NCBI GenBank assembly: GCA_018817585.1
Contig: JAHITE010000094.1
Coordinates: forward strand, 1 to 58,959
Length of the DNA: 58,959 bases
From: Candidatus Omnitrophota bacterium
GTDB taxonomy: Bacteria; Omnitrophota; Gorgyraeia; B26-G9
Reading direction: 5' to 3'
Shown here: positions 1 through 58,959 of the stretch, piece after piece
How positions within the stretch are numbered: the first letter of the stretch is position 1
How the letters are laid out: each line of letters begins with the position of its first letter
Notes under the pieces: generated by a model
What the model was told of the DNA's origin: nothing
What the model saw: the letters and a program-made list of their open reading frames with translations, nothing else
The model's database searches: none
Translations under genes and position numbers: made by a program

Positions 1-1418
1 CAAGAGGAGATATATTGGGTATTTTAAGTGTGGATAATTGGGAAAAACCGCTCGCGGACAATCCTGATCTTTCTGAACCGATATTCACGCCTGGAGCGGA
101 TAGTCAGCAGAAAATAAAAAGTCTTAAAATGTTCGCGCAGCTAAGCGGATTGGCAATGCAAAGAATTGATTTTAAACGCAAGGAACAGGGTATAGATAAT
201 TTGCAGGAATCAGAAGCCATTCTAAGGGAAATATTACATGGCCTTAGGAATAAAATAATGAAGATTCGGGGGTATTTGACTAGAATTGAGGCTAAAGAAA
301 CTAAACAAAAAGTTAAGGAAAGCGCTGAGAAAATCAATTATTTATTTGCTAGTTTAGTTTTAAGGGTAAAAGGATCAGGTGAAAATTTAAAAGTTGATTC
401 TGTTTTGCGGCCCGGAGCATTGATTGATAGAGTTTTGCAGATTATTGAAGAATCAGTGGTTCTTATCCGTAGTCATGATCCAGAGAAAGTAAATGCTTTG
501 TTTCAGGGGTATACAAAACAACTACGTGATGCGGTAAGAAACTCGGGAAATGCGGCTTCTCAGCAGCAGCAGGATTTTTGGGATTTTCTGGATGATTTTA
601 AAAAACTGGCTGTTTATCAGGCTGGTTTGTTTGGCAGGAGGGAGGAGCTATTTGTTATTCATCAAGAGATCCAAAAATCTTGGCAAGAAATAGAGCGGAA
701 CATTAATTCTTTGCTTTCTGTTGAAGATGCTGACATTAATTCTCAAGAGCGAAAAAATCTAACGGACATACTCATGGCTTATACGGCGGCGAAAGAAGAC
801 TATGATAAATATATTGATTTATGTAATGATTTGGCATCGCGGGGTTTTTTACAAAGATCTCTGGATTATCAAAAAACCGACATTAATGAGTTAATGAAAG
901 TTATTGATGATCGGTGGTTATCCGGTAAATTAGAAAGCGGGATTAGGATAGATAATGATTTACCAAAAGTGATTGTGGATAGTCAGATTTTTCTTTCTGT
1001 TTTTGATGAGTTAATAATGAATGCTGAGAAATACGGAGGAAGTTCTGTATCGATTGATGTTTCTATGGATAAAAAACAAAAAGATTTTGCGCGTATAGAC
1101 TTTACTACAGCAGGAAGAGGGATCGCGGAAGATGAATGGGAAAAAGTTTTTCTTGATGAGTATCGTGTTGTTAAAGATGACGGGCTGGGAACAGGGTTGG
1201 GGCTTTATGCTGTAAGAAAAAACTTAGAACGTATGGGCGGTAAGATATCTATTACTAAAAGTGTTTTAAAAAGCGATAATCAGAAAGGTAGTGTCACTTT
1301 TTCTATTGAGATTCCGGTAGTAAATGAAGCCAGCTTAATTAAAGATGACTTTTCAAAAACACCTTTACTCAATAGAAAAAATATAAATAAAAATTCTTTA
1401 ATTGCTGTTTCTATTTAA
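1..1418 (+). CDS. Sensor histidine kinase, probably 5'-truncated by the window edge
   Basis: The frame of ORF 15..1418 stays open back to nt 3 (R-G-D-I precede the TTG at 15). H-box-like REILHGLRNKIMKIRGYL. HATPase_c N-box FDELIMNAEKYGG, G1 TTAGRGIAEDEWEKVF, G2 GLGTGLGLYAVRKNLERMGGKISI. No TM segment in the visible part. Confidence 0.75.
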   Translation, partial: RGDILGILSVDNWEKPLADNPDLSEPIFTPGADSQQKIKSLKMFAQLSGLAMQRIDFKRKEQGIDNLQESEAILREILHGLRNKIMKIRGYLTRIEAKETKQKVKESAEKINYLFASLVLRVKGSGENLKVDSVLRPGALIDRVLQIIEESVVLIRSHDPEKVNALFQGYTKQLRDAVRNSGNAASQQQQDFWDFLDDFKKLAVYQAGLFGRREELFVIHQEIQKSWQEIERNINSLLSVEDADINSQERKNLTDILMAYTAAKEDYDKYIDLCNDLASRGFLQRSLDYQKTDINELMKVIDDRWLSGKLESGIRIDNDLPKVIVDSQIFLSVFDELIMNAEKYGGSSVSIDVSMDKKQKDFARIDFTTAGRGIAEDEWEKVFLDEYRVVKDDGLGTGLGLYAVRKNLERMGGKISITKSVLKSDNQKGSVTFSIEIPVVNEASLIKDDFSKTPLLNRKNINKNSLIAVSI

Positions 1419-1536
1419 GCTTGTTTTTATCGAAAAATCAGGTTGAAAAATAGATAAATAGCATGTTTCCGGTCTTTTAAAAGCAATTTTTTAAAGATTA
1501 GGTAAAAGCTTAAAAATCATGCTCATATCTTATTTA

Positions 1537-1550
1537 TTTGCAAGTAGTTG
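1537..1550 (+). repeat. Direct repeat copy 1 (TTTGCAAGTAGTTG)
   Basis: Exact 14-mer recurs at 1728..1741. Sits about 27 nt upstream of the -35 box at 1577. Contains TTGCA-N5-TTGCA. Confidence 0.6.
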
Positions 1551-1576
1551 CATTTATAAAAAAGTTAAAAAAAATA

Positions 1577-1605
1577 TTGACCGTATGTACTTTATATGCT
1601 ATACT
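1577..1605 (+). promoter_or_regulatory. Sigma70-type promoter with extended -10, upstream of the giant gene
   Basis: TTGACC (1577..1582), 17-nt spacer, TGC then TATACT (1600..1605). Confidence 0.5.
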
Positions 1606-1727
1606 TAAAATGTATTAAAAAAGTGCATGTAAAATTAATATATGTGCTTGAAAATAAAGTGATTTAGAAAAATATAAGACTTATAATTTAATCTGAACAA
1701 ATGGTCACCTTATCCCTATTTTATATT

Positions 1728-1741
1728 TTTGCAAGTAGTTG
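1728..1741 (+). repeat. Direct repeat copy 2 (TTTGCAAGTAGTTG)
   Basis: Identical to 1537..1550. Lies in the predicted 5' leader of the giant gene, 45-60 nt before the candidate ATGs. Confidence 0.6.
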
Positions 1742-1785
1742 GGCAAATCTTGGAATTTAGGGGCCAAGATGTAAGCACTCAAAAG

Positions 1786-4700
1786 ATGTTTAGCAGGGGA
1801 AATATGTTTAACTCAGGGAAAAAACACAATATATATTTCAGAGCAATTTCCGCCGTGATTATTCAGGCGTTTTTGCTTAGTGATATTGCTTTTGCCGCTG
1901 GCGGTGATCTGCGCTGGCTGAATAATGATAATTCCCAATCTTCTACTCTGGCTCCTGGTACCGCTATCCCGCAGGGGACTTTTCGTACAAAATTTGATCT
2001 TATTTTAGCACTTGTATCTGCTTTTGAAAAAAAAGATAGCGCTGATTTGCCGCTGGGAATGAACTATATTGATCCAGCGAATTCAATTGTAAAATTTGAA
2101 GGCAAAGATTCAGATCTTTTTATATTTGAGGCAAATAAAGATAATGTTCCATTGGTTTTAAAGAATGCGGCCGATCAAATCAGATTTAATGGATATGTTA
2201 TAGCGACTCTGCCCAAAGAAGTTCAAAAAATTCCGGAAGATTATGTTGAGGTAATAAGTGAAAAAAGCTTTGCTGAAAAGCTTGCGGCTTTAAAAGCTCA
2301 GGGCAAAGACTTTGATCCCCGGGCAGCTTTAGAACTGGTAAAGCAGTCCATACTATTAAATGGATTTACTGGCCAGTCTGAAACTATTGGCGCAAAACAA
2401 TATGCTCCTTGGAAAAAAAATAAATGGGATGTGCAAAAGCAGGCTATTGCTTTAATGACCTCAGGCGTAATTGTGCGCATGCCGACATCAGCAGGTAAAA
2501 CCTTTGTATTCAATGGCGTCAGTGTCTTAAGAAGTTTGGCAAATAAATGGAATCCCAATGCTCTCAAAGAAGTTTCCATTGTTCACACTGAAGAAGGACT
2601 TGTTGAAAGAGACGCCAGAAACGCGGCTCAGGTAAATGCTGATTTCGGGCTTACCACTGGATATGTTGTTTCTCGCGACGGCAGGAGAATTGCTTATTTT
2701 GTTGATGTAAACGGCAATGAGTCTGAATTGCCGGGCGGAGAAAAAGAGCTTTATGCTACAGCTGACATTGTTTATTTAAATATTAGTAATTTTATTTTCC
2801 GTTTTCTGGATGATAATTTTACCGCGCGTTCTGAAGCGGATATGGCATTGAATTGGGGCAAACAGACCTATTTTCTCGCTTTTGATGAAGGAGATGTTCC
2901 TTTAGATATTCGCGCTTTTAATCCGCATACAATTTCCGGAGGAGCTTCGCTTACTGGACAAGGTTTACAGCAGATTTCTGAACAAACCCTTAAAATGCAG
3001 GAAATTATTGATCAAATGATCCAAGGCGAGTTATTGCCGGTCAGCAATGAATTATGCAAAAAAAATGATGATTCTAAAACAGTTAGTCTGACAAAACGCG
3101 GCGAGCAATGGTTAAAAGCTAAATTAAATACAATTAGCGCGTATACTGATAATAAAGATAAAGCTTCAGTATTTGCTGATCAGACTTTATGGCAGGAATT
3201 TACTGAACTCGCTTTATCCGCGTATGTCTATTATCAGAATGGCCAGGATTATATTATCTCAGATGAAAATAAAGTGGTTATCATTGATAAAGATAATAGC
3301 GGTATGCAGATGCAAGGCATGAGCTGGAGTAATGGCTTGGATATTGCTGTGCGGTTAAAAGAACGCCGCAATGGTCTTGATATTGAAATCAAGCCTGATG
3401 CCTTAAATGTTGCGTCCATGATTTTACCGGTAATTTTAAGTAATAAATTAGGTCTTGTTTCCGGAGTCACTGCGGCTTCTGCTACTATTGGAGAAAAAAC
3501 AGCTGATAAGTATGGATTAGAATTTAAAAATCTTAGCGGTTTGGATCAGGTTTCAAAAAGAGTAGAACAGATTATCCTGAGTTCAGATAAACAGGAATCA
3601 ATGCAAAACGCGATTGACGCGCTGGTTGTGATGAAATCAGATCAAAGCGCAACGCGGGAAATGGCTGATTGGGGAATTCCTGATAATGCCGGAGCTGTGC
3701 TTGTGCGCTGCGATAATGAAAATCAGGCAGCTGATTTTACTGATCAGCTTTTACAAAAACAAGCTATGTCCGAGCGGAATATTGTGCGGATTACTCAGGA
3801 TGGGAAGATTACTGACGCCAAAGGCGCTGAAATAGCAAACCTCAGCTTGGCTGATCTTGATTCTTTGCTTGCGGATGATAATGTGGACAATGTTATTATT
3901 GAATTTGTGTCTAAAAATCATGAGTCTGTATTTGGCGGTAAAATGTTAAAAGATAAGGTAGAGGCACTTTCTAAAAACAGTAAGGTTATTATTGTTTCTA
4001 CCAATATAGCAGGCCGCGGAGTTGACTTTAAAGGCGACAGAATGGTGGTTATGTCTTTAAGTGCTGATGCCTCTGAAGAAACAGATATTCAGCTTAGAGG
4101 CCGCAGCGCGCGTGATGGCAGAGAAGGATTCTTTTTTGGTTTTTGGTCGCCGGAAGATTTTAATAATTATAAAAATCTTGTTTCGGAACAATTAGCTTAT
4201 TTAAACAGCAAAGTCAGGGTTGGTAAGCCGCATACATTTATTATGAGCAATGATTCCAAAGCAGCTGATCGCAGCCAAAAAATTATCACGGCCATACGTA
4301 AAAGTATAAATGATAATAAGCAAACCATGGAACAGCAGCAAAAAGCTTTTGGTGAGTTTTTGTGGCAGGAAGCGGACGCGAAAGGGAAAAACCAAGGATT
4401 TGCCCGGGAACATGTAATGTATCGAAGAAGTATAGTTACTCAAGGTTTAAATTCCTTAGGTATTCCTCAGCATATCATTCAATCAATCAGAGAAAAGATC
4501 GCTCAGGCGGTTGAGAATAAAATCACTTTTTTTCTCCAGCCGGAAGAATTTGTAAATGAAATTTTAAGCAAAGAGTTTGGCTTGAGCGATATAGACGCGC
4601 GAACAATTAAGCAGTCTTTAGAGTCAGGAGATTATGATATTGCCCAAGCTGTATTTTCTGTTATCGAAACTGTGCTTAAAAATCGCGCTTTGGAAATTGT

Positions 4701-7700
4701 TGACCAACAGTGGACACGTTTTTTAAGTGAATCAGAATGGAATAAACATCGATTAGAAAAAATATCAACGCGCTCTGGATATGAAAAGCAGTTTATAAAA
4801 CCGCAGATGATTTACGCGGAAATTAAGCGGATTACCGCGAATATATTTGAACGGACTAAAACCGTAACTCAAGAAGAGTTGGGAAAGAATGTAATTGCTC
4901 TGGCTTTTCAGCTGGCGGGAAAAGATCCTACAAGTGAAGAGATGGATCAAGCGCAAGCAGCGGCAGATAAAATAAATACTCTTTCCCTTGGTCAAAGAAT
5001 AAAACTCTTAACTTTAAGAATCGGTCCAGCGGCTATCGCCATATCGGCTAATATTGCTTTGGCTGTTTTAATTGGCGTAATATTTAAAGCGCTTAGCATA
5101 GGCGGCGTCGGCAGCGCGGTGGGTTTACCGGTTATTGGCAGCGCTATCAGTTTATTTCTTAGTTTAGGTCCTGTTGCTTTGGCGGCGATTACCATCGGCG
5201 CGGTAATGATTGGATTCGCGCTTAATTCACAGGTAAAGCGATTATCTCAGGTTGATTCCAGTATTGCCAAAATGGCTGACGCGATCGCGATTGGCCATCG
5301 GCAGTCTTTAAAAGACATTGGAAAAACAGTCGGATTAACTGCCTGGCGCAAGACGCTTACGGTAACTGCTACTTTCGCTCCTTTTGTTGCCGCGATGACG
5401 CTTTTTTCCTATATTGGTTCAGCGGCGTTTATTGCCGGTACTATCGGCAATACGGTTTTACTTGCTTCTGTGGTATTAGGGGTTGTCGGGATTATATCTT
5501 CAGGTTTATTGCTGTTTACCAGCCGCAAAGATTTAAAATCAGCTCCTTTGATGCCTATGACCAGCGCGAAAAGATTTTTCCGCGGCGGAATTTTTGGTTC
5601 TTTAGTTACTTTAGGAACATATGCTTTTGCTTTTGTTTCCAGCGGAACTTTTGGCGTGCCGGTGATTATCGGTATTGTTGGGGTAGGAGCAAGTATGCTG
5701 ATCGCTAAAAATATATTCGCGCTTAGCAGTGATAATATCGCGGTTAAAGGCTGGATTACTCCTTTAGGGTTTCTTGCCGGTATTGCAGCGGCAGCGGCTA
5801 TTGTTTTAGGCATAGTTCCTTTATTAGGAGTTCAGGTTATTGATTCAATTCGTATCGCGATGAGCACTGGAGTTATGCCGGGAGGCGGAGTTCTTCAGGT
5901 TGTGGGCTTCCTGGTTACAGCTTTATTTTCTTTACAAGGCATAATGTTTTTTAAATCCCAATATTCTACTGGTCAGAAAATCGCTAAACAAGAAGTTGGT
6001 TTTGATGGCAAAGCAAAAAAATCTAAACAAACAATCTTTACTTTTTTGGCAATGGGACGAGCTTCGGCTCTTCAATCCCGGATGGTTATGATTACTACTG
6101 GTTCAATTATGGGATTAGCCGTTACCGTAGGTGTTCTGATACTCGGAGTAAAATTAATTGCCATGCTGCCGCTGATTGCTTTATTTACTGTTGGTACTTT
6201 TATTTCTAAGGTAATTATCAGGAAAATTTCCACAAAACCCACAGACTATTCTGCTTTAGCTAAGCGTAAAGTAAAAAACTTTGCCGGAATACAGTCTCAA
6301 TTAAATACAGTAGGCCTTAATCAGTTTTCGGAAAATATTGGTTTAATTATCAATCAGTTTAAGCAAGAGGTTGGTAATTCACAAAATCCCACCAGCTTAG
6401 CTTATAGTAAATTAAATGGAATGATTGAAAAAGATAAGCTTCTACAGACTTTTCTTATTGCCCTGCAAAGTTCCAGTCCTAATGACGGCAGTTTCTTTTC
6501 CAAAGCGGAAATAAAGCATATGATTGCTAAAATTCCCATGGAAGATTTAAATTCTCAACAGCGAGCGGCGTTTACTAAAGCAATAATCGCTTTATTGGTT
6601 GAGCTTAATTTAGCTAAGGTCGGAGTAAATAGATTATTCAACATTGCGGTAAATCCGGAAAAACTTACCAAAGCTTTGCAGATTTCAGTTATGCCGTTTA
6701 TGGGAGCAACAATGCTGGCTTCTGTGCCGACAATGGCGGCAGCATCAATCAGCCAAAACGCGCAAAGTCCTTATGAAACAGCAAAAGCAGACCTTCCTCA
6801 AAATACTCCAGAAATAGCGGCTTATTATGCTAACTTGGCTGAGCAGGCAAGAAATGAGCGGCTAATTGAAATTCCGGATATAGAACAAGAACAGGCTTTA
6901 AATCAATTTGTCAGTAAGTTCAGAATTCCGGTTCTTACCGAATACCAGACAAACCTGGCTTGTGAATTCGGGGCAATTCGGGAAAATGGAATCCGTACTC
7001 ACAAAGGTTTTGATTTTCTTGTCCAGGCAGGTACGAATATTTATCCGACAATGCCGGGCAGAGTTGTTTTTGCCGGACAAGGTACTGGGTATGGCAACCT
7101 TGTTGTTGTCGAGCATGAAGTTGAGAATGGTATCTCAGGGCGGATAGATTATTTTTATACTCTATACGGGCATAATCAGTCTAATTTGGTGAAAACCGGA
7201 GATTATGTGGGAGTTAATGAGCCGATAGCAAAAGCCGGGGTAACCGGTCATGCGTCTTCACCTGATGGCGGATGTGTACATTTTGAAATTAAACAGGCTG
7301 AAAAGAAGATTAATGATTATTATCAATACATAGCTTTAACAGCGCTGGATCCTGAAGCTGTTTTAGGTAAAGATCTGCATCTTATGGCTGATATCAGCAA
7401 ACGTAATGAACCAATTTTGGTTGCCTCAATAGATCCGAGTATGCCTTTGTTTAGTTTAGCTAAAAATAAAGAGCCAAAAGTTATTGGTCAAGCACCTCCT
7501 CCTCCAGCTAAAGAACAAGTTAATGTTTCTAAGCCTGCTCCATATTCAAGTTTTGCCGGGATTATTGGCAAAAAAATTGTTTTAAATCAACTAATAAAAG
7601 GTAATTCCTGGGCTCAGGCAGCGCAGAAACTTTTTGGAAATCCGCATCTTTGGGCAACATTGCGGGATATATATGCGCGGCAACATCCAGACGAGAACGT

Positions 7701-10700
7701 TGTTGGGACATTAATAATTAATATTGCTAATGGCGCTACTTTAGAGATCACGGAAGAATTAGCAGCCTTACTTAGTCCTGAATTTAAAGCGACTATTGAT
7801 CCTAGAAATGCAGAGCAGATTATTCAGCCAACAGTTCATCAAACAGTTTTGCCTATAGTTCCTGAAGCAGGAAGTCAAGTAACTGCGCGAGTATGGAAAC
7901 ATACTGTTGAACCAGGGGATTGCTTATCTAAAATAGCCCAGGATCTTTTAGGCAGTCACAGGTTATGGCCAAATTTCCGGGAAATTTATAATCAGCAGAA
8001 TCCGAATAAGAAAATAATCGGGACTTTAATTTTCGCTAGTGACACCTTAACCTTGAACATTACGGATGAAGTTGCGGCTTTAATGACTCCCGCGGCAAGA
8101 GAGAATCTTAATCTAAAACCTGCGGCAAGCGGACCGCCGCCGGCCATAGCAAAATTAACTGCTTCGGATACACCAGCTGCTATTGCTAATCCTGTTTCCA
8201 ATAATGATGATCAAGATCAAGATAGCTTTGCTATTCGTGATCAAGTGGCTGCGCGTGCTAAAGAATTAATGGCTTCGCGTGCCGCGGAATTAGCTAAAAA
8301 GAAAAATGCTGAAACTGAAAAAATTTATTACTCTGATCCTGCTAAACCAACCCCTGCTCGCAACTATGAACGCGGTCTTGCCAATGCGATTATAAAAATT
8401 TTAACTAATGCCGCGGAAGGCGGACATTTTGCGGTGGCGGAAAACCCTGCATTAAGTGATGAGTTAAAGACAGCTGGCAATTTATATTTTTATCATAAAG
8501 GTTCGGAACAGGAAATTGGTGCGCGTGATGGAAGTTTGCAAAAACTTATTGATGCTGATCGCGCCAGTAATACAGCCAAAAATGTGGCAGATATTGAGAT
8601 CTGGATTGGCAGTAAATATCTAAAAGATACTAAAGGTAATATTTTAAGAGATAAAAGAAATAATCCAATATTAAATGAATTAGCAAAACCATATATTCCG
8701 CTTATTGATAATAAGCCGCTGGTTTATGATTCTCTTAGCCAGCTGAGTGATGTGCAGAATTTATTGCATTTTTACAAATTTCCAACTCAGCTGGAGAATA
8801 GAGATAGCTTTGGCCGAGGTCAGGAATTAACCAGTCCGTCTGAGATTAGAGATTATCAGGCCAAAGGCTTTCCTTTAGATATTTGGATTGAAGGAAAAGA
8901 TGTTGGCGGTCAATATTCATACCGTTTGAATTTTGGTACAGTTGCCGCGAATATGACCCTGGACGATGTAAATGATTATGCCAGAGCAAGAGTTTTGCAA
9001 TTGGAAGTTGTGGGTAAAATTTTAAGTAATCTTGATCGCGAATCTCAGCAGCAAATGATCAACGACGCGAATACTAAGGGGATTACTCCTTTTGGGGCTG
9101 CGGCTATTCCAAATATCGCTGGGAAATTGCCGGAAAATCCAATGATGAAGGAAAATCCGTATATTGGAGCGATTGTTGCCCAAAGAGGCAGTAATCCGTT
9201 TGAAGTTAAGACTTATTTGCAAAGCGATAACCTGAATCAGAATTATATTGAAGTATATAATGCCCAGAAACATATCTCAAAAGCAGAACGGCTTGAAAAA
9301 ATAGATAAAAATACTAATTTTGATAATGTTTATTATTTCTCTAAAGACTCTGCGGGAAAATTACTTCAAAGAAAAATGCATTTTCTGAGTTATAATCGCC
9401 AGGGTAAATTAGTCGAAGTTAATGCCCGCTCGGCTCATGATGTAATTGTTTTGGAAACAGAAGGAGCCAAAGGAGACTGGGCTAATTGTGATATTTTATG
9501 GTTTGGCAAAAACGCGACTAATAAAGAAATTTTGAATGTTTCTATTGGTACTTTAATGCATCAGATCGCGGTTGAGAATGCCAAGAAAACAGAAAAACAG
9601 TTAAAACGCAGAATGGTGCTTGAGACAGCTTTAATTCCGTTAAATGTTATGGGCGGATTTGGTGTAGGCGGTATTATTGGGCAATTGTCGCAGCCAGGTG
9701 CTCAGGCCGGCATCCGTTTAATATATGATAGTTTATTTACTGCCTGGGAAATGCCTACAGGCGCTAAAATAATGGGCCCGCCAAGCAAAGATACTGTTGA
9801 GACTTTTATTTCCAGTTATTTGTTTTTTAATCAAGGCCCTGGCAAAAATAGGCCGGCAGAACAAAAAGGTCTTGAATTTATTACCAAAGAGGATAAAGCA
9901 GGCAACCTAACTGTTACAGATAAGGAATTTGCTGCTTATTTAGAAAAACAGAAGAAAGATAAAAAATCAGATCTTAATCTCTGGCTGACCATGGCCATGG
10001 ATGATCAAGCAAGCATAGGATTTGTTAACTATGTCCAGGGGCAGCGGAAATTTGCTATTGCCATGTTTAGCGCGGGAATACTGGATAACTTAGCACGATT
10101 GAACACCGAGAGTTTTAATGCTCCGGGCAATGCTTTTAGAAATATTCTGGCCAGCAGATATTTTAGTTTAACTGGTGAAGTTAATGTATTAGCAGTAATC
10201 GGGGCAATTGCCGGCAATGATGTTTTAGGTGCCGGAGCTAATTTTGGCGCGTTTAAAGAAGGCTGGGGAAATTTCTGGGAAAATTACGTTAATTTCTTTG
10301 GGGTTACAGTTGACGCCAAAGCAGTGATTAATAGCTTAAGTACTTTATTTACAAAAGACAAAGTATTTGAATATAGTCCTGAGCTGCCTAAAAAACGCGC
10401 TTTTGGTCTTTATTTTCTGGGATTTCCGATAATGACCTATTTTGATCTTAAAAATACTCAGGGATTTATTAATTCTTCTAATTCTTTTGCTTTTGAAATG
10501 GAAAGCAGCAGCAATCTTTTTGATAAAAAATGGTGGAGAGATAAAGTCACTGAATATACTGAAGAGGATTTTCAAAAACTCAAGCTGGTTCCTTTAGGAA
10601 AAGTCAAAGCAGAAGGTGAAAAAGGTCAGCCGGTTTGGAGGGTTTATTATATTAATGCTGATACTGGAGGGATTGTATTCTTGGGAGAAAAAGGATATGC

Positions 10701-13700
10701 CAGTAAACTAAAGCGGCTTGAAGACGATGTTAAGCTTTTTGATCAGTTTATGTCTTTGATTGGTGAGGGCGGAGGGAGAATAGAAAAGAAAAGTTATGAT
10801 GCCGGAGCTGTTGTTGAAGCCAATATCACTCAGCCGCAAGCCACGAAAGCTGGAGAAAGGATTCCAGACTTAAACCAGCAGATGCTTTCTTTTTCCTGGA
10901 ATACAAGGCATTCATTGACTAATATTTCTCCCAGTCATATTTATGATACAAAGGCAACAACAAATAGTCTTAATTGGGCTTTTACCTATGACATTGCTTT
11001 GCAATCCATTACTCTTGCCGCGGGCGGAATGCCCGATGAATCAGATGCTTTGCTTAATTACCTTACTGAGCACAAATGGTTATATCGCCAGGGGGAAAAA
11101 GATGATTTTAATGGCGGGGTCTATAATTCAGTTGATCTTGCGCAAATTTCTAGTGCTACGCAAAAACCAATAGCTGAGTTTCGCAATAATGCCGGAAATA
11201 GTAACTGGGTAGCCGCGGCGTTAATTAAAGGCGCTTTACAACATCTTAAACAGCGTTTTCCTGAACCCAGTCTTAATCCTTGGCAGCTAGTGCTTGTTGA
11301 TCAAAAAGAAGAGGTTGATCAGGGGCGAGAAGATTTTAGAAAAAATGGTGATATTGATAAAGTTTTTGCCGGCCGGGGCGAAACTCAGTGGGGTTTTCTT
11401 GGTTTGCGGACAACAAAACTTGCCGCGGTTGATCAAGCGATGAATGATCAGGAAAAAGCCTATATTGAGCGGGCAAAAAATATTGCTGTGTCATTGCTTG
11501 CTTTACAGGATAAAGATGGCGGAATCCGTCATGGTCCGACTGAGCTTAATATTAAATCAACAGAAGAAAATATCAATGCCTTTGGCTTATTTTCCATGCT
11601 TTATGATCTTACAGGTGAAAATAAATATAAAGACGCGGCTAAGAAAATTTTAGAATGGCTGCCAAAAGTTTATGATAAACAAACCGGAGTTTTTCATCGG
11701 GGAATTACCGATGAGATAGTGGATAAAATTTATACTACTGATGCTAATGCTTTGGCAATCATTGTTATTGGCCCTGAGATTTTAAATAAATTAAAAGACC
11801 GCAATGGTTATGTTTTTGATCCTAACGGCAAGACAGCAGAAAAGATCATGGGCTTGAAGGATAATAAGGGAACAATTACTGCCAGTGAAGTAACCGTAAA
11901 ATATAAGGGTAATGATGTTTTAGGTTATGATTATACAAACGCAGATGGCAGAGCAAACAGAGGAGCGGTTGTATCTCCGGAAATGACAGCGCATGTTGCC
12001 AAAGCGCATAAAGTTATGTTTCGCTATTACGCGAATGATCCCGCTAAACAGACATATCACGCTGATAAAGCTAAGACACTGCTGGATAATATGGAAAAAA
12101 TAGCGCTGAGAACTGATTTGGGAATTTCCTTCCCAAACAGTACTGTGCCGGAAAATATTAAACAGGGCGAGCAGATAAACCGATATTATGATGAAAGAAA
12201 AAAAGAATCAGGGCAAGCTGCCAGTGATTTTTATACTCCGTCATTGGCTAGTTTGAATTCTTTATGGATTATATTGGCTGACAAAGATGTCGATCCTTTT
12301 GATGTTCGCAATGAAAAACCGCTGGCTGAAAGATCAGCGGTTAACGGCTTTAAAGGATTTGATCAGTCGATTATCAATTTAAAAGAAAGAATTCTCGATT
12401 TGCAAAAACAAAAGAGAACAGATGCTAAATGGTCAAAAGAAAATGAACAGATTCTTATTGCGGCAATTGATCAGATTAATCAAAAAATGCAGCTATATAC
12501 AAAAGGTATGATCATCCCGGCTGGTCAGGAGTACAATCAAGATATTCTTACAATAATCGCGCTTAAAGCTAAACAAACTAAAGGAATAAAGCTAAACCCT
12601 AAAGAAGCAGCGGATCTTAAGGCCTCAGAATCAAGGCATCCATATTATCAAGGCTGGGATAAGTTGAGTATGCTTTCTGAGAAACGGTTTGTAATCAATC
12701 AAATTAAAGAGATTAAGAAGCTTGAAAGTCCAGCTAAAGATCAAAAGCTAAAGGAATTAATCGATAAAGTTATAAAAGCTTATTATGGTAATGGTCTGAA
12801 AAGTGAGCAGCAAATAGCAGTAATGATAGAGAAGTTTGCTCAATTATTGAAGAATAGCGAATCAGTCGAGATGGCTGCCTTTGAATTAGTTGATATGTTG
12901 TATGGTCAGGACAAGCTGATCAGTGAAGATATTTTTAAAGGAGTTTATCAATATTTGAGTGCGGAAGATAATAGTATCGTTACTGTTACTTTGATTGCTC
13001 CGGCAGAGGCAATTAAGGCTGCTAGAGAAAAAAGGCAGGAAGAGCAAACGATCGCGGCAAAACAGTATGAATTGCTTGAAAAAGGCGGAGTTATTATTAC
13101 TGATAAATCCACTGGCCGGCTTTTGGAAATAAGAGCGGGTGAGGGTATTGATGTATTAGGACAATTTCTCGATAAGATAAAAAATATGGTTGCCGCGGAG
13201 GAAATTGATGTCGCGGCTATGCAGAAAATAATGAAAGACCGCTGGGTATTTACAATCCCTGCGAATAGTTCTGAGGCGCTTTCTGTAAATGGCAAGAAAC
13301 AGGATGTGACTGTTACTTTGGTATTTCCTTATGCTAGTGAATATGTGCGCGAAGAGGAAAATCTAAGAACCGGAGAAAAAGAAGTGCGTGTTTTTAAGTA
13401 TGGTTTACTTGATCGGGTTATTACTAAAGATAAAATTACCGTAATGCAATACAATAACATTGAAGTTGATGTATCCGGTACTGTTTATGAAAATATCACC
13501 AGAAGACTGGACAAAGATGCTCCCTATAAACCGGAAAATATTTTACTAATATCAGAAACTGCTGTTTATGATACTGTTTTTGATGTAGAGAAAGTTTCTG
13601 GAGCAGTTAGCCCGGTTGTAATTAAAAAAGTTTTAGATCCTGATTCAAAAGCAGTTAAGTATGAGGTTTATAAGGATTATGAATTACCGGTTATGACTTT

Positions 13701-16700
13701 TAGTGAAAAATATGTCACGCTTATTGAATTTGATAAATGGGGACGTGAAAAGAGCAGTACTACTTATAAAAACACAGGAAGCATTGATAATCCTCGCTGG
13801 AATCCAGAAAAGCCTGTTTTAAGTTCAGAAGTTTTGCCGCTTATTGGGCTAAAAGATTCAGAGGGGAACCCAGTCTATTGGGATGAAAATTCTAAATGGT
13901 CAAGCAAGCTGGTTTTTGATCATGAACGCAATAAGCATTTTATTGAAGTCAGAGACCAAAACGGTAATTTAATTAAAAAGTATGACGGCACTATGTCTGA
14001 AAATACTCAGGCTAAACCCCAGCCATTGCAGGTAATTCCGGAACAAAAGGATCAGCAGTTTGAAATAGACGCAAGAGATGCTCAGGGCAGAGCGTTTAAA
14101 GTGGAAAAAGAAACTTCTTTCTATTTTGAATATCTAGATGAATTTAAAACTTTGGGTGTAAATGCCGCAGAGATGAACCGCCTGGGCTTAAAAGGCTCTG
14201 CCATGGTAGGAGATACCTATCTCTATACTATTGACGCTAATGGAGTGGGAAGTCGTCAGAAAAATGCAGAAGGTAAAGAGCTTGAACCTGTGGGCAGATC
14301 AGTGGCTCAGGTTCAGAGACCAAATGAAAAAGGTATCAGTAAATACTTTGATAATAAGGGGAATGTATTGCTTCAGATGTATGCGCCAAAGCAAAAACTT
14401 GTTTGGCAGCAGGTCATTGATAATCAGGGCAGAAAAGTAACTGAATATTATGGGTATATGGTTGATCGTAATAATAAGCGGGTTGCCAATGTCCAGGAAT
14501 CTGATTTAAGCAAATTAAAGTTTATTAGAGATAAGGTTTCTTATTCAATATACAGTGTTGATCAATTAAATGATTTGAAAGCATTAAACATCGGTATTTA
14601 TAATCAGCTTAAAGCTGAAATTAAGAAACTAAATATTGATATAGAATCTGAACAATTTAAAAAAGATTTAAATGCTCAGGGTAAGATTGATCTTGCTTTG
14701 CTGGGAGTTACCTGTGCTTATGATCCTGATACCAACAAACCAGTTGAGCTGATGGCATTTTCTTCTGTAGAAAAAAATGCTGACAACAAATTTATAATTA
14801 ATGGCGGCGATGTTTTAGTTATTAGTAAGGATATGCAGAAAAAAGATGTTTCCCAGCAGGTAATTGATGGCGCGGGAAGAGTTAAAATTAAATATGATGG
14901 AAAATTTGATTCTTTAAATAAACGTTTTATCAGGGAAAAAGTAACTTATTTTTACTATGAGTATCAGAATAGATTCGAAAGTTATAATATTTCAGCTGGT
15001 TTAGCAGAAGAAATGAAGATCCTTGGTCTCTTTGGGGTAGCCATGGTTGGCGAAACATTTACTTATGATGATAATACAAAACAGCAGAGTGCCCAGCCAA
15101 TAGCGTATTCTTTCTTAAGAGCATTTGAAAATAAGAGTTATGTTGATGAAAAGGGTAATATTCTTGTTCAAATGATGAATGCTAATCAGCATATGTCTCG
15201 ACAGGATCTTATTAATAATCAAGGTCAGACCATTAAACGTTATTTGGGTAAATTAATAAATGCAGAGACAAAGGAATTTGAAAGAGCGCAAGCGTCTTAT
15301 TTCTTTTATAGTACTCAGCAGCTTGAAGAATTTAAAGAACAAAACCCTGATTTTTATAAACAGTTAGTTAAAGAATATAAAAAAGTAGGCGTTGATATAG
15401 AAGCTGAAAGCTTTAAAGCTGAGCTTAATCGCAATGGAAAAATCGGCATTGCGATTATCGGAGCTACTTATTTATATGATCAGAATCTGAATAAAGAGAT
15501 TAAGTTGATGTCAGTTTCTCGTATTGTGAAGAATAAGCAAGGCGGGTATATTGATGAACAAGGTAATGTTCTGGTTGAGATGAAGGATCTTATCAATAAT
15601 CTGCATTGGCAGGAATTAATTGACAGTACAGGCAGAATTCAGGTTAAATTTGATGGCGTTGTAAAAGCTGGTCAATTTGTTAGAAATCAGAGAACATATT
15701 ATTTTTATGATTATGCCAGTTTTTTTGCTTATCGCCAAGCGCATCCCGAGCTTAAGGTTGAACTTGATGCTTGGGAAGCAAAACTTCCGCAGCTAGGCAA
15801 AGTTAATGCAAAAGAAGTAATGGATGAACTAGGTAGACGTAATATTGCTTTGTTTGGTTTTACTTTCCTTTATGATCAGGAAACAGATAAAGATACTGAG
15901 GCATTGGCATTTTCATTTCTTAATGTCCAGCAGAATCAAGGTAATAAGGTAGAAGATTATTTTAGTAAAGCTGGCGAAATCTCAGTTCAAAATGTCCGCT
16001 TTAAACAGCAGCTTACCTGGGAGGAAATAAAGGATAACTTTGGCAGACCAGTTAAGGTGTATGATTATGAAAAAGGCAAAGATAATAAATATTATCCGAA
16101 TAAAGTAACAAAGTATCATTATGTCTATAATGATACTTTCAGTAAATTAGGCATAACTAAGGAAGTTATGAATCAACTGGGCAGAGCGGGTTTTGCCATG
16201 GTGGGGGAAACTTATCTGCTTAAAAAAGGCACAAAAATAGAACAAGAAAAACCGGGTTCTGTTTCTGTAATGAAGCCGCATAAAAATCTAAAAGGAACGC
16301 AGTTGAGTGATTATTTTAATAATAAAGGAGAAATGATTGTTGAACTTGATAATAAGAGAGATCTGCGTGTATGGCAGGAAGTAAGAGACGCTCACGGGCG
16401 GGTTACATATTCTTATGATGGGGAAATAATAGACGGTAAATTTGTCATATTAAATGTAACGAGGTTTGATTATGATTATAGTGATGCATTATTTAATACT
16501 GTTGCTGAAAAGATGGAAAAGGAATGGATAAAGCTTGGCCTAAATAAAGAGCAAAAACGCGCTGAATTAAAAGAAGCAATGAGCAGATTATCTAAATATT
16601 ACATGGCGGCGGTTGGTAGTACATATCTTTATGATGCTGAAAATGGAAATGAGTATGGGATAAATCCAGATAACCTTACGGATTTTTCAATCCTAGAAAA

Positions 16701-19700
16701 ATTTAATCTTAATGAATATGGAAACCGTGATCAGTTTAAGGTTGATTTATTAAATAATGTGGATATTAAATTTTTAAATAACGTAGTTAAGAAGCTGGGA
16801 ATAAATATTGATGCTAAAGTTATCGATGGATTGGGGAAAGCGATTCGTAAAGCAGCCCAGGGATATGTTGATGAAAAGAGTTTTATAACAATTGATAGTT
16901 TGATTGAAGATTTAAATACATTGAAAACAGAATTTAATCTTAAAGGGTTAAATGATGCTGATTTGAGAAGTATATTTATTGAATTGTTTAAAAATACTGA
17001 TTACATAAATGATGATGGATATGTAAAGGCAATGATCTATAATATCCGAAATCGTCTTTTATGGATGGGGATAAAGGACAATAAAGGAAAAATTCAATAC
17101 AAGTATGATGGTTATTTGACTAAACCTGGTCAGTTTGAATGGGTATGGGTAACTAAAGTAAACTATTATTGGCCTGAAGAAATTGAAAATCTTGGAGCTA
17201 TCGGCATTGCATATAACTCAAATACTCATTTTTATCAGGAGCGAATTGATATGGATAGTTTTGCTTCAGAACTCGCCGCGGTTTATTTTTCTTCAAAGGA
17301 TATTAAGACGGACATTGAAAAGCTCATTAAGGTAACAGTAAAGAATTCTAAACAATCGGATGCTGTCCTAGCGGCTATAGATAAAATTTCGCTTAAAGGA
17401 AAAGACGAAATAGCTCTGAATAAGGCTCTCAGAGATCTTTTAAGAGAAATTATTAAACAAACGGCAGCTCCTTTTAATATTGATCTCGGATTGTCTGCAA
17501 ATTTTAATATCGATAAACTTGTTTTTGAATTTGGCAATATTACGGCAAATTCTAATAAAGATAATTTGATGCCAAAAATAGAAAAATTTCTTAGAGAAAA
17601 TGTTTTAGATAAAGAATATCGCGAGAAGTTATTGTTTGTAATCCAGCAGATCCTGCAAGACCCCGCTATGCAGAATAAAACAGCTAAGCAATATCAGGAA
17701 GCTTTGCTTATGAGTATAATGAAATCAAGAGAATTTGCGGTTGTGACGGAATCTCAGATAGTGCCTTTTAAGCAAAAAGAAGGAAAGGATATATATATTG
17801 ATGAGGCGGGTAATGTTATTTTTCATATGTTTCAGGTTAGAAGGCAGCTGGATTATCAGGAAGTAAAAGATAATCGTGGTAGTATTGTGATTCTTTTTGA
17901 CGGTAAAATTAATAAAGATAAATTAGCACAGCCTTTAACTAAACATAGATCCGAGGCTTTTGAACGGGATATTATGTCATTTTCATATTTTGAAAATAGA
18001 GTACTTAATTCAATGAGTATTTCTAACCGCGGAGAAGCATTCTTTTTTGATGAACAGGATTTAATGGCAAAAAGACTGGCGAATTTGCCTGTAAGAAATA
18101 TTCAGCTTTCTGTTTTTGAGTATACCCAGAAACTTAGAGGACAAGAGGCTAAAGACATGGAGTCTATAGTAAGCTTATCTGGCGGGCAGCGAAAGCTTGC
18201 TGAAAAACTAAGCAAAGTAGTGCAAATTGAAGTAGTTAAACTGGAACAAGATGTACAGTTTATTACTCCGGCTACTTTAGCTAAAAGGATTTACGCTCAA
18301 AAAGAAAAGTATGAATTGAATGGATTTACATTAAATTCTCTTACTAAATTATGTAGTGAATTATTTGGACAAAGATTTAGCGAGTCATGGTTAATCCCTT
18401 ATGAAGAGCAAAAAGGTTCAGATTTAGATGTATTCATTAGTAAAGATAAAGAAGGTAATGTTTTGGGTGATATTCATTATCAGGCTAAAGAGCGCTGGCA
18501 TTCAAGCATTTTTGATTTAGACGATCCACGTGATAAGGTTAAAGCAATAGACAATGATGCAATCCAGAAAGCTTTTGCCGATTATAGGATTAGGCTTGAA
18601 AAAGCCGGGGTTGAGGATTTTAGTCAAATTATAAAGCAAATAGGTGGAGAACAAAAATTAAGTGAAAATTTCCGCCCCTTATTATTAGAATCATTACTAA
18701 AATTACAAAAAGAAAAAGCCCAGGTTTCTCTTGAGTATATTATAAGTACAATGGATGGATTAAAAGGTGATTTTGGTTTAAGTGCTTTAACTAATACGGA
18801 TATAACTATTCTTACTTCAAGTTTATGTACTACGTCAGCAAATGTTTATTATCAAAAAGAAAAGGATAATCTGGGGCGGGTTGTAAAACATACTTGGGGT
18901 TATGTGGATAATACTGGTCAATTTAATGGAACAATGCAGTTTCGTTCACAGTATCAAACTGAATATGGAAAATTCGGGGTTGCGGATATTACAACATCAT
19001 TTTTAGTTGAAGCAAATTGGACATTATTCAACTATTCTAAGGCAGTTAATTTAGATCAACGCAGCGGTGCGGTTGATTATGCGGTAATAAAAACAATGCT
19101 ACCTAATGAAAGAGGCGAGTACTTTGCCGGAGAACTTGAGAAAAAATTCGAGGATTCATGGTATATATTCCGCATTCCTTTGCCGAAAACGGATATGATT
19201 GAATTTTTTCAAGCTGGCCCGTTTAATCTTAAGTATGATGCGGCAAAAAGTGTTGTTGAAGATTTGATTGGTAAATATAGAACAGGCAGATTCTTAACCC
19301 AAGAAGACCTTATTTACTTTTTAACTCCAAGCCTTGAAAAAAATGGAGTGGATATAAACAATTCGGATATAAAAGAAATTTTGATTTCCAAATTATTTAA
19401 AGGAATGGATTCAAAATCAGCGACTATATTTGTAGATAGAAAATCAATTGATGATGAGAAACAGCGTCCTAATATTCTTCAGATGTGGATGGAAGTTAAA
19501 AATAATAGAGGCCATCTTGATCTTATGTTTAGCGGGTATCTAAATATGTATGATGAACAAGGTGTTCTAATTAAAGAAAAAAGACAAAGCTTAGATGTCG
19601 GCACAATAGAGTTTGGTAAGACTTTTGTTAATTTTCTCCATTACAACAAAAAAAGAAATATTGGCATATCTAAAGGCAGTACACTATTTAGGTTTGATCC

Positions 19701-22700
19701 GAATTTTGCTATTGAAACCGAATATAATGGAGTTTTGTACCGCAAGTATAAAGATGAAGGTAGAGAAGATTTAGCCCACACCAAGGATCTGAGGTTTGAA
19801 ACAAATGAACAGGGGCGGGTAGCAATGCTCTACATTGTTGATGATGTCCGCCGCAGTAAACAAAGCACGGTTGGACTGGCTCTTAGACCTGACGGCAGAA
19901 AAGTATATGAAATTCATCAGGGTAAGGTTGGTAAGGGGGAACTGCTTAAAGGTCAGTTTACGGATAAAGTTAAGCTATATTATGATTTATATGAACTTCC
20001 AGTGGAAACAAAACTATTGTATCCTGATGGTACTGAAAGACTCAAAGAAAAACATTTTGTTGTATTTATTGCAGATAGGATTGCTGAACAATGGGTATTT
20101 GCGCAGAGAGTTGTAGAAACAAGACTAGATGCGTTTCTAAACAAGTTGAATGAATTTGTTAGCGGTAATGAAATTGTACAGCCACAGGGAGAAACCAAAC
20201 AGTTTTATACTCGTTCTTATGCTGAGTCAGAAAAAGAAGCAGAACGTAATGGGGCTTATTTTGAAAACGGTATTGAGATGTATCAGCGCAAAGATAAGTT
20301 TAATCCAGTTGTTTGGCGGGATTATCAGGCCACTGGTGCAGTGGATGCTTTTAAAGAATACCTTGATATACAAATTTTAAAGCATGCTACAAATAACTTA
20401 TTTACTAATGTTTTTGTCGAAGGCCGTGAACGCGGTGTTTTTATGCCATTACTGGTTGTTGTCGGAACAACCACAGTATTGATAACCTTAGGCTTGCCAG
20501 CAGCGCTTTTAGCAGCAAGCTGGTTCTTGTCTTTATTTGTAAAAGTCACTGGCAGAAAACGCAAAGCTTGGAAAGTGCCTGTTGCTGCAAGTGGTGATGG
20601 AACGCCTGATGATGCAGATAAGCCGCCGGTTGAGCCTTCTGTTGTTGTGGCTGGTTCAGGCCCGCGTACTGCGCCTGATGCTACTTTTGTTGGTTCAAAG
20701 AATATTGATTCAAGCATTCGCAACAGAATGTCGATTATGATTCCGCAGATCGGCGTTATAGGGCAATTCACAAAATATATAAGTGATCTTTATGAAGAAG
20801 GCGGATTTTTAGAAGCAGATCCAATTCTCAAAAAGGGCATGGAAGATGCTTTTATTCAGCGGTTTTATCCTGATTGGGATGGCAGAGAAGCAACAAGACC
20901 TCAGAGAACAGAAGAAGTTTGGTCTGGTTACTTGACTCAGTATGGTATTGAGTTAACTGAAATTGAAAAATTAGTTATTGAACCAGTGATGTATATTCTT
21001 TATTATGCAACCTCGCAGGATTCGCGCAGACTAGATAATTGGACCGCTGGTCAAACGCGTACGGGAAAAGGCAATAAATGGGATAAAGCCGATGGAGCTA
21101 TAAACTGGGATACGAAAACTAATCCGTTTGTTAAATTTGGTCATATTTATCAGAAGCAGGAAGAAAAAGAACTAGTAGTTGATTATATTGGTTCCTTATT
21201 GTCTGAACAGAATATTGTACTTACAGACGAAGACAAGGGATTCTTAATTACTAAGCTATTTAATAAAAAAGATTCAAGCATTATTGATCCTAAGAAAATT
21301 AAAACAATATTAGTTGATCGGTTTGGGGCGTTGGATGATTTAACAATTCAAAATATTGTGGATAAGGTTATTGTTCGCTATGGCGGAAGAGAAAAGATGC
21401 TACTTGTTGGTGATAGGGATTTTCGCCGTTATTTTGAATACTGTGAGCAAGACGGAATTGATCCTTTTACCGGAGAAGCCTTAAGACCAGGTGCGATTGC
21501 TAATCAAGAGCTTGATTTTAGAGGGTTTATTCCTGTTGCCAGAAAAATGATTGTAAGCCAATCTGCAGACAGTCAAAAAACTTTTTACGAAAAAGTGAAA
21601 AATAGAGATCAGTATTTGCTTGATCCCATGCGCAAGCTTCTTGCTGAAAAATATAAGCAGGATAATTTTAGGCCATATGAATTTCCTCAGGCTTTTGCTA
21701 AAGGAGATGTAAAGAGAACAATCCTTACCTGGGGACTGGTTCTGGGCGGCATTGCCTTAAGCGGATATTTCCTTTTCGTAGGTGGAATGGCTGCAACAGC
21801 ACTCTGGGTTTTTCCTATATATAGTTTATTTAGCTGGCAGCTGGTTGAGATGATGCCAATGCTCGTGTTTTTCTATCGCCATAAAATGGGCGGATGGATG
21901 ACGGTATTGCGGGCTAAAACAAGAGCGCAGTATGAAGGATTTAAGCCAAGACGTGACATGGCTAATGATCTTCGGGCGCAACTGGGGTTAAGTGTAACTC
22001 AGGCTAAAAAAGCAGTGAATATTCTTACTAAAGGATATTTTAAAAATGATTTTGCAACGCAAGACGAACTTAATGAGTTTATAGCTAAAACAATAAGAAA
22101 ATACAAAAAAGATTTTAGGATTATTGATTTTAATCAAGCAACTTTACTTTCATTTACAAAAAATTTAAATCAAGATAAAACAACAAGAGATAGACTGCAG
22201 GGTAAATATCGATTCTGGACAGTTTTGTTTACTTGTTGGGGTTTAAACTTTGCGCTTCTTTCCGGAGCATCATTATATTATGCAGCCGGAACAATACCTG
22301 CTATAGGTTATGTAATTGGTATTGGTGTGTTATTATTAAATTCCGTTGTTTCTCTGAGAAGCTGGTGGTCATTACTTAATGAGGCAGTTACTTTAAATAT
22401 GGAAAAACAGGGTAAATGGCGTGAATTCTCGTCTTATGAGCAGATAAAACCAATACATTTACAGCAGATTGCAGTGGATCCTTATTTAAAAGATGTTTTT
22501 AATACTGTATTAGTTGATGAAACATTGCTTCATTACACTCTTATTACAGAACAAGAAGTACAGCTGTTAAAAGATGCCTTGGTAAATGGCACTGCGCTTC
22601 CTAAGCTTGAGAACCCTCGTGCCCAAAGAAAAGTTATAGAATTCTTTAATAAAATAAATTTATATAGTGCTGATGAGTTTGAAGAGATGAAGGAATTTAT

Positions 22701-25700
22701 GCTCAAGAATCCAGACAAGCTACTTAAAGTTATTACTAAAAATACAGGTATGGGACAACTGGGTACTCCTTTGCGTTCAGGTTTTGATGATAAAAAAACG
22801 GCTCAGATTAAAACTCCTTTTAGAACAGTAAAAGATACTTTTACCGGAGATTGGATTATTTATTTAAAATCACTGGCACGCAATCTTGACGCTGTTCAGC
22901 AAAAAGAATTTGTTACTAAGTTGAAAAATCCATTGCTTACATACGAACAGACTCTTAGTATTATGCTCAATGAGTACGGGATATTACCGCTTGGGTATAA
23001 TGCAGAAGGCATGCCTTTTACTACTTTGATGACACAAGCTGTTTTTGAGGCTAAGTCAAAACAGGAAATGTTGAACGAGTTAAACCGTGAATTGAATCAT
23101 ATCGCAATTCCTGATCTTACTTTTCTTATGAAACACTTAGGAATTTCTTTGGATCCTGCAATAGCAAAGCCAAAATTAGCTGATTATAAAAATACTCTTA
23201 ATAAACACTTTTCTGCTATGAGTGATTCTGATCTAGAGAACTTGTTGAAAGAGTTGATGCTTAACAGACAAATAATTCATCAATTTATGATTTATCGTGT
23301 TGATAGTTATCAAAAAACTGTTCGGACTGCTCATCATGCTTCTATTGTAGGATATAAAGTATTTTTAAAACATGCTCTTGACCTTGATCATGAACCAACG
23401 GAAGCAGAGATAGTAAAGTATTTCAGGTCTATTTTTAGCTATATGAAAGTTTTAATGGGAAATGGAAGGTCTCATGGCGACATTATGTGGGAAGATCTAA
23501 AGGAACTTGGATGGGAAAGTGCATCTTACACAGATGGCAAACCAGATCACCATTTAAAATCTTGGGCTGATTTTGACAGCAGTCCTGAGGCTAATATTCA
23601 GCAATCGAATTGGGGTTTTAAAGTTGATAATTGGACAATGGCTCTAAGGTATGTTGATGATCCGGACGCGGTAATTTTTAATACTGACTGGGAGCATACA
23701 ATATTCCCCACAGACGCATTCTTATTGCCGTTTGTTGCCTATGAATTTACCAAACGCGAAGATCTGGGATTATTACTTACTGATTTACGGCAGGCTGATG
23801 AAGGCATGACTCCTACAGCTAAAGATCAGACAATGGCTGAAGATGTCTGGAATATTCGCATTATTCCTGCTGAGACTCGTTTTGGAACACCGGCAATGTA
23901 TGGACCGCTTATAATTCGTTTGCCTGCGATGCGTGACTTTGGGACTCCTGCAAGTAAAATAGAAGATACTTATACCGGACAGGAAGTCTTAAAATCAGGT
24001 TATAAATCTGATTTTACTCCGGCGATTAGTATGGGTAGAGGTAGAGAAAAGACTCAAGCTGGTATGCCTGGGTTTGTAAACAGGTTTGGCGGTCTTACAT
24101 TAGAGAATACATTGTCAACGCACTATCAGCAATTTTTAAAGAGTAAGTTTGTTCATTGGACTGAAAAATTAACCTTAATGTTTAATGATGATCACTATGT
24201 AAACCAGGTTCTGATTCCTCGCTATAACTTGACAATATTCCTGTTTGCGTTTTTTGTATCGTTTACTCCTTTTGCGTTTTTAGCAATACCATTGTTTTTT
24301 GTTTGCGCGCAATATATATTTGCGCAGGCAATAACTGCTGGCGGTGTTAGGAAAATGACAAAAGAATTTGGAGTCTGGAAAGGATATGGATTGTATTTAC
24401 AGCGTTTTTGGAGTCTGGTATTTACTTTTCTATCTTTGATATCAAATGATGCTCAAAAAACATCAGATGCTTTAGGCGGAAATAGCGGAGTTTTTGTTGG
24501 CGGGATGAAAGATGTTAAACATCCTTCAGACCGTTTTGGTTCTGTAGGAGATGATAAATCTATATATGGTAAGTTTAGAGAATCAACTAAATGGGGAGTT
24601 ATTTTAGCAGGAATTCTTTTGGTCGCGCCTTTACATCCATGGGGTGTTGCTGCTCAGTATTTTTTCTATGTTTTGCCATTTGCATTTATCTGGGGGCCAT
24701 TTTTGCATAATGCATTATATGGCAGAGACTCATTCAGAGGTAAGGTGCAATGGGATTATTTTAAGACAAAAAAGGCAGCATTTGATAATTTAAAAGGAAA
24801 GAGAAAATTTGGAGATTATGTTGACATGATCTTTGCTTTGCCTGTATTGAATCTTGCTCCAGTCACCGGATTTTTCTATGGGCTTATATCTATACCTTAT
24901 TTTATATTTGTAGACATTTTATGGGTTAATATCTTTAATCGTTTTATAATCAATCCTGCCGGAAAATTATTCAGAAATCTTAACTTTAAAACTATTACAG
25001 CTAAAACTTTCGGCATTACAGGTATTTCTATACAGTACAAAGATTTGACAGAAAGCTTTGTAAATGATCTGGAACTTAGATTTAATATATCAGGGGCAAG
25101 TGATAGTCGTTTTTCGCCGAATGGCAACCGCGCAGAAAGACTGGCTCAGATATTTAATGAAGCAATGCTTTATTTAGAAAGCACAGTTGTTCAAGATACA
25201 GTATTGAATGATTATTTGCAAGATTTACTGGTTAAGCAGGATAATCGTGCTCCTCCGATGGTTGTAAGAGTGAACAGCGCATTGCCGGTAAATGCTGCGC
25301 GCTATTATAATCCAAAACAAGGATGTGTAGAAATAATTCTTAATGAATTATTTACGCGTGAGTTGATTGCCGCATATGATGTTTATCCTCAGGCAGTGCT
25401 TACAATCATTGCTGAAAGATTATTCCATGAATTAGCGCACAATAATACTGTGGGTACAGATGCCCAAGAAAGAGAAGAGACAAAACAGATTCTTTTAAGA
25501 GATATTGCTCTGCATCAGCTGGTTATTAAATCAGGTAATCAAGCATTTGTTGATGATTATTTTGCTAATTCAAATCCTACATTTAAATCAGGTTATTATT
25601 TTAAAGCAGTTATCCAGGATCAGCTTATTCCGGTTTTAAATGATACAGCTGAATTTGATAAGCGGGTTAAGGCTTATCTGGATAATACTCTGCATCAAAT

Positions 25701-28700
25701 ACACAGCGAGCCTCTAAAAGGTATGGCTGATCAGAACATAATCATTAATAGCCCTGAGAAATTAGCCCAAGCATATGATATTAATTGGGAAAGCACAACT
25801 GCCATGGTTAAAGCTGGAAAAGCTCCGGCAGCTCCATTAAAGAATTTTAAACATGAAAAGTCAGATGTATCAATTATTGTTTCTGCCCCGGATTTTCCGC
25901 AAGCAATGAGAGATGCTTTAAGTAATATAGCTGAAGAATTAAAAGGTATATTCAAAGGGTTGGCAATTACTGATAATGAAATGATTCATGCAACTATTTT
26001 TGTTCTGGGAGATAATTATCCAATTACTCCTGATATGGCGAATAAAATAAGCGATATTCTTAAAGATATTGGGCCGCTTAAAATCAGGGTTAAAGGTCTT
26101 AATATGAGCTCAAATGGAAATATATTTGCTCAATGTTATGTGGAAGATGAAAAATTTTATAAACTTTTAAAGAAACTTGACTGGGGTTTTCCTGATGAAA
26201 CCAGGGGAAGCCGCATATTGCATATATCTTTAGCCAGAATATCAGAAGGTATAAGTTCTGACGAATTTAAACAACTCTATGATAAGGTTGCGCAATTACG
26301 GAATTTTGATTTTGGACAAGTTGTAATTAAAACTCCAGAACTTATTGAAGTATTAGATCGTTGGGGTTTTGCTGTCGGAAGATCATACACATTTTTTGTT
26401 GATGATTTGCTTTCAGATAATCTGCAAACAGGCAGAGCATTAAAAGATGAGTATATTACTAAGCTTGATGGCTTGAGACAGTCAGGTTCTATCAAACCTG
26501 CTGATAAATCACAGCTTAATTTTGAGATGACGGAAAAACAGCAGCAGCTTTATCTTCAAGCAATTAAAGAAGTTTTAGCAGAACGCAAAGAAGAAACTAT
26601 AACTCCCGCAATACTTTTTGAAGCAGCGGATCGTGCGACAAAGGATTATAAATCAACTTTAAAAGCTCGTGTGTGTTTGCAGCCAGGAACAATGAATCCT
26701 CTGCATTATGGTCAGATTACCGCATCGCTTGCTGGTATTTTAGGCCAGGTTAGTGAAGAAGACAAAGATAAAGAGGTCTTAACTTTGCTTGCTAATGGAG
26801 GCACAGTTCCAGATAAACCTTATGCTGCTTCAGCTAAGATACGCAATGAAATGGCTAAACAAGCAATAAAAGATCCCGATCTTGAAGAATGGCTGGAAGT
26901 TACTCCAATCAGAGGACAAGTTGTTAATATGTTCATGTCTGATCCTTATGCTTTAGAAAAAACCGGAAAAAATAGAGCAGCTAGAAGATTTAATATGGAT
27001 ATGGCTGGTTTTATCTGGTTGTTTGCCTCTAATCCAGAGGTAGATTGGATTTACCTTGTTGGTTCTGATAAGGTTGCCGGATATGGTAAGAAAAATGAAA
27101 AGGGTCTTATTGTTGATACATTAAGCAAAGCAAGAGTTAAAGTGGTGTATTTTTCCCGTACAGGTGAAGAAATTGATTATGAAAGAGATATTGAACCTTA
27201 TGAATGGATGAATGCATTAGAAAAACAGGGGTTTTTTGTGAAATCAGAAGTTTCCTCATTTGCCGATCTTTCAGCTACAAAAATTAGAAAGGCATTAATC
27301 TCTGGGGCTGATAATGTAGACAATATTCCTCTTGCAGCATCTGTGCCTCAGCAGGTAATAGACTATATAAAGCCTAATTCTTTGGCTGGCAGAACTTTAA
27401 TATTCCTTTATGATTTGGAAAACAGAGAAAAACAAGCTGATGAACAAGTAACAGCAGGTATTTTGCAAAGAGCTTTGTTTGCTTATGAACAGGCAATCAA
27501 AGATATTGAAAAAGAACAACAGAAAAATGATATTGCTGCTGATATTTTGGCTAAATTGCACGATAAAATATCAGAAAAGGTAGAAAAGCTTAAAGCTAAT
27601 ATACTAATTCAAAACCAGAATGCCCTGATGATTGAATCAGATATTTTCATAAATGATTTAAATGAATTATCGGAAAAATATTTTAATAAACCAAAATTGA
27701 CAAAAGATAAATATGATACTGCCAGAGCCATGGCTTATGAAGTAAACCGCAGATTATCAAGCCGTGATGGGATAAAAGCATTTGGTCGCAATCATAGACA
27801 GGGTCTAAACCCAGAGGTAATTGATCTTGAATATGATAGATATAATCGTGTGCTTGAGGGTGTTATTCAGATATTAAATCGCCATGAATATCCTAATGTT
27901 TTTGTTAATTCATGGGGGTATGATCCAGTAATACGTGAGCGTAATTTAGCTAAACTAAATGAACAATTTACTAAATTATTTTTTGTGAACATTGTAAAAG
28001 GAATGCGGAAAATACTGGCAAGAACAGGGTTTATCGCTAATGCCTCGCCTGCTGCTAGAATTATAATCAATGATTTAAGGATTCTTAAAGAAGATGAGAT
28101 AGAAAAAATGACAGCGCGTGAACTGGCGGATAATATTATTAAGCCTTTGATTGATACACCAGTTGGTTTGAGCATATTTGAGGATATGCAGGAAAAATTC
28201 ATGTTATACTCCGCAGCTCCTGGTACAGGTAAAGGCGCATTAATAGAAAACACCTTCAACCCTGTAAAAAAAGGTGTGGGATATCCTGGGCTAGTAAATA
28301 AACTAATGCTTTATCATACAAGAGATCCGCATAATGAAAATACAGGAAGACTTTCGGAAAAAGACGGATTAGCTTATCACTTCCGTACCCAGGCTGAATT
28401 GGAAACCCTGGAAAGACAAGGAAGAATTGAAACCGCTTGGGTAAATAAACAGTTGCAAGGCTTAGCCAGTAAAGATTTTGAAGAGACAGTTGTTTTAAAT
28501 AAAGAGGATATCAATATACAGGATAGTAGACAAACATTGTTGGATTCAGACCTGATAATAGAAGAAAGAGAAAATCAATATATAGTTAAACGAAAAATAA
28601 GAGGTTCTCAGGCAGTTTTTGATGGAAATAAACCAGTTGTTTTAGAAGGTGGTTATGGCTGGTTTTTATCATTAAAAGATCGTTATCCAGATATTACAGT

Positions 28701-30546
28701 TGCTTTTATTTCTCCGTTTACCGGATACGAGATATCAGTAAGAGCTGGGAATACCAGATGGATAAATGATACATTTACTCATTCAGATGAAAAACGTTTA
28801 GCTTATGAAGAATTAGCATATATTATTTCCCAAAATAAAGGTGAAGTTGATTTAACCATAGATATTGATCTGCAAAAGCAGATAATAAACGCGGTGTATA
28901 AGGAATTAAGTGTAATTTATGTTACTTCAGAGGTTCTTCCTTTTTCTAAATCTGGTGGATTAGCAGAAGTTCTTGGGCAACTACCGCGGGCGATATTAAA
29001 AGAAGGCCATAAACCAGCGGTATTTACTCCGCTGTATAAAACGATTTCTACTAAAGATTTAGAAAAAGTAGATGATTTCGAGATTAATATTGGCAGGGAA
29101 ATCCTGAATACAACTGTTTGGAAAAAGGTGCACAATGGAGTGGAAGTATATTTTATTGATAATAAGTATACAAATTATTTATATGAAGATGATGATCTTA
29201 AAATCGCTTTAATATTGTCAGAAGGGGTGTTGCAGATAATTGATAAAATGGTAAGCAATAAACAACTTAACAGACCTCAGGTTATTAATGCGAATGATTG
29301 GCCTACAGGCTTAATCCCTCTATTCTTACGCACAAAATATAGCGACCATGCTTTATTTAAAGATGTTGTAAGCATCTTTTCAATTCATAATCTTGCTTAT
29401 CAGGGAGGAGAAGCTAATCGGATTCCTTATGAAAGGTTTAAGGAACTGGGCATTTCTGATGAACATTGGTTTGGGGTGATGAACTTTGAAGATACCGGAG
29501 CATTTAATCTGGTTAAAGCAGCTATTCAGCATTCTGATGCGATAGTAACTGTTTCAGAACAATACGCAAAAGAAATCAGAACTAAAGAATTCGGCGAGCG
29601 TATGGAGAATATGCTTGAATTTAGAAAAGATGATCTTTATGGAGTTTTAAATGGTATGGAAATACCTGCGGCGCAGATACTTGACTCAGCTCAAAAACAA
29701 GCAGTCAAAGTCTTATTGCAAAGAGAATTCGGCTTAAAGCAGGATCCCAACGCAATTGTTGTGGCAATGGCAACCCGGGTTACTCAGGAAAAGAATGTTG
29801 ATGGAGCCTTAAATGTGGCTAGAAGAATTTTGTTAGAAAACTCCGAAGTTCAGTTTGTATTTAAAGGCGAAGGGCATAAAGATAATCCATATACTAAACA
29901 AATGCATGAGCAAATGATCGCATTAAACAATGATTTTCCTGGACGAGTTTCTTGTGATGATGAACCAGGTGCTAGACCGAGGCATTCACACATTGCTATA
30001 GCTGGCAGCGATGTTTTGCTTGTCCCTTCGCGTAAAGAACCATGTGGATTAGTGCAGCAGGTTGGTTTATTGCAGGGATCTTTGGTTGTAGTGCATGCTG
30101 TGGGTGGGCTTGCAGATACAGTTAATGAGTTTAATCCCAGGACTGGTCAGGGTAATGGGTTTAGATTTGATAATGTAGATGATGAAAATGATCAGGATTT
30201 TTATCTTGCTGTAAATAGGGCTCTTGCAGTATACCGCAATAAGGATTTAAAAGCTAAAGTTGTGTTTAATGCTCAAACAGAAGACAGAAGCTGGGGAAAA
30301 GCAGCACGTAAATATGCTGAAATTTATATACAGGCATTTTTAAAGAAGAAAAAACAAAACATATCAACTGGAATCACAGAAGCAGAAGCTGAGTTGCCTG
30401 TAGAAGAGACTTTGAAGCCTTTTGCTCCCCAGTCAGACATAATAAAAGATTTGCGCAATCAGATATTGAAAAGTTTGTCAACTGATAGACTGCATGATAG
30501 GGTTGTTCCGGTACAAAGAAATCTATTGCTTGAACAAGCAATATAA
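1786..30546 (+). CDS. Giant multidomain protein (about 9,580-9,605 aa)
   Basis: Continuous open frame 1729..30546 in the supplied track. In-frame ATGs at 1786 (MFSRGN...) and 1804 (MFNSGKKHNIYFRAIS..., AGGGGA at 1795..1800). By analogy with the paralog leaders, 1804 may be the true start. Many independent domain-level motif matches along the frame (listed separately) argue for real coding. Confidence 0.9.
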   Translation: MFSRGNMFNSGKKHNIYFRAISAVIIQAFLLSDIAFAAGGDLRWLNNDNSQSSTLAPGTAIPQGTFRTKFDLILALVSAFEKKDSADLPLGMNYIDPANSIVKFEGKDSDLFIFEANKDNVPLVLKNAADQIRFNGYVIATLPKEVQKIPEDYVEVISEKSFAEKLAALKAQGKDFDPRAALELVKQSILLNGFTGQSETIGAKQYAPWKKNKWDVQKQAIALMTSGVIVRMPTSAGKTFVFNGVSVLRSLANKWNPNALKEVSIVHTEEGLVERDARNAAQVNADFGLTTGYVVSRDGRRIAYFVDVNGNESELPGGEKELYATADIVYLNISNFIFRFLDDNFTARSEADMALNWGKQTYFLAFDEGDVPLDIRAFNPHTISGGASLTGQGLQQISEQTLKMQEIIDQMIQGELLPVSNELCKKNDDSKTVSLTKRGEQWLKAKLNTISAYTDNKDKASVFADQTLWQEFTELALSAYVYYQNGQDYIISDENKVVIIDKDNSGMQMQGMSWSNGLDIAVRLKERRNGLDIEIKPDALNVASMILPVILSNKLGLVSGVTAASATIGEKTADKYGLEFKNLSGLDQVSKRVEQIILSSDKQESMQNAIDALVVMKSDQSATREMADWGIPDNAGAVLVRCDNENQAADFTDQLLQKQAMSERNIVRITQDGKITDAKGAEIANLSLADLDSLLADDNVDNVIIEFVSKNHESVFGGKMLKDKVEALSKNSKVIIVSTNIAGRGVDFKGDRMVVMSLSADASEETDIQLRGRSARDGREGFFFGFWSPEDFNNYKNLVSEQLAYLNSKVRVGKPHTFIMSNDSKAADRSQKIITAIRKSINDNKQTMEQQQKAFGEFLWQEADAKGKNQGFAREHVMYRRSIVTQGLNSLGIPQHIIQSIREKIAQAVENKITFFLQPEEFVNEILSKEFGLSDIDARTIKQSLESGDYDIAQAVFSVIETVLKNRALEIVDQQWTRFLSESEWNKHRLEKISTRSGYEKQFIKPQMIYAEIKRITANIFERTKTVTQEELGKNVIALAFQLAGKDPTSEEMDQAQAAADKINTLSLGQRIKLLTLRIGPAAIAISANIALAVLIGVIFKALSIGGVGSAVGLPVIGSAISLFLSLGPVALAAITIGAVMIGFALNSQVKRLSQVDSSIAKMADAIAIGHRQSLKDIGKTVGLTAWRKTLTVTATFAPFVAAMTLFSYIGSAAFIAGTIGNTVLLASVVLGVVGIISSGLLLFTSRKDLKSAPLMPMTSAKRFFRGGIFGSLVTLGTYAFAFVSSGTFGVPVIIGIVGVGASMLIAKNIFALSSDNIAVKGWITPLGFLAGIAAAAAIVLGIVPLLGVQVIDSIRIAMSTGVMPGGGVLQVVGFLVTALFSLQGIMFFKSQYSTGQKIAKQEVGFDGKAKKSKQTIFTFLAMGRASALQSRMVMITTGSIMGLAVTVGVLILGVKLIAMLPLIALFTVGTFISKVIIRKISTKPTDYSALAKRKVKNFAGIQSQLNTVGLNQFSENIGLIINQFKQEVGNSQNPTSLAYSKLNGMIEKDKLLQTFLIALQSSSPNDGSFFSKAEIKHMIAKIPMEDLNSQQRAAFTKAIIALLVELNLAKVGVNRLFNIAVNPEKLTKALQISVMPFMGATMLASVPTMAAASISQNAQSPYETAKADLPQNTPEIAAYYANLAEQARNERLIEIPDIEQEQALNQFVSKFRIPVLTEYQTNLACEFGAIRENGIRTHKGFDFLVQAGTNIYPTMPGRVVFAGQGTGYGNLVVVEHEVENGISGRIDYFYTLYGHNQSNLVKTGDYVGVNEPIAKAGVTGHASSPDGGCVHFEIKQAEKKINDYYQYIALTALDPEAVLGKDLHLMADISKRNEPILVASIDPSMPLFSLAKNKEPKVIGQAPPPPAKEQVNVSKPAPYSSFAGIIGKKIVLNQLIKGNSWAQAAQKLFGNPHLWATLRDIYARQHPDENVVGTLIINIANGATLEITEELAALLSPEFKATIDPRNAEQIIQPTVHQTVLPIVPEAGSQVTARVWKHTVEPGDCLSKIAQDLLGSHRLWPNFREIYNQQNPNKKIIGTLIFASDTLTLNITDEVAALMTPAARENLNLKPAASGPPPAIAKLTASDTPAAIANPVSNNDDQDQDSFAIRDQVAARAKELMASRAAELAKKKNAETEKIYYSDPAKPTPARNYERGLANAIIKILTNAAEGGHFAVAENPALSDELKTAGNLYFYHKGSEQEIGARDGSLQKLIDADRASNTAKNVADIEIWIGSKYLKDTKGNILRDKRNNPILNELAKPYIPLIDNKPLVYDSLSQLSDVQNLLHFYKFPTQLENRDSFGRGQELTSPSEIRDYQAKGFPLDIWIEGKDVGGQYSYRLNFGTVAANMTLDDVNDYARARVLQLEVVGKILSNLDRESQQQMINDANTKGITPFGAAAIPNIAGKLPENPMMKENPYIGAIVAQRGSNPFEVKTYLQSDNLNQNYIEVYNAQKHISKAERLEKIDKNTNFDNVYYFSKDSAGKLLQRKMHFLSYNRQGKLVEVNARSAHDVIVLETEGAKGDWANCDILWFGKNATNKEILNVSIGTLMHQIAVENAKKTEKQLKRRMVLETALIPLNVMGGFGVGGIIGQLSQPGAQAGIRLIYDSLFTAWEMPTGAKIMGPPSKDTVETFISSYLFFNQGPGKNRPAEQKGLEFITKEDKAGNLTVTDKEFAAYLEKQKKDKKSDLNLWLTMAMDDQASIGFVNYVQGQRKFAIAMFSAGILDNLARLNTESFNAPGNAFRNILASRYFSLTGEVNVLAVIGAIAGNDVLGAGANFGAFKEGWGNFWENYVNFFGVTVDAKAVINSLSTLFTKDKVFEYSPELPKKRAFGLYFLGFPIMTYFDLKNTQGFINSSNSFAFEMESSSNLFDKKWWRDKVTEYTEEDFQKLKLVPLGKVKAEGEKGQPVWRVYYINADTGGIVFLGEKGYASKLKRLEDDVKLFDQFMSLIGEGGGRIEKKSYDAGAVVEANITQPQATKAGERIPDLNQQMLSFSWNTRHSLTNISPSHIYDTKATTNSLNWAFTYDIALQSITLAAGGMPDESDALLNYLTEHKWLYRQGEKDDFNGGVYNSVDLAQISSATQKPIAEFRNNAGNSNWVAAALIKGALQHLKQRFPEPSLNPWQLVLVDQKEEVDQGREDFRKNGDIDKVFAGRGETQWGFLGLRTTKLAAVDQAMNDQEKAYIERAKNIAVSLLALQDKDGGIRHGPTELNIKSTEENINAFGLFSMLYDLTGENKYKDAAKKILEWLPKVYDKQTGVFHRGITDEIVDKIYTTDANALAIIVIGPEILNKLKDRNGYVFDPNGKTAEKIMGLKDNKGTITASEVTVKYKGNDVLGYDYTNADGRANRGAVVSPEMTAHVAKAHKVMFRYYANDPAKQTYHADKAKTLLDNMEKIALRTDLGISFPNSTVPENIKQGEQINRYYDERKKESGQAASDFYTPSLASLNSLWIILADKDVDPFDVRNEKPLAERSAVNGFKGFDQSIINLKERILDLQKQKRTDAKWSKENEQILIAAIDQINQKMQLYTKGMIIPAGQEYNQDILTIIALKAKQTKGIKLNPKEAADLKASESRHPYYQGWDKLSMLSEKRFVINQIKEIKKLESPAKDQKLKELIDKVIKAYYGNGLKSEQQIAVMIEKFAQLLKNSESVEMAAFELVDMLYGQDKLISEDIFKGVYQYLSAEDNSIVTVTLIAPAEAIKAAREKRQEEQTIAAKQYELLEKGGVIITDKSTGRLLEIRAGEGIDVLGQFLDKIKNMVAAEEIDVAAMQKIMKDRWVFTIPANSSEALSVNGKKQDVTVTLVFPYASEYVREEENLRTGEKEVRVFKYGLLDRVITKDKITVMQYNNIEVDVSGTVYENITRRLDKDAPYKPENILLISETAVYDTVFDVEKVSGAVSPVVIKKVLDPDSKAVKYEVYKDYELPVMTFSEKYVTLIEFDKWGREKSSTTYKNTGSIDNPRWNPEKPVLSSEVLPLIGLKDSEGNPVYWDENSKWSSKLVFDHERNKHFIEVRDQNGNLIKKYDGTMSENTQAKPQPLQVIPEQKDQQFEIDARDAQGRAFKVEKETSFYFEYLDEFKTLGVNAAEMNRLGLKGSAMVGDTYLYTIDANGVGSRQKNAEGKELEPVGRSVAQVQRPNEKGISKYFDNKGNVLLQMYAPKQKLVWQQVIDNQGRKVTEYYGYMVDRNNKRVANVQESDLSKLKFIRDKVSYSIYSVDQLNDLKALNIGIYNQLKAEIKKLNIDIESEQFKKDLNAQGKIDLALLGVTCAYDPDTNKPVELMAFSSVEKNADNKFIINGGDVLVISKDMQKKDVSQQVIDGAGRVKIKYDGKFDSLNKRFIREKVTYFYYEYQNRFESYNISAGLAEEMKILGLFGVAMVGETFTYDDNTKQQSAQPIAYSFLRAFENKSYVDEKGNILVQMMNANQHMSRQDLINNQGQTIKRYLGKLINAETKEFERAQASYFFYSTQQLEEFKEQNPDFYKQLVKEYKKVGVDIEAESFKAELNRNGKIGIAIIGATYLYDQNLNKEIKLMSVSRIVKNKQGGYIDEQGNVLVEMKDLINNLHWQELIDSTGRIQVKFDGVVKAGQFVRNQRTYYFYDYASFFAYRQAHPELKVELDAWEAKLPQLGKVNAKEVMDELGRRNIALFGFTFLYDQETDKDTEALAFSFLNVQQNQGNKVEDYFSKAGEISVQNVRFKQQLTWEEIKDNFGRPVKVYDYEKGKDNKYYPNKVTKYHYVYNDTFSKLGITKEVMNQLGRAGFAMVGETYLLKKGTKIEQEKPGSVSVMKPHKNLKGTQLSDYFNNKGEMIVELDNKRDLRVWQEVRDAHGRVTYSYDGEIIDGKFVILNVTRFDYDYSDALFNTVAEKMEKEWIKLGLNKEQKRAELKEAMSRLSKYYMAAVGSTYLYDAENGNEYGINPDNLTDFSILEKFNLNEYGNRDQFKVDLLNNVDIKFLNNVVKKLGINIDAKVIDGLGKAIRKAAQGYVDEKSFITIDSLIEDLNTLKTEFNLKGLNDADLRSIFIELFKNTDYINDDGYVKAMIYNIRNRLLWMGIKDNKGKIQYKYDGYLTKPGQFEWVWVTKVNYYWPEEIENLGAIGIAYNSNTHFYQERIDMDSFASELAAVYFSSKDIKTDIEKLIKVTVKNSKQSDAVLAAIDKISLKGKDEIALNKALRDLLREIIKQTAAPFNIDLGLSANFNIDKLVFEFGNITANSNKDNLMPKIEKFLRENVLDKEYREKLLFVIQQILQDPAMQNKTAKQYQEALLMSIMKSREFAVVTESQIVPFKQKEGKDIYIDEAGNVIFHMFQVRRQLDYQEVKDNRGSIVILFDGKINKDKLAQPLTKHRSEAFERDIMSFSYFENRVLNSMSISNRGEAFFFDEQDLMAKRLANLPVRNIQLSVFEYTQKLRGQEAKDMESIVSLSGGQRKLAEKLSKVVQIEVVKLEQDVQFITPATLAKRIYAQKEKYELNGFTLNSLTKLCSELFGQRFSESWLIPYEEQKGSDLDVFISKDKEGNVLGDIHYQAKERWHSSIFDLDDPRDKVKAIDNDAIQKAFADYRIRLEKAGVEDFSQIIKQIGGEQKLSENFRPLLLESLLKLQKEKAQVSLEYIISTMDGLKGDFGLSALTNTDITILTSSLCTTSANVYYQKEKDNLGRVVKHTWGYVDNTGQFNGTMQFRSQYQTEYGKFGVADITTSFLVEANWTLFNYSKAVNLDQRSGAVDYAVIKTMLPNERGEYFAGELEKKFEDSWYIFRIPLPKTDMIEFFQAGPFNLKYDAAKSVVEDLIGKYRTGRFLTQEDLIYFLTPSLEKNGVDINNSDIKEILISKLFKGMDSKSATIFVDRKSIDDEKQRPNILQMWMEVKNNRGHLDLMFSGYLNMYDEQGVLIKEKRQSLDVGTIEFGKTFVNFLHYNKKRNIGISKGSTLFRFDPNFAIETEYNGVLYRKYKDEGREDLAHTKDLRFETNEQGRVAMLYIVDDVRRSKQSTVGLALRPDGRKVYEIHQGKVGKGELLKGQFTDKVKLYYDLYELPVETKLLYPDGTERLKEKHFVVFIADRIAEQWVFAQRVVETRLDAFLNKLNEFVSGNEIVQPQGETKQFYTRSYAESEKEAERNGAYFENGIEMYQRKDKFNPVVWRDYQATGAVDAFKEYLDIQILKHATNNLFTNVFVEGRERGVFMPLLVVVGTTTVLITLGLPAALLAASWFLSLFVKVTGRKRKAWKVPVAASGDGTPDDADKPPVEPSVVVAGSGPRTAPDATFVGSKNIDSSIRNRMSIMIPQIGVIGQFTKYISDLYEEGGFLEADPILKKGMEDAFIQRFYPDWDGREATRPQRTEEVWSGYLTQYGIELTEIEKLVIEPVMYILYYATSQDSRRLDNWTAGQTRTGKGNKWDKADGAINWDTKTNPFVKFGHIYQKQEEKELVVDYIGSLLSEQNIVLTDEDKGFLITKLFNKKDSSIIDPKKIKTILVDRFGALDDLTIQNIVDKVIVRYGGREKMLLVGDRDFRRYFEYCEQDGIDPFTGEALRPGAIANQELDFRGFIPVARKMIVSQSADSQKTFYEKVKNRDQYLLDPMRKLLAEKYKQDNFRPYEFPQAFAKGDVKRTILTWGLVLGGIALSGYFLFVGGMAATALWVFPIYSLFSWQLVEMMPMLVFFYRHKMGGWMTVLRAKTRAQYEGFKPRRDMANDLRAQLGLSVTQAKKAVNILTKGYFKNDFATQDELNEFIAKTIRKYKKDFRIIDFNQATLLSFTKNLNQDKTTRDRLQGKYRFWTVLFTCWGLNFALLSGASLYYAAGTIPAIGYVIGIGVLLLNSVVSLRSWWSLLNEAVTLNMEKQGKWREFSSYEQIKPIHLQQIAVDPYLKDVFNTVLVDETLLHYTLITEQEVQLLKDALVNGTALPKLENPRAQRKVIEFFNKINLYSADEFEEMKEFMLKNPDKLLKVITKNTGMGQLGTPLRSGFDDKKTAQIKTPFRTVKDTFTGDWIIYLKSLARNLDAVQQKEFVTKLKNPLLTYEQTLSIMLNEYGILPLGYNAEGMPFTTLMTQAVFEAKSKQEMLNELNRELNHIAIPDLTFLMKHLGISLDPAIAKPKLADYKNTLNKHFSAMSDSDLENLLKELMLNRQIIHQFMIYRVDSYQKTVRTAHHASIVGYKVFLKHALDLDHEPTEAEIVKYFRSIFSYMKVLMGNGRSHGDIMWEDLKELGWESASYTDGKPDHHLKSWADFDSSPEANIQQSNWGFKVDNWTMALRYVDDPDAVIFNTDWEHTIFPTDAFLLPFVAYEFTKREDLGLLLTDLRQADEGMTPTAKDQTMAEDVWNIRIIPAETRFGTPAMYGPLIIRLPAMRDFGTPASKIEDTYTGQEVLKSGYKSDFTPAISMGRGREKTQAGMPGFVNRFGGLTLENTLSTHYQQFLKSKFVHWTEKLTLMFNDDHYVNQVLIPRYNLTIFLFAFFVSFTPFAFLAIPLFFVCAQYIFAQAITAGGVRKMTKEFGVWKGYGLYLQRFWSLVFTFLSLISNDAQKTSDALGGNSGVFVGGMKDVKHPSDRFGSVGDDKSIYGKFRESTKWGVILAGILLVAPLHPWGVAAQYFFYVLPFAFIWGPFLHNALYGRDSFRGKVQWDYFKTKKAAFDNLKGKRKFGDYVDMIFALPVLNLAPVTGFFYGLISIPYFIFVDILWVNIFNRFIINPAGKLFRNLNFKTITAKTFGITGISIQYKDLTESFVNDLELRFNISGASDSRFSPNGNRAERLAQIFNEAMLYLESTVVQDTVLNDYLQDLLVKQDNRAPPMVVRVNSALPVNAARYYNPKQGCVEIILNELFTRELIAAYDVYPQAVLTIIAERLFHELAHNNTVGTDAQEREETKQILLRDIALHQLVIKSGNQAFVDDYFANSNPTFKSGYYFKAVIQDQLIPVLNDTAEFDKRVKAYLDNTLHQIHSEPLKGMADQNIIINSPEKLAQAYDINWESTTAMVKAGKAPAAPLKNFKHEKSDVSIIVSAPDFPQAMRDALSNIAEELKGIFKGLAITDNEMIHATIFVLGDNYPITPDMANKISDILKDIGPLKIRVKGLNMSSNGNIFAQCYVEDEKFYKLLKKLDWGFPDETRGSRILHISLARISEGISSDEFKQLYDKVAQLRNFDFGQVVIKTPELIEVLDRWGFAVGRSYTFFVDDLLSDNLQTGRALKDEYITKLDGLRQSGSIKPADKSQLNFEMTEKQQQLYLQAIKEVLAERKEETITPAILFEAADRATKDYKSTLKARVCLQPGTMNPLHYGQITASLAGILGQVSEEDKDKEVLTLLANGGTVPDKPYAASAKIRNEMAKQAIKDPDLEEWLEVTPIRGQVVNMFMSDPYALEKTGKNRAARRFNMDMAGFIWLFASNPEVDWIYLVGSDKVAGYGKKNEKGLIVDTLSKARVKVVYFSRTGEEIDYERDIEPYEWMNALEKQGFFVKSEVSSFADLSATKIRKALISGADNVDNIPLAASVPQQVIDYIKPNSLAGRTLIFLYDLENREKQADEQVTAGILQRALFAYEQAIKDIEKEQQKNDIAADILAKLHDKISEKVEKLKANILIQNQNALMIESDIFINDLNELSEKYFNKPKLTKDKYDTARAMAYEVNRRLSSRDGIKAFGRNHRQGLNPEVIDLEYDRYNRVLEGVIQILNRHEYPNVFVNSWGYDPVIRERNLAKLNEQFTKLFFVNIVKGMRKILARTGFIANASPAARIIINDLRILKEDEIEKMTARELADNIIKPLIDTPVGLSIFEDMQEKFMLYSAAPGTGKGALIENTFNPVKKGVGYPGLVNKLMLYHTRDPHNENTGRLSEKDGLAYHFRTQAELETLERQGRIETAWVNKQLQGLASKDFEETVVLNKEDINIQDSRQTLLDSDLIIEERENQYIVKRKIRGSQAVFDGNKPVVLEGGYGWFLSLKDRYPDITVAFISPFTGYEISVRAGNTRWINDTFTHSDEKRLAYEELAYIISQNKGEVDLTIDIDLQKQIINAVYKELSVIYVTSEVLPFSKSGGLAEVLGQLPRAILKEGHKPAVFTPLYKTISTKDLEKVDDFEINIGREILNTTVWKKVHNGVEVYFIDNKYTNYLYEDDDLKIALILSEGVLQIIDKMVSNKQLNRPQVINANDWPTGLIPLFLRTKYSDHALFKDVVSIFSIHNLAYQGGEANRIPYERFKELGISDEHWFGVMNFEDTGAFNLVKAAIQHSDAIVTVSEQYAKEIRTKEFGERMENMLEFRKDDLYGVLNGMEIPAAQILDSAQKQAVKVLLQREFGLKQDPNAIVVAMATRVTQEKNVDGALNVARRILLENSEVQFVFKGEGHKDNPYTKQMHEQMIALNNDFPGRVSCDDEPGARPRHSHIAIAGSDVLLVPSRKEPCGLVQQVGLLQGSLVVVHAVGGLADTVNEFNPRTGQGNGFRFDNVDDENDQDFYLAVNRALAVYRNKDLKAKVVFNAQTEDRSWGKAARKYAEIYIQAFLKKKKQNISTGITEAEAELPVEETLKPFAPQSDIIKDLRNQILKSLSTDRLHDRVVPVQRNLLLEQAI
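1837..1905 (+). other. Conserved Sec-type leader / signal-anchor of the giant protein
   Basis: FRAISAVIIQAFLLSDIAFAAGG follows the basic stretch KKHNIY. Same motif at 31099..31161, 35699..35764 and 38279..38344. AxA-like cleavage context (AFA|AG). Confidence 0.7.
2390..4160 (+). other. SecA-like DEAD-motor ATPase domain (within giant ORF)
   Basis: WDVQKQAIALMTSGVIVRMPTSAGKTF (Walker A, nt 2479..2505). YFLAFDEGDVPLDIRAFNPHTISGG (compare SecA [22 protein letters not shown]). QDYIISDENKVVIIDKDNSGMQMQGMSWSNGLDIAV (compare [34 protein letters not shown]). VSTNIAGRGVDF (compare IATNMAGRGTDI). IQLRGRSARDGREGFFFGFWSPED (compare [24 protein letters not shown]). E. coli SecA motifs recalled from memory. 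Confidence 0.8.
4980..6230 (+). other. Polytopic membrane block (roughly a dozen hydrophobic helices)
   Basis: Long run of G/A/I/L/V-rich 20-aa segments separated by short basic loops (LRIGPAAIAISANIALAVLIGVIF ... MLPLIALFTVGTFISKVIIRK). Confidence 0.65.
6955..7300 (+). other. Peptidase M23 (LytM-type) domain
   Basis: HKGFD (HxxxD, nt 7000..7014). GTNIYPTMPGRVVFAG, YGNLVVVEH, TLYGHNQSNLVKTGDYV. The terminal HxH motif reads CVHFE (Cys codon 7273..7275). Confidence 0.75.
7570..8070 (+). other. Two tandem LysM-like repeats
   Basis: HTVEPGDCLSKIAQDLLGSHRLWPNFREIYNQQNPNKKIIGTLIFASDTLTLNITDEVAALMTP and a more degenerate upstream copy NQLIKGNSWAQAAQKLFGNPHLWATLRDIYARQHPDENVVGTLIINIANGATLEITEELAALLSP. 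A Pro-rich linker precedes them. Confidence 0.5.
10890..12310 (+). other. (alpha/alpha) toroid domain with QW-like motif, homologous to the C-terminus of ORF 47440..49386
   Basis: NWAFTYDIALQS vs DVGFTYDQALSA. LLALQDKDGGIRHGP...TEENINAFGLF...YKDAAKKILEWL...FHRGITDE...TDANALAIIVIGPE vs LLELQNRNKDGSLPGGP...TEQNIAAYMFF...YALAARKVYKWL...FNRGTDDR...TDTVALSIMAFGPQ. Confidence 0.55.
13700..19950 (+). repeat. Array of at least 10 divergent 120-150-aa protein repeat modules (protein-level only)
   Basis: Recurrent anchor D.(K/Q)GN(V/I)L(V/L).M.......L.WQ(E/Q)(V/I).D..GR....(Y/F)DG. Examples: WQQVIDNQGRKVTEYYG, SQQVIDGAGRVKIKYDG, WQELIDSTGRIQVKFDG, WEEIKDNFGRPVKVYDY, WQEVRDAHGRVTYSYDG, WMGIKDNKGKIQYKYDG, YQEVKDNRGSIVILFDG. 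Each is followed by (V/T)(T/S)YF(Y/F)Y.Y, a helical stretch, and A(M/I)(V/I)G(E/D/A)T(Y/F)(L/T)YD. Confidence 0.7.
21700..24970 (+). other. GT48 (FKS / callose synthase)-like beta-1,3-glucan synthase module flanked by TM clusters
   Basis: Core at nt 23959..24117 IEDTYTGQEVLKSGYKSDFTPAISMGRGREKTQAGMPGFVNRFGGLTLENTLS. It aligns without gaps to the yeast Fks1 segment [53 protein letters not shown] (recalled from memory), matching at ED.Y.G, G, G.GR(D/E), F, G, E, LS. Upstream VIFNTDWEH...VAYEF vs IQLIDANQDNY...LAEF. Downstream LGGNSGVFVGG and FAFIWGPFLHN vs IGGARYISTGRGF and FAPFVFNPHQF. TM clusters at about 21715..22380 and 24215..24960, as in FKS topology. Confidence 0.55.
25860..26400 (+). 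other. 2H phosphoesterase (LigT / cyclic phosphodiesterase-like) domain
   Basis: Two H-x-(T/S)-x motifs 78 residues apart: MIHATIFVLG (His codon 25987) and ILHISLARI (His codon 26221). Confidence 0.5.
26520..27380 (+). other. NadD-like (HxGH-family) nucleotidyltransferase module, giant-protein copy
   Basis: LQPGTMNPLHYGQI (HxGH motif with the last His replaced by Gln, codon 26713..26715). LLANGGTVPDKPYAAS, RRFNMDMAGFIWLF, YLVGSDKVAGYGKKNEKG. SSFADLSATKIRKAL (ISSTxIR-like). Confidence 0.65.
27600..28900 (+). other. Guanylate-kinase-like module (tail segment followed by P-loop head)
   Basis: Tail 27628..27995: ESDIFINDLNEL...YEVNRRL...YDRYNRVLEGVIQIL...WGYDP...FTKLFF. Head 28198..28800: LYSAAPGTGKGALIENTF, LMLYHTRDPH...SEKDGLAYHFRTQAELETLERQGRIETAWVNKQLQGLA, VVLEGGYGWFLSLKDRYPDITVAFISPF. 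Confidence 0.55.
28905..30345 (+). other. GT5 glycogen/starch synthase (GlgA-like) domain at the C-terminus of the giant protein
   Basis: VIYVTSEVLPFSKSGGLAEVLGQLPRAILKEGHKPAVFTPLY (KxGGL motif at nt 28948..28962). INANDWPTGLIPLFL. VPSRKEPCGLVQQVGLLQGSLVVVHAVGGLADTV (compare PSRFEPCGL...GGLxDTV). Confidence 0.8.
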
Positions 30547-30560
30547 AAAGGAGAATAGCA

Positions 30561-30920
30561 ATGGATCAAGATAGACGTAATAGCGCAAGGAAGCAAGCTA
30601 AAGATACTTCAATAAGTCTGCGCCCGCTTGACCCGCAAGTCTGGTTTAGGTTTTGGAATGGCGCGGAATGTTCAATGCGCGATATTAGTATGGTTGGAGC
30701 AGGAGTTGTCTCCAGAGAAATGATTCCGATTGGATCACCTTTGAGCATGGATCTACGTTTGAGTAAAACCAATAGTATGATCCGTATTTTTGGTAAAGTA
30801 GAATGGGTTTCTGAGCACGATGGTTTATACCGAACAGGAGTTAGTTTTTCTTGGTGGAAAGATGATCAGGATAAAAATACTGTTAGCCAATGTTTGGAAA
30901 GATTAGCGAATTTAAACTAG
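30561..30920 (+). CDS. Stand-alone PilZ-domain protein (putative c-di-GMP receptor)
   Basis: RBS AAGGAG at 30548..30553; ATG 14 nt after the giant ORF stop. RRNSAR (RxxxR) and DISMVGAG (DxSxxG). Paralog at 52772..53140. Confidence 0.8.
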   Translation: MDQDRRNSARKQAKDTSISLRPLDPQVWFRFWNGAECSMRDISMVGAGVVSREMIPIGSPLSMDLRLSKTNSMIRIFGKVEWVSEHDGLYRTGVSFSWWKDDQDKNTVSQCLERLANLN

Positions 30921-30965
30921 TCATAAGTAACTTTAAATATTAAGGTTGTGTTAAAATTTTTAAAT

Positions 30966-30994
30966 TTGCAAAATAGAATATTATATGGTACACT
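30966..30994 (+). promoter_or_regulatory. Sigma70-type promoter with extended -10
   Basis: TTGCAA (30966..30971), 17-nt spacer, TGG then TACACT (30989..30994); about 70 nt upstream of the ATG at 31066. Confidence 0.5.
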
Positions 30995-31065
30995 TTAATA
31001 CATTTTTAAAGTCTTTATCAAAAGCCAAAATTAGCAACTTTAAAATATCGTATCGAGGAGGATAA

Positions 31066-34000
31066 ATGTATAATAATAAACATAGCAAACATGTGTGGTT
31101 TAAAGCAATCTCATTGATTCTGATTCAGTCATTTTTGTTTACTAATATTGGTTTTGCCGCGGAAAATCTGATTACATCTGTGGATAATAGCTATCTTGCA
31201 CCGACTATAAATATTCAAAATGGAGCAATTTCTTCTACCTTTAATAATGTTTTAAATGATAACGATATTACTAATGCCAATAATGTAAGTCATATTGAGC
31301 CATTAAAAACCGGTTTTGAGACAAAAAACCATTATATATCCGAGCTTAATCGCTTAAAATCCAAGAAATATATTAATAAGTTTACTGATGCTGAGCGGGA
31401 AGATTTAAGAATTGAGCTTACTTCTGAGCGTAAGGCAGCTTATTTGGCCGCGATTCGGGAAGTTTTAAAAGAAAAGAATGTAAAAGTTATTACTCCGGAA
31501 ATTTTGTTTGAAGCAGCAAAAAGGGCAACTAAAAATGATCATTCTACGGTAAAAGCGCGGGTGAATTTACAGCCAGGAACAATGAATCCTTTGCATTATG
31601 GGCATTTAACCGCTTCTTCAGCCGGGATTATCGGCCGGGTTACAACTGCGGATAAAAATAAACAAGTAAAAGTTATGACTCTGCTTGCCAACGGCGGGAC
31701 TGTTCCGGACAAACCTTTTGCCGCGAAAGCTGAGACTCGTAATGAAATGGCCAGAAAAGCAATAGAAAATTCAGACATGCATGATTGGACTGAAGTTACT
31801 CCGATTCGCGGTCAGGCAGTTGACATGTTTCTATCTTCCCGGGAAAATTTAGTTTTAGCCGGAAAAAATGAAAGCAGTAGACGGTTTAATATGGATATGG
31901 CTTCATTTATCTGGTTATTTGTGGCTAATCCCAATGTTGAATGGGTATATCTTGTTGGTTCTGACAAAGTCGCCGGATACGGTAAAAAGAATGAAAAAGG
32001 TTTATTGGTTGACACTTTAAGCCGCCCGGAAGCGCATGCTAGTGTGGTTTATTTTGGCCGAAAAGGCGAAGAAATAGATTATGAAAATGATATTAAAAAA
32101 TATGATTGGCTGGATAAACTATGGAAAGCTGGATTTTTTAAGCTGTCCACTGTGTCTAGTTTTGCTGATTTATCAGCAACTAAAGTAAGAACCGCACTGG
32201 TAAACGGCGATGAGCAGATTGACGGTATCTCTTTAAGTGAAACCATGCCTACCAGTGTGTCGGAGTATATAAGAGATAATCGGGAATTAATGTATTTATA
32301 TCCCTTAGAAATGCAGGAGAAAAAAGCTAATAAGCTGGTCTCTTCTAATAAGTTAGCTGAAGGTTTAAAAGAATACGCCAAAACCTCGCAAATGGTTAAA
32401 GATGAAATTGCTAAAGATGCTATTGATCGCGCTGTAGATTTAGGAACACTTAATACTTTGTATTTAATGGTACTGGCCAATGAAATCAGAGCTTTGGCAT
32501 CTGTAGGTGCTTTGAAAGAAATTTCTCAGATATTCTTAATCTATTCCGCCGCGCCAGGTACAGGCAAAGGTGAGTTAATGGATAATACCTTTGAAAAAGG
32601 AAAAGGCAAGTTTGCTGATATTATTGGTAAGATTATTCTGTATCATACCCGTAACCCAAGAGTTAAAAAAGGTGCTTCTGAAAAAGACGGGTTAAAGTAT
32701 CACTTCCGCACTCAAGCACAGCTAAAAGACTTAGAGGCTAAAGGCAAAATTGTTACTGCTTTGGTTAATCGCCAGTTACAGGGTTTAGCAATTGAAGATT
32801 TTGTGGAAAATGGGGTTATGGTCCAAGGGGTTAATAATGCTGATCTTTTGCAAAAAGACGATATTATCAAGCAGATAAAATCAGACAATGTAGGTAATAT
32901 TCAGCAGATTATTGTTGAAAGAGCAGGTAAAACCGAAAAAATTAGCGGTGTTAGTATTGCTCTTGATTCAATGTATGGTCTGAATGAGGGAGATACGGTA
33001 ACTGATGTAAAAAATAATGCGGTTATTGTTGACCGGCAAGTAAAAGGCATGTCTTCTGTATTTGCTCAAGGCGAGCCAGTGGTTTTAGAAGGCGGATATG
33101 GCTGGTTTAATGCCTTGGTTAATCAAAATCCTGAAATAGTTAGCATGTTTATTGCTCCATTTGCGGATAAAGATATTCAACAAAGAGAAGCAAATACTGC
33201 CTGGATTAATCAGAACTTTTCTAAAACATCAGAAAGATTAATTGCTTACCAGGTAATACAGACTTTAATTGAAAAAAATTTAGGCGAGATAAGTCTTACT
33301 CTAGCTAATGATCAGTCTAAACAGTGGCAGTCTGTTATTAAAAGAGCAGTGGAAGATCAGAGAATAGCTAATTTTAATGCTGAGCTTCTTGACTCGGAAG
33401 CATTTGTTCAGGATTTAAATGATCTGCTAAAATTATTCTCTAAAGATCCGATTAATAAAGATCAGGAGAATCTAGTTCGTTCTTTAGGCTATGAAGTTAA
33501 TCGCCGTATAATATCTCGTGAAGGTCAGATTCGTTATAGTCGCGGAAAACGGCCGGCATTTGCCGAAGGTGAAACTGATCTGCAATTTGACCGCTATAAT
33601 CGGGTATTAGAAGGGGTTGTTCAAATTCTGCATCGCGATGATTATCAGAAGAATAGGCAATTTGGTAAAAAAATTATTAACCCTTGGGGCTATACAGAAG
33701 ATAGCAAAAAGCAAATTATCAGCACTCTTACCAGTGATTTTACCAGATTCTTTTTTGAAAGTATTTTAACTGGAATCAGGATTCAGCTTGCTACTAAAGG
33801 TCATCAGCTTAATGCTCCGCCTGCTGATATTGACCGGAAATCTATTGAAGCTGGAGAAGCTGAGATTGATCAGATTCTTAAATACAGCGATCAGGATATA
33901 AAGGGGCTATCAATAGAAGAGCTGGCAGCTCATGTAACTGCGCTTACTAATACAGGTACTTTGGCCAGAGTGCCGGATTTATCGCAAATATTTTTAATTT

Positions 34001-35340
34001 ATTCAGCAGCTCCTGGTACTGGCAAAGAAGAATTAATGAATGCTACGTTTGAAAAAGGCAAAGGCAAGTATGCTGATATTATTGGCAAGCTGATTCTTTA
34101 TCATACCCGCAATTCACGAGTTGAAAAAGGCGCTGCTGAAAAAGACGGAATTAAATATCATTTCCGCACTGAAAAACAGCTTAAAGACTTAGCTGCTCAA
34201 GGAAAGATAGTAGTTGCTTGGGTAAATCGTCAGCTACAGGGACTTGCTATTGATGATTTTGTTGAAACTGGTGTAGTAATTGATAATGTTGAGGGAACCG
34301 ACATGTTTAGAGTCGGTGATAAAATTACTGAAATTGGAACAGTGAACAATGCAGGTAATACAGGTCTTCTCCGTATTAATGTGCGCAGAGATTGGCAAAT
34401 AATTGATGTAAGGGGTGTAAAGATTCCCACGGATGTAATGAGTGAGCTTATTGAAGGTGATCTTATTACGGCGATTAATCCTAATTCATTAGTGGTCAGT
34501 CGTCAAGTTAAGGGTCTGAATTCTGTTTTTACCGAAGGGAAGCCTGTTGTTTTAGAAGGCGTTTATAGCTTGTTTAATCAGCTTTTCAATCAGAACCCCA
34601 ATATTGTTACAATATTTTTAGCTCCTTTTTCTGATAATGATATTGATGTAAGAGAACGCAATACTGTATGGATCAATGCTAATTTTAATACTTCGGCAGA
34701 ACGTTTAAAAGCTTATGAAACAGTTCAGGTATTGATTGAAAAAAATAAGGGAGAAATAAATCTTAATCAAAAAGGTGCTCAAGGTCAGTTATGGCGGGAC
34801 GCGATCAGAAAAGCAGTAGCTGATGAGAAAATCAGTTTGGCTAATGCTGAGCTTATTGAATCAGATTCCTTTATAAACAGCTTAAATGAATTGCTGGAAA
34901 TTTTCGGGACTTCTCAGGTAACAGAAGATCAATATGATTTAATCAGAGCTTTGGCGTATGAAGTTACTCGCAGACTGGTTTTTAGGGAAGGAGAACTACT
35001 TTTTGAAAAGGGACAACGTCCAATATATCCTGTGGGAGAAACAGATCCTAATCATGATCGCTATAACCGGGTATTAGAAGGAGTGGTTCAGATTCTTAAG
35101 CGTGATGATTATGATACTAATAGACAAAACAATCAGTTCGGTAAAATCATTGACAATCCTTGGGGATATACAGAAGAAAGCAAAAAACAAATCATCAGTG
35201 ATCTTACTAATGGATTTACCAGATTCTTTTTTGAAACAATTATCGCTCAGGTAACTGAGAAATTAACTTCCGGTCCGATTAATAGATGGGTAACACAGCA
35301 ATTGCAGACACAAGTTCAGGCTGTTGGTTCTGCGATATAA
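31066..35340 (+). CDS. Leader-bearing NadD-like nucleotidyltransferase fused to two tandem guanylate-kinase-like units
   Basis: RBS GAGGAGGA just upstream. Leader FKAISLILIQSFLFTNIGFAA. NadD-like LQPGTMNPLHYGHL ... SSFADLSATKVRTAL. P-loops IYSAAPGTGKGELM (about 32530) and IYSAAPGTGKEELM (about 33990), each followed by LYHTRN.R...EKDG.KYHFRT, VVLEG.Y and a DRYNRVLEGVVQIL tail. Confidence 0.85.
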   Translation: MYNNKHSKHVWFKAISLILIQSFLFTNIGFAAENLITSVDNSYLAPTINIQNGAISSTFNNVLNDNDITNANNVSHIEPLKTGFETKNHYISELNRLKSKKYINKFTDAEREDLRIELTSERKAAYLAAIREVLKEKNVKVITPEILFEAAKRATKNDHSTVKARVNLQPGTMNPLHYGHLTASSAGIIGRVTTADKNKQVKVMTLLANGGTVPDKPFAAKAETRNEMARKAIENSDMHDWTEVTPIRGQAVDMFLSSRENLVLAGKNESSRRFNMDMASFIWLFVANPNVEWVYLVGSDKVAGYGKKNEKGLLVDTLSRPEAHASVVYFGRKGEEIDYENDIKKYDWLDKLWKAGFFKLSTVSSFADLSATKVRTALVNGDEQIDGISLSETMPTSVSEYIRDNRELMYLYPLEMQEKKANKLVSSNKLAEGLKEYAKTSQMVKDEIAKDAIDRAVDLGTLNTLYLMVLANEIRALASVGALKEISQIFLIYSAAPGTGKGELMDNTFEKGKGKFADIIGKIILYHTRNPRVKKGASEKDGLKYHFRTQAQLKDLEAKGKIVTALVNRQLQGLAIEDFVENGVMVQGVNNADLLQKDDIIKQIKSDNVGNIQQIIVERAGKTEKISGVSIALDSMYGLNEGDTVTDVKNNAVIVDRQVKGMSSVFAQGEPVVLEGGYGWFNALVNQNPEIVSMFIAPFADKDIQQREANTAWINQNFSKTSERLIAYQVIQTLIEKNLGEISLTLANDQSKQWQSVIKRAVEDQRIANFNAELLDSEAFVQDLNDLLKLFSKDPINKDQENLVRSLGYEVNRRIISREGQIRYSRGKRPAFAEGETDLQFDRYNRVLEGVVQILHRDDYQKNRQFGKKIINPWGYTEDSKKQIISTLTSDFTRFFFESILTGIRIQLATKGHQLNAPPADIDRKSIEAGEAEIDQILKYSDQDIKGLSIEELAAHVTALTNTGTLARVPDLSQIFLIYSAAPGTGKEELMNATFEKGKGKYADIIGKLILYHTRNSRVEKGAAEKDGIKYHFRTEKQLKDLAAQGKIVVAWVNRQLQGLAIDDFVETGVVIDNVEGTDMFRVGDKITEIGTVNNAGNTGLLRINVRRDWQIIDVRGVKIPTDVMSELIEGDLITAINPNSLVVSRQVKGLNSVFTEGKPVVLEGVYSLFNQLFNQNPNIVTIFLAPFSDNDIDVRERNTVWINANFNTSAERLKAYETVQVLIEKNKGEINLNQKGAQGQLWRDAIRKAVADEKISLANAELIESDSFINSLNELLEIFGTSQVTEDQYDLIRALAYEVTRRLVFREGELLFEKGQRPIYPVGETDPNHDRYNRVLEGVVQILKRDDYDTNRQNNQFGKIIDNPWGYTEESKKQIISDLTNGFTRFFFETIIAQVTEKLTSGPINRWVTQQLQTQVQAVGSAI

Positions 35341-35390
35341 AAGCAGCGATTAGCGAATAGTTTAAATTTACAAAGTCACCAATATTATCA

Positions 35391-35425
35391 GCCGCGAGAG
35401 ATAGCTTCTTGCGGCTTTTGTTTTA
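35391..35425 (+). terminator. Rho-independent terminator
   Basis: Stem GCCGCGAGA (35391..35399) / TCTTGCGGC (35407..35415) with one G-U pair, 7-nt loop, then TTTTGTTTT. Confidence 0.65.
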
Positions 35426-35539
35426 TAAAAGCTTGCCACTCATAACTATCAGCCAAGCGCAAAGTGTTTCCTGCTTTTAATATGCGCTACTTTTCTGTCC
35501 GCCATCCCCTAACTGCTTTATTTTTAGCATGTTATGAAT

Positions 35540-35568
35540 TTGCAATATATATAATCCTGTGGTATACT
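35540..35568 (+). promoter_or_regulatory. Sigma70-type promoter with extended -10
   Basis: TTGCAA (35540..35545), 17-nt spacer, TGG then TATACT (35563..35568). Confidence 0.55.
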
Positions 35569-35671
35569 TTTATGTATTTTTTATAAAGGACTTTATGAAA
35601 AGATTACACGGATTAATTTTAACATGCAAACACGTAAACGCGCTAATGCGCTAACTTGAAGGGTGTGTATT

Positions 35672-38212
35672 ATGAATAAATTATTATCCAAATCCTGGGT
35701 TCGCATTATTTCCATAGTTCTCATCCAAGCCTTCCTGATATTAGATATTGCCTGGGCAGGAGGAACAGAGCTATCAGTTGTAACTCCTGATAAAATGCTC
35801 AGTGCTCAAGTGCAAATCAGCCAGCTGGATTTTGCGCTTGGTTTTGATAAGTTCTATAAAGTTAAAGATCAGGCATTGGCCCAGGAAGATATTCTTACGG
35901 CTAATAAAGCACAAGAGCAGAAAAGCGTAGGGCAGGGGAGATCAGTAATTAAACAAAAAGCTATTGAATACTACCAACAGCAAACAGATACTCCTGACGC
36001 ATCAGTTATCGACCAAATATCTAGTTGTGAAATCCCTGCGTATTATCTTGAAAAAGCAAGAGTATTAAATAAATTTGGTGTTTCTTTTGAAGTTGTAGCT
36101 AATGTTAAGCAAGTTAATCAGGGAGTATTTGGTACGAATTATATATCATCAGCCAATGTTAGCGAAGACGATAAAAATGTTTATGAATTTACTGGTATTG
36201 ACATAAAACCTTTGACTGCTGATAAAAATACAGAGCTAAAGGATATTATAATTGTAGCTATTCCTGAGCTTAAAGAGTTTGGTAAGAATGAAGCGGAAAT
36301 GTTTGATTATTATGTAAAAGAATTATTCTTTTATGCTGATTTTACCAATAAAGTGAAAGAAATAGTGGCAAATATAGTGGAATTAAAAAACAATAAGACA
36401 GTAGATGCTTTAATTGCCATGGATAAATATTCTGCGAGTTTTAATTTTGCCAATACTCTGACAATTATCAGAGCTTTAGGGCAGTTAAAAGATAATAAGG
36501 CAGTAGATTTTTTAATCCAGCAGTTAAAAGATAAGGGTGTTCAGGAAAGAACCTGGGCAGACACAATAATTGATGCTTTAGAGCAAGTTGGTGTAGACAG
36601 AGATAAGAGCATTGAGAGCTTGATTGATGCAGCTATTGCTAAGCTTGATAATCAATATACTAAAACAAAAGCCGCTTATGTATTACAAAGTTTTGGCGTA
36701 AAAGCAAAAAGAGCACTTCCGGCGCTTAGAGAATCACTCAAAGCTGAACCTGAAACTAAAAGCAGAATGGTTGGTCATGACGGCATATCTGATGTGCCGG
36801 CTATTGGTCAAGTTGAAGAAGAAAATATTACTTGCTTAATATTGAAAAATATTATTGAGAACATTGAAGCTTTAGATCCATCAATTCCTAAGATGCAAAA
36901 AACCGGCCGCAAAACAGTGGAAGTTTATTTTGATAAAGTTAAGCAGATGGAAAAAGATAAAGAAATAACAAAAATTGATCATGAGGATATTCGTTTTGCA
37001 ATGGATAAAGACCAAAAAGATTTTTATATTGCAAAGATTATAGAAGTAATGAAAACTAAAAAAGAAGAAGTTATTACTCCGGCAATTTTGTTTGAAGCAG
37101 CAGCCTTAGCAACAGAAAATGATCATTCAGATATAAGTGCCAGAATTGGTTTACAGCCTGGCACAATGAATCCATTACATTATGGCCATATTTCCGCGTC
37201 TTTGGCTGGGATCATCAGTGAAAAACTGGACATGGTATTGCTGGCAAATGGCGGCACAGTGCCGGATAAGCCATATGCGGCTTCTGCTGATATTCGCAAT
37301 GAAATGGCTCAGATTGCGGTTAATGAACAAGGTGAGGCTAATAAGCTTGGGCTCAATCAATGGCTTGAGGTAACTCCGATCAGAAAAGAAACAGTGGAAA
37401 TGTTTAGCGGCAATGAGGAGCTTCTAAGTATGGCAGGAAAAGATGAGTCAGCTCGCCGTTTTAATATGGATATGGCTGGGTTTATTTGGATGTTTGTTGC
37501 TAATCCTAATGTTGAATGGGTTTATCTTGTTGGCTCTGATAAAGTAGGAGCAAAGGGTGAAAAAGGATACGGGGAAAAAGATGAAGTAGGCCTTATCAAA
37601 GACACTTTAGCTAAAGCTAAGGTTAAGATTGTATATTTTGAAAGAACAGGTAAAGAAGTTGATGTTAAAAATCAAATTGAAAAATATCCGTGGTTGCATG
37701 AACTGTGGAAATCAAATTTTAAAAGATCAGATGTGGGGTCTTTTGCTGATCTTGCTGCTGTAAAAATAAGAAAAGCCTTAAGTGATAAAAATGATATACC
37801 AACCAAGGATCGGATTGTGGGCAATCATCCGCTAGACCAATCAATTCCTCAGGGAGTGATTGACTATATTACCGCGGATACTGCTCAAGGAAGACAGCTT
37901 AGGTTTTTATATCCTTTGGAAAATGAAGAAAAAGCAGCTGATAAGCTTGTAAAACAGAAAAAATTGGAAGAAGGTTTGCAAGCATATCAAACTATTTTAA
38001 ATAAGATTGATCTTGAAAAAGAAAAATCTGACGATCAAAGACAGGCAAGCATGCAGGTGCTTGAATCCGCGGCTAAGAGCTTGAATAAAAAAATCGCGAA
38101 AATGGATCTGCAGAATAAAGCTATTGAACAAATCAAAGACACTGGTTTGAGTATGGATAAATTAAATATTTTAAATACAACCTCATCAGGGTTTATAATG
38201 CAGGCAATATAA
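35672..38212 (+). CDS. Leader-bearing HEAT-repeat / NadD-like nucleotidyltransferase protein
   Basis: ATG at 35672 (GAAGGG 9 nt upstream; the track start GTG 35663 is also possible). Leader VRIISIVLIQAFLILDIAWAGG. HEAT/PBS-lyase-like repeats about 36374..36752 (AVDFLIQQLKD...IIDALEQVG...). NadD-like LQPGTMNPLHYGHI, LLANGGTVPDKPYAAS, RRFNMDMAGFIWMF, GSFADLAAVKIRKAL. Coiled-coil tail. Confidence 0.85.
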   Translation: MNKLLSKSWVRIISIVLIQAFLILDIAWAGGTELSVVTPDKMLSAQVQISQLDFALGFDKFYKVKDQALAQEDILTANKAQEQKSVGQGRSVIKQKAIEYYQQQTDTPDASVIDQISSCEIPAYYLEKARVLNKFGVSFEVVANVKQVNQGVFGTNYISSANVSEDDKNVYEFTGIDIKPLTADKNTELKDIIIVAIPELKEFGKNEAEMFDYYVKELFFYADFTNKVKEIVANIVELKNNKTVDALIAMDKYSASFNFANTLTIIRALGQLKDNKAVDFLIQQLKDKGVQERTWADTIIDALEQVGVDRDKSIESLIDAAIAKLDNQYTKTKAAYVLQSFGVKAKRALPALRESLKAEPETKSRMVGHDGISDVPAIGQVEEENITCLILKNIIENIEALDPSIPKMQKTGRKTVEVYFDKVKQMEKDKEITKIDHEDIRFAMDKDQKDFYIAKIIEVMKTKKEEVITPAILFEAAALATENDHSDISARIGLQPGTMNPLHYGHISASLAGIISEKLDMVLLANGGTVPDKPYAASADIRNEMAQIAVNEQGEANKLGLNQWLEVTPIRKETVEMFSGNEELLSMAGKDESARRFNMDMAGFIWMFVANPNVEWVYLVGSDKVGAKGEKGYGEKDEVGLIKDTLAKAKVKIVYFERTGKEVDVKNQIEKYPWLHELWKSNFKRSDVGSFADLAAVKIRKALSDKNDIPTKDRIVGNHPLDQSIPQGVIDYITADTAQGRQLRFLYPLENEEKAADKLVKQKKLEEGLQAYQTILNKIDLEKEKSDDQRQASMQVLESAAKSLNKKIAKMDLQNKAIEQIKDTGLSMDKLNILNTTSSGFIMQAI

Positions 38213-38263
38213 ATAATAAATGTGAATTCAGGTTTTTGACAAATACTTGTTTAGGAGAATCTA

Positions 38264-38675
38264 TTGCTGAAGCACATATTTCGCGGTATCGCGGTTGTTT
38301 TAATAAATGCTTTCTTATTAATAGATATTTCCTGGGCTGGAGGTATGTCTGAAATTGATATTAGTAAGCAAAAAATGTCTTTCCCCTAAATTATATGTGC
38401 AAGATATAGCAGCTCATAATTTTTTCCAAAATCTGACTAATGATGTCATCTCAGTTTCTAATTTAAGTCCTTTGCCGCAATTAATTCAAGCAGAAATAGA
38501 TGAAGAATTAAAAGCTTTTAGAAAAGTATTAAATACCGAGATATCGAATACATTATATTATGATCTAATGGATGATGACGAGTCATTGGGGGATTCTGAA
38601 TTTAGAATGGATGTAGATAATGCTATGGGTTATCTGAAGGATACATTAATGGCTTTAGAATGGCGCGAAGTATAG
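38264..38675 (+). pseudogene. Frameshifted, truncated fourth member of the leader-bearing family
   Basis: RBS AGGAG, then TTG 38264. The frame encodes LKHIFRGIAVVLINAFLLIDISWAGGMSEIDISKQK and stops at 38387..38389. It resumes in the +1 frame after the A6 run at 38370..38375 (CLSPKLYVQDIAAHNFF, similar to KMLSAQVQISQLDFALGF of the 35672 gene). No enzyme module follows. Ends where the IS30 remnant begins. Confidence 0.6.
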
Positions 38676-38893
38676 AGGATCGAGCTGAGGAAGTGAATAA
38701 TCGAGTTGAATATGGTCACTGGGAAGGTGATTGCGTAAAGGGTCCGTTGGGAACAAGAACAAGTTTATTTACATTAACGGAAAGAAAGAGTTTAGAAGAA
38801 ATAATAATTAAGCTTGAACAGACGACACAAGAAGAAGTGCAAAAAGCATTAGATGGTCTGGAAAAGAAGTATAGAGCTGAATTCGAATTGTAA
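38660..38893 (+). mobile_element. IS30-family transposase remnant (77 codons)
   Basis: RVEYGHWEGDCVKGPLGTRTSLFTLTERKS matches the IS30 GHWExD ... TLVER.SR region. The N-terminal HTH and most of the DDE domain are absent. No terminal inverted repeats recognised. Confidence 0.6.
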
Positions 38894-38907
38894 TCCTCTT
38901 TATATTC

Positions 38908-38936
38908 TTGACAGAAACTTTAATTTATGTTATAAA
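38908..38936 (+). promoter_or_regulatory. Near-consensus sigma70-type promoter with extended -10, no obvious gene
   Basis: TTGACA (38908..38913), 17-nt spacer, TGT then TATAAA (38931..38936). Confidence 0.5.
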
Positions 38937-39073
38937 AAGAGTTCTATTAATGCCTATTTATAAAGGAAAGAACTTCCCTGGAATTTAATAATTTAGGAAA
39001 AATATGTCTATTTTGTATTTACAAAACCAATATATATCTTTAATAGTTTGTCAATTAATCAAAGAATTGTCAT

Positions 39074-39104
39074 GCCCATATAAAATTATGTGGGCTTTTT
39101 TATT
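39074..39104 (+). terminator. Rho-independent terminator
   Basis: Stem GCCCATAT (39074..39081) / ATGTGGGC (39088..39095) with one G-U pair, loop AAAATT, then TTTTTTATTT. Confidence 0.55.
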
Positions 39105-39205
39105 TACTAATCATAGCTTGATTCAAAATAATTGCTGAAATACGTGTAACTTTTTAAGGCATGGACAAAGATCGTAGCTAAGTACAAGATAGGGAAGGAG
39201 CTCTA

Positions 39206-40648
39206 ATGAGTGAGGTAACACATTGTACGACTAAACCCCAAGATCGGATTAGTCTTAGTCAGAAACTGATATATGGACTAGGTGGGCTGGTTAATAATCT
39301 TTTGGGAGCAGCTGTTGGCTGCATGGCAATTGTGCTTAATCTCGGACTAGGCATGAATCCAGCTTTGGTTGGAACATTAATGGCATTGCCGCGATTAACT
39401 GACGCATTGACTGATCCGATTATGGGTTATATTTCCGATAATACCCGTTCGCGTTTTGGCCGGCGCAAACCCTATATCTTTTTTGGCGCGATATTTTCGG
39501 GAATTATCTTCGCGATGATGTGGCAGCTGCGTCCTGGACAGAGTGAGACATTTTATTTCTGGTATTTTCTAATTGTCTCAATTATTTTTTATCTGGCTTA
39601 TACTGTGTACGCGACTCCATGGGTAGCATTGGGTTATGAAATGACTCCGGATTATCATGAGCGTACTCGGGTTATGGGGTTTAGTAACTGGATTGGTCAG
39701 TTTGCTTGGGTGATTGCTCCTTGGTTTTGGAAAATAATGGAAAATGATACATGGTTTGCTAATAGTGTTGAAGGCGCGCGCGGTTTGGCAATCATAGTTG
39801 GAACATTTGTGGCGATTGTGGGAATCATGCCGGCTATATTTTGTAAGGAAAGATTTGGCAGCAAAGCAGATACTAATCGTAAGGCAGTAGTAAAAATTGA
39901 TGGTCTGGGTAAAAATATTGCTAAGTTTTTTAAAGGTTTCGCGATTACGCTTAAATCCAAGCCATTTCTTAAACTGTGCACTTCCACATTTCTCGTGTTT
40001 AATGGTTTCATGCTGGTTTCCGCGTTTTCTTCTTATGTAATTATTTATTATGTTTTTGGCGGTGATAGTCCTGCTGGAGCAACTTATATGGGCTTGTTTG
40101 GTACTGTTTCTTCAATTTCAACTTTTTGCGTGATTCCTTTTATTACTTGGGTTTCGACTAAAATTGGCAAAAGAAGAGCATTTATTTTTTCCACAACTGT
40201 ATCGATTTTTGGTTATGCGATGAAATGGTTTTGCTATAATCCAGCGCATCCGAATATGCTGCTTATTCCCGCGCCGTTCATTGCTTTTGGTTTGGGCGGA
40301 TTGTTTACCTTAATGGGCGCGATGATGGCTGATGTTTGTGATGTTGATGAGGTGGAAACCGGAGAGCGCAGAGAAGGCATGTATGGCTCAATTTACTGGT
40401 GGATGGTAAAATTAGGCATGGCTTTGGCTTTTGCTATATCCGGTCATTTGCTTAATGCCACTGGGTTTAAAGTAGAATTGGGCGGTGAGCAGACTGTTAG
40501 AACATTATTGCTGTTAAGAGTATTTGATATCAGCGTTCCGATGATAACCTCATTGATCGCGGTGATTACAATTTGTACTTTTAAAGTAACTGAAGAAAAA
40601 GCTTTGGAAGTGCGGAAAATACTCGAAGCACGGCGCGGTTGCGCTTAA
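39206..40648 (+). CDS. GPH-family (glycoside-pentoside-hexuronide) MFS sugar:cation symporter
   Basis: RBS GGAAGGAG 5 nt upstream. Hallmark loop LTDALTDPIMGYISDNTRSRFGRRKPYIFFG. About 12 hydrophobic helices. Confidence 0.8.
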   Translation: MSEVTHCTTKPQDRISLSQKLIYGLGGLVNNLLGAAVGCMAIVLNLGLGMNPALVGTLMALPRLTDALTDPIMGYISDNTRSRFGRRKPYIFFGAIFSGIIFAMMWQLRPGQSETFYFWYFLIVSIIFYLAYTVYATPWVALGYEMTPDYHERTRVMGFSNWIGQFAWVIAPWFWKIMENDTWFANSVEGARGLAIIVGTFVAIVGIMPAIFCKERFGSKADTNRKAVVKIDGLGKNIAKFFKGFAITLKSKPFLKLCTSTFLVFNGFMLVSAFSSYVIIYYVFGGDSPAGATYMGLFGTVSSISTFCVIPFITWVSTKIGKRRAFIFSTTVSIFGYAMKWFCYNPAHPNMLLIPAPFIAFGLGGLFTLMGAMMADVCDVDEVETGERREGMYGSIYWWMVKLGMALAFAISGHLLNATGFKVELGGEQTVRTLLLLRVFDISVPMITSLIAVITICTFKVTEEKALEVRKILEARRGCA

Positions 40649-40739
40649 AATAAGATCGAATATTAACTTTGCGGTTATTAAAAAATAAACAATAAATAAT
40701 TTATTTGTCAGAGTTGGGTTGGAAGGAAAGGGTATCTAA

Positions 40740-42632
40740 TTGCATTTTAAGCAGTTTATTATAATATTTTCAATAAGTAGTTTTTGTTTTAGTCTGAGCA
40801 GTGTTTGGGCTTTGCCTGAAGCGAGTTTTAAATTATTTGATCCAGGCACTGAACTGGTTGTTGATTACGCGAAGTATGGTGAATTTAAAAATCTGGATAC
40901 AGCCAAGTATAAATTTCAAATCAAAGACGCCAAAGGTTTGGCTGCGGCAGTGGGCGAAGGAATTTTTCCCAATAATTCGGTTAAAAATGATCCTAAATAT
41001 AAGAGTTTTGATAAAGCAAAAAAACTTGTGGGCAGTCATTGGTCTTTTGTAAATATCACGGATCATCAAGCCGCATTCTATAAATGGGCGACAGCAGCCG
41101 AAGATCCAGGGATAAAATTATTTTATACCGCGGAAATCTTGGAAACTGCCGGGCATATTAGTCAGGCAATAAAAGCTTATTACGCGACAGCCGTACATTA
41201 TCCGAGAAGCATTGGTATTACTTATTGGGGAACTGCCTGGTATGTGGGGCCAGCGGCTTTGGATCGAATTATGTATTTGACTAAAAGATATCCTGAACTG
41301 GGAATTAAGTTAGTTGACGCGCGCATAGCGGTTGAAAACCGTTATGATGAGAATTTAAAAAACGATATATTCAGCATTAATCCTGGTAAATTAATTAAAG
41401 TTAATCCTAGTCAGGTAATTGATCCAAAAATCAATCTAGCGGCTTTGGAAGTGGAGCAGGAAAAAGTTTATGGCAATATTAGTTTGATAAAATATAGTAA
41501 TAGGCATTGGCAAATGAAAGTAGACGGCCAGCCGTTTATCATCAAGGCAATGGCTTATCAGCCGTCTAAGGTCGGGCAGAGCCCGGATATCGGTACTTTA
41601 AAAGACTGGTCAATCTCCGATGAAAATCAAAACAATAAAATCGACAGTCCTTATGATTCCTGGGTTGATAAAAATCGGAATAATATTCAGGAAGGCGATG
41701 AGCCGGCTGTGGGTGATTTTCAGATCATGAAAGACATGGGGGTAAATGTTGTCCGGGTTTATCATCATGATTTTGTGCGAAATAAACAAGTGTTTGTTGA
41801 TTTGTATAAAACCTATGGAATTCGGATTATTATTGGTGATTTTTTAGGAATGTACGCGGTTGGTTCTAAAGCTGATTGGATTCCGGGAACTGATTATTCC
41901 AATCCTGAGCATCAAAGCAATATGCTCGATTCAGTGATGAAGATGGTTAATAATTATAAGGATGAGCCTTGTGTGTTAATGTGGGTATTGGGCAATGAAA
42001 ATAATTACGGAATTGCTAATAATTCCCAGAAAAATCCAGAAGCGTATTATCATTTTGTTAATGAAGTGGCTAAAAAAATCAAAGAAGTTGATCCTTATCA
42101 TCCCGTGGCTTTGTGCAATGGTGATATTCATTTTCTCGATATTTTCGCGGATAATTGCCCGGACATTGATGTTTTAGGCGCGAATTCTTATCGTGGGAAG
42201 CATGGCTTTGGCTATTATAATTTATGGCTGCCGATTAAGGAAGTCGCTGATAAGCCGGCAATGATCACAGAGTACGGCTGTCCGTCTTATGGCCATAGAT
42301 ACAGCCGGGAATATGCTGAAGATTTTCAGGCGGATTATCTGGTCAGCAATTGGCAGGATATTATCCAGAACAGCGCGGGTTATGGTACTGGCAATGCTTT
42401 GGGCGGAGTAGTATTTGAATTTGTTGATGAATGGTGGAAAACCGGAGCGCCTCCAGGATTTCCGGATATAATTCAGGATGTTACTCCTAATTGCGGCGGG
42501 CCATTTGTTGATGGATGGTATTATGAGGAGTGGTTTGGAATTACCAGTCAGGGAGATGCTACGGATTCTCCGTTTATGCGCCAGCTTAAAAAATCTTACT
42601 TTGAACTGCAGAAAATTTGGCTGGAAAAATAA
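40740..42632 (+). CDS. Secreted clan GH-A (beta/alpha)8 glycoside hydrolase with N-terminal extra domain
   Basis: TTG start after GGAAGGAAAGGG. Signal peptide FSISSFCFSLSSVWALPEA. VDGQPFIIKAMAYQP, MGVNVVRVYHHD, MWVLGNENNYG (acid/base Glu), DVLGANSYRG, AMITEYGCPS (nucleophile Glu), GGVVFEFVDEWWK. Confidence 0.7.
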   Translation: MHFKQFIIIFSISSFCFSLSSVWALPEASFKLFDPGTELVVDYAKYGEFKNLDTAKYKFQIKDAKGLAAAVGEGIFPNNSVKNDPKYKSFDKAKKLVGSHWSFVNITDHQAAFYKWATAAEDPGIKLFYTAEILETAGHISQAIKAYYATAVHYPRSIGITYWGTAWYVGPAALDRIMYLTKRYPELGIKLVDARIAVENRYDENLKNDIFSINPGKLIKVNPSQVIDPKINLAALEVEQEKVYGNISLIKYSNRHWQMKVDGQPFIIKAMAYQPSKVGQSPDIGTLKDWSISDENQNNKIDSPYDSWVDKNRNNIQEGDEPAVGDFQIMKDMGVNVVRVYHHDFVRNKQVFVDLYKTYGIRIIIGDFLGMYAVGSKADWIPGTDYSNPEHQSNMLDSVMKMVNNYKDEPCVLMWVLGNENNYGIANNSQKNPEAYYHFVNEVAKKIKEVDPYHPVALCNGDIHFLDIFADNCPDIDVLGANSYRGKHGFGYYNLWLPIKEVADKPAMITEYGCPSYGHRYSREYAEDFQADYLVSNWQDIIQNSAGYGTGNALGGVVFEFVDEWWKTGAPPGFPDIIQDVTPNCGGPFVDGWYYEEWFGITSQGDATDSPFMRQLKKSYFELQKIWLEK

Positions 42633-42645
42633 TATTATTAAGGTA

Positions 42646-43308
42646 ATGGTTAAGATAAGGAAAAAGATAAAAATGAAAAATAGTTGCTTCCTGATAGTTT
42701 TAATCAGTTTAATTGTTTGCGCTAATCCTTGGGTTTTTGCTCAGGAAGGATTAATTCCGGAATCTGAGCCAGCTAAAAAAGCGGGACAGGCCATTGAGCT
42801 TAAACAGCAAATTGTTTATTCTGATAAAGACGCCGCGGAAAACAGTTTTTTTCCATCCCAGACTATTGGCGATGGGCCGGCAATTGAATTTGATCAGGGT
42901 TGGCAGGAAAATCCCCAATCCGGCAGTACCTGTGTAAAAATAAAATATAACGCGACTGGTGATTTTGGCTGGGCAGGCCTTTATTGGGTTAATCCGGTTG
43001 GTAATTGGGGACAGAAAAAAGGCGGCTATGATTTGCGCTTTGCAAAAAAACTTACTTTTTGGGCCAAGGGAGAAAAAGGAGGTGAACACATCGCGGTTTT
43101 TAGATTAGGCGGTTTAAAAGGAACTTATCCTGATTCTGATAATCACGGAATCGGACCTGTGGTATTGACTCCAGAGTGGAAACAGTACGCTGTGGATGTT
43201 TCTCAAAGAAATCTGAAGTACATTTTTGCCGGGTTTAGCTTTGCTCTTACCAAAGCGCACAATCGAAAAGGTTGTATTTTTTACCTGGATAATATAAAAT
43301 ATGAGTAA
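42646..43308 (+). CDS. Secreted CBM-like beta-sandwich protein (paralog 1)
   Basis: The track ORF starts at 42478 inside the previous gene. Realistic starts are ATG 42646 (MVKIRKKIKMKNS...) or 42673. Signal peptide LISLIVCANPWVFAQEG. GSTCVKIKYNATGDFGWAGLYWVNP..WG...GYDLRFAKKLTFWAKGEKGGE ... FYLDNIKYE. Confidence 0.6.
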   Translation: MVKIRKKIKMKNSCFLIVLISLIVCANPWVFAQEGLIPESEPAKKAGQAIELKQQIVYSDKDAAENSFFPSQTIGDGPAIEFDQGWQENPQSGSTCVKIKYNATGDFGWAGLYWVNPVGNWGQKKGGYDLRFAKKLTFWAKGEKGGEHIAVFRLGGLKGTYPDSDNHGIGPVVLTPEWKQYAVDVSQRNLKYIFAGFSFALTKAHNRKGCIFYLDNIKYE

Positions 43309-43338
43309 TAGGTTTGGGGCTTAGAATTAATAATGATT

Positions 43339-43398
43339 CCCGAATCAGCAGCTAACCGCTGCTTCTCGGGCAAAATTCCCCCGCCGAATTGCGGCGGG
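43339..43398 (+). other. Two GC-rich hairpins between the CBM-like paralogs
   Basis: CCCGA-ATC-AGCAGC / GCTGCT-TC-TCGGG (43339..43370) and CCCGCCG / CGGCGGG (43380..43398). No T-tract follows. Confidence 0.5.
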
Positions 43399-43419
43399 AT
43401 CAATTAAGAGGAGGAAGTA

Positions 43420-44064
43420 ATGAAAAAGGTAGTTTGGTTTGTGGCAATTTTATGTTTAGGCTTGATGCTTTCTGCTCCCATGGCTGTTGCTCAGGACTGG
43501 GAAGATTCGGACGCGGAGCTTATTGGTAAAACCGGAGATTTTAAAGATGGGATATTCTATGTATACAAAGAGAGAGATGATAAAGAAAATCATTTTGTTC
43601 CATCGGGATGGATGGGGGATACCGGAGATCTAAAAATGGACTTATTTTGTCAACAAATGCCATATTCCGGAAATACCTGTATAAAATTTACTTATACAGC
43701 AAAAGGCAAGCAAGGCGCTAATTGGGCTGGAGTATTCTGGCAGAACCCAGCGAATAACTGGGGTGAGGTAAATGGCGGATTTGATCTGCGCGGAGCTAAA
43801 AAACTTACATTTTGGGCTAAGGGGCAAAATGGTGGTGAGCGGCTAATGGAATTTAAAATGGGCGGGATTAATGGCCCTTATCCTGATTCTGATTCTGTGG
43901 GAATCGGACCAATTGACCTTACAGCTGAATGGCAGCAATATACAATTGATTTGACTGATGTTGATTTGTCATATGTAAACGGTGGTTTTTGTTGGGCATC
44001 AAACGCGGATTCCAATCCAGATGGAGCAGTTTTCTACCTGGATGATATTCGTTATGAAAAATAA
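43420..44064 (+). CDS. Secreted CBM-like beta-sandwich protein (paralog 2)
   Basis: RBS AGAGGAGGA. Signal peptide LCLGLMLSAPMAVAQD. GNTCIKFTYTAKGKQGANWAGVFWQNP..NWG...GFDLRGAKKLTFWAKGQNGGE ... FYLDDIRYEK. Confidence 0.7.
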   Translation: MKKVVWFVAILCLGLMLSAPMAVAQDWEDSDAELIGKTGDFKDGIFYVYKERDDKENHFVPSGWMGDTGDLKMDLFCQQMPYSGNTCIKFTYTAKGKQGANWAGVFWQNPANNWGEVNGGFDLRGAKKLTFWAKGQNGGERLMEFKMGGINGPYPDSDSVGIGPIDLTAEWQQYTIDLTDVDLSYVNGGFCWASNADSNPDGAVFYLDDIRYEK

Positions 44065-44091
44065 TTAATCGTTTAATAAATATCAACAAAT

Positions 44092-44136
44092 AAGGGTAGG
44101 GGCCTGATTCTAGTTCCTACCCTTATTTGCTGTTTT
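44092..44136 (+). terminator. Rho-independent terminator
   Basis: Stem AAGGGTAGG (44092..44100) / CCTACCCTT (44116..44124), 15-nt loop, then ATTTGCTGTTTT. Confidence 0.55.
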
Positions 44137-44230
44137 AGTGTGCGAGTTGAATTATTACAAACTGTTTTTTAAAACAAGGGATTGTTGCTTAAATTTATCA
44201 AGATGAGAAATCAGGGAAAGGTTTTTTTGT

Positions 44231-45505
44231 ATGAATAGGGAAATTCGGAAAATCGCAGTAGGCTTAATATTTTTATTGCTCACAGGCTGCAGCTTAATAA
44301 ATCAAGAGCCTAAGGGTAAGGTGTCTATTAATAAAATAAAAGTTAAAAAAGAAAACAAAGAAGATGAACAAAAATATCACTATCAGCTGATTGTTGATAA
44401 AAAACCGTTTATTATTAAAGGAGTTTGTTATTCCCCGGTACCGATTGGCCAGCAGGGTATTTTATATAATTTTATGTGCGACGCGAATAAGCCTTGGATA
44501 GTTGATGGAAAATTAATGCGGGAAATGGGTGTAAATACTGTGCGGCTTTATCATAGCGGTGAAGAAGTCGCTTTTTGCCGGGAGATGATTGAAGATTTAT
44601 ACAATATGTATGGGATCAGAACGATCTTAGGTCATAGTCTGGGATTTTGGGATTATCCGCCGGCAAATTATGCTGATCCGGAATTTAGAAAACAAATTAC
44701 GGATAAAGTGTTAAAAACCGTGGAATATTTTAAAGATGTGCCGGGTTTATTGATCTGGAATTTAGGCAATGAGAATAATTATAGTTTTGATGGAAGAATC
44801 AATCCCTGGTCAAACGATGAAATTGACGCCCTGGATACTTTTGGCAAAAAAAGAGACGCTCGGGCCAAAATATATTACGCGTTTGTTAATGAATTGGCTA
44901 AAAAGATAAAAAAAGTTGATCCAGCGCATCTTGTTTCTTTGGGTAATGGGGAAACCGTGGGTTTAAAAATCGCCGAGGAAAATTGTCCGGATGTAGATCT
45001 GATTGGCTGTATTGTCTATCGAGGCAGGGTATTTGGCAACTTTTTTAAAGAAATAAAACGCAAGTTTGACCGGCCGGTAATTTTAACTGAATTTGGCTGT
45101 GATGCTTTTAATATGGTTAAAATGCAGGAAGATCAGAAAAACCAGTCAAAGTTTTTAAAGAGCCAGTGGCTGGATATTGAGAATAATCTGGCTGGCGGCC
45201 CAGGAATGGGAAATTGTTTGGGCGGAGTTATTTTTGAATGGAGCGATGAATGGTGGAAAAGCTCGGAAAGTGACCGGGATAGCTGGTTGGTTCATGATAA
45301 TGATGCTGCCTGGGGTATGGGCTCTTATGATTTTGACGCTAAAGCTGGTAAGAATATGAATGAAGAATGGTTTGGCTTAGTAAGTTTAGAGCCGGAACTG
45401 GACGCGAATGGCTTAAATAAAAGAAGCCCGAGAAAGGCTTATTATGTTTTGCGCAAACTTTGGAATCAGGCTTATCAAAATCAAGCGGATGAAACGGAAA
45501 AATAA
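44231..45505 (+). CDS. Lipoprotein clan GH-A glycoside hydrolase (paralog of 40740..42632 catalytic domain)
   Basis: Lipobox LLLTGC. VDKKPFIIKGVCYSP, MGVNTVRLYHSG, LIWNLGNENNYS, VILTEFGCDAF, GGVIFEWSDEWWKS, EEWFGLVS. Confidence 0.7.
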   Translation: MNREIRKIAVGLIFLLLTGCSLINQEPKGKVSINKIKVKKENKEDEQKYHYQLIVDKKPFIIKGVCYSPVPIGQQGILYNFMCDANKPWIVDGKLMREMGVNTVRLYHSGEEVAFCREMIEDLYNMYGIRTILGHSLGFWDYPPANYADPEFRKQITDKVLKTVEYFKDVPGLLIWNLGNENNYSFDGRINPWSNDEIDALDTFGKKRDARAKIYYAFVNELAKKIKKVDPAHLVSLGNGETVGLKIAEENCPDVDLIGCIVYRGRVFGNFFKEIKRKFDRPVILTEFGCDAFNMVKMQEDQKNQSKFLKSQWLDIENNLAGGPGMGNCLGGVIFEWSDEWWKSSESDRDSWLVHDNDAAWGMGSYDFDAKAGKNMNEEWFGLVSLEPELDANGLNKRSPRKAYYVLRKLWNQAYQNQADETEK

Positions 45506-45547
45506 AATAATTTAAATCAACTGAAAAAACAAAGGATGTGAACGCGT

Positions 45548-47368
45548 ATGTATAGTTTTGTGTTTAACTCTAAAAAAATAAAATTTAGCTTAATGATTTT
45601 TATGCTGATAAGTTTTATGTTAGGCAAAACGCTTTGTTTAGCGGAAACAGAGATTTCCGCCCAGACAATTAAAGATCGTTTTACTGCCTTTGTTTCTCAG
45701 GAAGATTTTACAGGACTGCGGCTATATTTAAAACAGCTTAAAATCCCGGGCGCTGATTCCGCGAATAGCTTTTTAGTGGAATATTATACAGCTTTGGCTG
45801 ATTCTATGTATCTGGATAATCTGGAGAAAAAAGAGTTGTGGCAGGTTTTTTATGACAATATAGACGCACTGGATGAGCAGATAACTCAAATCGCGGCTAA
45901 ATACGCGGACAGGCAAATCAGCAGTGAGCTGCTGGATTTGCAGTATTTAGCGCAAAAAGCTTATTTGCGCGATGAAGATGAAGAATCCGCGGAACAGGTG
46001 TTTAATAATTTTGTAAATAATCTGATTGCTTATACTGAGCAAAGCGGTGATATTGCAAAATTTCAGGAAGTTGCCCGAATCATTGCTCAAGAGGGCAGAA
46101 AACATCAGCTGAATCAGCTGTTTGTGGCCTATAAAGATTATCTGCTGGCGAATAACGCGGATGCTTCTTCCGCGCAAAATTTATTAGAAATCGCTGATCG
46201 ATATTTGGCTGATGGGCAAATTGATATGGCGATTGTTATCTACGGCCATTATATTGATTTTATTCTAGCGAAATACGCGCAGCCTGAGGCAAAAGCAGCT
46301 TTGCTCAATATTTGTGATAAATTCCGGGACTATGGTTTTTCTTTAGCAGTTGACGCGGATTTTGCTGAGCAACTATATGCTAAAGCGGAAAAAACTTTTG
46401 GTCCGGAAGTATTTAATGAAACAGAGATATTTGCCAGAGGGCTAAATCTGGAAGCATTGGGAGATTATAAACGAGCGCGGGAAGAGTATAAAAATTGCGC
46501 GAAAAAAGCCAATGAAAAGCAGCTTTTAGCGGAAGTCTATACCCGCTTAGGGATTATAAATATTTTTTATCAAGGCAATCTGGATCCAGGACTGAATTAT
46601 CTGGAAAAAGTAAGCAATGAATTTGCTGATTCGGATTATGCTGATTTTTGCGCTTATCAGTCTGGTTTGATTTTCCAGTGGAAGAAAGAAAATCAAAAAG
46701 CCGCGCGAATATATTCAAAGCTTATTGATCAGGCTAATCCTTTTTCTGCCCAGGCAGCCCAGCGTAAGCAGGAAATTGATGATGAAAAGCCTTTACCCGA
46801 GGAATTAGCTTATCCTTTGGATATGCTGTTTGGCGGGCAAGGTTCGAATATTGTGATGACTTTAAAAAGCTTGCCTCAATCCGGATTTATCAATCAGGAG
46901 ATTGTTTGGCAGGCAACTGCCCAGGATTTCTCCGTGGGCACGGTTCAGCCTTTGTTTAAATATGAATGGTTCGGGGATATAGGTTTAAATAATGTTCCAG
47001 GCAATGTCACTGAATTTAAAACCACTTATGATACGCTTATGCCGAAACTCCTGTGTCTTGTGGCAAAAACTCCGGGCAGTGAAAACGCGGTTTGCCGAAG
47101 TGTCTGGATACATGATATAGTTCTTGATATCAGCAGAGAAAACAAAATTGGTCAGCCGGTTAATTTCGGCGCGCGGATTTATCCCGCGACTATTTTGGAA
47201 AAAGATATTCAATGGAGCTGGGATATCAAAGCCCCACAGCCGATCAATGGGCAGACAAAAAACTTTAATCATTTGTTTGAGCAGGCCGGGGATTATGCTG
47301 GCGAGCTTTTAATCACGATTAAAGGTCAGAAAATAAGTAAAAAGTTTTCGTTTAAAGTTAGTGAATAG
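45548..47368 (+). CDS. Secreted TPR-like protein with C-terminal PKD/Ig-like repeats
   Basis: Signal peptide MIFMLISFMLGKTLCLAETE. TPR-like helices (LGDYKRAREEYKNCAKKA..., AEVYTRLGIINIFYQGNLDPGLNYLEKV). C-terminal YEWFGDIG...FKTTYDT and WSWDIKAP...HLFEQAGDYAGELLITIKG. Confidence 0.6.
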   Translation: MYSFVFNSKKIKFSLMIFMLISFMLGKTLCLAETEISAQTIKDRFTAFVSQEDFTGLRLYLKQLKIPGADSANSFLVEYYTALADSMYLDNLEKKELWQVFYDNIDALDEQITQIAAKYADRQISSELLDLQYLAQKAYLRDEDEESAEQVFNNFVNNLIAYTEQSGDIAKFQEVARIIAQEGRKHQLNQLFVAYKDYLLANNADASSAQNLLEIADRYLADGQIDMAIVIYGHYIDFILAKYAQPEAKAALLNICDKFRDYGFSLAVDADFAEQLYAKAEKTFGPEVFNETEIFARGLNLEALGDYKRAREEYKNCAKKANEKQLLAEVYTRLGIINIFYQGNLDPGLNYLEKVSNEFADSDYADFCAYQSGLIFQWKKENQKAARIYSKLIDQANPFSAQAAQRKQEIDDEKPLPEELAYPLDMLFGGQGSNIVMTLKSLPQSGFINQEIVWQATAQDFSVGTVQPLFKYEWFGDIGLNNVPGNVTEFKTTYDTLMPKLLCLVAKTPGSENAVCRSVWIHDIVLDISRENKIGQPVNFGARIYPATILEKDIQWSWDIKAPQPINGQTKNFNHLFEQAGDYAGELLITIKGQKISKKFSFKVSE

Positions 47369-47439
47369 TTTGTGGCAGGTTAAGCTTTATGCTAAAATAA
47401 TTCAAACTGATAATTCAAAGCAACGGAAAATATTTGCCT

Positions 47440-49386
47440 ATGACAAATGAAAGAAGAAAATATGTTCGGCTTAATAAAATCTTTCCGGTTGAATTAAAAA
47501 TTGTTGATTCCCAGAACAAGCCGCTAAGTGATTTACTTCAGGGTTTTACCCGCGATGTAAGCTTTTTCGGCGTATGCGTGGAAATAAACAGCTTTAAACC
47601 CGAACACCTTGAACTGCTTAAAGACACTAAAAACAAACTCCAAATATTTTTAAATATCCCCTTAAAAAATAATCCGGTCAAAGCGATTGCCCGGATTGCT
47701 TGGTCCAAGAAAACCGCGTCGCCTTATCCTGAGAGTTGCATGTTAGGATTGGCTTATGAGGCAATTGACAGTGTTGAGCAAAAACGGATAATCAGTTTTG
47801 CTAAGTTCCTGACTGCTATTCCCCGGATGATTGTTGTGGGTTGTCTGCTGCTGTTATTGTTCTGCGGATTTTTAGCCTATGATAATATCCGGCTGAATCG
47901 TAATAATAATTTATTAGTCGAGCAGCTCAGCCAATTAAGTGATGAGCAGTTTATCGTAAACCAGGAACTGGATAAAATTAAAGCGGAAAAGCTGATTTTA
48001 GCCGGGATGATGAATTATAGCGCGAAAGCGGAAAATCAAACGCGGGAAAAATTAAGCCGGATTGAAGCATTGCAAAAGCAGCAATTGGCTGAGCAGAATA
48101 CTGAGCAGGTGGAGAAATTATTATTAGTTCAGCAGCAGTTAAAAAAGCAGCTGGCTGTTTTATCAACTGAAAAACAACAGATTGAGAGCAGGCTTAATCA
48201 ATATACCGATACGCAAATCGTACTTGAGACTAAACTGGAAAAAATCAGTAACAAAAGAGTGGTTTTAGAAGATAAAACTCTGGATTTAATGCGCCAATGG
48301 CTTTTGGCTTCGCAAAGCAGCAAAACCGGGCTGATTGTCAGCTATGACAATGATCATGCTTTTATTGATGTCGGCTTTACTTATGACCAGGCTTTGAGCG
48401 CGTTTAATTTTATTAATTTTAAGCAGTATGAAAAAGCAGAATTGATTTTTGATTTTTTCAATAATCGCGCTAAAAAAGTCCAGGGAGGATTTGCCAATGC
48501 TTATGATGTGATTACCGGCAATGTCTCGGAATATATTGTGCATACTGGTCCGGTGATTTATTTAGGACTGGCGCTGATGCGGTATGAGCAGGCAACCGGA
48601 AAGACCACCTATAAGCAGCTGGTATCTGATATCGCTGATTGGCTGTTGGAATTACAGAATAGAAATAAAGACGGTTCGTTGCCGGGCGGGCCGCAGGTTA
48701 ATTGGGCGGGAACCGAGCAGAATATTGCCGCGTATATGTTTTTTAAAAAACTATTTAAAGAAAGTAATGATCAGCGTTATGCTCTGGCGGCGCGGAAAGT
48801 GTATAAATGGCTGAAGGATTCCGCCTACAATAAAACATTAAAACGGTTTAATCGCGGTACTGATGACCGGATGATTGCCACAGATACTGTTGCTTTGAGT
48901 ATAATGGCTTTTGGGCCGCAGGGGCTGGAAGACATGGGCGTTGCCGTAGACGATCTTTTGGCTTGTGTTGAGGAAAACTGCAAGACCACGATAAATATTC
49001 AAAATATCGCGGGGAAAAAGGTAAAGGTCAGCGGTTTTGATTTTTGCGCGTCTTCGAGCATCAGCCGCGGCGGTACAATCTCAGTGGAATGGACAGCGCA
49101 AATGGTAGTTGCATTGTGCCAGATCAGCAGTTTTTACAAACAGCAAGATGATCAGGCTCAAGCCAGTAAATATCAGCGCAAAGCTGATTATTATTTAGGC
49201 GAGCTGGAAAAACTGATGCTGATCCGGGCGGCTTTTGGTTCGAGTAAGGGCCGAGGCGGTTTGCCTTATGCCAGTAATAGCGCTGTTGATACCGGCCATG
49301 GCTGGTATACTCCGGACAGCGGTTCAATTTCCGCGGCTGGAACTAATTTTGCAATTTTCGCGAAAGAAGAGTATAATATATTTTAG
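47440..49386 (+). CDS. PilZ - TM - coiled-coil - (alpha/alpha) toroid protein
   Basis: ATG 47440 (the track uses TTG 47434). PilZ motifs RRKYVR and DVSFFGVC. TM MIVVGCLLLLLFCGFLAY. Q/L/E-rich coiled coil of about 150 aa. The C-terminal toroid is homologous to giant-ORF region 10890..12310. Confidence 0.75.
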   Translation: MTNERRKYVRLNKIFPVELKIVDSQNKPLSDLLQGFTRDVSFFGVCVEINSFKPEHLELLKDTKNKLQIFLNIPLKNNPVKAIARIAWSKKTASPYPESCMLGLAYEAIDSVEQKRIISFAKFLTAIPRMIVVGCLLLLLFCGFLAYDNIRLNRNNNLLVEQLSQLSDEQFIVNQELDKIKAEKLILAGMMNYSAKAENQTREKLSRIEALQKQQLAEQNTEQVEKLLLVQQQLKKQLAVLSTEKQQIESRLNQYTDTQIVLETKLEKISNKRVVLEDKTLDLMRQWLLASQSSKTGLIVSYDNDHAFIDVGFTYDQALSAFNFINFKQYEKAELIFDFFNNRAKKVQGGFANAYDVITGNVSEYIVHTGPVIYLGLALMRYEQATGKTTYKQLVSDIADWLLELQNRNKDGSLPGGPQVNWAGTEQNIAAYMFFKKLFKESNDQRYALAARKVYKWLKDSAYNKTLKRFNRGTDDRMIATDTVALSIMAFGPQGLEDMGVAVDDLLACVEENCKTTINIQNIAGKKVKVSGFDFCASSSISRGGTISVEWTAQMVVALCQISSFYKQQDDQAQASKYQRKADYYLGELEKLMLIRAAFGSSKGRGGLPYASNSAVDTGHGWYTPDSGSISAAGTNFAIFAKEEYNIF

Positions 49387-49434
49387 GAAATTAACTATGT
49401 ATAAATCCAGTTTAGCCAAGGATGGTTGCTGAAA

Positions 49435-51741
49435 ATGCGAAATATTTATTTTCCCTCAACATATTTAAAAATAGTTAAAAAGATTTTTTTTGATCCAGAT
49501 TGTTTTTCCGCTTTTCTGTTTAAAATGATTCCCCTATGTTTATTATTCAGCTTTGTTTTGTTCCTGCGATTAGCAAATGCCCAGCAGCAAACCAGTGAAC
49601 CTATATACTCCGGGGATAATTTAGCTTTAATCGATAATTATGATCCGGAGATTTATGCTTTGGCCCAGGAAGATTATGCTAGTGATGAACTTCTGTCTGA
49701 ACCAGTGGTTAAGGGCAGTTTTCGTTTTAATTTTGGCGTGAATACATCTGATTTTATTTGGAAAGATGCCAGCTGGCTGGAACATGAACGTTCCTGGCGC
49801 TGGCTGTTTGGCGATAAGCGTTATAATACTTTTGATAATTCCATCTACAATCAAGTCCAGCTGAGCATTGACGCGCCGATAAATGATCAACTTTCCATGT
49901 ATACCAAAATATCAATTGATCCCTGGGCTTTTGTCGGTAAATCGCGAACAATTACTTTGCCGACCTGGTATGGCGCGACAGATGCCAATGATCCGGTTGA
50001 ACTGCAATTAAAATACTGGTCAAGTACCGGCAATCTCTATCCTGAAGCTGCGCGTTCTGCTGCCGGAGATACTTTTTATTTAAAGGAAACAAAAGTTGCT
50101 AATGGTTATGCTAAGCCATCAACAGTAGAGGGATGGACAACTCCCTATGTTCACCGTTTAGATATTCCTGAACTTAAAATTGATATGGAATTAAAACCAA
50201 TGAAAGCTTTATGGTTTGATTATAAGCAAGACGAATACCGGGCGATTTTATTTTTATACGCTGAAGAAAATATATCAATGTATTCTGATGATCCGCTAAA
50301 ACTGGTGAATAATCATATTTTCTGGCAGGCCAGTCCCTGGCTGTATAAATGGATTCCTGGCAGATTATATACAGCTGAGGGCTGGGCTCCGGGAACCTGG
50401 CAGGCTGATGAAGTGCTAAGGGACAGTGCCGGCAACTGGCTGACTTTACTACGCGCTTTTCGGTTTGAAGGTGAGCTTGCCAGTATCTATACGGATTTTA
50501 TGCTGGCCGCGCCTTTGGATCTTTGGGATGATTATACTGATGTAAATAATATTCCTCTGGGTTTTAGATTTAAAAAAGAATTTTCAGATCAATTTATGCT
50601 CGGAGGAGTATATACTTCCCGGATTGGATTTGATAAAGCCAGTCAGGATGCTTATGATCAGGCCATGGCGGTTGATTCTAGCTATGAGATCAATGAATGG
50701 CATACAATTAAAGCTGAAGCAGCAATATCTAAATCAGAGCATAATACTAATAATCAGGTTTATGAAGTAAACAGCGATGATGATGCCTATACAGTTGTTT
50801 TAGAAAGTAAAATTGATCCGTTTGAAATGCCGGTTGAATCAAAATTATCATATTCGCAAATGGGCAAGGATTTCGCGCCGCCTTTGGCAGTTTACAATTA
50901 CACAAAAAGCGATCAGCAATGGGGCAGACATATAGAATTTTATCGCCGGGGAGATGATGAAGAAAATTATCGAATTGGCGACAGTCTGGATCAAGATCGG
51001 AAAGTCACGGCAGTTGATTTGCGTTTTGGTGAATTTGAAGGTACAGATGTTTATTTAAATTTCCGTACTGTGAATAACGCGACGGATGATCAATTTGTCG
51101 AAAATGTTTTAAGAACAGAAATCGCTTATCAGGCAAATGAACAACTGCTTTATAAATTCCTGGTGCTTACGCATAATCGTCCGGATGCGGCGGACGGAAA
51201 AAGTTTGGATATAAATACAGGGTCAATAGGCTTTAAATATGATTTCACCGAATGGCTGAGTTTAGAGGAAATATTTGAAAGAACTAATGAATATCCGGAA
51301 TTTCCGGATTATCTGTATACCTGGCTGAACGTAAATCCAGACGCGCCTTATCCTTATTATTATATTAATAAAACTCGCTTGGTTATTACTCCGGATAAAT
51401 GGACGGAAATCGGTCTTGAGTATGTTTATAATGAATTTAATTATGCCGCGACCTTGGATGATTTTATGAACTATGCCGGCGCGGATATTCGCTATCAGCT
51501 GGATGAAGATATTAGTACTCGTTTAGTTTATCGTTATAGCCGGGTTTCTGATTATGGCTTAGGCGGCGATGTTATCGGGCATCATAATCTTTATTTTGAA
51601 TGTGTTTATGAATGTGATAAAGACAGCCGGGTTTCTTTGCGGTTTAGCGATCTTGGCGGTTATGTGGCTGGATTGGGATGGCAGAGCGCGGTCTTGGATA
51701 CTCAGCATATTGTGCGTCTGGTTTATGAAGGAACATTTTAA
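49435..51741 (+). CDS. Probable outer-membrane beta-barrel protein
   Basis: Signal-like MIPLCLLFSFVLFLRLANAQQQ (possible starts 49426, 49435, 49525). Aromatic-rich alternating strands. C-terminus ...VRLVYEGTF, ending in Phe (OMP beta-signal). Confidence 0.5.
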   Translation: MRNIYFPSTYLKIVKKIFFDPDCFSAFLFKMIPLCLLFSFVLFLRLANAQQQTSEPIYSGDNLALIDNYDPEIYALAQEDYASDELLSEPVVKGSFRFNFGVNTSDFIWKDASWLEHERSWRWLFGDKRYNTFDNSIYNQVQLSIDAPINDQLSMYTKISIDPWAFVGKSRTITLPTWYGATDANDPVELQLKYWSSTGNLYPEAARSAAGDTFYLKETKVANGYAKPSTVEGWTTPYVHRLDIPELKIDMELKPMKALWFDYKQDEYRAILFLYAEENISMYSDDPLKLVNNHIFWQASPWLYKWIPGRLYTAEGWAPGTWQADEVLRDSAGNWLTLLRAFRFEGELASIYTDFMLAAPLDLWDDYTDVNNIPLGFRFKKEFSDQFMLGGVYTSRIGFDKASQDAYDQAMAVDSSYEINEWHTIKAEAAISKSEHNTNNQVYEVNSDDDAYTVVLESKIDPFEMPVESKLSYSQMGKDFAPPLAVYNYTKSDQQWGRHIEFYRRGDDEENYRIGDSLDQDRKVTAVDLRFGEFEGTDVYLNFRTVNNATDDQFVENVLRTEIAYQANEQLLYKFLVLTHNRPDAADGKSLDINTGSIGFKYDFTEWLSLEEIFERTNEYPEFPDYLYTWLNVNPDAPYPYYYINKTRLVITPDKWTEIGLEYVYNEFNYAATLDDFMNYAGADIRYQLDEDISTRLVYRYSRVSDYGLGGDVIGHHNLYFECVYECDKDSRVSLRFSDLGGYVAGLGWQSAVLDTQHIVRLVYEGTF

Positions 51742-52418
51742 TGCGATTGAAAAAAGGCGTTACCCTGATCGAGCTTTTAGTTGCCATGGGAATTCTGGCT
51801 TTGCTGGTAACTATTTTATATTCGGTGTTTAGTGTTTCTTTGCGTGCCTGGAAAAAAGCTGATAATATATTTAAAGCAACAACCATTGCCCGGGTTGTGC
51901 TAGACAGGATCTCCCGGGAAATTTCCAGCGCGTTGATCAAAGATAATAATTTTTATTGCCTGGGCTTTGATTCCACTGCGCCTAGCGGCTGGAGAACCAA
52001 TAGTATTGGCGATGAATTCTATTTTATCGCGCCGACAAATCCCGGCAAAGAGACTTCTGATTTAGCGGAACTTGGTTACTGGCTGGATGGAGAAGGAACC
52101 GCGGCGGCAAATGATGATGTTTTGAGAAGGTTCTATGTTCTTGATGACAGAAATGATGTAAGTTCTTCGGATTTTGATTTTAACTTTTCAACCGGTTCGG
52201 CTAATGCGAGTGATCCGTTTTCTGAGAATATTACTGATCTGCAATTCACTTTTTTTGATACCAGCAATAATCCGGCTAATTCCTGGGATTCGCATACAGA
52301 CGGGGTTCCGAGTAAAATCGAGATATTAATTACAGTGCGAATCGGCCAGGGCACGCAAGCCACAAATCCGGAATTTTATCAAAATAGTTATACTACGACA
52401 ATTTCCTTCCTAAAATAA
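51741..52418 (+). CDS. Type IV pilin-like / T2SS pseudopilin with prepilin leader
   Basis: MRLKKG|VTLIELLVAMGILALLVTIL (Gly -1, Glu +5). The ATG overlaps the upstream stop (TAATG). Confidence 0.75.
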   Translation: MRLKKGVTLIELLVAMGILALLVTILYSVFSVSLRAWKKADNIFKATTIARVVLDRISREISSALIKDNNFYCLGFDSTAPSGWRTNSIGDEFYFIAPTNPGKETSDLAELGYWLDGEGTAAANDDVLRRFYVLDDRNDVSSSDFDFNFSTGSANASDPFSENITDLQFTFFDTSNNPANSWDSHTDGVPSKIEILITVRIGQGTQATNPEFYQNSYTTTISFLK

Positions 52419-52514
52419 ATATGCGATAAGCTGCATACTGCAGGATGTAAGTTGCAGGTTTTTTCATATTCACATTAATTAAAAATGACCCAAAAATAAT
52501 ATAACAACCTGTAG

Positions 52515-52535
52515 GGGCTGGGCTTGCCCCAGCCC
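52515..52535. other. GC-rich hairpin in AT-rich spacer
   Basis: GGGCTGGG / CCCAGCCC with loop CTTGC, preceded by TGTAG. No flanking T-tract on either strand. Confidence 0.5.
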
Positions 52536-52771
52536 GAATAGAATTATCAATAAGCGGTCTATAATTATCCGCTACAAGAAAAATCCAGAATAATTTGCAA
52601 AAATCTAAACATTCAGGTAAACTTAATGAGCATTTAATAAATCTTTTTAAAACTATATAGAATAGTTTTAGTTTAATATTAGATATCAATAAAAAGTTCT
52701 TAGCTAAAAACAGATAAAATATGAAATTAATTACTATTACGCGAAATAAACAAATTTTTGGGGTAAAAAAT

Positions 52772-53140
52772 ATGGATATTATATCAACGGAAAAAAGAAC
52801 AAGTATAAGAAGATTGGCTGATAATTCTGGAATACAAGTTAGGCCACTGGATCCTCAAGCTTGGTTTCGCTATTGGAATGGGACAGAGTGTTTTTTGCGG
52901 GATTTTACTTTGCTTGGAGCTGGGGTTTTTTCTAAAGAGGCAATGGTCGCGGGTACTCGTATAAGTATAGATCTTCTTTTAGATGATAGTATTAGTCCCA
53001 TAAGAGTTTTTGGCAAAGTTGAATGGACTATCCCTTATGATGATAAATACAGATCAGGTATAAGCTTTTCATGGTGGAAGAATGATCAAAGAAAAAAGCT
53101 AGTAAATAGGTTTTTGGAAAAGCTTAATTTATCAGCTTAA
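52772..53140 (+). CDS. Stand-alone PilZ-domain protein, paralog of 30561..30920
   Basis: ATG 52772 (MDIISTEKR...) chosen by alignment with the paralog and GGGGTA upstream. RTSIR (RxxxR) and DFTLLGAG. Shared blocks (V/L)RPLDPQ.WFR.WNG.EC and FGKVEW...G(V/I)SFSWWK.DQ. Confidence 0.75.
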   Translation: MDIISTEKRTSIRRLADNSGIQVRPLDPQAWFRYWNGTECFLRDFTLLGAGVFSKEAMVAGTRISIDLLLDDSISPIRVFGKVEWTIPYDDKYRSGISFSWWKNDQRKKLVNRFLEKLNLSA

Positions 53141-53216
53141 CTCTTATGTATATAGTAAGTTGTGATTGTTTATCCTCCATAATCATGTCTTGATTTTACT
53201 TTATATTTTATTATTA

Positions 53217-53350
53217 TAGGCCACGTCACGCCGTGGCCCTACTATTCGCTGCTTTTCTCGTCCATCGTCCTAGCGTAGCGATCGTCTACCTGTCCTCCAT
53301 AGCCTAGGCGTTGGAGGATTATTCTTCGGTTTTCTGTTCTCTGTTCTCTG
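53217..53350. other. GC-rich structured island in intergenic DNA
   Basis: Hairpin GGCCACG / CGTGGCC (53219..53238). Hairpin CCTCCA / TGGAGG around an inner CCTAGG. Short TTCTCTG tandem copies. Visibly more GC-rich than the flanks. Confidence 0.4.
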
Positions 53351-53373
53351 TCTTCTTGGGTAAAAGCTATTAA

Positions 53374-53402
53374 TTGACAAAATCTTGTTTTTTTGGTATA
53401 TT
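53374..53402 (+). promoter_or_regulatory. Sigma70-type promoter with extended -10 for the glycan export operon
   Basis: TTGACA (53374..53379), 17-nt spacer, TGG then TATATT (53397..53402). Confidence 0.55.
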
Positions 53403-53588
53403 ATTTTCAGATTATACTAGTCTAACTATTTATAATTTCAAGGTGTTGCGAATAATTAGCTGTAATTTTAGCCAAACACTGCTGTTTGTAATTAAGCAAG
53501 CTAATGCAGCCCTGCCTGGATTAAATTTTCTCTAATTATATTTGGGCATTATCCTGTCCGAAATAATAATATATAAAGGCTTAAGAAA

Positions 53589-54608
53589 ATGTATATGGCT
53601 ATTGGTTTATTATTTATAATTGCTTTTGGTTCCTGCTATTTTTTAATGCCTTTATTTGAAAAATTAGCAAAGCATAAAAATCTGGTTACAAATCCTGCTC
53701 CGCAAAAAATCGATTCTCGCAGCATGCCTTATTTGGGCGGCATTGCCATGTTCAGTGTTTTTCTGATTCTTGGCTGCGGGTTTTACCGGTTTTCCGGTTT
53801 TTCTTTGAATTTGTTTAAGTTCTACATGTTTATGTTTTCCGCCGGGATCATTGTATTATTCGGGTTTTTCGATGATATCCGGGAAATGAATCCTTGGGAA
53901 AAACTTATCGGGCAGTTTCTTGGTACATTGATTTTAGTTGGTTTTGTCGCGCGCACTGAGATTATTTATCTTAGTCCTTTGCTGAATATAATCTTGAGTT
54001 TTTTTTGGATTATTTTACTGGTCAACGCGTTTAACTTACTGGATATTCTTGACGGTTTGGCCGGGAGCGTGTCTTTAATCACTACTTTTGTTTTTTTTGT
54101 TTTTTCGGTTTTAACCAATAATCATTTTGTGCTGCTGGTTTCGACGATTCAGTGCGCGGTATTAATTGCTTTTTTAAAATATAATCTGCCGCCGGCGCGA
54201 ATATTTATGGGCGATGCCGGCAGTCAGTTTTTGGGGTTTTCCCAGGCAGTAATGGCCATATCGCTAAGCTTTGCCCATACCGGCTCTGAAATCGGTTTGG
54301 TTATTCCGATAATAATCCTGGCTTTGCCGCTGTTTGATATGCTGTTTGTTATTTTTGTCCGGTTAAGGCAGGGTAAATCGATATTTCTTAAAAGTAATGA
54401 TCATTTTGTTTTCCGCCTGCTTAAAATCAATATTTCCAAGCAATCAATCCTGAGGATAATGATTATTCTGTCGATTGTCACAAATTGCTGCGCTTTACTG
54501 ATTTATCTGGTGTCAAATACCATGGGTTTATTTGTTTTTTTATTGGTTATTAGCGGCATGTGTTTGGTCGGAATAAAATTAAGCAGATTGGAAATAAGTG
54601 ATGAGTAA
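53589..54608 (+). CDS. Polyprenyl-phosphate sugar-1-phosphate transferase (MraY/WecA family)
   Basis: YLGGIAMF, FGFFDDIREM, NAFNLLDILDGLAGS, IFMGDAGSQFLGF; about 10 TM helices. Confidence 0.8.
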   Translation: MYMAIGLLFIIAFGSCYFLMPLFEKLAKHKNLVTNPAPQKIDSRSMPYLGGIAMFSVFLILGCGFYRFSGFSLNLFKFYMFMFSAGIIVLFGFFDDIREMNPWEKLIGQFLGTLILVGFVARTEIIYLSPLLNIILSFFWIILLVNAFNLLDILDGLAGSVSLITTFVFFVFSVLTNNHFVLLVSTIQCAVLIAFLKYNLPPARIFMGDAGSQFLGFSQAVMAISLSFAHTGSEIGLVIPIIILALPLFDMLFVIFVRLRQGKSIFLKSNDHFVFRLLKINISKQSILRIMIILSIVTNCCALLIYLVSNTMGLFVFLLVISGMCLVGIKLSRLEISDE

Positions 54609-55887
54609 GCAGATCATAATTTTAGGTGCCGGACTTGCCGGCTTAAGCGCGGGTTTTCATCTAAAGGCTAAAACGAAAATATTTGAAAAAGAAGCGCGGG
54701 TCGGCGGGCTTGCCCGAACTGAAATCATCAAGGGCTTTATTTTTGATTATGACGGACATCTCCTGCATTTTAAAACCAAATATGTCCGGCAATTAATTGA
54801 TCAGCTTTTACCAAATCAGATTTCCGCGCGTAAACGCAATGCCTGGATTTATTCTAATGATGTTTATACTAAATATCCGTTTCAGGCCAACACTTTTGGT
54901 TTGCCGCTGCGAATAGTTAAAAAATGTATTTTAGGCATGCTCAAACCAGCGGTAAAAACAAAAGATAAAGACACGCAAAATCTCTATGATTGGATGCTCG
55001 ATAGCTTTGGTGCGGGGATAACCAAGTATTTTATGTATCCCTATAATTATAAATTCTGGACAATACCGCCGCAAGAGCTGATCCCGGATTGGACAGTAAA
55101 TTTTGTGCCGCGGGTAAAGATTAAATCTGTTTTAGACGGAGCGTTTACTTTAAAAACAAAGGCTCTGGGTTATAACAGTGAATTTTATTATCCGGATAAA
55201 GGGGGGATTGAGCAGCTGGCAAAAGCTTTTGCTAAACAGGTCAAAAACATATATACTGAACACGAGGCGCAGGCAATAGATCTCGAGCAGAAAACAGTAA
55301 AATTCAGCAATGGCAGGATCGAGGAATTTACGCGGCTTATTTGTTCTTTGCCAATGCTTGAATTAAAGAAACTTATTGTTAATAAACTGCCGGAAAACGT
55401 TAAAACCGCGTTTTTAAAACTTAGGTATATATCGATCTATAATCTTAATCTGGGAATTGACCGGCCGGAAATAAGCGATAAACATTGGATATACTATCCG
55501 GAAGATAAATTTTCTTTTTTCCGGGTTGGGTTTCCGATGAATTTTTCGCATAATACCGCGCCGCGGGGCAAGAGTTCTTTGTACGCGGAAGTATCCTATT
55601 CGAAAAATAAGCCTTTAGACAAACAGGGAATTGATAAACTAATTCACCAGGATTTGATTAAGGCTGGGATTTTGCGGCCAGACGATAAAATTTTAGTTTC
55701 GCATGTTAATGATATTAAATACGCTTATGTTGTTTATGATCATAATTATCGCGATTGTCTGAAAATATTAAATGATTTCTTAACCGCGAATAATATTTTC
55801 CCTGTCGGTAGATTTGGAAAATGGAAATATATGTCCATGGAAGATGTGATTGTCGACGGAAAGCTGATTGCCCAGGAGCTGAACTAA
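54601..55887 (+). CDS. FAD-dependent UDP-galactopyranose-mutase-like flavoprotein
   Basis: IIILGAGLAGLSAG (GxGxxG). GGLARTEIIKGFIFDYDGHLLHF and C-terminal GRFGKWKYMSMEDVI resemble Glf (GGNAYTE...YGAHIFH, GRLAEYKYYDMHQVI; recalled). Start overlaps the upstream stop. Confidence 0.6.
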   Translation: MSKQIIILGAGLAGLSAGFHLKAKTKIFEKEARVGGLARTEIIKGFIFDYDGHLLHFKTKYVRQLIDQLLPNQISARKRNAWIYSNDVYTKYPFQANTFGLPLRIVKKCILGMLKPAVKTKDKDTQNLYDWMLDSFGAGITKYFMYPYNYKFWTIPPQELIPDWTVNFVPRVKIKSVLDGAFTLKTKALGYNSEFYYPDKGGIEQLAKAFAKQVKNIYTEHEAQAIDLEQKTVKFSNGRIEEFTRLICSLPMLELKKLIVNKLPENVKTAFLKLRYISIYNLNLGIDRPEISDKHWIYYPEDKFSFFRVGFPMNFSHNTAPRGKSSLYAEVSYSKNKPLDKQGIDKLIHQDLIKAGILRPDDKILVSHVNDIKYAYVVYDHNYRDCLKILNDFLTANNIFPVGRFGKWKYMSMEDVIVDGKLIAQELN

Positions 55888-55889
55888 TT

Positions 55890-56669
55890 ATGAGTTACGC
55901 TTATATAAAAAACATTTATGATTATCGCGATTTAATGATAAGCCTGACTAAAAAAGAAATAAAAATAAAATACAAATCAGCGTTATTAGGCTGGTTATGG
56001 TCTTTGTTAAATCCTTTACTTTTAATGCTGGTCTTTAGTTTTGTGTTTACTGTGATTATTAAGATTCAAATCGATAATTTCCCGGTTTTTTTACTCAGCG
56101 CGCTTTTACCCTGGTTTTTTCTGAATTTTTCTTTAAACGCCTCAGTTACTTCGATTGTTGATAATGCCAGCCTGATTAAAAAAGCCTATTTTCCTTATGA
56201 AGTAATTACTTTGTCGATTGTTGCCGCTAATTTGTTTAATTTTCTGATTTCGCAATTATTGCTGTTTGTTTTTTTAGTTTATTTCAAGTTGTTTCCCAGC
56301 TGGCTATGGCTTTATTTGCCGCTGATAATTGTTTTGCAAACCTTGTTTATCGCCGGAATTTGTTTGGCTGCCGCGGCTTTGCACACTTTGTATCGGGATG
56401 TGAAGTATATTGTTGAGCTGCTGCTGCTGGTATGGTTTTACGCTACTCCGATTTTTTATCCATTGTCTTTTGTTCCGGAAAATATTCAAAAGTTTTTTTA
56501 TCTTAATCCATTGAGTTTATATATAAACGCTTATCGGGATATTTTGCTTTATGCCAAGGCTCCGAGTTTTTTAACTCTCGGATGCATGTGCCTGATTAGT
56601 CTGGGGTTTTGCGCGGTAGGGATTGCTTTATTTTGCCGATATAAGAAATTTTTTGCTGATTTTACTTGA
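55890..56669 (+). CDS. ABC-2 type polysaccharide export permease (Wzm/TagG-like)
   Basis: ATG 55890, 3 nt after the upstream stop. LTKKEIKIKYKSALLGWLWSLLNPLL and six hydrophobic helices. Confidence 0.8.
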   Translation: MSYAYIKNIYDYRDLMISLTKKEIKIKYKSALLGWLWSLLNPLLLMLVFSFVFTVIIKIQIDNFPVFLLSALLPWFFLNFSLNASVTSIVDNASLIKKAYFPYEVITLSIVAANLFNFLISQLLLFVFLVYFKLFPSWLWLYLPLIIVLQTLFIAGICLAAAALHTLYRDVKYIVELLLLVWFYATPIFYPLSFVPENIQKFFYLNPLSLYINAYRDILLYAKAPSFLTLGCMCLISLGFCAVGIALFCRYKKFFADFT

Positions 56670-56693
56670 ATACTTAATCACAAAGGAACAATA

Positions 56694-58959
56694 ATGGCGG
56701 AAACGGTTATTGAACTTAAAAATATTGCCAAAAAGTATTGTTTTAGTTTAGCCAAACAATCTTTGCTGAATAATGTTTTGTCTTTTTTTAAAAAAGCGTT
56801 GCCGAAAACCGATGTCTGGGCTTTAAAAGATATTAATTTCTCAGTGGAAAAAGGCCAGATTCTGGGAATTATCGGAGAAAATGCCTCGGGCAAGACCACG
56901 ATTCTACGGATTATCAGCCGGATTACTGTGCCTACTTTGGGCCAGGTAATGGTTAAAGGCAAAGTCGCCGGCTTGCTTGATTTGGGTGCTGGCTTTCATC
57001 CGGAATTAACTGGCAGGGAAAACATCTATCTGGATGCGGCGCTTTATGGTTTGAATAAAACTCAAACCGACGCTCTGCTTTTAGAGATCATTGAATTTTC
57101 CGGATTAGAAGATTTAGTTGACGCGCAAGTAAAGACCTATTCCCAAGGCATGCTGGTGCGTTTAGGATTTTCCGTGGCGGTACACGTGGATCCGGATATA
57201 TTTCTGATTGATGACAGTTTAGCTGTAGGCGATGAGGAATTTCAGCGCAAATGTCTTAGTAAGATTCTGGAGTTAAAAGAACATGGCAAAACGATCATTG
57301 TCGTATCGCATGATCTTGATTCTATTAGCAGGATTTGTGAACGGGGCATATTGCTTAAAAGCGGCCGGATTGTAAAAGATGATTCTATGCATAAGGTTAT
57401 TATTCGTTATGTTGAAGCTGTAGGAGATAAAGATTCTATTGTCGCGATAGATAAAGGGAAATTAAGCGTTATATTTAACGGGGGAAGGATAATTCTTCTC
57501 TGGAACGGAAAACCTCTAACCAAGAATTTCGGAGGATATATCAGTGTGCAGGTTATGGATAAATGGATCTTGTCCTGGAAAGCGCGATGGAAGGTGATTG
57601 AAAAAAGCGCTGATTATTTTAAGGTCCAGGGCAGCTGGGATAATTATGGTTTAAATATCTGCATTGAGGTTTATTTAAATAATGAGTGCAGCATTTCTTG
57701 GAAAAGCATTATTGAAGGGAGTGGTAATGCGGATGCAAGAGAAATAATTATTGGTTTAATGCTGGACGGTATTTATAACCATTATTTTGATAATTACAGA
57801 ATGAAACAGATAGAAAAGCGTCATTATAAATCAAGTCGTTGGTATGATATTTATAGAACAGATGAACAAAACGCGGCTCTTATTTTAAAAACAGATGATG
57901 AATTGCCTGCGGTAGTAATTTCTTTTAAAAAGAATAATATTGAAGGATTTCAACTGATTCAGAAAACGGACAGCAATTTAGATGCAAGTGTCGCGCAAAT
58001 ACACATGATTCTGTCTGAATCAATGAAAAGAAATGATAGCCGGATACAGACTGTTTATTGTGAAGCGGACATTGAGGTTGCTCAAGAAGAAAGGATTGAA
58101 CAAATAATCATTAAACAAAGAAGAAAGAAAAGTATTGAGCAGGGGCTTTTGCGTCTTGAATTAGAGGGGAAAAGCCTGCATGTTTTTTTTGATGATCGCA
58201 GATTAACTGGGAGAAAAGGACTGCAGTTTGGATTTTCCTATCAGGAAAAATATTTTAATATTTTTGACGAAGAATGGAATTTTGAAAAAAAAGATGCGCA
58301 GTCTATGAGTATTTCTTCATGGCTTAAAGATAATAAAATTAAAACAAAACTTAATATAATCATGGAAAATAATAAAATTTGTTGGCAGTTTGATGTTAAA
58401 GAGGATAAATCAGTTGCGGTGGGGATTGAGTCCGTGGAAGTGAATCTTTTTGCGGTTGAAAAATATGAAAATTATTTTAGTCTGGAAGAGTCGGGGCATT
58501 TTTCAAATGTTATTGGATTTAATAATAAGACTGAGATAAGAAATTCTTTAGAAGCGGTAATTGGATTAAGGGGTGAAGATCCAAACCTGCCTTGGCTTAT
58601 AAGTGAATACGGTATTAATACAAAGGTACAGCTATTTGATATGCAGAAAGAAGCCGGAGGCAGGCTTATTCGAGCATGGGTAAAAGAAAGTAATAGTATT
58701 AAAGGGAGCATATTTGTTTTTAAAGAGAAAAAAAATATAGATAATTATCTGCTTGAGCAAAGGAAAAATCTGCAAAAAAGTAAAGTACTTTCAAATGATA
58801 TTCTTATGCTTTCCTTTAGCGATAATCGAATAAGGCTTTTCTGGAAGGGTATTGAGGTTACTGCTGAAAATGGATTAAGCAGTAGTATTTTTTTCAATGG
58901 TTGCTGGTATGAGTCTGAAATTAACGATAAGCAGATTGTAGAAAATGGAAATAAGCTGG
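56694..58959 (+). CDS. ABC polysaccharide export ATPase (Wzt/TagH-like) with long repeat-containing C-terminal extension, 3'-partial
   Basis: My own translation from ATG 56694 (AAAGGAA upstream) has no stop up to the window end. Walker A GENASGKTT, signature YSQGMLVRLGF, Walker B IFLIDDSLAVGD. The extension from about 57420 has three similar modules. Confidence 0.8.
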   Translation, partial: MAETVIELKNIAKKYCFSLAKQSLLNNVLSFFKKALPKTDVWALKDINFSVEKGQILGIIGENASGKTTILRIISRITVPTLGQVMVKGKVAGLLDLGAGFHPELTGRENIYLDAALYGLNKTQTDALLLEIIEFSGLEDLVDAQVKTYSQGMLVRLGFSVAVHVDPDIFLIDDSLAVGDEEFQRKCLSKILELKEHGKTIIVVSHDLDSISRICERGILLKSGRIVKDDSMHKVIIRYVEAVGDKDSIVAIDKGKLSVIFNGGRIILLWNGKPLTKNFGGYISVQVMDKWILSWKARWKVIEKSADYFKVQGSWDNYGLNICIEVYLNNECSISWKSIIEGSGNADAREIIIGLMLDGIYNHYFDNYRMKQIEKRHYKSSRWYDIYRTDEQNAALILKTDDELPAVVISFKKNNIEGFQLIQKTDSNLDASVAQIHMILSESMKRNDSRIQTVYCEADIEVAQEERIEQIIIKQRRKKSIEQGLLRLELEGKSLHVFFDDRRLTGRKGLQFGFSYQEKYFNIFDEEWNFEKKDAQSMSISSWLKDNKIKTKLNIIMENNKICWQFDVKEDKSVAVGIESVEVNLFAVEKYENYFSLEESGHFSNVIGFNNKTEIRNSLEAVIGLRGEDPNLPWLISEYGINTKVQLFDMQKEAGGRLIRAWVKESNSIKGSIFVFKEKKNIDNYLLEQRKNLQKSKVLSNDILMLSFSDNRIRLFWKGIEVTAENGLSSSIFFNGCWYESEINDKQIVENGNKL

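What the first reader, a model, noticed from the sequence alone, without database searches (positions are those of the whole stretch)
1729..30546. One uninterrupted 28.8-kb ORF encoding a roughly 9,600-residue mosaic protein
The + frame opening at 1729 has no stop for 9,605 codons, in AT-rich DNA where other frames close after tens of codons (see the short shadow ORFs in the track). Along it I can read a Sec-type leader, a SecA-like motor, a membrane block of roughly a dozen helices, an M23 peptidase, LysM-like repeats and an (alpha/alpha) toroid. These are followed by at least ten repeat modules and a second membrane block around a GT48-like domain. The C-terminal part holds 2H phosphoesterase, NadD-like, guanylate-kinase-like and GT5 glycogen-synthase domains. 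To my knowledge, wall-lytic, polysaccharide-synthetic, translocation-motor and nucleotide-metabolic modules are not known together in one polypeptide. Giant ORFs of this general style have been reported from Omnitrophota and linked to cell-cell attack or attachment. The function here is unknown.
Basis: partly seen in the sequence, partly recalled or inferred. Interest (0 to 1): 0.9.

Follow-up and report, generated by a model that had tools for sequence, protein, structure and literature searches.

The report
Omnitrophota giant SecA-headed multi-enzyme membrane protein
The 28.8-kb reading frame is a real single gene for a ~9,600-residue membrane protein of an Omnitrophota bacterium, a smaller member of the already described class of giant proteins thought to help these tiny bacteria attack or feed on other cells, so it is a good example rather than a new kind of thing.

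Summary
Observation confirmed. Window 1729..30546 (+) is open for 9,605 codons, and the likely start is ATG 1804. The coding signal is in frame in every sliding window. Collinear homologues from independent Omnitrophota assemblies cover most of its length.

- Confirmed: signal-peptide-like leader, SecA-like ATPase, 10-11-helix membrane block, M23 peptidase, ten repeat modules, second membrane block, 2H phosphoesterase, NadD-like, guanylate-kinase-like and GT5 glycogen-synthase domains.
- Only weakly supported: LysM-like repeats and the GH76-like toroid.
- Not supported by any statistical test: the GT48-like call.

The claim that such a combination is unknown is wrong. SecA-headed, membrane-anchored, multi-enzyme long proteins with GT5/GT1, peptidase and glycosidase domains, a ~1,500-aa beta-hairpin array and downstream PilZ and sugar-import genes are already described for Omnitrophota.

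New details:
- The N-terminal 1,700-aa head is conserved while the cargo behind it is swapped between genomes.
- The leader is shared with two neighbouring genes.
- An HExxH module recurs across these proteins.
- Three NadD-like paralogues lie in the locus.

Topology, processing and function remain unresolved. This is a new member of a known kind, of moderate interest.

The parts
1729..30546 (+). Giant ORF: 9,605 codons from TTG 1729, with the probable start at ATG 1804 (~9,580 aa)
1577..1605 (+). Sigma-70-like promoter candidate (TTGACC, 17 nt, TG-TATACT). This is a consensus match only.
1804..1908 (+). Conserved signal-peptide-like leader (aa 26-60): K/R-rich start, IIQAFLLSDIAF core and an AFA|AGG AxA site. 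The giant homologues and two downstream genes share it.
1804..6858 (+). Conserved 'head' module (aa 26-1710): leader, SecA-like ATPase, helical linker and first membrane block. It is 38-52% identical to giant ORFs in L001, L002 and L003, whose downstream parts are unrelated.
2272..4218 (+). SecA-like ATPase (aa ~182-830): NBD1 with MPTSAGKT and DEGD, a preprotein cross-linking domain, and NBD2 with TNIAGRGVDF / RGRSARDG. No scaffold/wing domain was detected.
5005..6219 (+). Membrane block 1 (aa 1093-1497): 10-11 hydrophobic helices arranged as hairpins. The turns are short and uncharged; the long loops are K/R-rich.
   Evidence: no SecY match
6961..7332 (+). M23 (LytM-type) peptidase domain (aa ~1745-1868). 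H1758xxxD, H1815 and H1851 are present, but the HxH motif reads C1849-V-H1851.
7540..8106 (+). Two tandem ~72-aa LysM-like copies (aa ~1938-2012 and 2052-2126, 37% identical). Support is marginal.
   Evidence: no Pfam hit
10966..12318 (+). Helical region of putative (alpha/alpha)-toroid type (aa ~3080-3530), with a partial Glyco_hydro_76 hit at aa 3223-3326
13747..18048 (+). Repeat array (aa ~4007-5440): ten copies of an ~81-aa core at a ~116-164-aa period. The unit model has six beta strands (three hairpins) plus a helix pair. There is no DNA-level tandem repeat.
19336..24948 (+). Second conserved module (aa ~5870-7740) holding membrane block 2 (helices between aa 6236 and 7736) and large loops. 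It is collinear with P0002, L005/L006, P0009, P0013, P0019 and P0021.
23581..24228 (+). Most conserved loop of module 2 (aa 7285-7500). Its invariant motifs are NxDxxH, (I)ED, GRxRE and NRFGGL.
25279..25698 (+). HExxH module (aa 7851-7990, ERLFHELAH plus a downstream EE). It recurs in 28 copies among related long proteins and has no Pfam family.
25708..26406 (+). 2H phosphoesterase-like domain (aa ~7994-8226) with H8087-A-T and H8165-I-S
26422..27597 (+). NadD-like / cytidylyltransferase-like domain (aa ~8232-8623). It carries PLHYGQ in place of HxGH, and LSATKIR. It is 55% identical to the domain in gene 31066-35340.
27598..28038 (+). Recurrent module of unknown function (aa ~8624-8770)
28042..28896 (+). 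Guanylate-kinase-like P-loop domain (aa ~8772-9056, SAAPGTGKGA)
28906..30345 (+). GT5 glycogen/starch-synthase domain (aa 9060-9539) with KSGGL, EPCGL and GGLADTV
30561..30920 (+). PilZ-domain gene (119 aa) directly downstream. The same position is held by a PilZ gene in L008.
31066..35340 (+). 1,424-aa protein: the same leader, a NadD-like domain with intact HYGH, and two copies of (GK-like + unknown module). It is a paralogue of the giant's tail and 51% identical to the L008 neighbour.
35663..38212 (+). 849-aa protein (probable start ATG 35672, = P0011): the same leader, HEAT repeats and a NadD-like C-terminal half
39206..45505 (+). Sugar-uptake and glycosidase neighbours: MFS_2 transporter (39206-40648) and two GH2-type TIM-barrel proteins (40740-42632, 44231-45505)
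47434..52418 (+). PilZ-domain protein (47434-49386) and a prepilin-type N-methylation-motif protein (51741-52418)

Best explanation
**What it is.** This is one genuine gene of an Omnitrophota bacterium. It encodes a ~9,580-residue membrane protein with a signal-peptide-like leader and many transmembrane helices. It is of the same kind as the SecA-bearing, multi-enzyme ('Archaeovorin-type') long proteins already described for that phylum.

**Four evolutionary modules (shown):**
1. A conserved head (aa 26-1710): leader, SecA-like ATPase without scaffold/wing, and a 10-11-helix membrane block.
2. A variable, wall-directed cargo: M23 peptidase, two LysM-like copies, a GH76-like helical toroid, and a ~1,400-aa array of ten beta-hairpin/helix-pair repeats.
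3. A second conserved membrane module (aa ~5870-7990) with a strongly conserved acidic-motif loop and an HExxH module.
4. An enzyme tail: 2H phosphoesterase, NadD-like nucleotidyltransferase, an unknown module, a guanylate-kinase-like P-loop domain, and a GlgA-type alpha-glucan synthase.

**How it most likely works (inferred, not shown):**
- The head sits in the inner membrane.
- Its SecA-like motor uses ATP to thread the long cargo behind it to the cell surface, and perhaps also the two leader-bearing neighbour proteins.
- On the surface, the repeat array gives reach or adhesion.
- The M23, LysM and toroid domains bind and cut the wall polymers of a host or prey cell.
- Released sugars enter through the adjacent MFS transporter and GH2-type glycosidases.
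- The tail enzymes, on the cytoplasmic side of membrane block 2, activate and polymerise the sugars into an alpha-glucan.
- The adjacent PilZ proteins suggest c-di-GMP control.

**Confidence.** About 0.85 that it is a real single gene of this known class. About 0.3 for the export-and-feed mechanism as stated.
For: **Reality of the gene:**
- The frame is open and the coding signal is in frame throughout.
- Homologous ORFs in L001 and L003 stay open for more than 5,000 codons.
- Collinear homologues exist from independent assemblies: P0002, L005/L006, and P0003/L008, which reaches the same C-terminus at 63% identity.

**Taxon:**
- Apart from P0002 (a bin labelled Candidatus Cloacimonas) and L001 (labelled PVC group), every named homologue comes from a Candidatus Omnitrophota MAG.

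**Domains:**
- Pfam, NCBIfam and PDB hits, plus motifs.
- Transitive annotation through 139 homologues found by the exhaustive search.
- Repeats, with a confident unit model at pLDDT 87.5.

**Match to the known class** (descriptions read):
- SecA_DEAD + PPXD without scaffold/wing.
- Many transmembrane helices.
- GT5/GT1, peptidase and glycosidase-like domains.
- A ~1,500-aa antiparallel beta array with external helix pairs.
- Downstream PilZ and carbohydrate-import genes. Here these are PilZ at 30561 and 47434, MFS_2 at 39206 and GH2-like genes.
- Nielsen & Lui report PF08323 in 153 long proteins, a SecA_DEAD architecture cluster, and 39% of long proteins in the signal-peptide-plus-TM class.

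**Modularity:**
- Head homology stops at aa ~1710.
- The L003 relative carries an SLT lytic transglycosylase instead of M23.
Against: **Topology is unresolved.**
- The leader looks like a cleavable Sec signal, with an AxA site conserved in six sequences. That would put the ATP-dependent SecA-like domain outside the cytoplasm.
- By the positive-inside rule, all long loops flanking both membrane blocks are K/R-rich and the short turns are uncharged. This suggests hairpin anchors with every large soluble part on one face, which conflicts with a wall-directed M23/LysM region.

**Active sites are imperfect.**
- The M23 domain has C-V-H in place of HxH.
- The NadD-like domain has HYGQ in place of HxGH.

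**Fit to the class is incomplete.**
- No methyltransferase or NUDIX domain was found, though West-Roberts et al. list both as typical of Archaeovorins.
- The protein is below the size cut-offs of both surveys.
- No type II secretion genes are visible in the 1.7 kb upstream of the gene.

**Other gaps.**
- No expression or proteomic data were available.
- The stretch aa 1710-4376 has no homologue from another assembly, so a join there is not independently checked.
Confidence: 0.6

Rival explanations
1. Polyprotein reading. The ORF is translated as one chain but is then cut into separate working pieces: head, wall-lytic piece, repeat fibre, membrane module and tail enzymes. The cutting would be done by embedded or partner proteases, possibly the recurrent HExxH module at aa 7851-7990.
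For: - The same modules (HExxH, 2H, NadD-like, GK-like, unknown module, GlgA) occur in different orders and copy numbers in other long proteins, and as stand-alone proteins of 180-360 aa.
- The neighbour gene 31066-35340 is a free-standing version of the tail modules.
- The HExxH module keeps HEL[GSA]H in nearly all of its 28 copies and often directly precedes an enzyme module.
- West-Roberts et al. propose proteolytic processing of giant proteins.
Against: - No C39 or S8 protease domain, the candidates named in the literature, is present.
- The HExxH module has no family assignment, and protease activity is only a guess.
- No cleavage-site pattern was identified.
- Published proteomics on a related giant protein was too sparse to show fragments.
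Confidence: 0.2
2. Cytoplasmic-face scaffold reading. [quoted passage not shown] The wall-type domains would be non-catalytic, or act only after cell lysis or delivery.
For: - Loops of 24-45 aa with 6-9 K/R alternate with turns of 0-7 uncharged residues in block 1.
- The segments after block 1, after the first hairpin of block 2 and after block 2 are all K/R-rich.
- The ATP- or nucleotide-dependent domains (SecA-like, NadD-like, GK-like, GlgA) need a cytoplasm.
- M23 lacks one catalytic His.
- Nielsen & Lui treat cytoplasmic-face anchoring as the dominant reading for long proteins with TM helices but no signal peptide.
Against: - The N-terminus looks like a cleavable signal peptide with a conserved AxA site.
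- M23, LysM-like and, in the L003 relative, SLT domains are wall-directed in all characterised cases.
- My helix boundaries were drawn by hand from a hydropathy scan, so the helix count is uncertain.
Confidence: 0.2
3. Dedicated secretion-engine reading. The head (SecA-like motor plus membrane block) is a private export machine that recognises the special conserved leader. It exports in cis its own cargo, and in trans the two leader-bearing neighbour proteins, delivering nucleotide-dependent enzymes into a host or prey cell where ATP is available.
For: - The leader motif (IQAFL..DI.WA.G followed by S.LAP..I..G) occurs only at the N-termini of the giant ORFs of four genomes, the two downstream genes, the L008 neighbour and P0008.
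- The head is conserved while the cargo is swapped.
- The preprotein cross-linking domain is retained.
- Leader-bearing proteins carry NadD-like and GK-like domains, which make little sense in a periplasm.
- The gene order giant, PilZ, leader protein is conserved in L008.
Against: - The membrane block shows no similarity to SecY or any solved channel.
- A motor that carries its own signal peptide is paradoxical.
- There is no evidence for delivery into another cell.
- The sample of leader-bearing proteins is small and comes from close relatives.
Confidence: 0.15
4. Artefact reading. The long frame is produced by mis-assembly (a chimeric join of several organisms or loci) or by an error that removed stops between adjacent genes.
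For: - The window is probably metagenome-derived.
- GC content varies from 0.33 to 0.42 along the ORF.
- aa 1710-4376 has no collinear homologue from another assembly.
- The modules are known to shuffle.
Against: - There are no stops in 9,605 codons, while the other frames have 7-13 stops per 100 codons. The in-frame codon-usage signal holds in 127 of 127 windows.
- Four separate stretches, including most module junctions, are collinear with ORFs from independent assemblies.
- Relatives in 206-kb and 708-kb contigs also run for more than 5,000 codons.
- ORFs over 20 kb are common in this phylum.
Confidence: 0.03

Closest known systems
Archaeovorin-type giant proteins of Omnitrophota (West-Roberts et al. 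2023, bioRxiv 10.1101/2023.11.21.568195; type protein from Velamenicoccus archaeovorus)
   Same: - Same phylum.
- SecA_DEAD plus preprotein-binding domain without scaffold/wing.
- Many transmembrane helices.
- GT5 and GT1 domains, a peptidase and a glycosidase-like helical barrel.
- A ~1,400-1,500-aa array of beta hairpins with external helix pairs.
- Downstream PilZ and sugar-import genes.

   Different: - Only ~9,600 aa, against their cut-off of more than 30,000 aa.
- No methyltransferase, NUDIX, C39 or S8 domain detected.
- The SecA-like domain is at the very N-terminus, directly behind a signal-like leader.
- No type II secretion locus is visible in the short upstream flank.
'Multi-enzyme metabolic cluster' long proteins with signal peptide plus TM helices, and the PF07517 architecture cluster (Nielsen & Lui 2026, bioRxiv 10.64898/2026.06.07.730766)
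   Same: - Many different Pfam families tile one polypeptide.
- A starch synthase (PF08323) plus GT1 sugar module.
- A signal peptide plus transmembrane helices.
- Protein-level repeats without DNA-level tandem repeats.

   Different: - Just below their 10,000-aa catalogue limit.
- The tail here is nucleotide-type (2H, NadD-like, GK-like), not the phosphoglucomutase, ROK-kinase or radical-SAM content they list.
Canonical SecA and the accessory SecA2/SecY2 export system of Gram-positive bacteria (my own knowledge)
   Same: - NBD1-PPXD-NBD2 order with intact Walker A/B and arginine-finger motifs.
- Like the accessory system, a SecA-type motor is associated with glycosyltransferases and with very large surface proteins that carry an unusual conserved leader.
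   Different: - No helical scaffold, wing or C-terminal domain was detected.
- The motor is covalently fused to a membrane block and to its presumed cargo.
- The membrane block shows no SecY similarity.
- The motor itself sits behind a signal-like leader.
Rhs / YD-repeat and teneurin beta-hairpin shells
   Same: - Repeats built of consecutive beta hairpins with YD-like motifs (Y.DE.GN, D..GR....YDG).
- Rhs and teneurin structures appear among the weak Foldseek hits.

   Different: - No significant structural match: best E 0.06, TM-score 0.33 or lower.
- Each unit carries a C-terminal helix pair.
- No Rhs core or toxin domain.
M23/LytM peptidases and their degenerate activator relatives (LytM, ShyA, EnvC, NlpD)
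   Same: - Full-length M23 domain.
- The zinc ligands H-x-x-x-D and the final His are present, as is the His of the YGHNQS motif.

   Different: - The first His of HxH is Cys.
- The best-scoring structures are the catalytically dead EnvC type, yet EnvC lacks the ligands that this domain keeps.
- The domain is embedded about 1,750 aa into a giant chain.
GT48 beta-1,3-glucan synthase (fungal FKS1, Pfam PF02364)
   Same: - A large conserved loop between transmembrane helices, followed by further helices.
- By eye, a few collinear short motifs: ED.Y.G, G[KR]GR[DE], and PF..N after a transmembrane helix.

   Different: - No Pfam or PDB hit even at E 10.
- The catalytic-region profile-profile score equals the shuffle mean.
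- With a 7-sequence profile the score lies within the shuffle range.

Membership tests
Omnitrophota Archaeovorin-type / multi-enzyme long proteins | Encoded in an Omnitrophota genome | tested here: met
   The closest head homologues are in Candidatus Omnitrophota MAGs (plus one labelled PVC group), at 38-52% identity. All named tail and module-2 homologues looked up are from Omnitrophota MAGs; P0002, from a bin labelled Candidatus Cloacimonas, is the one exception.
Omnitrophota Archaeovorin-type / multi-enzyme long proteins | Survey size cut-off (>30,000 aa in West-Roberts et al.; >=10,000 aa in Nielsen & Lui). This is an operational threshold, not a structural feature. | tested here: not met
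   9,605 codons, or ~9,580 aa from ATG 1804. The protein is the same kind by architecture and homology, but would not have been catalogued by either survey.
Omnitrophota Archaeovorin-type / multi-enzyme long proteins | SecA DEAD and preprotein-binding domains without the scaffold/wing domain | tested here: met
   PF07517, PF01043 and PF00271 were found. No SecA_SW hit appeared even at E 5.
Omnitrophota Archaeovorin-type / multi-enzyme long proteins | Numerous transmembrane helices | tested here: met
   Two blocks, with about 10-11 and about 10-14 hydrophobic segments.
Omnitrophota Archaeovorin-type / multi-enzyme long proteins | Glycosyltransferase (GT5/GT1), glycoside-hydrolase-like and peptidase domains | tested here: met
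   PF08323 at 1e-59, PF00534 at 3e-11, PF01551 at 2e-19, and PF03663 partial at about the gathering score.
Omnitrophota Archaeovorin-type / multi-enzyme long proteins | Methyltransferase and NUDIX domains, listed as consistent content by West-Roberts et al. | tested here: not met
   Neither was found by Pfam or NCBIfam in any tile. Some homologous long proteins do carry NUDIX.
Omnitrophota Archaeovorin-type / multi-enzyme long proteins | ~1,500-aa antiparallel beta array with external paired helices | tested here: inconclusive
   Ten repeats span ~1,430 aa. The unit model (pLDDT 87.5) has three beta hairpins plus two helices. The assembled array was not modelled, and no direct comparison with the published model was possible.
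Omnitrophota Archaeovorin-type / multi-enzyme long proteins | Conserved neighbourhood: PilZ and carbohydrate import downstream, a type II secretion-like locus upstream | tested here: inconclusive
   Downstream there are PilZ genes (30561, 47434), MFS_2, GH2-like genes and a pseudopilin. Only 1.7 kb lies upstream, holding an HATPase_c gene, so the secretion locus cannot be seen.
Canonical SecA translocase | NBD1-PPXD-NBD2 with Walker A, Walker B and arginine-finger motifs | tested here: met
   MPTSAGKT, FDEGD, TNIAGRGVDF and RGRSARDG. SecA equivalog models match at E 6e-28, but far below their cut-off (97 vs 814 bits).
Canonical SecA translocase | Helical scaffold, helical wing and C-terminal domains | tested here: not met
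   No PF07516 hit. The SecA models match only their first ~390 of 814 positions, plus the helicase C motif region.
Peptidase M23 | HxxxD and HxH zinc/catalytic motifs | tested here: inconclusive
   H1758-KGF-D1762 and H1815 are present, but HxH reads C1849-V-H1851. The domain score is well above the Pfam cut-off (70 vs 28.7 bits).
GT5 glycogen/starch synthase (GlgA) | Full-length two-domain GT-B fold with KxGGL and the catalytic Glu motif | tested here: met
   aa 9060-9539 align to residues 2-478 of E. coli-type GlgA structures at E 5e-46. KSGGL, EPCGL and GGLADTV are present. TIGR02095 scores 328.0 bits against a cut-off of 328.45.
GT48 beta-1,3-glucan synthase | Significant similarity to the Glucan_synthase (PF02364) catalytic region | tested here: not met
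   - No Pfam hit at E 5-10 for long or short tiles.
- No PDB hit at E 10 for the single sequence or for 2- and 7-sequence profiles.
- hhalign against 15 true FKS sequences: the whole region scores 27-34 against shuffles of 20 +/- 4 (max 34); the catalytic sub-region scores 14.4 against a shuffle mean of 14.4.
- The structure model was unusable, at pLDDT 36.7.
2H phosphoesterase superfamily | Two HxT/S motifs about 80 residues apart in a LigT-like domain | tested here: met
   H8087-A-T and H8165-I-S. PF13563 at E 0.004 and TIGR02258 at E 0.02, both below cut-off. The domain also finds a bona fide LigT_PEase protein, P0139, in the exhaustive search.
Cytidylyltransferase-like / NadD-like nucleotidyltransferases | (H/T)xGH and ISxTxxR motifs | tested here: inconclusive
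   PLHYGQ (last His replaced by Gln) and LSATKIR. There is no direct Pfam hit, but stand-alone homologues P0024, P0030 and P0035 hit PF01467 above its cut-off. The paralogue in gene 31066 has intact HYGH.
Guanylate-kinase-like P-loop kinases | P-loop GxxGxGK[ST] and similarity to the guanylate kinase fold | tested here: inconclusive
   A variant P-loop, AAPGTGKGA. TIGR03263 at E 0.005, far below its cut-off. Homologues P0087 and P0121 hit PF00625 above its cut-off.
LysM peptidoglycan-binding domain | Significant match to LysM profiles or structures | tested here: inconclusive
   No Pfam hit at E 10. The two-copy profile ranks a LysM protein (9g8s_T) first of 177,635 PDB sequences, but at E 0.16.
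SecY-type protein-conducting channel (considered for membrane block 1) | Sequence similarity to SecY/Sec61 | tested here: not met
   A 4-sequence profile of aa 1050-1520 against PDB at E 10 found only chance hits to small membrane proteins.

The most novel reading that the evidence does not exclude
The conserved 1,700-aa head is a self-contained, dedicated export engine: a SecA-derived motor fused to its own membrane block. It recognises a special conserved leader, carried by the giant protein itself and by the two neighbouring proteins. It moves interchangeable cargo, including nucleotide-dependent enzymes, out of the cell and possibly into a host or prey cell. That would be a new secretion route with cargo fused in cis, and it would explain how these bacteria export chains of 10,000 to 100,000 residues.
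Probability: 0.12. Interest if true: 0.8.

Novelty: new member of a known kind. Interest (0 to 1): 0.4.

Why it matters
Giant proteins take up a large share of the very small genomes of Omnitrophota and are thought to underlie their predatory or episymbiotic life. Nobody knows how they are exported, whether they are cut into pieces, or what the 'cytoplasmic-type' enzymes in them do.

This 9.6-kaa example is small enough to be handled experimentally and still holds the defining parts. The dissection here gives concrete handles for experiments:
- a conserved head with swappable cargo;
- a leader shared with two neighbour genes;
- a recurrent HExxH module;
- a conserved acidic-motif loop in the second membrane module;
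- a tail that also exists as a free-standing paralogue next door.

As a finding, however, it adds a member to a described class, not a new kind of system.

Tried and rejected
1. **Oversized homology queries.** A 5,000-aa query timed out. I then used 1,500-1,900-aa pieces.
2. **BLASTP self-comparison.** It reported no internal repeats. Tiled phmmer and an iterated HMM did find them, so the BLAST negative was discarded.
3. **GT48 homology.** By eye and from memory of FKS1, I saw collinear motifs in aa 7290-7700. I then fetched real FKS sequences and tested the idea by hmmsearch, hhalign with shuffles, Pfam on short tiles and PDB profile searches. The signal was not distinguishable from shuffled controls, so I rejected it as unproven.
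4. **Structure of aa 6822-7760.** AlphaFold2 with a 2-sequence alignment gave pLDDT 36.7 and was not used.
5. **Membrane block 1 as a SecY-like channel.** No support.
6. **Overlapping three-repeat windows as a pseudo-alignment.** MAFFT simply aligned the identical overlaps. I replaced this with an alignment of ten single units.
7. **L004 (Undibacterium).** The scan returned it as a relative, but it is only a canonical secA next to a separate M23 gene. Discarded.
8. **Structured RNAs and DNA repeats.** No Rfam family anywhere in the window, and no meaningful DNA tandem repeats in the ORF.
9. **Foldseek of the repeat unit against PDB.** No significant match.
Full report
**1. The observation**

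The window holds one ORF from 1729 to 30546 on the + strand. It has 9,605 codons, a single terminal stop and no ambiguous bases. The other two + frames across the same DNA carry 6.75 and 12.8 stops per 100 codons. With this base composition, a random stop-free run of that length has a probability near 1e-325.

A codon-usage log-odds score trained on the 14 other genes of the window is highest in the ORF's own frame in all 127 sliding windows of 150 codons. No segment looks like a spacer, a frame switch or foreign non-coding DNA.

The most likely start is ATG 1804. It is preceded by GGGGA, and it gives an N-terminus that lines up with the N-termini of homologues. A good sigma-70-type match lies at 1577-1605.

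**2. Domain inventory**

Coordinates below are residues counted from TTG 1729.

Significant Pfam, NCBIfam and PDB sequence hits:
- SecA_DEAD at 182-464, SecA_PP_bind at 444-541 and Helicase_C at 744-797.
- Peptidase_M23 at 1757-1862.
- A partial Glyco_hydro_76 match at 3223-3326, at about the gathering score.
- Glyco_transf_5 plus Glycos_transf_1 at 9062-9484. This region aligns end to end with GlgA structures.

Catalytic motifs:
- The SecA-like ATPase is intact: MPTSAGKT, DEGD, TNIAGRGVDF, RGRSARDG.
- GlgA is intact: KSGGL, EPCGL, GGLADTV.
- M23 keeps HxxxD, the YGHNQS His and the last His, but its HxH motif reads Cys-Val-His.
- No SecA scaffold/wing domain is detectable.

Hydropathy shows two membrane blocks, at aa 1093-1497 (10-11 helices) and aa 6236-7736.

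**3. Repeats**

Tiled phmmer and an iterated HMM find ten copies of an ~81-residue core between aa 4062 and 5392. The period is about 116-164 residues. There is no tandem repeat at the DNA level.

An AlphaFold2 model of one unit, using the ten units as the alignment, is confident (pLDDT 87.5, pTM 0.73). It shows three beta hairpins followed by a pair of helices. Foldseek against PDB finds nothing significant; Rhs, teneurin and OspA-type beta structures are among the weak hits.

This matches the description by West-Roberts et al. of a ~1,500-aa antiparallel beta array with external paired helices that shares some features with Rhs proteins.

**4. The C-terminal enzymes**

Direct hits for these domains are below threshold: 2_5_RNA_ligase2 at E 0.004 and guanylate kinase at E 0.005.

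An exhaustive HMMER search with aa 7860-9059 found 139 relatives and resolves five sub-modules. Stand-alone relatives of three of them hit Pfam families:
- LigT_PEase (P0139, 1e-28).
- CTP_transf_like (P0024, P0030, P0035).
- Guanylate_kin (P0087, P0121).

The expected motifs are present, with some substitutions:
- HAT and HIS, 78 residues apart, for the 2H domain.
- PLHYGQ and LSATKIR for the NadD-like domain.
- AAPGTGKGA for the guanylate-kinase-like domain.

So the 2H, NadD-like and guanylate-kinase-like calls stand, with the note that the NadD-like HxGH motif is degenerate in the giant.

**5. Calls that are weak or fail**

*LysM-like.* Two tandem ~72-aa copies exist (aa ~1938-2126, 37% identical). 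Their profile ranks a LysM protein first in PDB, but only at E 0.16, and Pfam is silent.

*GT48-like.* There is no Pfam or PDB hit at E up to 10, for the single sequence or for 2- and 7-sequence profiles.

I retrieved genuine beta-1,3-glucan synthases and ran profile-profile comparisons with column-shuffled controls:
- The whole region scores 27-34, against 20 +/- 4 (max 34) for shuffles.
- The soluble 'catalytic' part scores exactly the shuffle mean.

A structure model of the region was unusable (pLDDT 36.7).

The region is nevertheless a strongly conserved module. In seven sequences it has invariant NxDxxH, ED, GRxRE and NRFGGL motifs. Its function is unknown. An enzymatic, possibly glycosyl-transfer, role is only a guess.

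**6. Relatives and modularity**

*Head.* A scan of one genome per species found homologous ORFs in two Candidatus Omnitrophota MAGs and one 'PVC group' MAG. In the two long contigs the ORF stays open for more than 5,000 codons to the end of the fetched DNA. Similarity to the window protein covers only aa ~15-1710 (38-52% identity) and then stops completely.

The head (leader, SecA-like ATPase, membrane block 1) is therefore a conserved unit, and what follows is exchangeable. The L003 relative carries an SLT lytic transglycosylase where the window has M23.

*Second conserved unit.* aa ~5870-7990 is collinear with these sequences:
- P0002, which lacks the 2H domain.
- A giant ORF of at least 5,941 codons in two metagenome contigs (L005/L006).
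- Several partial Omnitrophota ORFs.

*Tail.* The tail from aa 8036 to the very C-terminus is 63% identical to P0003. P0003 is the 3' part of a contig-truncated giant ORF.

*Shuffling and taxon.* Other relatives carry the same modules in other orders and copy numbers. Every named relative is from Candidatus Omnitrophota, except P0002 (a bin labelled Candidatus Cloacimonas) and L001 (labelled PVC group).

These collinear matches from independent assemblies argue strongly against a chimeric assembly. The exception is aa 1710-4376, where I had no searches left to look for a bridging homologue.

**7. Neighbourhood**

- Directly downstream lies a 119-aa PilZ gene at 30561-30920.
- Next is a 1,424-aa protein, and then an 849-aa protein. 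Both begin with the same leader as the giant.
- The 1,424-aa protein is a free-standing version of the giant's tail: a NadD-like domain that is 55% identical and has intact HYGH, then two GK-like units.
- The 849-aa protein has HEAT repeats and another NadD-like domain.
- The order giant, PilZ, leader protein is conserved in L008.
- Further downstream are an MFS_2 sugar transporter, two GH2-type TIM-barrel proteins, another PilZ protein and a prepilin-type protein.

West-Roberts et al. report conserved PilZ and carbohydrate-import genes downstream of Omnitrophota giant genes.

**8. Comparison with what is known**

- Seymour et al. 2023 report ORFs longer than 20 kb as common across Omnitrophota classes.
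- West-Roberts et al. 2023 define Archaeovorin-type giant proteins. Their features are many transmembrane helices, a divergent SecA DEAD plus preprotein-binding domain lacking scaffold and wing, GT5/GT1, glycosidase and peptidase domains, and the beta array. The authors propose self-export and prey-wall degradation.
- Nielsen & Lui 2026 catalogue 916 long proteins. They find PF08323 in 153 of them, a SecA_DEAD architecture cluster, 39% with a signal peptide plus TM helices, and protein repeats without DNA tandems.

The window protein fits this class in taxon, head, membrane anchoring, enzyme content, repeat array and neighbourhood. It differs in three ways:
- It is just below both size cut-offs.
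- It lacks detectable methyltransferase and NUDIX domains.
- Its tail is of nucleotide type.

I rate the finding as a new member of a known kind.

**9. How it may work**

*Shown:* the domain order, the intact ATPase and GlgA motifs, the modular conservation, and the neighbourhood.

*Inferred:*
- The head's SecA-like motor drives export of the long wall-directed cargo.
- The repeat array provides reach or adhesion.
- M23, the LysM-like copies and the toroid bind and cut wall polymers.
- The MFS transporter and the GH2-type enzymes import and trim sugars.
- The tail activates and polymerises them.
- The PilZ proteins add c-di-GMP control.

*The main obstacle is topology.* The leader has the n-h-c layout of a Sec signal and an AxA site conserved in six sequences. 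That would place the ATPase outside the cytoplasm.

Against this, all long loops flanking the helix hairpins of both membrane blocks are K/R-rich and the short turns are uncharged. By the positive-inside rule, that puts all large soluble parts on one face.

The same paradox, 'cytoplasmic' enzymes predicted to lie outside, is noted in both preprints.

*Rival readings:* processing into pieces, a cytoplasmic-face scaffold, and a dedicated secretion engine for leader-bearing effectors. Each explains part of the data and none is excluded.

**10. Verdict**

The novelty claim is overstated.
- The object is ordinary for its phylum. It is still an informative, experimentally tractable example of an unsolved class.
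- Interest is 0.4.

Noticed in passing
window 1804-1908, 31066-31170, 35672-35780; also L001 ~10000-10190, L002 ~3710-3910, L003 ~10000-10190, L008 ~5364-5560: A conserved ~35-60-aa leader sits at the N-terminus of the giant ORFs of four genomes, of the two downstream window genes, of the L008 neighbour and of P0008. Its layout is a K/R-rich start, then [FV][RK].[IV]S..[IL][IV]Q[AS]FL..[DN]I.[FW]A, an AxA-type site, then S.LAP..I..G. A regex scan of all fetched DNA found it nowhere else. It precedes proteins made of nucleotide-dependent enzyme domains.
   Followed up: partly
window 30561-30920 (+): A 119-aa PilZ-domain gene (Pfam E 1.3e-8) lies in the 520-nt gap right after the giant ORF. A 118-aa PilZ gene holds the same position after the homologous giant ORF in L008.
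   Followed up: yes
window 26422-27597, 31300-32430, ~36880-38130: There are three NadD-like (cytidylyltransferase-like) paralogues in one locus. The giant's copy has HYGQ, and the 1,424-aa protein's copy has intact HYGH (55% identical). The third is in the C-terminal half of the 849-aa HEAT protein. That protein is probably P0011 with its start at ATG 35672, not GTG 35663.
   Followed up: partly
window 25279-25698 (aa 7851-7990): This ~130-aa module holds the only HExxH of the protein, plus a conserved acidic pair downstream. It has no Pfam family. It recurs in 28 copies among related long proteins, sometimes twice per protein, and usually sits directly in front of a GK-like or 2H module. It also follows membrane block 2 in L005 and P0002. 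It could be a small zincin-type protease or a metal-binding adaptor.
   Followed up: partly
L003 ~17300-17600 (aa 2444-2537 of its giant ORF): The closest head homologue (52% identical over aa 26-1706) carries an SLT lytic transglycosylase in its unrelated cargo. The window has M23 at that point instead. The enzyme differs but the target polymer is the same.
   Followed up: partly
window 23581-24228 (aa 7285-7500): A loop between transmembrane helices has residues invariant across seven long proteins: NxDxxH, ED, GRxRE, NRFGGL and HWTEK. It has no match in Pfam or PDB and looks like an uncharacterised active site.
   Followed up: partly
L004 9392-13347: In Undibacterium sp. TS12, an ordinary M23 peptidase gene lies directly upstream of the canonical secA. 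The locus was pulled in only because both halves resemble parts of the query, and it is not a relative of the giant gene.
   Followed up: yes
P0002 (NCBI, bin labelled Candidatus Cloacimonas sp. 4484_209): A 2,457-aa partial ORF fills a 7.4-kb contig and is 38-50% identical and collinear with giant aa 5922-8622. All other relatives are from Omnitrophota, so this contig is probably mis-binned.
   Followed up: no
window 15-1418 (+): The gene upstream of the giant ORF encodes a 467-aa protein with a histidine-kinase-type HATPase_c domain. Nielsen & Lui list this domain among the commonest content of Omnitrophota long proteins.
   Followed up: no
L007 (Logan assembly of SRR6514274, 6.1-kb contig): An independent short-read assembly holds DNA that encodes proteins identical to window genes 35663-38212, 39206-40648 and the start of 40740-42632. 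The same or a nearly identical strain is therefore present in that public run, which could be used for read mapping across the giant ORF.
   Followed up: no

Follow-up and report, generated by a model that had tools for sequence, protein, structure and literature searches.

How a protein that begins like an exported one can go on to carry a SecA-like ATPase and other nucleotide-dependent enzymes is the question raised by this locus. The giant proteins of Omnitrophota count among the largest proteins known, and there is open dispute over where they reside and what they do; in published topology predictions, glycolytic and nucleotide-dependent domains come to lie outside the cell, and some of these placements are doubted by the authors themselves (10.1101/2023.11.21.568195). 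The window analyzed here, i.e., the whole 58,959-nucleotide stretch of contig JAHITE010000094.1 from a Candidatus Omnitrophota bacterium, had been described in an earlier note as containing four consecutive genes that share a leader of 27–30 residues, interpreted as a dedicated sorting tag, a signal for delivery into another cell, or a sign of unconventional topology. The relevant features are as follows:

15..1418, plus strand: N-terminally cut ORF at the window start, with a histidine-kinase-type ATPase domain (Pfam, NCBIfam) and the tail LIAVSI at 1398..1415
1804..30546, plus strand: giant gene, 9,580 aa (ORF list, Pfam, hydrophobicity scan, BLASTP to p1424 and p849)
1804..1896, plus strand: signal-peptide part of the giant's leader, MFNSGKKHNIYFRAISAVIIQAFLLSDIAFA, with a predicted SPase I site AFA|AGG
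1945..1995, plus strand: post-leader motif of the giant, TLAPGTAIPQGTFRTKF (alignments, column statistics)
2272..4119, plus strand: SecA-like DEAD motor and preprotein-binding domain (Pfam, motif inspection)
30526..30546, plus strand: tail of the giant, LLEQAI, and stop codon
30561..30920, plus strand: small leaderless PilZ protein, directly downstream of the giant (Pfam)
31066..35340, plus strand: p1424, 1,424 aa
35672..38212, plus strand: p849, 846 aa
38264..38675, plus strand: fourth copy, a pseudogene, with a leader from TTG and a 41-codon stub ending at the stop codon 38387..38389

Judged from its gene content (giant, PilZ, glycoside hydrolases, and pseudopilin), the window is an Omnitrophota giant-gene locus of an already described type. 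Archaeovorin-type giant-protein loci have been reported in this lineage (bioRxiv 10.1101/2023.11.21.568195; 10.64898/2026.06.07.730766), and, as far as the available parts of these preprints describe them, the likeness extends to divergent SecA_DEAD and PP_bind domains lacking a scaffold/wing, many transmembrane segments, and glycosyltransferase, peptidase, and glycoside hydrolase domains in the giant, as well as to a PilZ gene directly downstream and GH2-type hydrolase, MFS transporter, and pseudopilin genes nearby. The giant–PilZ order recurs in two other loci (L021 and L022), and PilZ is thus a conserved neighbour. Briefly, the giant comprises the leader, the SecA-like ATPase, approximately 18 hydrophobic segments, a Peptidase_M23 domain, a GH76-like region, NadD-like and guanylate kinase (GK)-like modules, C-terminal GT5 starch synthase (E 8e-60) and GT1 domains in Pfam, and the tail. 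SecA_DEAD, SecA_PP_bind, and Helicase_C are assigned by Pfam to residues 157–772, and the motor motifs are intact (Walker A PTSAGKT, Walker B FDEGD, and motif VI QLRGRSARDGREG), whereas the SecA scaffold/wing domain (SecA_SW) was not detected by Pfam. In a sequence search, the first 800 residues match only canonical SecA proteins, and weakly; a canonical SecA was rejected, since the motor and preprotein-binding domain are present without SecA_SW, and the canonical matches carry PF07516.

The four homologous N-termini of the earlier note are present, with starts at ATG 1804 (giant), ATG 31066 (p1424), ATG 35672 (p849), and TTG for the stub (38264..38389), although their coordinates had been placed a few codons off; KKHN...GG, for example, occupies 1819..1905 rather than 1837..1905. 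The genes are not strictly consecutive, since the leaderless PilZ gene separates the giant from p1424, and the fourth gene proves to be a frameshifted pseudogene, in which the post-leader motif LSPKLYVQDIAAHNFF carries on in the next frame (ORF 38355..38675) and which has a possible transposase remnant after it. The leader of p1424 spans residues 1–31 (31066..31158; site GFA|AEN) and is followed by the post-leader motif YLAPTINIQNGAISSTF at 31192..31242, a NadD-like region with HYGH, repeated GK-like modules, and the tail AVGSAI at 35320..35337; a PDB sequence search with p1424 returned no matches. That of p849 spans residues 1–29 (35672..35758; site AWA|GG) and is followed by MLSAQVQISQLDFALGF at 35795..35845, HEAT repeats, a NadD-fold module at residues 410–830, and the tail FIMQAI at 38192..38209. 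In each of these two proteins the leader is the sole hydrophobic segment. According to BLASTP, both consist of the leader, copies of giant residues 8207–9045 (47–55% identity), and the tail, a pattern that reads as both ends kept and the modules between them reshuffled. The cut ORF at 15..1418 is, by its tail, probably a fifth member.

A leader HMM trained on 24 leaders, all from beyond the window, was run against 1,139 six-frame pieces of the window and matches exactly these four N-termini (E 4e-28, 5e-20, 4e-12, and 1e-10); the next-best match (E 0.41) falls on the stub's continuation past the frameshift. Extra leader copies, sought as gene-fusion fossils inside the window's giant protein, were not found; internal leader-like segments are present in other family members. 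A phmmer scan covering 1.84 billion representatives, together with 23 loci, yielded 53 distinct leader copies, each positioned at an ORF start. The exhaustive phmmer query was full-length p849, which recovered leader-only matches, the genome scan was run with a closer subset of eight leader sequences, and the metagenome scan contributed just five further loci. Leader-only profiles of 4 or 27 sequences gave no matches in a k-mer-indexed database of 5.8 billion proteins, an outcome that reflects its word prefilter rather than absence. All 14 GTDB genome loci are titled as Candidatus Omnitrophota MAGs, bar two from one MAG labelled Planctomycetia, and, by the other organism labels on loci and proteins, the leader is restricted to the Omnitrophota lineage. 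Leader genes are clustered, with at least two in 12 of the 23 loci, and the same positions are conserved in MAGs from many sites.

The conserved unit is longer than the earlier note had it, comprising approximately 65 residues: a basic n-region, a hydrophobic core, a small-Trp-Ala site, and a conserved segment of approximately 35 residues after the site, L-[SA]-[PA]..I....F...F..LY. The n-region has the consensus K-x-W-F-[KR] and a lone basic residue at column 11, and is closed by K/R in 51 of 52 leaders. By column statistics, the core occupies columns 12–24, i.e., 13 residues, with a conserved Asn, Gln, or His at its centre (50/53 leaders); a D/N is conserved in 52/53, both lying within an otherwise apolar stretch of 18–20 residues. 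Asp at −5 and Trp at −2 are conserved, the latter probably at the membrane interface, and columns 27, 29, 30, and 31 hold small residues. Position −3 is always A, S, V, or G (A36/S7/V7/G3; 53/53), position −1 is A51/C2, and the five commonest residues at +1 are G39/A9/S2/K1/Y1; the −3/−1 pattern is retained even where Gly-Gly is missing (AFA|A, GFA|A, GLA|S, SWA|Y). The net charge is +2.65 in the n-region and −0.96 in the 15 residues past the core, an N-in bias found in 48 of 51 leaders, and residues 2–30 of p849 form one continuous helix in the AF2 model. The n-region charge, 13-residue core, −3/−1 rule, and N-in bias support the earlier note in its proposal of a Sec signal peptide-like or N-in anchor-like geometry, and its view that conservation far exceeds the needs of generic export is supported as well.

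The same note had named the occurrence of the motif on most ordinary secreted proteins of the genome as a refutation of its reading. In these loci, glycoside hydrolases and lipoproteins carry ordinary signal peptides with no leader match, and the other signal peptides in the window (genes at 40740, 43420, 44231, and 45548) score below approximately 2 bits; the leader is therefore not the generic signal peptide of the lineage. Other signal classes were also compared. The Sec/SPase I features are present, namely a charged n-region with N-in bias, an h-region within approximately 7–15 residues, and small residues at −3/−1. A Tat signal was rejected for lack of RR or S/T-R-R-x-F-L-K before the h-region, and a lipoprotein signal because Cys is not among the five commonest +1 residues and occurs twice, at −1 instead. 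A type IV prepilin (class III) signal was rejected because the leaders have neither an N_methyl match nor G|FTLxE; the only N_methyl match in the window is at gene 51741..52418. Double-glycine leaders are amphipathic (LSxxELxxIxGG), always contain GG, and go together with a C39 peptidase domain; here, the leader is strongly hydrophobic, the two positions carry G in only 39/53 and 36/53 leaders, with p1424 (AAEN) among those that lack it, and no C39 domain was found in the window, so that this class was rejected as well. YSIRK, ESPR, and KxYKxGKxW were rejected because the N-terminal 100 residues match no NCBIfam family at E<=1; a Pfam scan of the full-length proteins reported no N-terminal domain.

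The leader is a module that does not depend on its cargo. Of 741 member pairs, 665 (90%) show no similarity in their cargo, whereas the leaders are 36% identical at the median and up to 75%; among the giant, p1424, and p849, leader identity is 33–59%. The cargo types include HEAT, DUF218, NUDIX, NDK, GDPD, transketolase, GK, GT2, GT5, HD, and NadD-like domains. The earlier assignments of SecA-like, NadD-like, GK-like, and GT5 starch synthase domains hold in Pfam, NCBIfam, and AF2 with Foldseek, although the NadD-like and GK-like assignments rest on NCBIfam matches far below the equivalog cut-offs (for NadD, 22–25 bits vs. cut-offs of at least 112). The NadD-like module has HYGH, and its AF2 fold matches NadD structures in Foldseek with a TM-score by target of 0.73–0.77. 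Intact catalytic motifs are found in the SecA-like domain (Walker A/B and arginine finger), as HYGH and KSGGL, and in NDK, transketolase, and PGM/GPI.

At the opposite end, the family carries a tail that was not noticed in the earlier note, and its coupling to the leader is new here. The consensus is [LFI][IV]x[QR][AS]I-COOH, placed at the free C-terminus, and the [AS]I ending is found in 26 of 28 complete leader ORFs vs. 2 of 43 other ORFs (Fisher p 7e-15); the two exceptions are explained by a frameshift in one and a divergent leader in the other. The tail is thus coupled to the leader in almost all complete members. Its synonymous codons vary, all three stop codons are used, and the downstream DNA is unconserved, which shows that selection on the tail acts on the protein; a by-product of a DNA element (terminator, repeat, or recombination site) was rejected for the same reason. 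The unrelatedness of the cargo and the coupling of leader to tail add weight to the reading as a dedicated sorting tag. By a crude count, the number of hydrophobic segments is odd in 22 of 29 members, whereby the tail would share its membrane side with the post-leader motif. The AF2 model of p849, examined for an intramolecular clasp of motif and tail, has pLDDT < 50 at residues 31–49 and 838–846, and such low confidence offers no structural hint of how the two ends may be read. Known C-terminal sorting signals (LPXTG, PEP-CTERM, GlyGly-CTERM, and T9SS CTD), which have either a transmembrane helix and a basic cluster behind the motif or an Ig-like domain of approximately 80 residues, were rejected, since the tail is approximately 6 residues long and ends at the carboxylate, a C-terminal hydrophobic segment is missing from both p849 and p1424, and there is no NCBIfam/Pfam match.

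Several known systems resemble parts of this arrangement. Family-specific Sec signals include YSIRK-G/S of Gram-positive surface proteins, ESPR of autotransporters/TPS, and KxYKxGKxW with AST of accessory-Sec (aSec) SecA2/Y2 glycoproteins. Like these, the leader is an N-terminal n-h-c signal, conserved beyond export need, lineage-restricted, and attached to varied cargo; as in aSec, its conservation extends past the signal into the start of the mature protein, and the system includes glycosyltransferases and a SecA paralogue. Unlike these, it has its own motif with no Pfam/NCBIfam profile match, a conserved Asn/Gln and Asp inside the core, a paired C-terminal tail, and diderm Omnitrophota hosts, and the SecA-like domain is fused to one substrate, in contrast to the free SecA2 of aSec. 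The two-signal cargo systems, i.e., T9SS CTD, LPXTG/sortase, PEP-CTERM/exosortase, and GlyGly-CTERM/rhombosortase, likewise mark diverse cargo at both ends with a lineage-specific tag and clustered genes; by contrast, the tail described here has an invariant Ile at the free carboxylate, lacks a transmembrane helix, basic cluster, and Ig-like domain, and leaves the NCBIfam models unmatched, and no sortase-like enzyme was identified for the family. Short C-terminal peptides are read by PDZ domains of Prc/Ctp/DegS-type proteases or T2SS GspC, and by TPR domains in the case of PTS1 (SKL-COOH). The tail resembles such ligands in its very short motif, hydrophobic end, free carboxylate, and cargo-independent conservation, but no PDZ domain or matching receptor was found in the window, and PDZ/PTS1-type recognition, drawn from this analogy, is purely hypothetical. 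In the published accounts of Omnitrophota giants, the N-terminal regions are "generally lacking identifiable domains" and signal-peptide/TM calls are given in bulk only; the available parts of these preprints make no mention of a conserved leader, a C-terminal tail, or small leader-bearing relatives derived from giant modules (10.1101/2023.11.21.568195; 10.64898/2026.06.07.730766).

On balance, we consider it somewhat probable that leader and tail form an Omnitrophota-specific, two-ended sorting or assembly signature, which would combine an N-in/C-out Sec signal, probably cleaved, with features read by a partner. The family would consist of modular proteins from giant-gene loci, with the leader as the N-terminal half of the signature. 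The first 29–31 residues would most likely be a Sec-type signal inserted N-in/C-out, and signal peptidase I probably cuts directly behind its invariant small-Trp-Ala site. Conservation goes beyond what Sec needs at the central Asn/Gln/His, Asp −5, Trp −2, the post-site segment, and the free C-terminal ending, and we infer that these features are read by a dedicated partner, which sorts or assembles the proteins once they have been targeted to the membrane; a possible endpoint is a surface or envelope apparatus around the giant protein, encoded next to pseudopilin and glycoside hydrolase genes. The main difficulty is topological. No hydrophobic segment lies between the giant's leader and its intact SecA-like motor, so an N-in/C-out leader would leave this ATPase outside the cytoplasm, which counts against the two-ended Sec signature, and the intact ATPase beside the leader remains a paradox. 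With the leader as the only hydrophobic segment of p1424 and p849, these two proteins would likewise have their NadD-like (HYGH) and kinase-like modules on the outside, removed from ATP. Furthermore, the N-flank of the second hydrophobic segment is basic in several members, fitting a simple alternating topology poorly. A crude positive-inside vote on whole proteins was indecisive (18 N-in, 10 N-out, and 1 tie) and carries no weight here. A recognition protein (PDZ domain or dedicated peptidase) was sought in the window and not found, and the neighbouring genes of three other loci (L007, L014, and L002) gave no consistent candidate receptor or peptidase.

A bolder proposal, which we consider unlikely, is that the leader and the [QR][AS]I tail define a new export or assembly pathway of Omnitrophota that places nucleotide- and sugar-phosphate-dependent enzymes outside the cytoplasmic membrane, with the two ends read by a dedicated receptor or paired head to tail so as to chain family members onto the giant. 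The enzymes of such a pathway would be the SecA-like ATPase, NadD-like and kinase-like modules, NDK, transketolase, and the starch-synthase-type glycosyltransferase; the sites proposed for them are an energised envelope compartment, the cell coat, or at or inside a prey cell. Also unlikely is an uncleaved N-in signal-anchor (type II), in which polar and small residues would drive helix association into one inner-membrane complex, with the tail as a second contact. That transmembrane helices associate through polar residues and small-xxx-small motifs is well established, and the conserved N/Q/H and D/N in the apolar stretch, the interfacial Trp, the small-residue patch A-W-A-G-G, the single continuous AF2 helix, and the clustering of leader genes are all in keeping with such an anchor. 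In one preprint, DeepTMHMM assigned TM segments only to 46% of long Omnitrophota proteins and a signal peptide plus TM segments to 39% (10.64898/2026.06.07.730766), a split which indicates that predictors cannot class the N-terminal segments unambiguously. However, the hydrophobic core runs uninterrupted for just 13 residues, the persistence of the −3/−1 pattern without Gly-Gly is more in line with a peptidase site than with a packing motif, and the cargo would still lie outside, with the same paradox as under the two-ended Sec signature.

The paradox would vanish with an unconventional topology, i.e., an N-out/C-in reverse anchor, or a leader held by a partner or bound in cis to the SecA-like domain, such that the cargo is cytoplasmic and membrane-tethered. 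The cargo is overwhelmingly of cytoplasmic type with intact catalytic motifs, and some predicted extracellular placements are called "highly unlikely" by West-Roberts et al. themselves (bioRxiv 10.1101/2023.11.21.568195). This topology is nevertheless improbable, given that the charge bias is strongly N-in/C-out, the conserved peptidase-type site would be left unexplained, and p849, p1424, P0057, and P0012 have no second hydrophobic segment to return the chain to the cytoplasm. That nothing special is involved, the leaders being ordinary signal peptides alike only through recent gene paralogy, draws on the similarity between the paralogy of p1424, p849, and the giant's C-terminal module and the identity of their leaders; such an origin is highly improbable and already contradicted by the cargo-pair comparison and the tail coupling, since nine-tenths of family pairs share the leader without detectable cargo similarity. 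Moreover, 8,100 residues separate the giant's leader from the paralogous module, conservation falls on the same positions in MAGs from many sites, and the ordinary signal peptides of neighbours are unlike the leader.

The leader-plus-tail signature points to an undescribed dedicated sorting route. It is compact and searchable, such that the whole client family can be listed in any genome, and it offers a starting point in the search for the sorting machinery, while the small members in which the leader is the only hydrophobic segment (p849, p1424, P0057, and P0012) make the question of giant topology tractable. If the cargo is indeed extracytoplasmic, the predatory or epibiotic way of life of these ultra-small bacteria would have to be seen differently.

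The window contains four copies of a leader, a conserved N-terminus of approximately 65 residues comprising a signal-peptide-like part and a post-leader motif, and the observation of this shared leader in the earlier note is confirmed and extended here. To avoid circularity, an HMM was trained only on 24 leaders from outside the window; among the 1,139 pieces of the window in six frames, it recovered exactly the four N-termini (E 4e-28, 5e-20, 4e-12, and 1e-10), and the next-best match (E 0.41) lies where the fourth copy continues out of frame. The N-termini are alignable as claimed, although the conserved span is approximately 65 residues rather than 27–30, and the coordinates first assigned to them were off by a few codons. 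The signal peptides of adjacent secreted proteins score near zero, which agrees with the view that the leader is not an ordinary signal peptide. The four genes had been taken as consecutive; a leaderless PilZ gene separates the giant gene from p1424, the first of two smaller leader genes, and the fourth copy is a pseudogene.

Features of the window (positions on the forward strand) and of the giant protein
1804 to 30546: giant gene from ATG to stop, 9,580 codons, followed by a small PilZ gene
Giant residues 157–772: SecA_DEAD, SecA_PP_bind, and Helicase_C
Giant residues 1068–1460: approximately nine clustered hydrophobic segments
Giant residues 1732–1837: Peptidase_M23, followed by a GH76-like stretch
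Giant residues ~6211–6845 and 7469–7711: further hydrophobic clusters
Giant residues 8207–9045 (26422..28938): source of modules with copies within 31066..38212
Giant C-terminus: GT5 starch-synthase catalytic domain and GT1
31066..35340 and 35672..38212: genes of 1,424 and 846 codons (p1424 and p849) after the PilZ gene, followed by a gene stub and an MFS transporter
38264..38389: fourth leader copy, TTG start with AGGAG upstream, stop after 41 codons
Beyond the MFS gene: GH2-like hydrolases (ordinary signal peptides or lipobox), a TPR protein, and two large unannotated proteins
Remainder: a prepilin-type gene, a second PilZ gene, and cell-envelope glycan genes

The fourth copy resumes in the next frame (38355..38675) with the conserved post-leader motif LSPKLYVQDIAAHNFF, and behind it lies a 76-codon fragment (38660..38887; ...GHWEGD...) that weakly matches an integrase core (rve, E 0.028) and is probably a transposase remnant. 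The early stop, the next-frame motif, and the integrase-like remnant identify the fourth copy as a frameshifted, disrupted pseudogene. The frameshift sits near an A-run, and the equivalent place in three outside loci (L021, L007, and L022) holds Y1 transposase or AbiEii genes.

The window (37% G+C) as a whole fits the published account of the Archaeovorin-type giant-gene locus of Omnitrophota in West-Roberts et al. (bioRxiv 10.1101/2023.11.21.568195) and in a 2026 preprint that revisits it (10.64898/2026.06.07.730766). The window has in common with this locus type a divergent SecA motor without a scaffold/wing domain, a PilZ gene directly downstream, and GH2 and secretion/pilin genes close by. 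The PilZ genes at 30561..30920, adjoining the giant gene, and at 52721..53140, after the pseudopilin gene, are paralogues with RPLDPQ[VA]WFR[FY]WNG and similar ends, and a third PilZ domain heads a 650-residue protein at 47434..49386. A trio at 47434..52418, consisting of this PilZ-headed protein (~650 residues), an unannotated one (~770 residues), and a protein of prepilin type weakly matching 'Verru_Chthon cassette protein C' and GspI/J, is kept in L007:1013-5843, with a leader gene directly after it, and is a candidate for associated machinery.

Outside the window, an exhaustive phmmer search with p849 against 1.84 billion representative proteins yielded 153 matches, 25 of which carry the leader, always N-terminally; many of these 25 align with p849 over residues 1–65 only, with E as low as 1.7e-14 over the whole library. 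Scanning GTDB genomes and JGI metagenomes by pattern, together with contig look-ups, provided 23 loci. The 14 genome loci are all from MAGs titled Candidatus Omnitrophota, except two loci of one Planctomycetia-labelled MAG, and every family member with a source name is annotated Candidatus Omnitrophota/Omnitrophica. At least two leader genes occur in 12/23 loci, and five are consecutive in one. The order of giant gene, PilZ, and leader genes recurs in L021 and L022, the latter continuing with an MFS transporter and GH2-like genes as in the window. L022 (JAZDHZ010000007.1) is syntenic, almost gene by gene, with 1804..45505: its giant gene of 9,199 codons is followed by PilZ, the leader genes, MFS, a GH2-like gene, genes for two small secreted proteins, and another GH2-like gene. 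Its leader genes are a HEAT/DUF218-type gene and a 1,422-codon gene, as against p1424, p849, and the pseudogene, and such different sets within conserved synteny suggest that small client genes may turn over rapidly. In L019, a palindromic element CTTCCGCCCCCGGAGCGGAAG, which looks like a terminator or REP element, follows three successive leader genes (past stops 7783, 10160, and 13030).

The 53 distinct leaders are conserved at the following positions.

Conserved leader positions (columns of the alignment; −5 to +1 counted from the putative signal peptidase I site)
End of the n-region: K/R in 51/52
Column 13: I in 47
Columns 17–18: L-I, 49 each
Center of the core: N/Q/H in 50/53
Columns 21–22: F in 51, L in 49
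Position −5: D/N in 52/53
Position −3: A/S/V/G in 53/53
Position −2: W in 46
Position −1: A in 51, C in 2
Position +1: G/A in 48
Approximately 13 residues beyond +1: L in 51/52, then S/A, P/A, I/L, F, Y

The core is 13 residues long, and the net charge is +2.65 in the n-region versus −0.96 over the 15 residues past the core. In the AF2 model of p849, the leader is a helix (pLDDT 63–81). The −3/−1 site is retained where Gly-Gly is gone (AFA-A, GFA-A, and GLA-S, divided at the site). The leaders contain no twin arginine or prepilin motif, and no lipobox Cys among the five commonest residues at +1, so that Tat, lipoprotein, and prepilin signals were rejected; a double-glycine leader was rejected since GG is not invariant and no C39 domain was found in the window. 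Pfam and NCBIfam gave no profile match to the conserved ends of the leader proteins. Ten internal signal-peptide-like segments occur across eight family members outside the window (P0047, P0059, P0064, P0069, P0070, P0138; L002:5989-11967), with a basic flank and then K-S-x-L-L-P-A-x-L-T-x-A-x-I-A-L-S-S-x-x-G-W-A-G-D-G, ending in the W-A-G site of the leader; these could be gene-fusion fossils, or sites at which signal peptidase cuts within the protein, as happens in viral polyproteins.

The leader proteins also share a C-terminal tail, which the earlier note did not mention. In the window, the proteins end in ...LLEQAI (30526..30543), ...AVGSAI (35320..35337), and ...FIMQAI (38192..38209), and the upstream ORF, the N-terminus of which is cut, ends in ...LIAVSI (1398..1415). 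Across all loci, the ending [AS]I occurs in 26/28 distinct complete ORFs with a leader (the other two end in ...LQAA and ...GGDI), compared with only 2/43 complete ORFs that lack one and have at least 200 codons (Fisher p 7e-15); of the latter two, one lies behind a leader stub after a frameshift, and the leader of the other (ITALFVLISFMNSFVCLA...MLSPQLNV...IQNFF) is divergent and falls under the HMM threshold. The 42 tails give the consensus [LFI][IV]x[QR][AS]I-COOH. Selection on the tail acts at the protein level, as the codons for Ile, Ala/Ser, and Gln vary, all three stop codons are used, and the sequences downstream are unrelated to each other. It has neither a C-terminal transmembrane/basic tripartite signal nor a CTD fold. 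The more distant L024 (JBGGHJ010000482.1), a divergent subfamily, combines the tails ...LQAA, ...IRTAA, and ...LRAL with a variant leader (...LDVSWAYPP...), which hints that leader and tail may change jointly between lineages; a neighbor of 2,971 residues has PGM/PMM and glucose-6-phosphate isomerase domains.

Between these two ends, the cargo is diverse. Pfam domains include HEAT, DUF218, NUDIX, complete transketolase, NDK, GDPD, guanylate kinase, GT2, HD, and cupin, with PGM/PMM and GPI in one neighbor with a weak leader match, and many members have no Pfam match. Recent gene paralogy as the sole source of leader similarity is excluded: among 39 non-redundant members, the cargo is dissimilar in 665/741 pairs (similarity being BLASTP E<1e-3), and the leaders of those pairs have a median identity of 36% (maximum 75%). 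The cargo previously proposed for the window proteins holds, p1424 having NadD-like and guanylate-kinase-like regions and p849 a NadD-like region, all far below the NCBIfam equivalog cut-offs. p849 also has HEAT repeats; its residues 410–830 are modelled confidently (AF2, pLDDT above 90), and the best PDB matches of the model are NaMN adenylyltransferases (TM-score up to 0.77 by target length). HYGH is present in p849 and p1424, and KSGGL in the GT5 domain of the giant. Residues 80–453 of p1424 and 410–835 of p849 are copies of giant residues 8207–8623 (BLASTP, 55% and 47% identity), and the remainder of p1424 matches giant residues 8533–9045; thus, both are the giant's leader joined to copies of its C-terminal modules, which lie 8,100 residues from the leader in the giant itself. 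These modules have been refitted with both leader and tail, and the arrangement suggests that giant and small genes may exchange modules.

The basic n-region, 13-residue core, −3/−1 pattern, and charge bias most likely define a Sec signal that would insert N-in/C-out, and they favor cleavage by signal peptidase I. The central amide, Asp, Trp, the 35-residue post-site segment, and the tail are conserved beyond the needs of Sec, implying a putative dedicated reader in addition to Sec. We propose that leader and tail may together be a two-ended signature by which clients of the giant-protein apparatus are sorted or assembled; the use of Sec, the cleavage, the destination, and the partner are all inferred. 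The main rival retains the same orientation without cleavage, the polar residues and a small-residue patch driving helix–helix association, which would bring the family members together in the membrane; the signal-peptidase-like features favor the cleaved form. By a crude hydrophobicity count, 22/29 complete members have an odd number of segments, which is weak evidence that the tail would share the compartment of the post-leader motif, and the AF2 model of p849 is silent on N-to-C contact, having no confident structure for residues 31–49 or the tail.

A third reading, in which an unconventional topology leaves the cargo cytoplasmic, is motivated by a paradox: otherwise a SecA-like ATPase that seems competent would end up outside the cytoplasm, and with it the NadD-like and kinase-like modules, NDK, and transketolase. 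In the SecA-like domain of the giant (2272..4119), Walker A (PTSAGKT), Walker B (FDEGD), and a SecA-like motif VI QLRGRSARDGREG are preserved; a scaffold/wing domain is missing. The domain follows the leader with no intervening hydrophobic segment, and a naive topology would place a competent ATPase outside the membrane. However, the cytoplasmic reading is at odds with the charge bias of the leader and with p849-type proteins, which have no second hydrophobic segment; p849 and p1424 have none apart from the leader. The putative dedicated tag suggested in the earlier note is supported by distribution and tail coupling.

Family-specific signal peptides are known, including YSIRK, ESPR, and the accessory-Sec KxYKxGKxW leader with its mature-region AST element, and cargo is marked at both ends in T9SS, sortase, and exosortase systems. 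The former are among the functionally closest to the leader and the latter provide the closest two-ended marking, although their defining features are absent here. The leader, the tail, and small leader-bearing relatives derived from giant modules were not found described in the accessible Omnitrophota giant-protein literature, including by full-text search. Leader and tail would be a lineage-specific sorting signature. It bears on where giant Omnitrophota proteins and their cytoplasmic-looking enzymes are located, a topology question that is sharpened here and that the small single-segment members make experimentally tractable.

Follow-up and report, generated by a model that had tools for sequence, protein, structure and literature searches.

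A diverged SecA-type motor inside a giant, probably membrane-bound Omnitrophota protein

A SecA-type ATPase was confirmed to be encoded on the forward strand at positions 2317-4914 of the 58,959-nucleotide stretch of Omnitrophota DNA analysed here (the window), inside a giant open reading frame (ORF) at 1804-30546 whose product is probably a 9,580-residue membrane protein. As judged from sequence comparison and a structural model, the motor appears to be a very diverged yet essentially complete translocation ATPase of the SecA type, with NBD1, a PPXD clamp, NBD2, a scaffold helix and a two-helix finger. The explanation that we favor, with moderate confidence, is that this near-complete motor, carried within a giant membrane protein, drives polypeptide translocation. 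A SecA-like motor in a giant Omnitrophota protein has already been described, and the basic finding is not new: SecA_DEAD and PP_bind domains in such proteins are described both by West-Roberts et al. (2023, bioRxiv 10.1101/2023.11.21.568195) and by Nielsen & Lui (2026, bioRxiv 10.64898/2026.06.07.730766), the latter as an architecture cluster under PF07517.

The true start codon of the giant ORF is probably ATG 1804 and not TTG 1729, because the sequence AGGGGA lies at 1795-1800 and the N termini of homologues begin at the equivalent methionine. A preliminary description of this DNA had placed the SecA-like motor at 2390-4160. That location was correct, but the module is larger, running from about 2317 to about 4914 and including a scaffold-like helical domain; the residue numbers given there (220-810) were counted from the mechanical TTG start. 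All of the motif strings that it quoted were located in the forward-strand translation of the giant ORF. Further domains recognised by Pfam in this ORF were Peptidase_M23, a weak GH76 match, and C-terminal Glyco_transf_5 and Glycos_transf_1; the linker between leader and motor matched no known domain in Pfam or NCBIfam. The features of the locus are as follows.

1804-30546, forward strand: giant ORF, 9,580 aa from ATG 1804 (9,605 aa if translated from TTG 1729)
1804-1896, forward strand: Sec-type 'IQAFL' leader, MFNSGKKHNIYFRAISAVIIQAFLLSDIAFA followed by AGG; conserved, always N-terminal
1897-2316, forward strand: linker of ~140 aa from leader to motor; AGGDLRWL and S-x-LAP motifs conserved
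2317-4914, forward strand: whole SecA-like module, aa ~172-1037 of the 9,580-aa ORF
2317-2943, forward strand: NBD1, the first RecA-like domain (Pfam SecA_DEAD, alignment to E. coli SecA, hhalign, secondary structure of the model)
2479-2502, forward strand: Walker A, MPTSAGKT, in NBD1
2881-2895, forward strand: Walker B, FDEGD, in NBD1
2944-3405, forward strand: PPXD-like insert in NBD1, signature DYIISDENKVVIIDKDNSGMQMQGMSWSNGLDIAVRLKE (Pfam SecA_PP_bind; aligned to SecA residues ~300-350)
3250, forward strand: YIISDENK, one of the motif strings quoted in the preliminary description
3406-4170, forward strand: return strand and NBD2 (Pfam Helicase_C 5e-7, hhalign)
3472, forward strand: motif III-like AASATIG, in the return strand
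4000-4029, forward strand: motif V, TNIAGRGVDF, aligned to SecA TNMAGRGTDI
4090-4119, forward strand: motif VI, QLRGRSARDG, aligned to SecA QLRGRSGRQG
4270-4458, forward strand: scaffold-like long helix (model helices 684-715 and 727-746, broken by the insert QEADAKGKNQG)
4468-4623, forward strand: short helices where SecA has its wing domain, assignment tentative
4639-4914, forward strand: two long antiparallel helices, the putative equivalent of the two-helix finger (model helices 807-850 and 861-898)
4771-4800, forward strand: finger tip loop RSGYEKQFIK, with an aromatic tip
5023-6204, forward strand: orphan membrane block with ~10 helices, co-conserved with the motor (alignment)
31066-35340, forward strand: 1,424-aa ORF with the same leader and no further hydrophobic segment
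35672-38212, forward strand: HEAT-repeat ORF of ~846 aa with the same leader (leader pattern)

Profile and sequence searches placed the motor with SecA. The Pfam models SecA_DEAD (55.5 bits against a cut-off of 24.6, E 7e-15) and SecA_PP_bind (41.5 bits against 23.5, E 2e-10) both scored above their gathering thresholds, and the SecA_SW and P-loop_SecA models gave no match to the motor. The likeness far exceeds what chance would give, and neither outcome that the preliminary description named as refuting (no SecA-family HMM match, or a generic SF2 helicase without the PPXD-like insert) was observed. The block-by-block likeness to SecA claimed in the preliminary description was borne out by phmmer against the PDB, in which E. 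coli SecA was the top match at 1.9e-10 and aligned over precisely those blocks. A profile built from eight relatives reached SecA in the PDB at 9e-25, and comparison of the family profile with 30 canonical SecA proteins by hhalign gave 100% with E 4e-60 over 695 columns, a match that leaves out about the first 60 columns of the SecA profile. Sequence identity to housekeeping SecA was only ~20-25%. The best NCBIfam equivalog match, SecA2_Mycobac, scored 54.3 bits against a cut-off of 725, which rules out SecA2 membership, and no SecA equivalog was listed. A search of the 59-kb window detected no second SecA.

Structural comparison gave the same assignment. Single-sequence AlphaFold2 prediction of the module yielded a pLDDT of only 35, and an alignment-based model was used instead (pLDDT 84.1, pTM 0.86), whose input alignment consisted mostly of canonical SecA and may bias the helical-domain part. 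The top 34 Foldseek matches of this model in the PDB were all SecA or SecA2, with E values down to 9e-30, and the best target-relative TM-scores were to SecY-engaged SecA (6itc 0.71, 5eul 0.68, 3dl8 0.65 and 3din 0.64). The first helicase other than SecA in the Foldseek list was MDA5 (1e-8, TM 0.25-0.34). Weak Pfam matches to DEAD and Helicase_C, and weak NCBIfam matches of the second RecA domain to DbpA and RecQ, could be taken to indicate a nucleic-acid helicase of the generic SF2 or DEAD-box kind, or else the non-functional remains of a decayed SecA. However, the full-length SecA profile and fold matches were better by orders of magnitude, PPXD scored above its Pfam cut-off, and the catalytic motifs were conserved across relatives. 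A generic helicase was ruled out because both the PPXD and the scaffold are present, and we regard this pair of readings as scarcely credible.

The catalytic motifs were intact in the window and in its relatives. Walker A as SAGK[T/S], Walker B as FDEGD, motif V as GRGVDFKG and the motif VI arginines in Q..GR..R.G were kept in every relative covering them, down to 32% identity. The NBD1 motifs were retained in all seven relatives that span this domain, and the G, R, D and Q residues of NBD2 were invariant in 8/8 family members. The NBD2 region was ~60 aa longer than its SecA counterpart. The motor is predicted to be an active ATPase.

Despite the missing Pfam SecA_SW match, a scaffold helix and a two-helix finger, both diverged, appear to be present, as indicated by profile alignment and by the model and as supported by the whole-chain Foldseek alignments to SecA. 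When the C-terminal helical part was compared on its own with the portion of SecA that follows motif VI, hhalign gave 91% (E 1e-6, 195 columns). The scaffold helix was modeled with pLDDT mostly of 85-95, and the two finger helices were 38-44 residues each in the AlphaFold2 model. The finger aligned to the 'LL..D..W..hL...' region of SecA; its KHRL was invariant, and the tip carried GY or GF in 7/8 relatives. The position of the wing was occupied by ~50 aa of short helices (model residues 750-801), shorter than the SecA wing, where hhalign confidence was low. The C-terminal linker and zinc-finger tail of SecA (CxCxSGxxxxxCH), which many of the canonical SecA matches carried, was absent, and the finger ran on into transmembrane helices. 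Some genuine SecA proteins also lack the zinc finger.

The best genome matches were metagenome-assembled genomes (MAGs) of Candidatus Omnitrophota, at 76%, 53% and 37-40% identity, together with a MAG labelled 'PVC group'. Two further MAGs also matched, one labelled 'Clostridia' and the other unclassified. A word-indexed protein search with the single motor sequence found nothing, and the same search with the family profile returned only canonical SecA and protein P0001, which is assigned to Candidatus Omnitrophica in NCBI. In a neighbor-joining tree, a distance tree without support values, the motor fell on a long branch apart from canonical SecA: the window motor, P0001 and a second protein, P0002, shared a branch of 0.9 beside other fragments of long ORFs. 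The median distance from the motor to canonical SecA was 2.45, compared with 1.28 among canonical SecA proteins.

The motor is followed by a block of ~10 transmembrane helices, segmented by eye from hydropathy and not by a dedicated predictor. A profile of this block matched in eight loci (E 1e-129 to 1e-212), and motor and block were inherited together even where they lie 1,376 or 1,611 aa from the start of the ORF. The loops on the motor side of the block contained 30-45 lysine and arginine residues, compared with 1-4 on the opposite side, and by this positive-inside count the motor lay on the K/R-rich side in 8/8 sequences. Because of this charge bias, the motor is predicted to face the cytoplasm. 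By the same count, both ends of the block lie inside, with very short outer loops, and the ~4,700 aa that follow it would also be cytoplasmic. Hydropathy alone leaves helix parity downstream of the block too ambiguous to locate the M23, GH76 and glycosyltransferase domains. The ~4,700-aa region holds the M23 peptidase and the GH76-like domain, both of which normally act extracellularly. Its apparent cytoplasmic position counts against our favored explanation.

An alternative that draws on this result is that the module is a repurposed unfoldase or holdase, which grips, unfolds or holds the nascent giant chain or its partners at the membrane without translocating them. The possibly cytoplasmic location of the region after the block, the long branch of the motor, the absence of the SecB-binding zinc finger and the NCBIfam equivalog scores far under the cut-off are all in its favor. 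We nonetheless consider it unlikely, as the motor has kept the PPXD clamp, scaffold helix and aromatic-tipped finger, the elements dedicated to driving a polypeptide into a channel, and its best structural matches were to channel-engaged SecA.

The joint inheritance of motor and block in eight loci, together with the ~10 helices, inward-facing ends and very short outer loops of the block, also invites the proposal of a self-contained translocon. The block would then be a new channel and the 'IQAFL' leader a cargo tag for very large Omnitrophota proteins, making the whole a single-chain analogue of SecA2/SecY2. Three consecutive ORFs in the window share the leader, which also occurs on other large metagenome proteins, as such a system would have it. 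However, the block matched no Pfam family or PDB entry at E<=10 and scored 0.1% in an hhalign comparison with E. coli SecY, so a SecY relative was ruled out at the sequence level. Most other leader-bearing ORFs also had no motor nearby: within the 5-15 kb around them, on short contigs, it was found only at locus L014 and, weakly, at L012. This proposal is quite unlikely; if true, it would represent a previously unrecognised export system with a new type of protein-conducting channel.

The leader upstream of the motor was correctly recognised as Sec-type in the preliminary description. It combines a basic n-region with a hydrophobic core and an A-x-A site, and homologues have conserved it; these features, with an acidic or neutral flank downstream, recurred in ~15 independent sequences. 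The leader was found in loci L002, L003, L005 and L006 and in metagenome loci, N-terminal in all of them, and matched no known sorting domain in Pfam or NCBIfam. A hand-made, degenerate DNA pattern of the leader hit three sites in the window where none was expected, and ~5/20 of its metagenome sites were chance matches. The shared leader of the three window ORFs is unusually conserved in sequence.

At face value, a conserved, cleavable-looking Sec-type leader would export the motor, which is a point against the favored explanation; were it an export signal, the motor would therefore lie outside the cytoplasm, without ATP. On that reading, the leader would serve as an ordinary export signal and the motor would act outside, for instance once delivered to prey or a host with ATP of its own, or as a polypeptide clamp that needs no ATP. 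Beyond the canonical build of the leader, this reading gains from the HD and HEAT domains, typical of cytoplasmic proteins, on other leader-bearing proteins and from the description of Omnitrophota as predators or episymbionts. However, ATPase residues so strictly conserved point to a motor with access to ATP, the adjoining block by its charge bias assigns the motor to the positive, cytoplasmic side, and no mechanism is known by which such a module could reach another cell. An exported motor is very unlikely.

Most likely, the protein would serve as a membrane-tethered, dedicated translocation motor. In the mechanism that we infer, the motor, joined at its C terminus to the conserved ~10-helix block, would most likely spend ATP on driving polypeptide through a protein-conducting channel. 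This channel would probably be the housekeeping SecYEG and, less probably, the protein's own transmembrane block. The cargo may be those segments of the giant protein that lie outside the cytoplasm, other large leader-bearing proteins, or both. We infer a role for the leader as well.

Compared with housekeeping SecA (E. coli 6gox/2fsf, B. subtilis 6itc/5eul and T. maritima 3din/4ys0), the window motor has the same domain order, with PPXD inserted in NBD1, the same catalytic motifs and a whole-chain fold match with target-relative TM up to 0.71. It differs in lacking the C-terminal linker and zinc finger and in carrying extra inserts in NBD2 and the finger loop. Housekeeping SecA is a free-standing, peripheral protein of ~800-1,000 aa, whereas the window motor is fused to a membrane block and has a signal-peptide-like leader upstream. 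SecA2 (mycobacterial 4uaq; C. difficile 6t4h/6sxh) resembles the window motor as a second, diverged SecA paralogue beside the housekeeping one. Streptococcal SecA2/SecY2 exports serine-rich glycoproteins. The likeness could extend to a plausible dedication to few very large substrates and to an association with glycosyltransferases, with the specialised leader as a possible analogy. However, SecA2 is free-standing, the window motor has no specific sequence affinity for it, and SecA2 entries in the PDB scored no better than SecA1. Neither SecY2/Asp partner genes in the window nor a SecY-family match among its ORFs of at least 150 aa were found.

The closest likeness is to the SecA-like clade of giant proteins in West-Roberts et al. 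(2023). Like the window ORF, these have SecA_DEAD and SecA_PP_bind without a SecA_SW match, inside an ORF of several thousand residues with many transmembrane helices and with peptidase, glycoside-hydrolase and glycosyltransferase domains. They too form a long-branch clade apart from housekeeping SecA, with relatives in Omnitrophota MAGs and with pilin/T2SS-like and sugar-import neighbor genes. That preprint proposes self-export for the giant proteins and reports that a normal SecA is retained in the same, complete genomes. The window ORF is shorter (9.6 kaa, compared with the >30 kaa set of that study). Further, the preprint states that the scaffold and wing domain are lacking, whereas profile-profile and structure tests indicate a diverged scaffold helix and finger in the window motor. 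The conserved pairing of motor and ~10-helix block and the common leader are not mentioned in its accessible text.

For the insertion or export of bacterial proteins of 10,000-150,000 residues, a SecA-type motor built into the chain offers the one obvious clue, and the window provides a compact (9.6 kaa), experimentally tractable example. The retained clamp, scaffold and finger, the constant pairing with the block and the common operon leader make the published idea of self-export testable, with predictions that concern the topology of the motor, activation of its ATPase by the leader peptide, and dependence on SecYEG as opposed to the fused block. Nearby genes in the window include a sugar transporter, glycoside hydrolases and a pseudopilin-like gene, a neighborhood that agrees with the surroundings of giant Omnitrophota genes reported by West-Roberts et al. 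(2023, bioRxiv 10.1101/2023.11.21.568195).

The giant open reading frame, the sole enormous ORF in the window, was listed from a TTG codon (1729-30546, + strand, 9,605 aa), from which residue numbering in the preliminary description was also counted. The true start is likely to be the ATG at 1804 instead, because an AGGGGA sequence precedes it at 1795-1800 and homologues start at the corresponding methionine. The protein read from this ATG has the following features.

Features of the giant ORF
1804-1896, + strand: leader, at the start of the 9,580-aa ORF
2317-4914, + strand: SecA-like module (motor)
~5023-6204, + strand: block of about 10 hydrophobic helices directly after the two-helix finger; outer loops very short, three inner loops rich in K/R
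~6997-7314, + strand: Peptidase_M23 domain (3.6e-19), after the block
~11395-11706, + strand: weak GH76-like match (4e-6), after the block
~28912-30180, + strand: GT-B glycosyltransferase, starch/glycogen-synthase-like (Glyco_transf_5, 6.8e-60, and Glycos_transf_1), at the C-terminal end

The presence of a SecA-like motor in the giant protein, proposed earlier from inspection of the sequence, was confirmed by Pfam, hhalign and Foldseek, and the SecA interpretation is supported. All motif strings quoted in that proposal were found in the translation, including those listed here.

Motifs located by script in the translation of the giant ORF
nt 2479, + strand: MPTSAGKT
nt 2881, + strand: FDEGD
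nt 3250, + strand: YIISDENK...
nt 4000, + strand: TNIAGRGVDF
nt 4090, + strand: QLRGRSARDG

The suggested block-by-block correspondence was reproduced by phmmer, which paired the Walker B/TPLIISG block, the PPXD core and motifs V and VI with those of E. coli SecA, the top match of the motor among all PDB sequences (1.9e-10). Pfam detected SecA_DEAD (7e-15; 55.5 bits, cut-off 24.6), SecA_PP_bind (2e-10; 41.5 bits, cut-off 23.5) and Helicase_C (5e-7) in the motor, with no match to SecA_SW or P-loop_SecA. An exhaustive phmmer search of 1.84 billion representative proteins returned only 3 matches below 1e-30 and 17 below 1e-10; the remaining matches among those listed were mostly of canonical SecA length, many with a C-terminal zinc finger. 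A scan of GTDB genomes found seven related loci, the best (76% identity) in a Candidatus Omnitrophota MAG and the others in Omnitrophota, one "PVC group" MAG, one Clostridia-labelled MAG and one unclassified genome. A family alignment of eight sequences (A4), built with these loci, matched SecA in the PDB at 9e-25 and aligned with a 30-sequence canonical SecA profile over 695 columns (hhalign probability 100%, E 4e-60). Thus, the resemblance of the motor to SecA exceeds chance.

Within A4, the catalytic residues were kept in every member covering them, down to 32% identity: Walker A as SAGK[T/S], Walker B as FDEGD, a motif III-like AAS[A/G]T, motif V as GRGVDFKG and motif VI as the pattern Q..GR..R.G. 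Aligned on its own with SecA after motif VI, the helical region C-terminal of NBD2 matched (hhalign probability 91%, E 1e-6, 195 columns) over the long scaffold helix and the "LL..D..W..hL" region of the two-helix finger and, with low confidence, over the wing region. An AlphaFold2 model of the motor (pLDDT 84.1, pTM 0.86), whose 101-sequence input alignment was mostly canonical SecA, placed a long helix at 684-746 with an 11-residue insert, then a few short helices, then an antiparallel helix pair, 44 and 38 residues long, with RSGYEKQFIK as the connecting loop; the hhalign result does not depend on this model. Immediately N-terminal of this loop, KHRL was invariant in A4, and the Gly-aromatic pair at the finger tip was present in 7/8 relatives. 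When the model was compared with the PDB by Foldseek, every one of the first 34 hits was SecA or SecA2 (E 9e-30 to 3e-17), and SecY-bound SecA structures had the highest TM-scores (6itc, 0.71; 5eul, 0.68; 3dl8, 0.65; 3din, 0.64). The first non-SecA helicase was MDA5 (1e-8, TM 0.25-0.34). Collectively, the motif conservation, hhalign matches and predicted fold argue that the motor is of SecA type over its whole length, and the missing Pfam SecA_SW match reflects divergence rather than loss. An identity as a generic helicase or decayed relic is scarcely credible alongside these data, and an unfoldase or holdase working without translocation is unlikely.

The motor is also distant from canonical SecA. 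It lacks the zinc-finger tail, and the first ~60 SecA profile columns fell outside the hhalign match. SecA2_Mycobac scored 54 bits where NCBIfam requires 725, and the NCBIfam matches listed for the motor included no SecA equivalog. In a distance tree, the motor grouped with two related proteins (P0001 and P0002) on a branch 0.9 long, with a median distance to canonical SecA of 2.45 versus 1.28 among canonical SecA.

The membrane block was conserved with the motor in 8/8 loci, always directly after it. In L004 (WJOT01000045.1) and L008 (CAZIXI010000001.1), both MAG contigs, the pair lies 1,376 and 1,611 aa into the open frame rather than near the N-terminus, the former offset being counted within a frame cut at the contig end. 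Because the two are paired in all eight loci, even when internal, motor and block form one unit. L004 carries a Clostridia label, which may reflect a binning error or transfer outside Omnitrophota. No relatives of the block were found in Pfam or the PDB at E<=10, nor did hhalign relate it to E. coli SecY (0.1%). An autonomous machine in which the block itself supplies the channel is rather improbable.

With helix boundaries set by eye from hydropathy and alignment, the 10-helix model gave 30-45 loop Lys+Arg residues on the motor side versus 1-4 on the opposite side in every sequence. By the positive-inside rule, this concentration of charge places the motor in the cytoplasm, which fits an ATPase with conserved catalytic residues. 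Beside this charge bias, export of the motor to work outside the cytoplasm or in prey is decidedly improbable. The same count also places on the cytoplasmic side the ~4,700 residues after the block, a stretch without hydrophobic segments that contains the M23 and GH76-like domains; this placement fits badly with these domains and is odd for cell-wall hydrolases. Topology predictions for giant proteins are described as unreliable in a passage of West-Roberts et al. (2023, bioRxiv 10.1101/2023.11.21.568195). The C-terminal GT5/GT1 domain is presumably cytoplasmic, since nucleotide sugars are needed.

The remark in the preliminary description that a Sec-type leader precedes the motor held: a basic n-region, hydrophobic core and A-x-A site were seen, and these are conserved in homologues. 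The N-terminus of the giant protein reads MFNSGKKHNIYFRAISAVIIQAFLLSDIAFA followed by AGGDLRW; the flank after the A-x-A site is acidic or neutral, and the segment is conserved in four related genome loci (L002, L003, L005 and L006). The two ORFs that follow share this leader and resemble the giant protein only across their first ~50 residues.

Leaders of the downstream ORFs
31066-31160, + strand: leader of the second ORF (31066-35340, 1,424 aa)
35672-35760, + strand: leader of the third ORF (35672-38212, ~846 aa, HEAT repeats)

The consensus is [KR]x[IV][SA]xx[LIV][IV][QK][AS]FLxx[DN]IxxA, then GG/E, then an S/x-LAP motif; it is covered by no Pfam or NCBIfam model, and the ordinary signal peptides of other window ORFs appear unrelated. 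A degenerate DNA pattern of the leader found exactly three window sites, in three consecutive large ORFs, versus 0 in 100 shuffles. JGI metagenome contigs (L010-L027) gave 20 sites, ~15 of them genuine, all of these a few codons downstream of a stop, on ORFs of 609 to >2,688 aa; two loci had two adjacent leader-bearing ORFs. Among these metagenome loci, most with 5-15 kb of sequence around the ORF, a motor followed the leader only in L014 and, weakly, in L012, and other leader-bearing proteins carried HD or HEAT domains. In metagenome locus L023, the leader and first 173 residues of the ORF at 7768-9450 match the giant protein (48% identity) before diverging, and no motor was found across its 561 aa. 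The N-terminal module appears to be shuffled between proteins. Its conserved N-terminal occurrence on large proteins argues that the leader is a lineage-specific, sequence-conserved tag, several of whose bearers have cytoplasm-type domains (HD, HEAT, SecA-like ATPase). It could be read by the motor, by analogy with SecA2 substrates, or could be a membrane tether or a genuine export signal.

We consider it about an even chance that the motor is a dedicated SecA-type translocation ATPase, which its own block holds permanently at the membrane's inner face. Its cargo would be segments of the giant protein, leader-bearing partners or both, passed through a channel that is most likely SecYEG. The data show homology and fold, intact motifs, joint conservation of motor and block, and a charge bias; activity, cargo and channel are our inference. 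A single-chain accessory export system combining the motor, a new channel and a dedicated leader is a rather doubtful prospect.

Passages of West-Roberts et al. (2023) describe SecA-like domains of giant proteins as a separate long-branch clade that may export the giant protein itself, in genomes encoding normal SecA, SecYEG, SecB and SecD elsewhere. Proteins of their "Archaeovorin" class combine peptidases with glycoside hydrolases and glycosyltransferases, and T2SS-like genes and genes for carbohydrate import lie close by. The window fits this picture: its giant ORF has M23, GH76-like and C-terminal GT5/GT1 domains, and a sugar transporter and a pseudopilin-like ORF are encoded downstream. 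Passages of Nielsen and Lui (2026, bioRxiv 10.64898/2026.06.07.730766) report a 20-protein PF07517 architecture cluster and place 39% of long Omnitrophota proteins in a signal-peptide-plus-TM class. The window motor therefore belongs to an arrangement already described in Omnitrophota giant proteins. However, the SecA-like domains of West-Roberts et al. are said to lack scaffold and wing, whereas the scaffold region of the window motor is retained though diverged. Beyond these published passages, our analysis adds signs that the scaffold helix and two-helix finger are kept, the motor and 10-helix block as a conserved unit, and the common leader.

Consistent with the published passages on the neighbourhood of Omnitrophota giant genes, the following genes lie downstream of the giant ORF.

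Genes downstream of the giant ORF
39206-40648, + strand: MFS_2 sugar transporter
40740-42632, + strand: GH2_C/GH72-like ORF
44231-45505, + strand: GH2_C/GH72-like ORF
47434-49386, + strand: PilZ-domain ORF
51741-52418, + strand: N_methyl pilin/pseudopilin-like ORF
53589-54608, + strand: Glycos_transf_4 ORF
55821-56669, + strand: ABC-2 permease

All ORFs of at least 150 aa in the window (16/16) were on the + strand. GC skew was positive in every 3-kb bin, and GC content was 33-41%.

Follow-up and report, generated by a model that had tools for sequence, protein, structure and literature searches.

The fungal proteins Fks1 and Fks2 and the plant callose synthases belong to CAZy family GT48 (Pfam Glucan_synthase, PF02364), with structures deposited as 7xe4, 8jzn and 9wzs. 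For Fks1, K1082 and N1085 were reported to bind UDP-glucose, and the roles of D1102, E1221 and D1222 have also been documented (PMC12715860). Giant proteins of the 'Archaeovorin' type were described from Omnitrophota by West-Roberts et al. (2023, bioRxiv 10.1101/2023.11.21.568195). Term searches of that preprint and of a 2026 Omnitrophota preprint found 'GT48' in neither and 'glucan' never in a glucan-synthase context; 'callose', searched for in the 2026 preprint only, was absent there.

The window, i.e. the whole 58,959-nt stretch of DNA analysed here, from an uncultured Omnitrophota bacterium, carries a giant ORF for which an initial annotation had proposed an FKS/callose-synthase-like module of the GT48 type. 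This module was found to be a very divergent yet real relative of GT48, which is to be called GT48-like rather than a full member. The following features were localized:

nt 1729-30546, + strand: giant ORF of 9,605 aa, carrying the module (ORF list)
21721..22356, + strand: upstream TM hairpins (aa 6665-6700 and about 6830-6876) and soluble linker (hydropathy scan)
22411..24198, + strand: soluble GT-A glycosyltransferase domain of FKS/GT48 type, aa 6895-7490 (AlphaFold, Foldseek, profile A6)
23620..23631, + strand: K7298-V-D-N7301, aligned with the UDP-glucose-binding K1082-S-D-N1085 of Fks1 (profile alignment and MSA)
23686..23694, + strand: D7320-W-E7322, aligned with DAN of Fks1 (D1102-A-N1104), the DxD position of GT-A enzymes (alignment)
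nt 23959-24117, + strand: 53-residue motif IEDTYTGQ...ENTLS, ORF residues 7411-7463
24199..24963, + strand: C-terminal membrane domain of ~6-8 helices, aa 7491-7745 (hydropathy; model helices with pLDDT 65-90)
28912..30180, + strand: C-terminal GT5 starch/glycogen-synthase domain (aa 9062-9297) and GT1 domain (aa 9338-9484) (Pfam)

Layout of the module within the giant protein

According to Pfam, the 9,605-aa protein contains SecA_DEAD, SecA_PP_bind, Helicase_C and Peptidase_M23 domains, a weak GH76 match and the C-terminal GT5 and GT1 domains (Glyco_transf_5, E = 2.6e-59; Glycos_transf_1, E = 6.8e-11). Because this domain set agrees with the architecture published for Omnitrophota giants, the protein was classified as 'Archaeovorin-like'; its nearest relatives are located in Omnitrophota MAGs. 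GT5 and GT1 constitute a second nucleotide-sugar-dependent module of glucan-synthase type on the same polypeptide as the FKS-like module, and both are also found together in the relative P0004.

In the hydropathy scan, the two TM hairpins, the second of them seen there at about aa 6852-6876, are followed by a soluble region of ~600 aa and a TM cluster at aa 7494-7736, in agreement with the initial annotation, which had placed the soluble region between two TM clusters as in FKS. The AlphaFold model of the module reached a pLDDT of 84.1 and a pTM of 0.87, with pLDDT values mostly of 90-98 across the GT-A domain. The N-terminal half of this presumably cytoplasmic domain is helical, and comparison with other members of the subfamily revealed an insertion of ~100 aa (aa 7080-7180) in the window's lineage. 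The upstream hairpins, modelled at pLDDT 30-50, may correspond to the TM helices preceding the Fks1 GT domain (TM5-6). The C-terminal membrane domain, a putative glycan channel, contains LGGNSGVFVGG (Fks1 IGGARYISTGRG) and WGPFLHN (Fks1 FAPFVFNP) in the MSA, and gave a collinear match to Fks1 1376-1494 with profile A1. With its TM helices, a GT-A domain including a helical half, and a multi-TM domain at the channel position, the module has the architecture and fold of GT48.

Relationship to GT48 and distribution of the bacterial family

The Pfam model PF02364, by which the GT48 assignment was to be checked according to the initial annotation, matched neither aa 6601-7800, at a cut-off as loose as E <= 10, nor the 491-aa core; the module is thus below the gathering threshold of 37.2 bits. 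No match was obtained for the module with NCBIfam, for the segment with the Pfam GT2 models Glycos_transf_2 and Glyco_trans_2_3, or from the window sequence with phmmer against PDB sequences. The 53-residue motif was located in the ORF at the annotated residues, and the Fks1 segment given there for comparison corresponds to Fks1 1220-1272 in 7xe4, with 52 of 53 residues correct (GFGTILNF in the real sequence, not GFGSILNF). Ungapped alignment of these segments gave 13 identities (13/53), with a BLOSUM62 score of 41. Among all ungapped 53-residue pairings of the two proteins, the best scored 43, whereas 100 shuffles gave 42 at most. A full Smith-Waterman comparison with Fks1 resulted in only z = 2.2, reached by 12 of 300 shuffles, so that the pairwise match by itself is marginal. 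The profile of the close subfamily alone likewise did not reach Fks1 (3.6 bits with HMMER; hhalign P = 0.044).

Homology became evident via intermediate sequences. A profile of 17 distant relatives ('dist'), from which the window and its close kin had been left out, matched the window at E = 8.7e-75 and Fks1 at E = 1e-32. Using hhalign, the close subfamily was aligned to the distant group with a probability of 100% (E = 3.7e-64) and the distant group to Fks1 with 99.6% (E = 3.2e-24, 453 columns). Against PDB sequences, profile A1 ranked Fks1 first (74.6 bits, E = 6e-20, three collinear stretches) and BcsA second (45 bits, E = 5e-11). The order was the same with profile A6, representing the family without P0043 and P0053, which pass the Pfam GT48 cut-off, and without P0051, which was inferred to pass: Fks1 was best (51 bits, E = 5e-13, one stretch covering Fks1 747-1275), followed by BcsA (29 bits, E = 2e-6). 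At profile level, Fks1/Fks2 are therefore the closest solved homologues, ahead of the GT2 synthases. Foldseek against the PDB placed Fks2/Fks1 on ranks 1-3 (E = 6e-9 to 6e-8, TMq 0.44-0.45, 926-979 columns), at a TM-score to Fks below 0.5 and a large global rmsd; GT2 synthases reached TMq values of 0.32 (BcsA), 0.27 (chitin synthases) and 0.29-0.33 (hyaluronan synthases). An unbiased MAFFT alignment including intermediate homologues reproduced every block correspondence of the initial annotation, whose flanking blocks VIFNTDWEH, AYEF, LGGNSGVFVGG and FAFIWGPFLHN are all present. Since intermediate-sequence profiles, PDB profile ranking and predicted structure agree as three independent routes, GT48 is the family closest to the module; the proposed GT48-like homology was thereby borne out, at the level of relationship and not of a threshold-passing member.

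Among 1.84 billion representatives, 54 relatives of the segment were found, which share a core (aa 7290-7665) that is conserved. Members of this family occur almost exclusively in multi-domain giants from Omnitrophota and Elusimicrobiota; such proteins account for most of the 54 relatives. The close subfamily occurs in 28 GTDB species genomes, about 19 of them labelled Omnitrophota; the other labels are Planctomycetia/Planctomycetales (6), 'uncultured bacterium', and Nitrospirae or Dehalococcoidales. Pfam Glucan_synthase was matched by 11 of 28 family members (best E = 3e-35), the GT2 model Glyco_trans_2_3 by 10 of 28, and GT21 by 2. Two Omnitrophota proteins exceeded the PF02364 gathering score, P0043 with 42.9 bits and P0053 with 50.5 bits, and a precomputed PF02364 match exists for P0055. 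PF02364-positive bacterial proteins are present in public databases, e.g. the Omnitrophota proteins MFA5373983.1 and HDZ76813.1 (NCBI) and a JGI giant of 7,518 aa. These are members of the window module's family, reached by phmmer from the window against the whole library at E = 6e-7 to 6e-5, and are likewise set in very long proteins, but keep D-[S/M]-N, HYGHPD/FYGH and GKGRE, whereas the window's subfamily is far more diverged (17-20% identity). As these proteins have gone unremarked, bacterial GT48 is present in the data and lacks only a description. A supposedly eukaryotic enzyme type (Fks1/callose synthase, GT48) accordingly has an undescribed bacterial branch.

Active-site residues and proposed mechanism

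The 53-residue motif holds E7412-D7413, G7436-RGRE, R7452 and E7459-NTLST. In the HMM alignments to Fks1 1221-1275 and in MAFFT, E7412-D7413 align with the catalytic E1221-D1222 of Fks1, and GRGRE (7436-7440) is a conservative match to GKGRD. Among 37 sequences (alignments A1 and A4), K7298, D7320 and D7413 show no variation and E7412 hardly any; the K of KxDN is invariant family-wide, while conservation of the N is limited to the window's subfamily. In the window, DWE stands at the DxD position, in place of the metal-independent DAN motif of GT48, and the close subfamily has D-x-[D/E/G/T/V]-H; the Fks1-like D-[S/M]-N without the H was found only in P0043, P0053 and P0051. The presence of DWE for DAN suggests metal dependence as in GT2 rather than as in Fks1. 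E7459-NTLST corresponds to Fks1 EQMLSR with E, L and S kept and Q and R lost, at the same position as QxxRW in GT2; of the GT2 signature (D, DxD, TED, QxxRW), DxE and IED are present and QxxRW is absent. For the first UDP-binding strand (Fks1 Y849/E851), no convincing counterpart was found: the profile of the N-terminal half was not significant against Fks1, and in a weak HMM alignment this strand falls around aa 7000-7010, where its residues are not conserved.

On this basis, aa ~6895-7745 probably represent a membrane-integrated processive glycosyltransferase with a cellulose-synthase-like fold, the nearest characterised relatives of which are eukaryotic GT48 enzymes. The analyses show homology, fold, architecture and the conservation of catalytic residues; activity and processivity, the cytoplasmic orientation and the export of a product are proposed by analogy. 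As in Fks1 and BcsA, the cytoplasmic GT-A domain would bind a UDP-sugar via K7298/N7301 and D7320. With D7413 of the IED motif as catalytic base, the sugar would be joined to the non-reducing end of the growing chain, and the chain would be pushed outward via the channel of the C-terminal helix bundle, possibly with participation of the upstream hairpins. For the product, beta-1,3-glucan is no more than a default assumption.

Alternative readings

Instead, the module might be a strongly diverged processive synthase of GT2 (BcsA, CrdS or Glyco_trans_2_3 type), which has only the common cellulose-synthase-like superfamily to connect it with GT48. GT48 and GT2 synthases do have fold and catalytic logic in common, the family profile also matches BcsA significantly, the matches of family members to Glyco_trans_2_3 and GT21 point the same way, P0043 is named 'glycosyltransferase family 2 protein' by NCBI, and D-x-[D/E] is nearer to the GT2 DxD than to DAN. 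This reading is nevertheless considered unlikely, as Fks1 scored above BcsA in every profile search, the Fks1 alignment spans the helical N-terminal half and the TM region while the BcsA match is limited to the GT-A core, and Fks is clearly ahead in Foldseek coverage and TM-score. With GT48 the module moreover has KxDN, GKGRD-like and FNP-like motifs in common, and the window lacks both QxxRW and a GT2 Pfam match. Still less probable is a catalytically dead relic, serving the giant protein only as membrane anchor, scaffold or channel: extreme sequence divergence, the fast evolution of giant proteins and the lack of conserved equivalents for the first UDP-binding strand and the acceptor-binding motif (EQxLSR or QxxRW) would fit such a relic, but K7298, D7320, E7412 and D7413 are (near-)invariant at 17-57% identity to the window in about 28 species of two phyla, and the GT core was modelled at pLDDT >90. 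That short motifs of a membrane protein resemble Fks1 by chance, as the low Smith-Waterman score and the lack of a direct database match might suggest, is already refuted by transitive profile evidence many orders of magnitude past chance, collinear over >450 residues, with which the independent structural evidence from Foldseek concurs.

Within the preferred GT48-like reading, a further idea is put forward with considerable reserve: the FKS-like modules in giants from Omnitrophota and Elusimicrobiota could form the prokaryotic lineage that is the sister of eukaryotic GT48 or its source. They would then link the cellulose-synthase-like enzymes of GT2 with the Fks/callose synthases, and their product could be an exported beta-glucan, used at the cell-cell interface by these ultra-small, host-dependent bacteria. 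If true, this would reveal the origin of the eukaryotic beta-1,3-glucan synthase.

Comparison with known systems

The protein resembles the Omnitrophota 'Archaeovorin' giants in its divergent SecA_DEAD/SecA_PP_bind domains, many TM helices, GT5 and GT1, peptidase and glycoside-hydrolase domains, and Omnitrophota origin; it differs in its size, with 9,605 aa vs >30,000 aa for published examples. With BcsA and the other GT2 processive synthases (CrdS, chitin, hyaluronan), the module shares the superfamily fold and the D...D...ED catalytic logic and, by analogy, may share the principle of coupled synthesis and translocation. The match to this group is weaker at the level of both profile and structure, a fused PilZ domain is missing, and the helical half-domain and TM region align with Fks and not with BcsA. 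Fks1/Fks2 are the top match in both profile and structure searches. Fks1, a stand-alone protein of ~1,900 aa and not one module within a bacterial giant, has more C-terminal TM helices; an N-terminal accessory (AC) domain like that of Fks1 was not identified, and Rho1 regulation, a feature of Fks, is not expected in a bacterium. Besides remaining below the Pfam threshold, the sequence departs from GT48 in DWE for DAN and ENTLST for EQMLSR. In common with Fks1 are the succession of TM helices, a ~600-aa, presumably cytosolic GT-A domain and a multi-helix, putative channel domain, and the motifs QxTxRT, KxDN, D at the DxD position, the amphipathic AEDxWN helix (Fks1 IF1), YG, ED, G[KR]GR[DE], [KR] at Fks1 K1261, a G-rich TM loop and PFxxN, which occur in the same order in both proteins.

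Location of the Fks1-like segment and direct searches

The 53-residue motif that the initial annotation had aligned with the fungal β-1,3-glucan synthase Fks1 (GT48) was accurately observed and was located at residues 7411–7463 of the giant ORF (nt 23959–24117), in which all quoted flanking blocks were also found. The Fks1 segment quoted there corresponds to Fks1 1220–1272 and was right at 52 of 53 positions when compared with the solved Fks1 chain; the verified sequence of Fks1 717–1540 was used for local comparisons. The soluble region described between TM clusters was recovered by hydropathy and comprises ~600 residues, with hairpins at aa 6665–6700 and ~6852–6876 before it and hydrophobic helices at aa 7494–7736 after it.

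The ungapped pairing of the 53 residues with Fks1 holds 13 identities at a BLOSUM62 score of 41. The best ungapped 53-residue pairing between the window ORF and Fks1 was just above the top of 100 shuffles, and full Smith–Waterman alignment of the two reached z = 2.2 only; judged from these scores, the pairwise motif match on its own is statistically marginal. The proposed check against Pfam Glucan_synthase (PF02364) turned out negative: aa 6601–7800 matched neither this model nor any other meaningful Pfam entry, even at E ≤ 10. The same region gave nothing against NCBIfam, and nothing with phmmer against all PDB sequences. With no significant GT48 hit from these direct tests, the idea would, by the initial annotation's own criterion, have been discarded at this point. 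Word-indexed homologue searches returned nothing with the single sequence and two short fragments only with family alignment A1, so that an exhaustive search of representative proteins was essential for finding the family. This search (phmmer, 1.84 billion representative proteins) gave 54 relatives of the module, with a conserved core at aa 7290–7665.

Profile and structural evidence for a GT48 relative

Taken as a whole, the module (aa ~6895–7745) is probably best explained as a bacterial, strongly diverged GT48 relative in the cellulose-synthase-like superfamily and as a putative processive synthase. Alignment A1 (28 members) has five invariant columns, K7298, D7320, G7392, E7412 and D7413. 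Its profile, run against PDB sequences, placed Fks1 on top (E = 6e-20, 74.6 bits) with three collinear stretches (Fks1 1078–1124, 1143–1276 and 1376–1494), followed by Fks2 and then by the bacterial cellulose synthase BcsA (GT2; E = 5e-11, 45 bits). A profile of 17 distant relatives, from which the window and its close kin had been left out, matched Fks1 at E = 1e-32 and the window ORF at E = 8.7e-75 (aa 7182–7665). Using hhalign, the close and distant groups were aligned over 479 columns (probability 100%, E = 3.7e-64), and the distant group and Fks1 over 453 columns (99.6%, E = 3.2e-24). The close-subfamily profile alone was not significant against PDB sequences or Fks1; the GT48 link needs the more conservative relatives.

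Alignment A6 omits P0043 and P0053, which were shown to lie above the Pfam cut-off, and P0051, for which this was inferred, its own score not being itemised. Fks1 was still the top match of the A6 profile (E = 5e-13) in one stretch, Fks1 747–1275, which takes in almost all of the GT domain, the helical N-terminal half too; BcsA followed in the same search at E = 2e-6 over the GT-A core only.

A first AlphaFold model (aa 6650–7760, 15 sequences; mean pLDDT 66.8), confident in the soluble domain only, already had Fks1/Fks2 first in the PDB. The second model (aa 6890–7750, 30 sequences) was computed with whole representative proteins as MSA input (alignment A5) and reached a mean pLDDT of 84.1 and a pTM of 0.87. 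It shows a helix-flanked central β-sheet, as would fit a GT-A fold, together with about eight C-terminal helices and a large helical subdomain.

Foldseek matches in the PDB (TM-scores normalised to the query)
Fks2/Fks1, ranks 1–3: E 6e-9 to 6e-8, TM-score 0.44–0.45, 926–979 columns
BcsA: E 3.5e-7, TM-score 0.32, about 500 columns
Hyaluronan synthases, lower ranks: TM-score 0.29–0.33
Chitin synthases, lower ranks: TM-score about 0.27

All top matches are membrane-integrated processive synthases, by far the largest query coverage being that of Fks. Since the Fks match has a TM-score below 0.5 and a large global rmsd, the model supports a shared architecture that is closest to Fks, not a tight superposition. 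The likeness to GT48 in place of GT2, as originally proposed, is borne out by Fks1 ranking ahead of BcsA in both the profile and the Foldseek searches.

Distribution of the family and genomic context

Most relatives are very long proteins, complete or fragments, of up to 7,525 aa. Those with a named source come from MAGs of Candidatus Omnitrophota (P0002, P0004, P0043, P0053), of Elusimicrobiota (P0039, P0044) and from one labelled Cloacimonas (P0001). In a scan of GTDB species representatives (alignment A3), 28 genomes carried the close subfamily; about 19 of them are labelled Omnitrophota and 6 Planctomycetia/Planctomycetales, the rest being 'uncultured bacterium', Nitrospirae or Dehalococcoidales. 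Individually, 11 of 28 family members matched Pfam Glucan_synthase (best E = 3e-35) and 10 of 28 the GT2 model Glyco_trans_2_3; the Pfam GT48 gathering score was exceeded by P0043 and P0053, both NCBI Omnitrophota proteins. P0055, a 7,518-aa JGI protein, carries a precomputed PF02364 match (metagenome 3300045006, contig Ga0438302_0001967 (L029), gene 351–22907). The most Fks1-like relative found was P0051, the cluster representative of this JGI protein (pairwise E = 6e-23), with the motifs GKPMNQN, TDMN, HYGHPDFF, NEDIFGG and GVEQAMSR. Databases list the conservative members under the names 'hypothetical' or 'glycosyltransferase family 2'.

Features of the giant ORF and its surroundings (window coordinates)
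1729–30546, + strand: giant ORF, 9,605 codons, single ORF of this kind in the window (ORF list)
2272–4119 (aa 182–797), + strand: divergent module of SecA_DEAD, SecA_PP_bind and Helicase_C domains (Pfam), start of the giant protein
about 5005–6228 (aa 1093–1500), + strand: block of ~10 TM helices after the SecA/Helicase_C module (hydropathy scan)
6997–7314 (aa 1757–1862), + strand: Peptidase_M23 (Pfam, E = 7e-19)
11395–11706 (aa 3223–3326), + strand: weak GH76 match (Pfam, 26.4 bits)
28912–30180 (aa 9062–9484), + strand: C-terminal GT5 starch/glycogen-synthase domain (Pfam, E = 2.6e-59) and GT1 domain
31066–35340: ORF of 1,424 aa, just downstream of the giant gene
35663–38212: ORF of 849 aa, just downstream of the giant gene
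39206–40648: MFS_2 sugar transporter, beside the GH-A ORFs
40740–42632 and 44231–45505: two clan GH-A TIM-barrel ORFs, Glyco_hydro_2_C stronger, GH72 weak and just above cut-off
47434–49386: 650-aa protein, the sole recognised domain being an N-terminal PilZ (c-di-GMP-binding)

With the strong GT5 match and the GT1 domain at its C-terminus, the giant protein unites two different modules of glucan-synthase type, a combination shared by P0004. The FKS-like module itself is single-copy, the distant-relative profile having found no second copy in the window. GH76 is an α-1,6-mannanase family and GH72 a fungal β-1,3-glucanosyltransferase family; a GH76-like segment alongside the FKS-like module also occurs in P0028, P0035 and P0044 (7,525 aa, Elusimicrobiota), and fungal cell-wall assembly draws on GT48, GH72 and GH76 alike, a parallel that is perhaps coincidental and perhaps not. 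Upstream of the GT domain, aa 6230–6890 (window about 20416–22400) consist of TM helices and soluble linkers. This region is kept as a unit with the module's N-terminal half in P0001, P0020, P0021, P0032 and P0033, had no family match and was poorly modelled by AlphaFold.

The matches of the two ORFs just downstream, NadD-like nucleotidyltransferase and guanylate-kinase-like, were weak and below threshold; HEAT repeats were also present. Among the neighbouring genes scanned, no glucan-related operon was found, only generic GH-A glycosidases, the MFS sugar transporter and the PilZ protein; the neighbourhood fits glycan metabolism and is suggestive, not diagnostic. BcsA-type synthases are regulated by PilZ, and by analogy a regulatory link between the PilZ protein and the FKS-like module is conceivable. 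For Omnitrophota giant proteins, a SecA-like module followed by a TM block is a reported arrangement with a proposed role as a self-export aid, and the remainder of the giant ORF fits the proteins described (West-Roberts et al., 10.1101/2023.11.21.568195). The window is thus almost certainly of Omnitrophota origin. So far, such giant proteins have mostly been viewed as machines for degradation or adhesion.

Catalytic residues and comparison with known synthases

All family regions were aligned with Fks1 950–1540 using MAFFT, which reproduced each of the initially proposed block pairings and added further ones. The alignment forms a graded series, with P0051 next to Fks1, P0043/P0053 after it, then the Elusimicrobiota together with intermediate members, and the window's subfamily at the far end.

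Correspondences in the MAFFT alignment (window; Fks1)
QKTVRT (about 7196); LYRTISG
YFRSIFSYMKV; RKFKFLVSMQRL
K7298-V-D-N7301; K1082-S-D-N1085
D7320-W-E; D1102-A-N
AYEF; LAEF
AEDVWNIRIIPAETRFG; KEQTFGTLFARTLSQIG (interface helix IF1, named from the literature)
YG (about 7391); HYGHPD
E7412-D7413; E1221-D1222
GRGRE; GKGRD
R7452; K1261
ENTLST; EQMLSR
LGGNSGVFVGG; IGGARYISTGRG
WGPFLHN; FAPFVFNP

In Fks1, K1082 and N1085 bind UDP-glucose (PMC12715860), the aspartate at the DxD position is D1102, and D1222 serves as catalytic base (Fks literature). Across a 37-sequence alignment that included the 28 genomic loci, with identities to the window sequence down to 17%, K7298, D7320 and D7413 were invariant and E7412 nearly so. 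That the catalytic residues are strictly conserved in two phyla argues for an active module. By the likeliest mechanism, modelled on Fks1 and BcsA, a nucleotide-sugar would bind the presumably cytoplasmic GT-A domain, D7413 would catalyse sugar transfer onto the growing chain, and the polymer would be extruded through a channel of the adjacent helices.

Residues 6880–7300, the N-terminal GT half-domain, had no significant hhalign match to Fks1 717–1100, the best local pairing being FMIYRVDSYQKTV with WASLRSQTLYRTI, and neither hhalign nor HMM alignment gave a convincing counterpart in the module for the first UDP-binding strand (Fks1 Y849/E851). The window protein shares with P0001–P0003, its three nearest relatives, an insertion of ~100 residues (aa 7080–7180, window about 22966–23268) within the domain's helical half; other subfamily members are without it. 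MPFTTLMTQAVFE (about aa 7105), considered as equivalent of the Fks1 strand MPTFTVLTPHYAE, was rejected as it lies inside this lineage-specific insertion.

Fungal cell walls and plant callose are made by GT48 enzymes, against which the echinocandin antifungals are directed. The literature searched treats GT48 as fungal and plant, with GT2 synthases as sole bacterial analogues; in reviews, Fks is compared with GT2 bacterial synthases only. Full-text literature searches found no paper tying GT48/PF02364 to Omnitrophota or Elusimicrobia and none on bacterial GT48, and in two preprints that deal with giant genes of Omnitrophota, term searches brought up neither 'GT48' nor 'callose' (the latter searched in the 2026 preprint), nor a glucan-synthase context for 'glucan'. 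The enzyme type is known; what appears undescribed is its bacterial branch, with the motif variants and the placement inside giant proteins. Novelty is tempered in that PF02364 threshold-passing bacterial proteins are already public and the function is a putative one. For ~850 residues of Omnitrophota giant proteins, which are largely unannotated, the family adds a putative role in polysaccharide synthesis and export. It forms a gradient from members passing the Pfam GT48 threshold to window-like forms recognised by no database model, which gives an outgroup for the question of how and from whom eukaryotes got Fks/callose synthase.

At the site of the metal-independent DAN of Fks1, DWE occurs in the window and D-x-[D/E/G/T/V]-H in its subfamily; the DxE form gives a hint of metal dependence, nearer to GT2. 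The acceptor-side EQxLSR of Fks1 lacks its Q and R in the window. The family offers natural variants at DAN and EQxLSR, motifs believed to govern metal independence and the handling of the acceptor.
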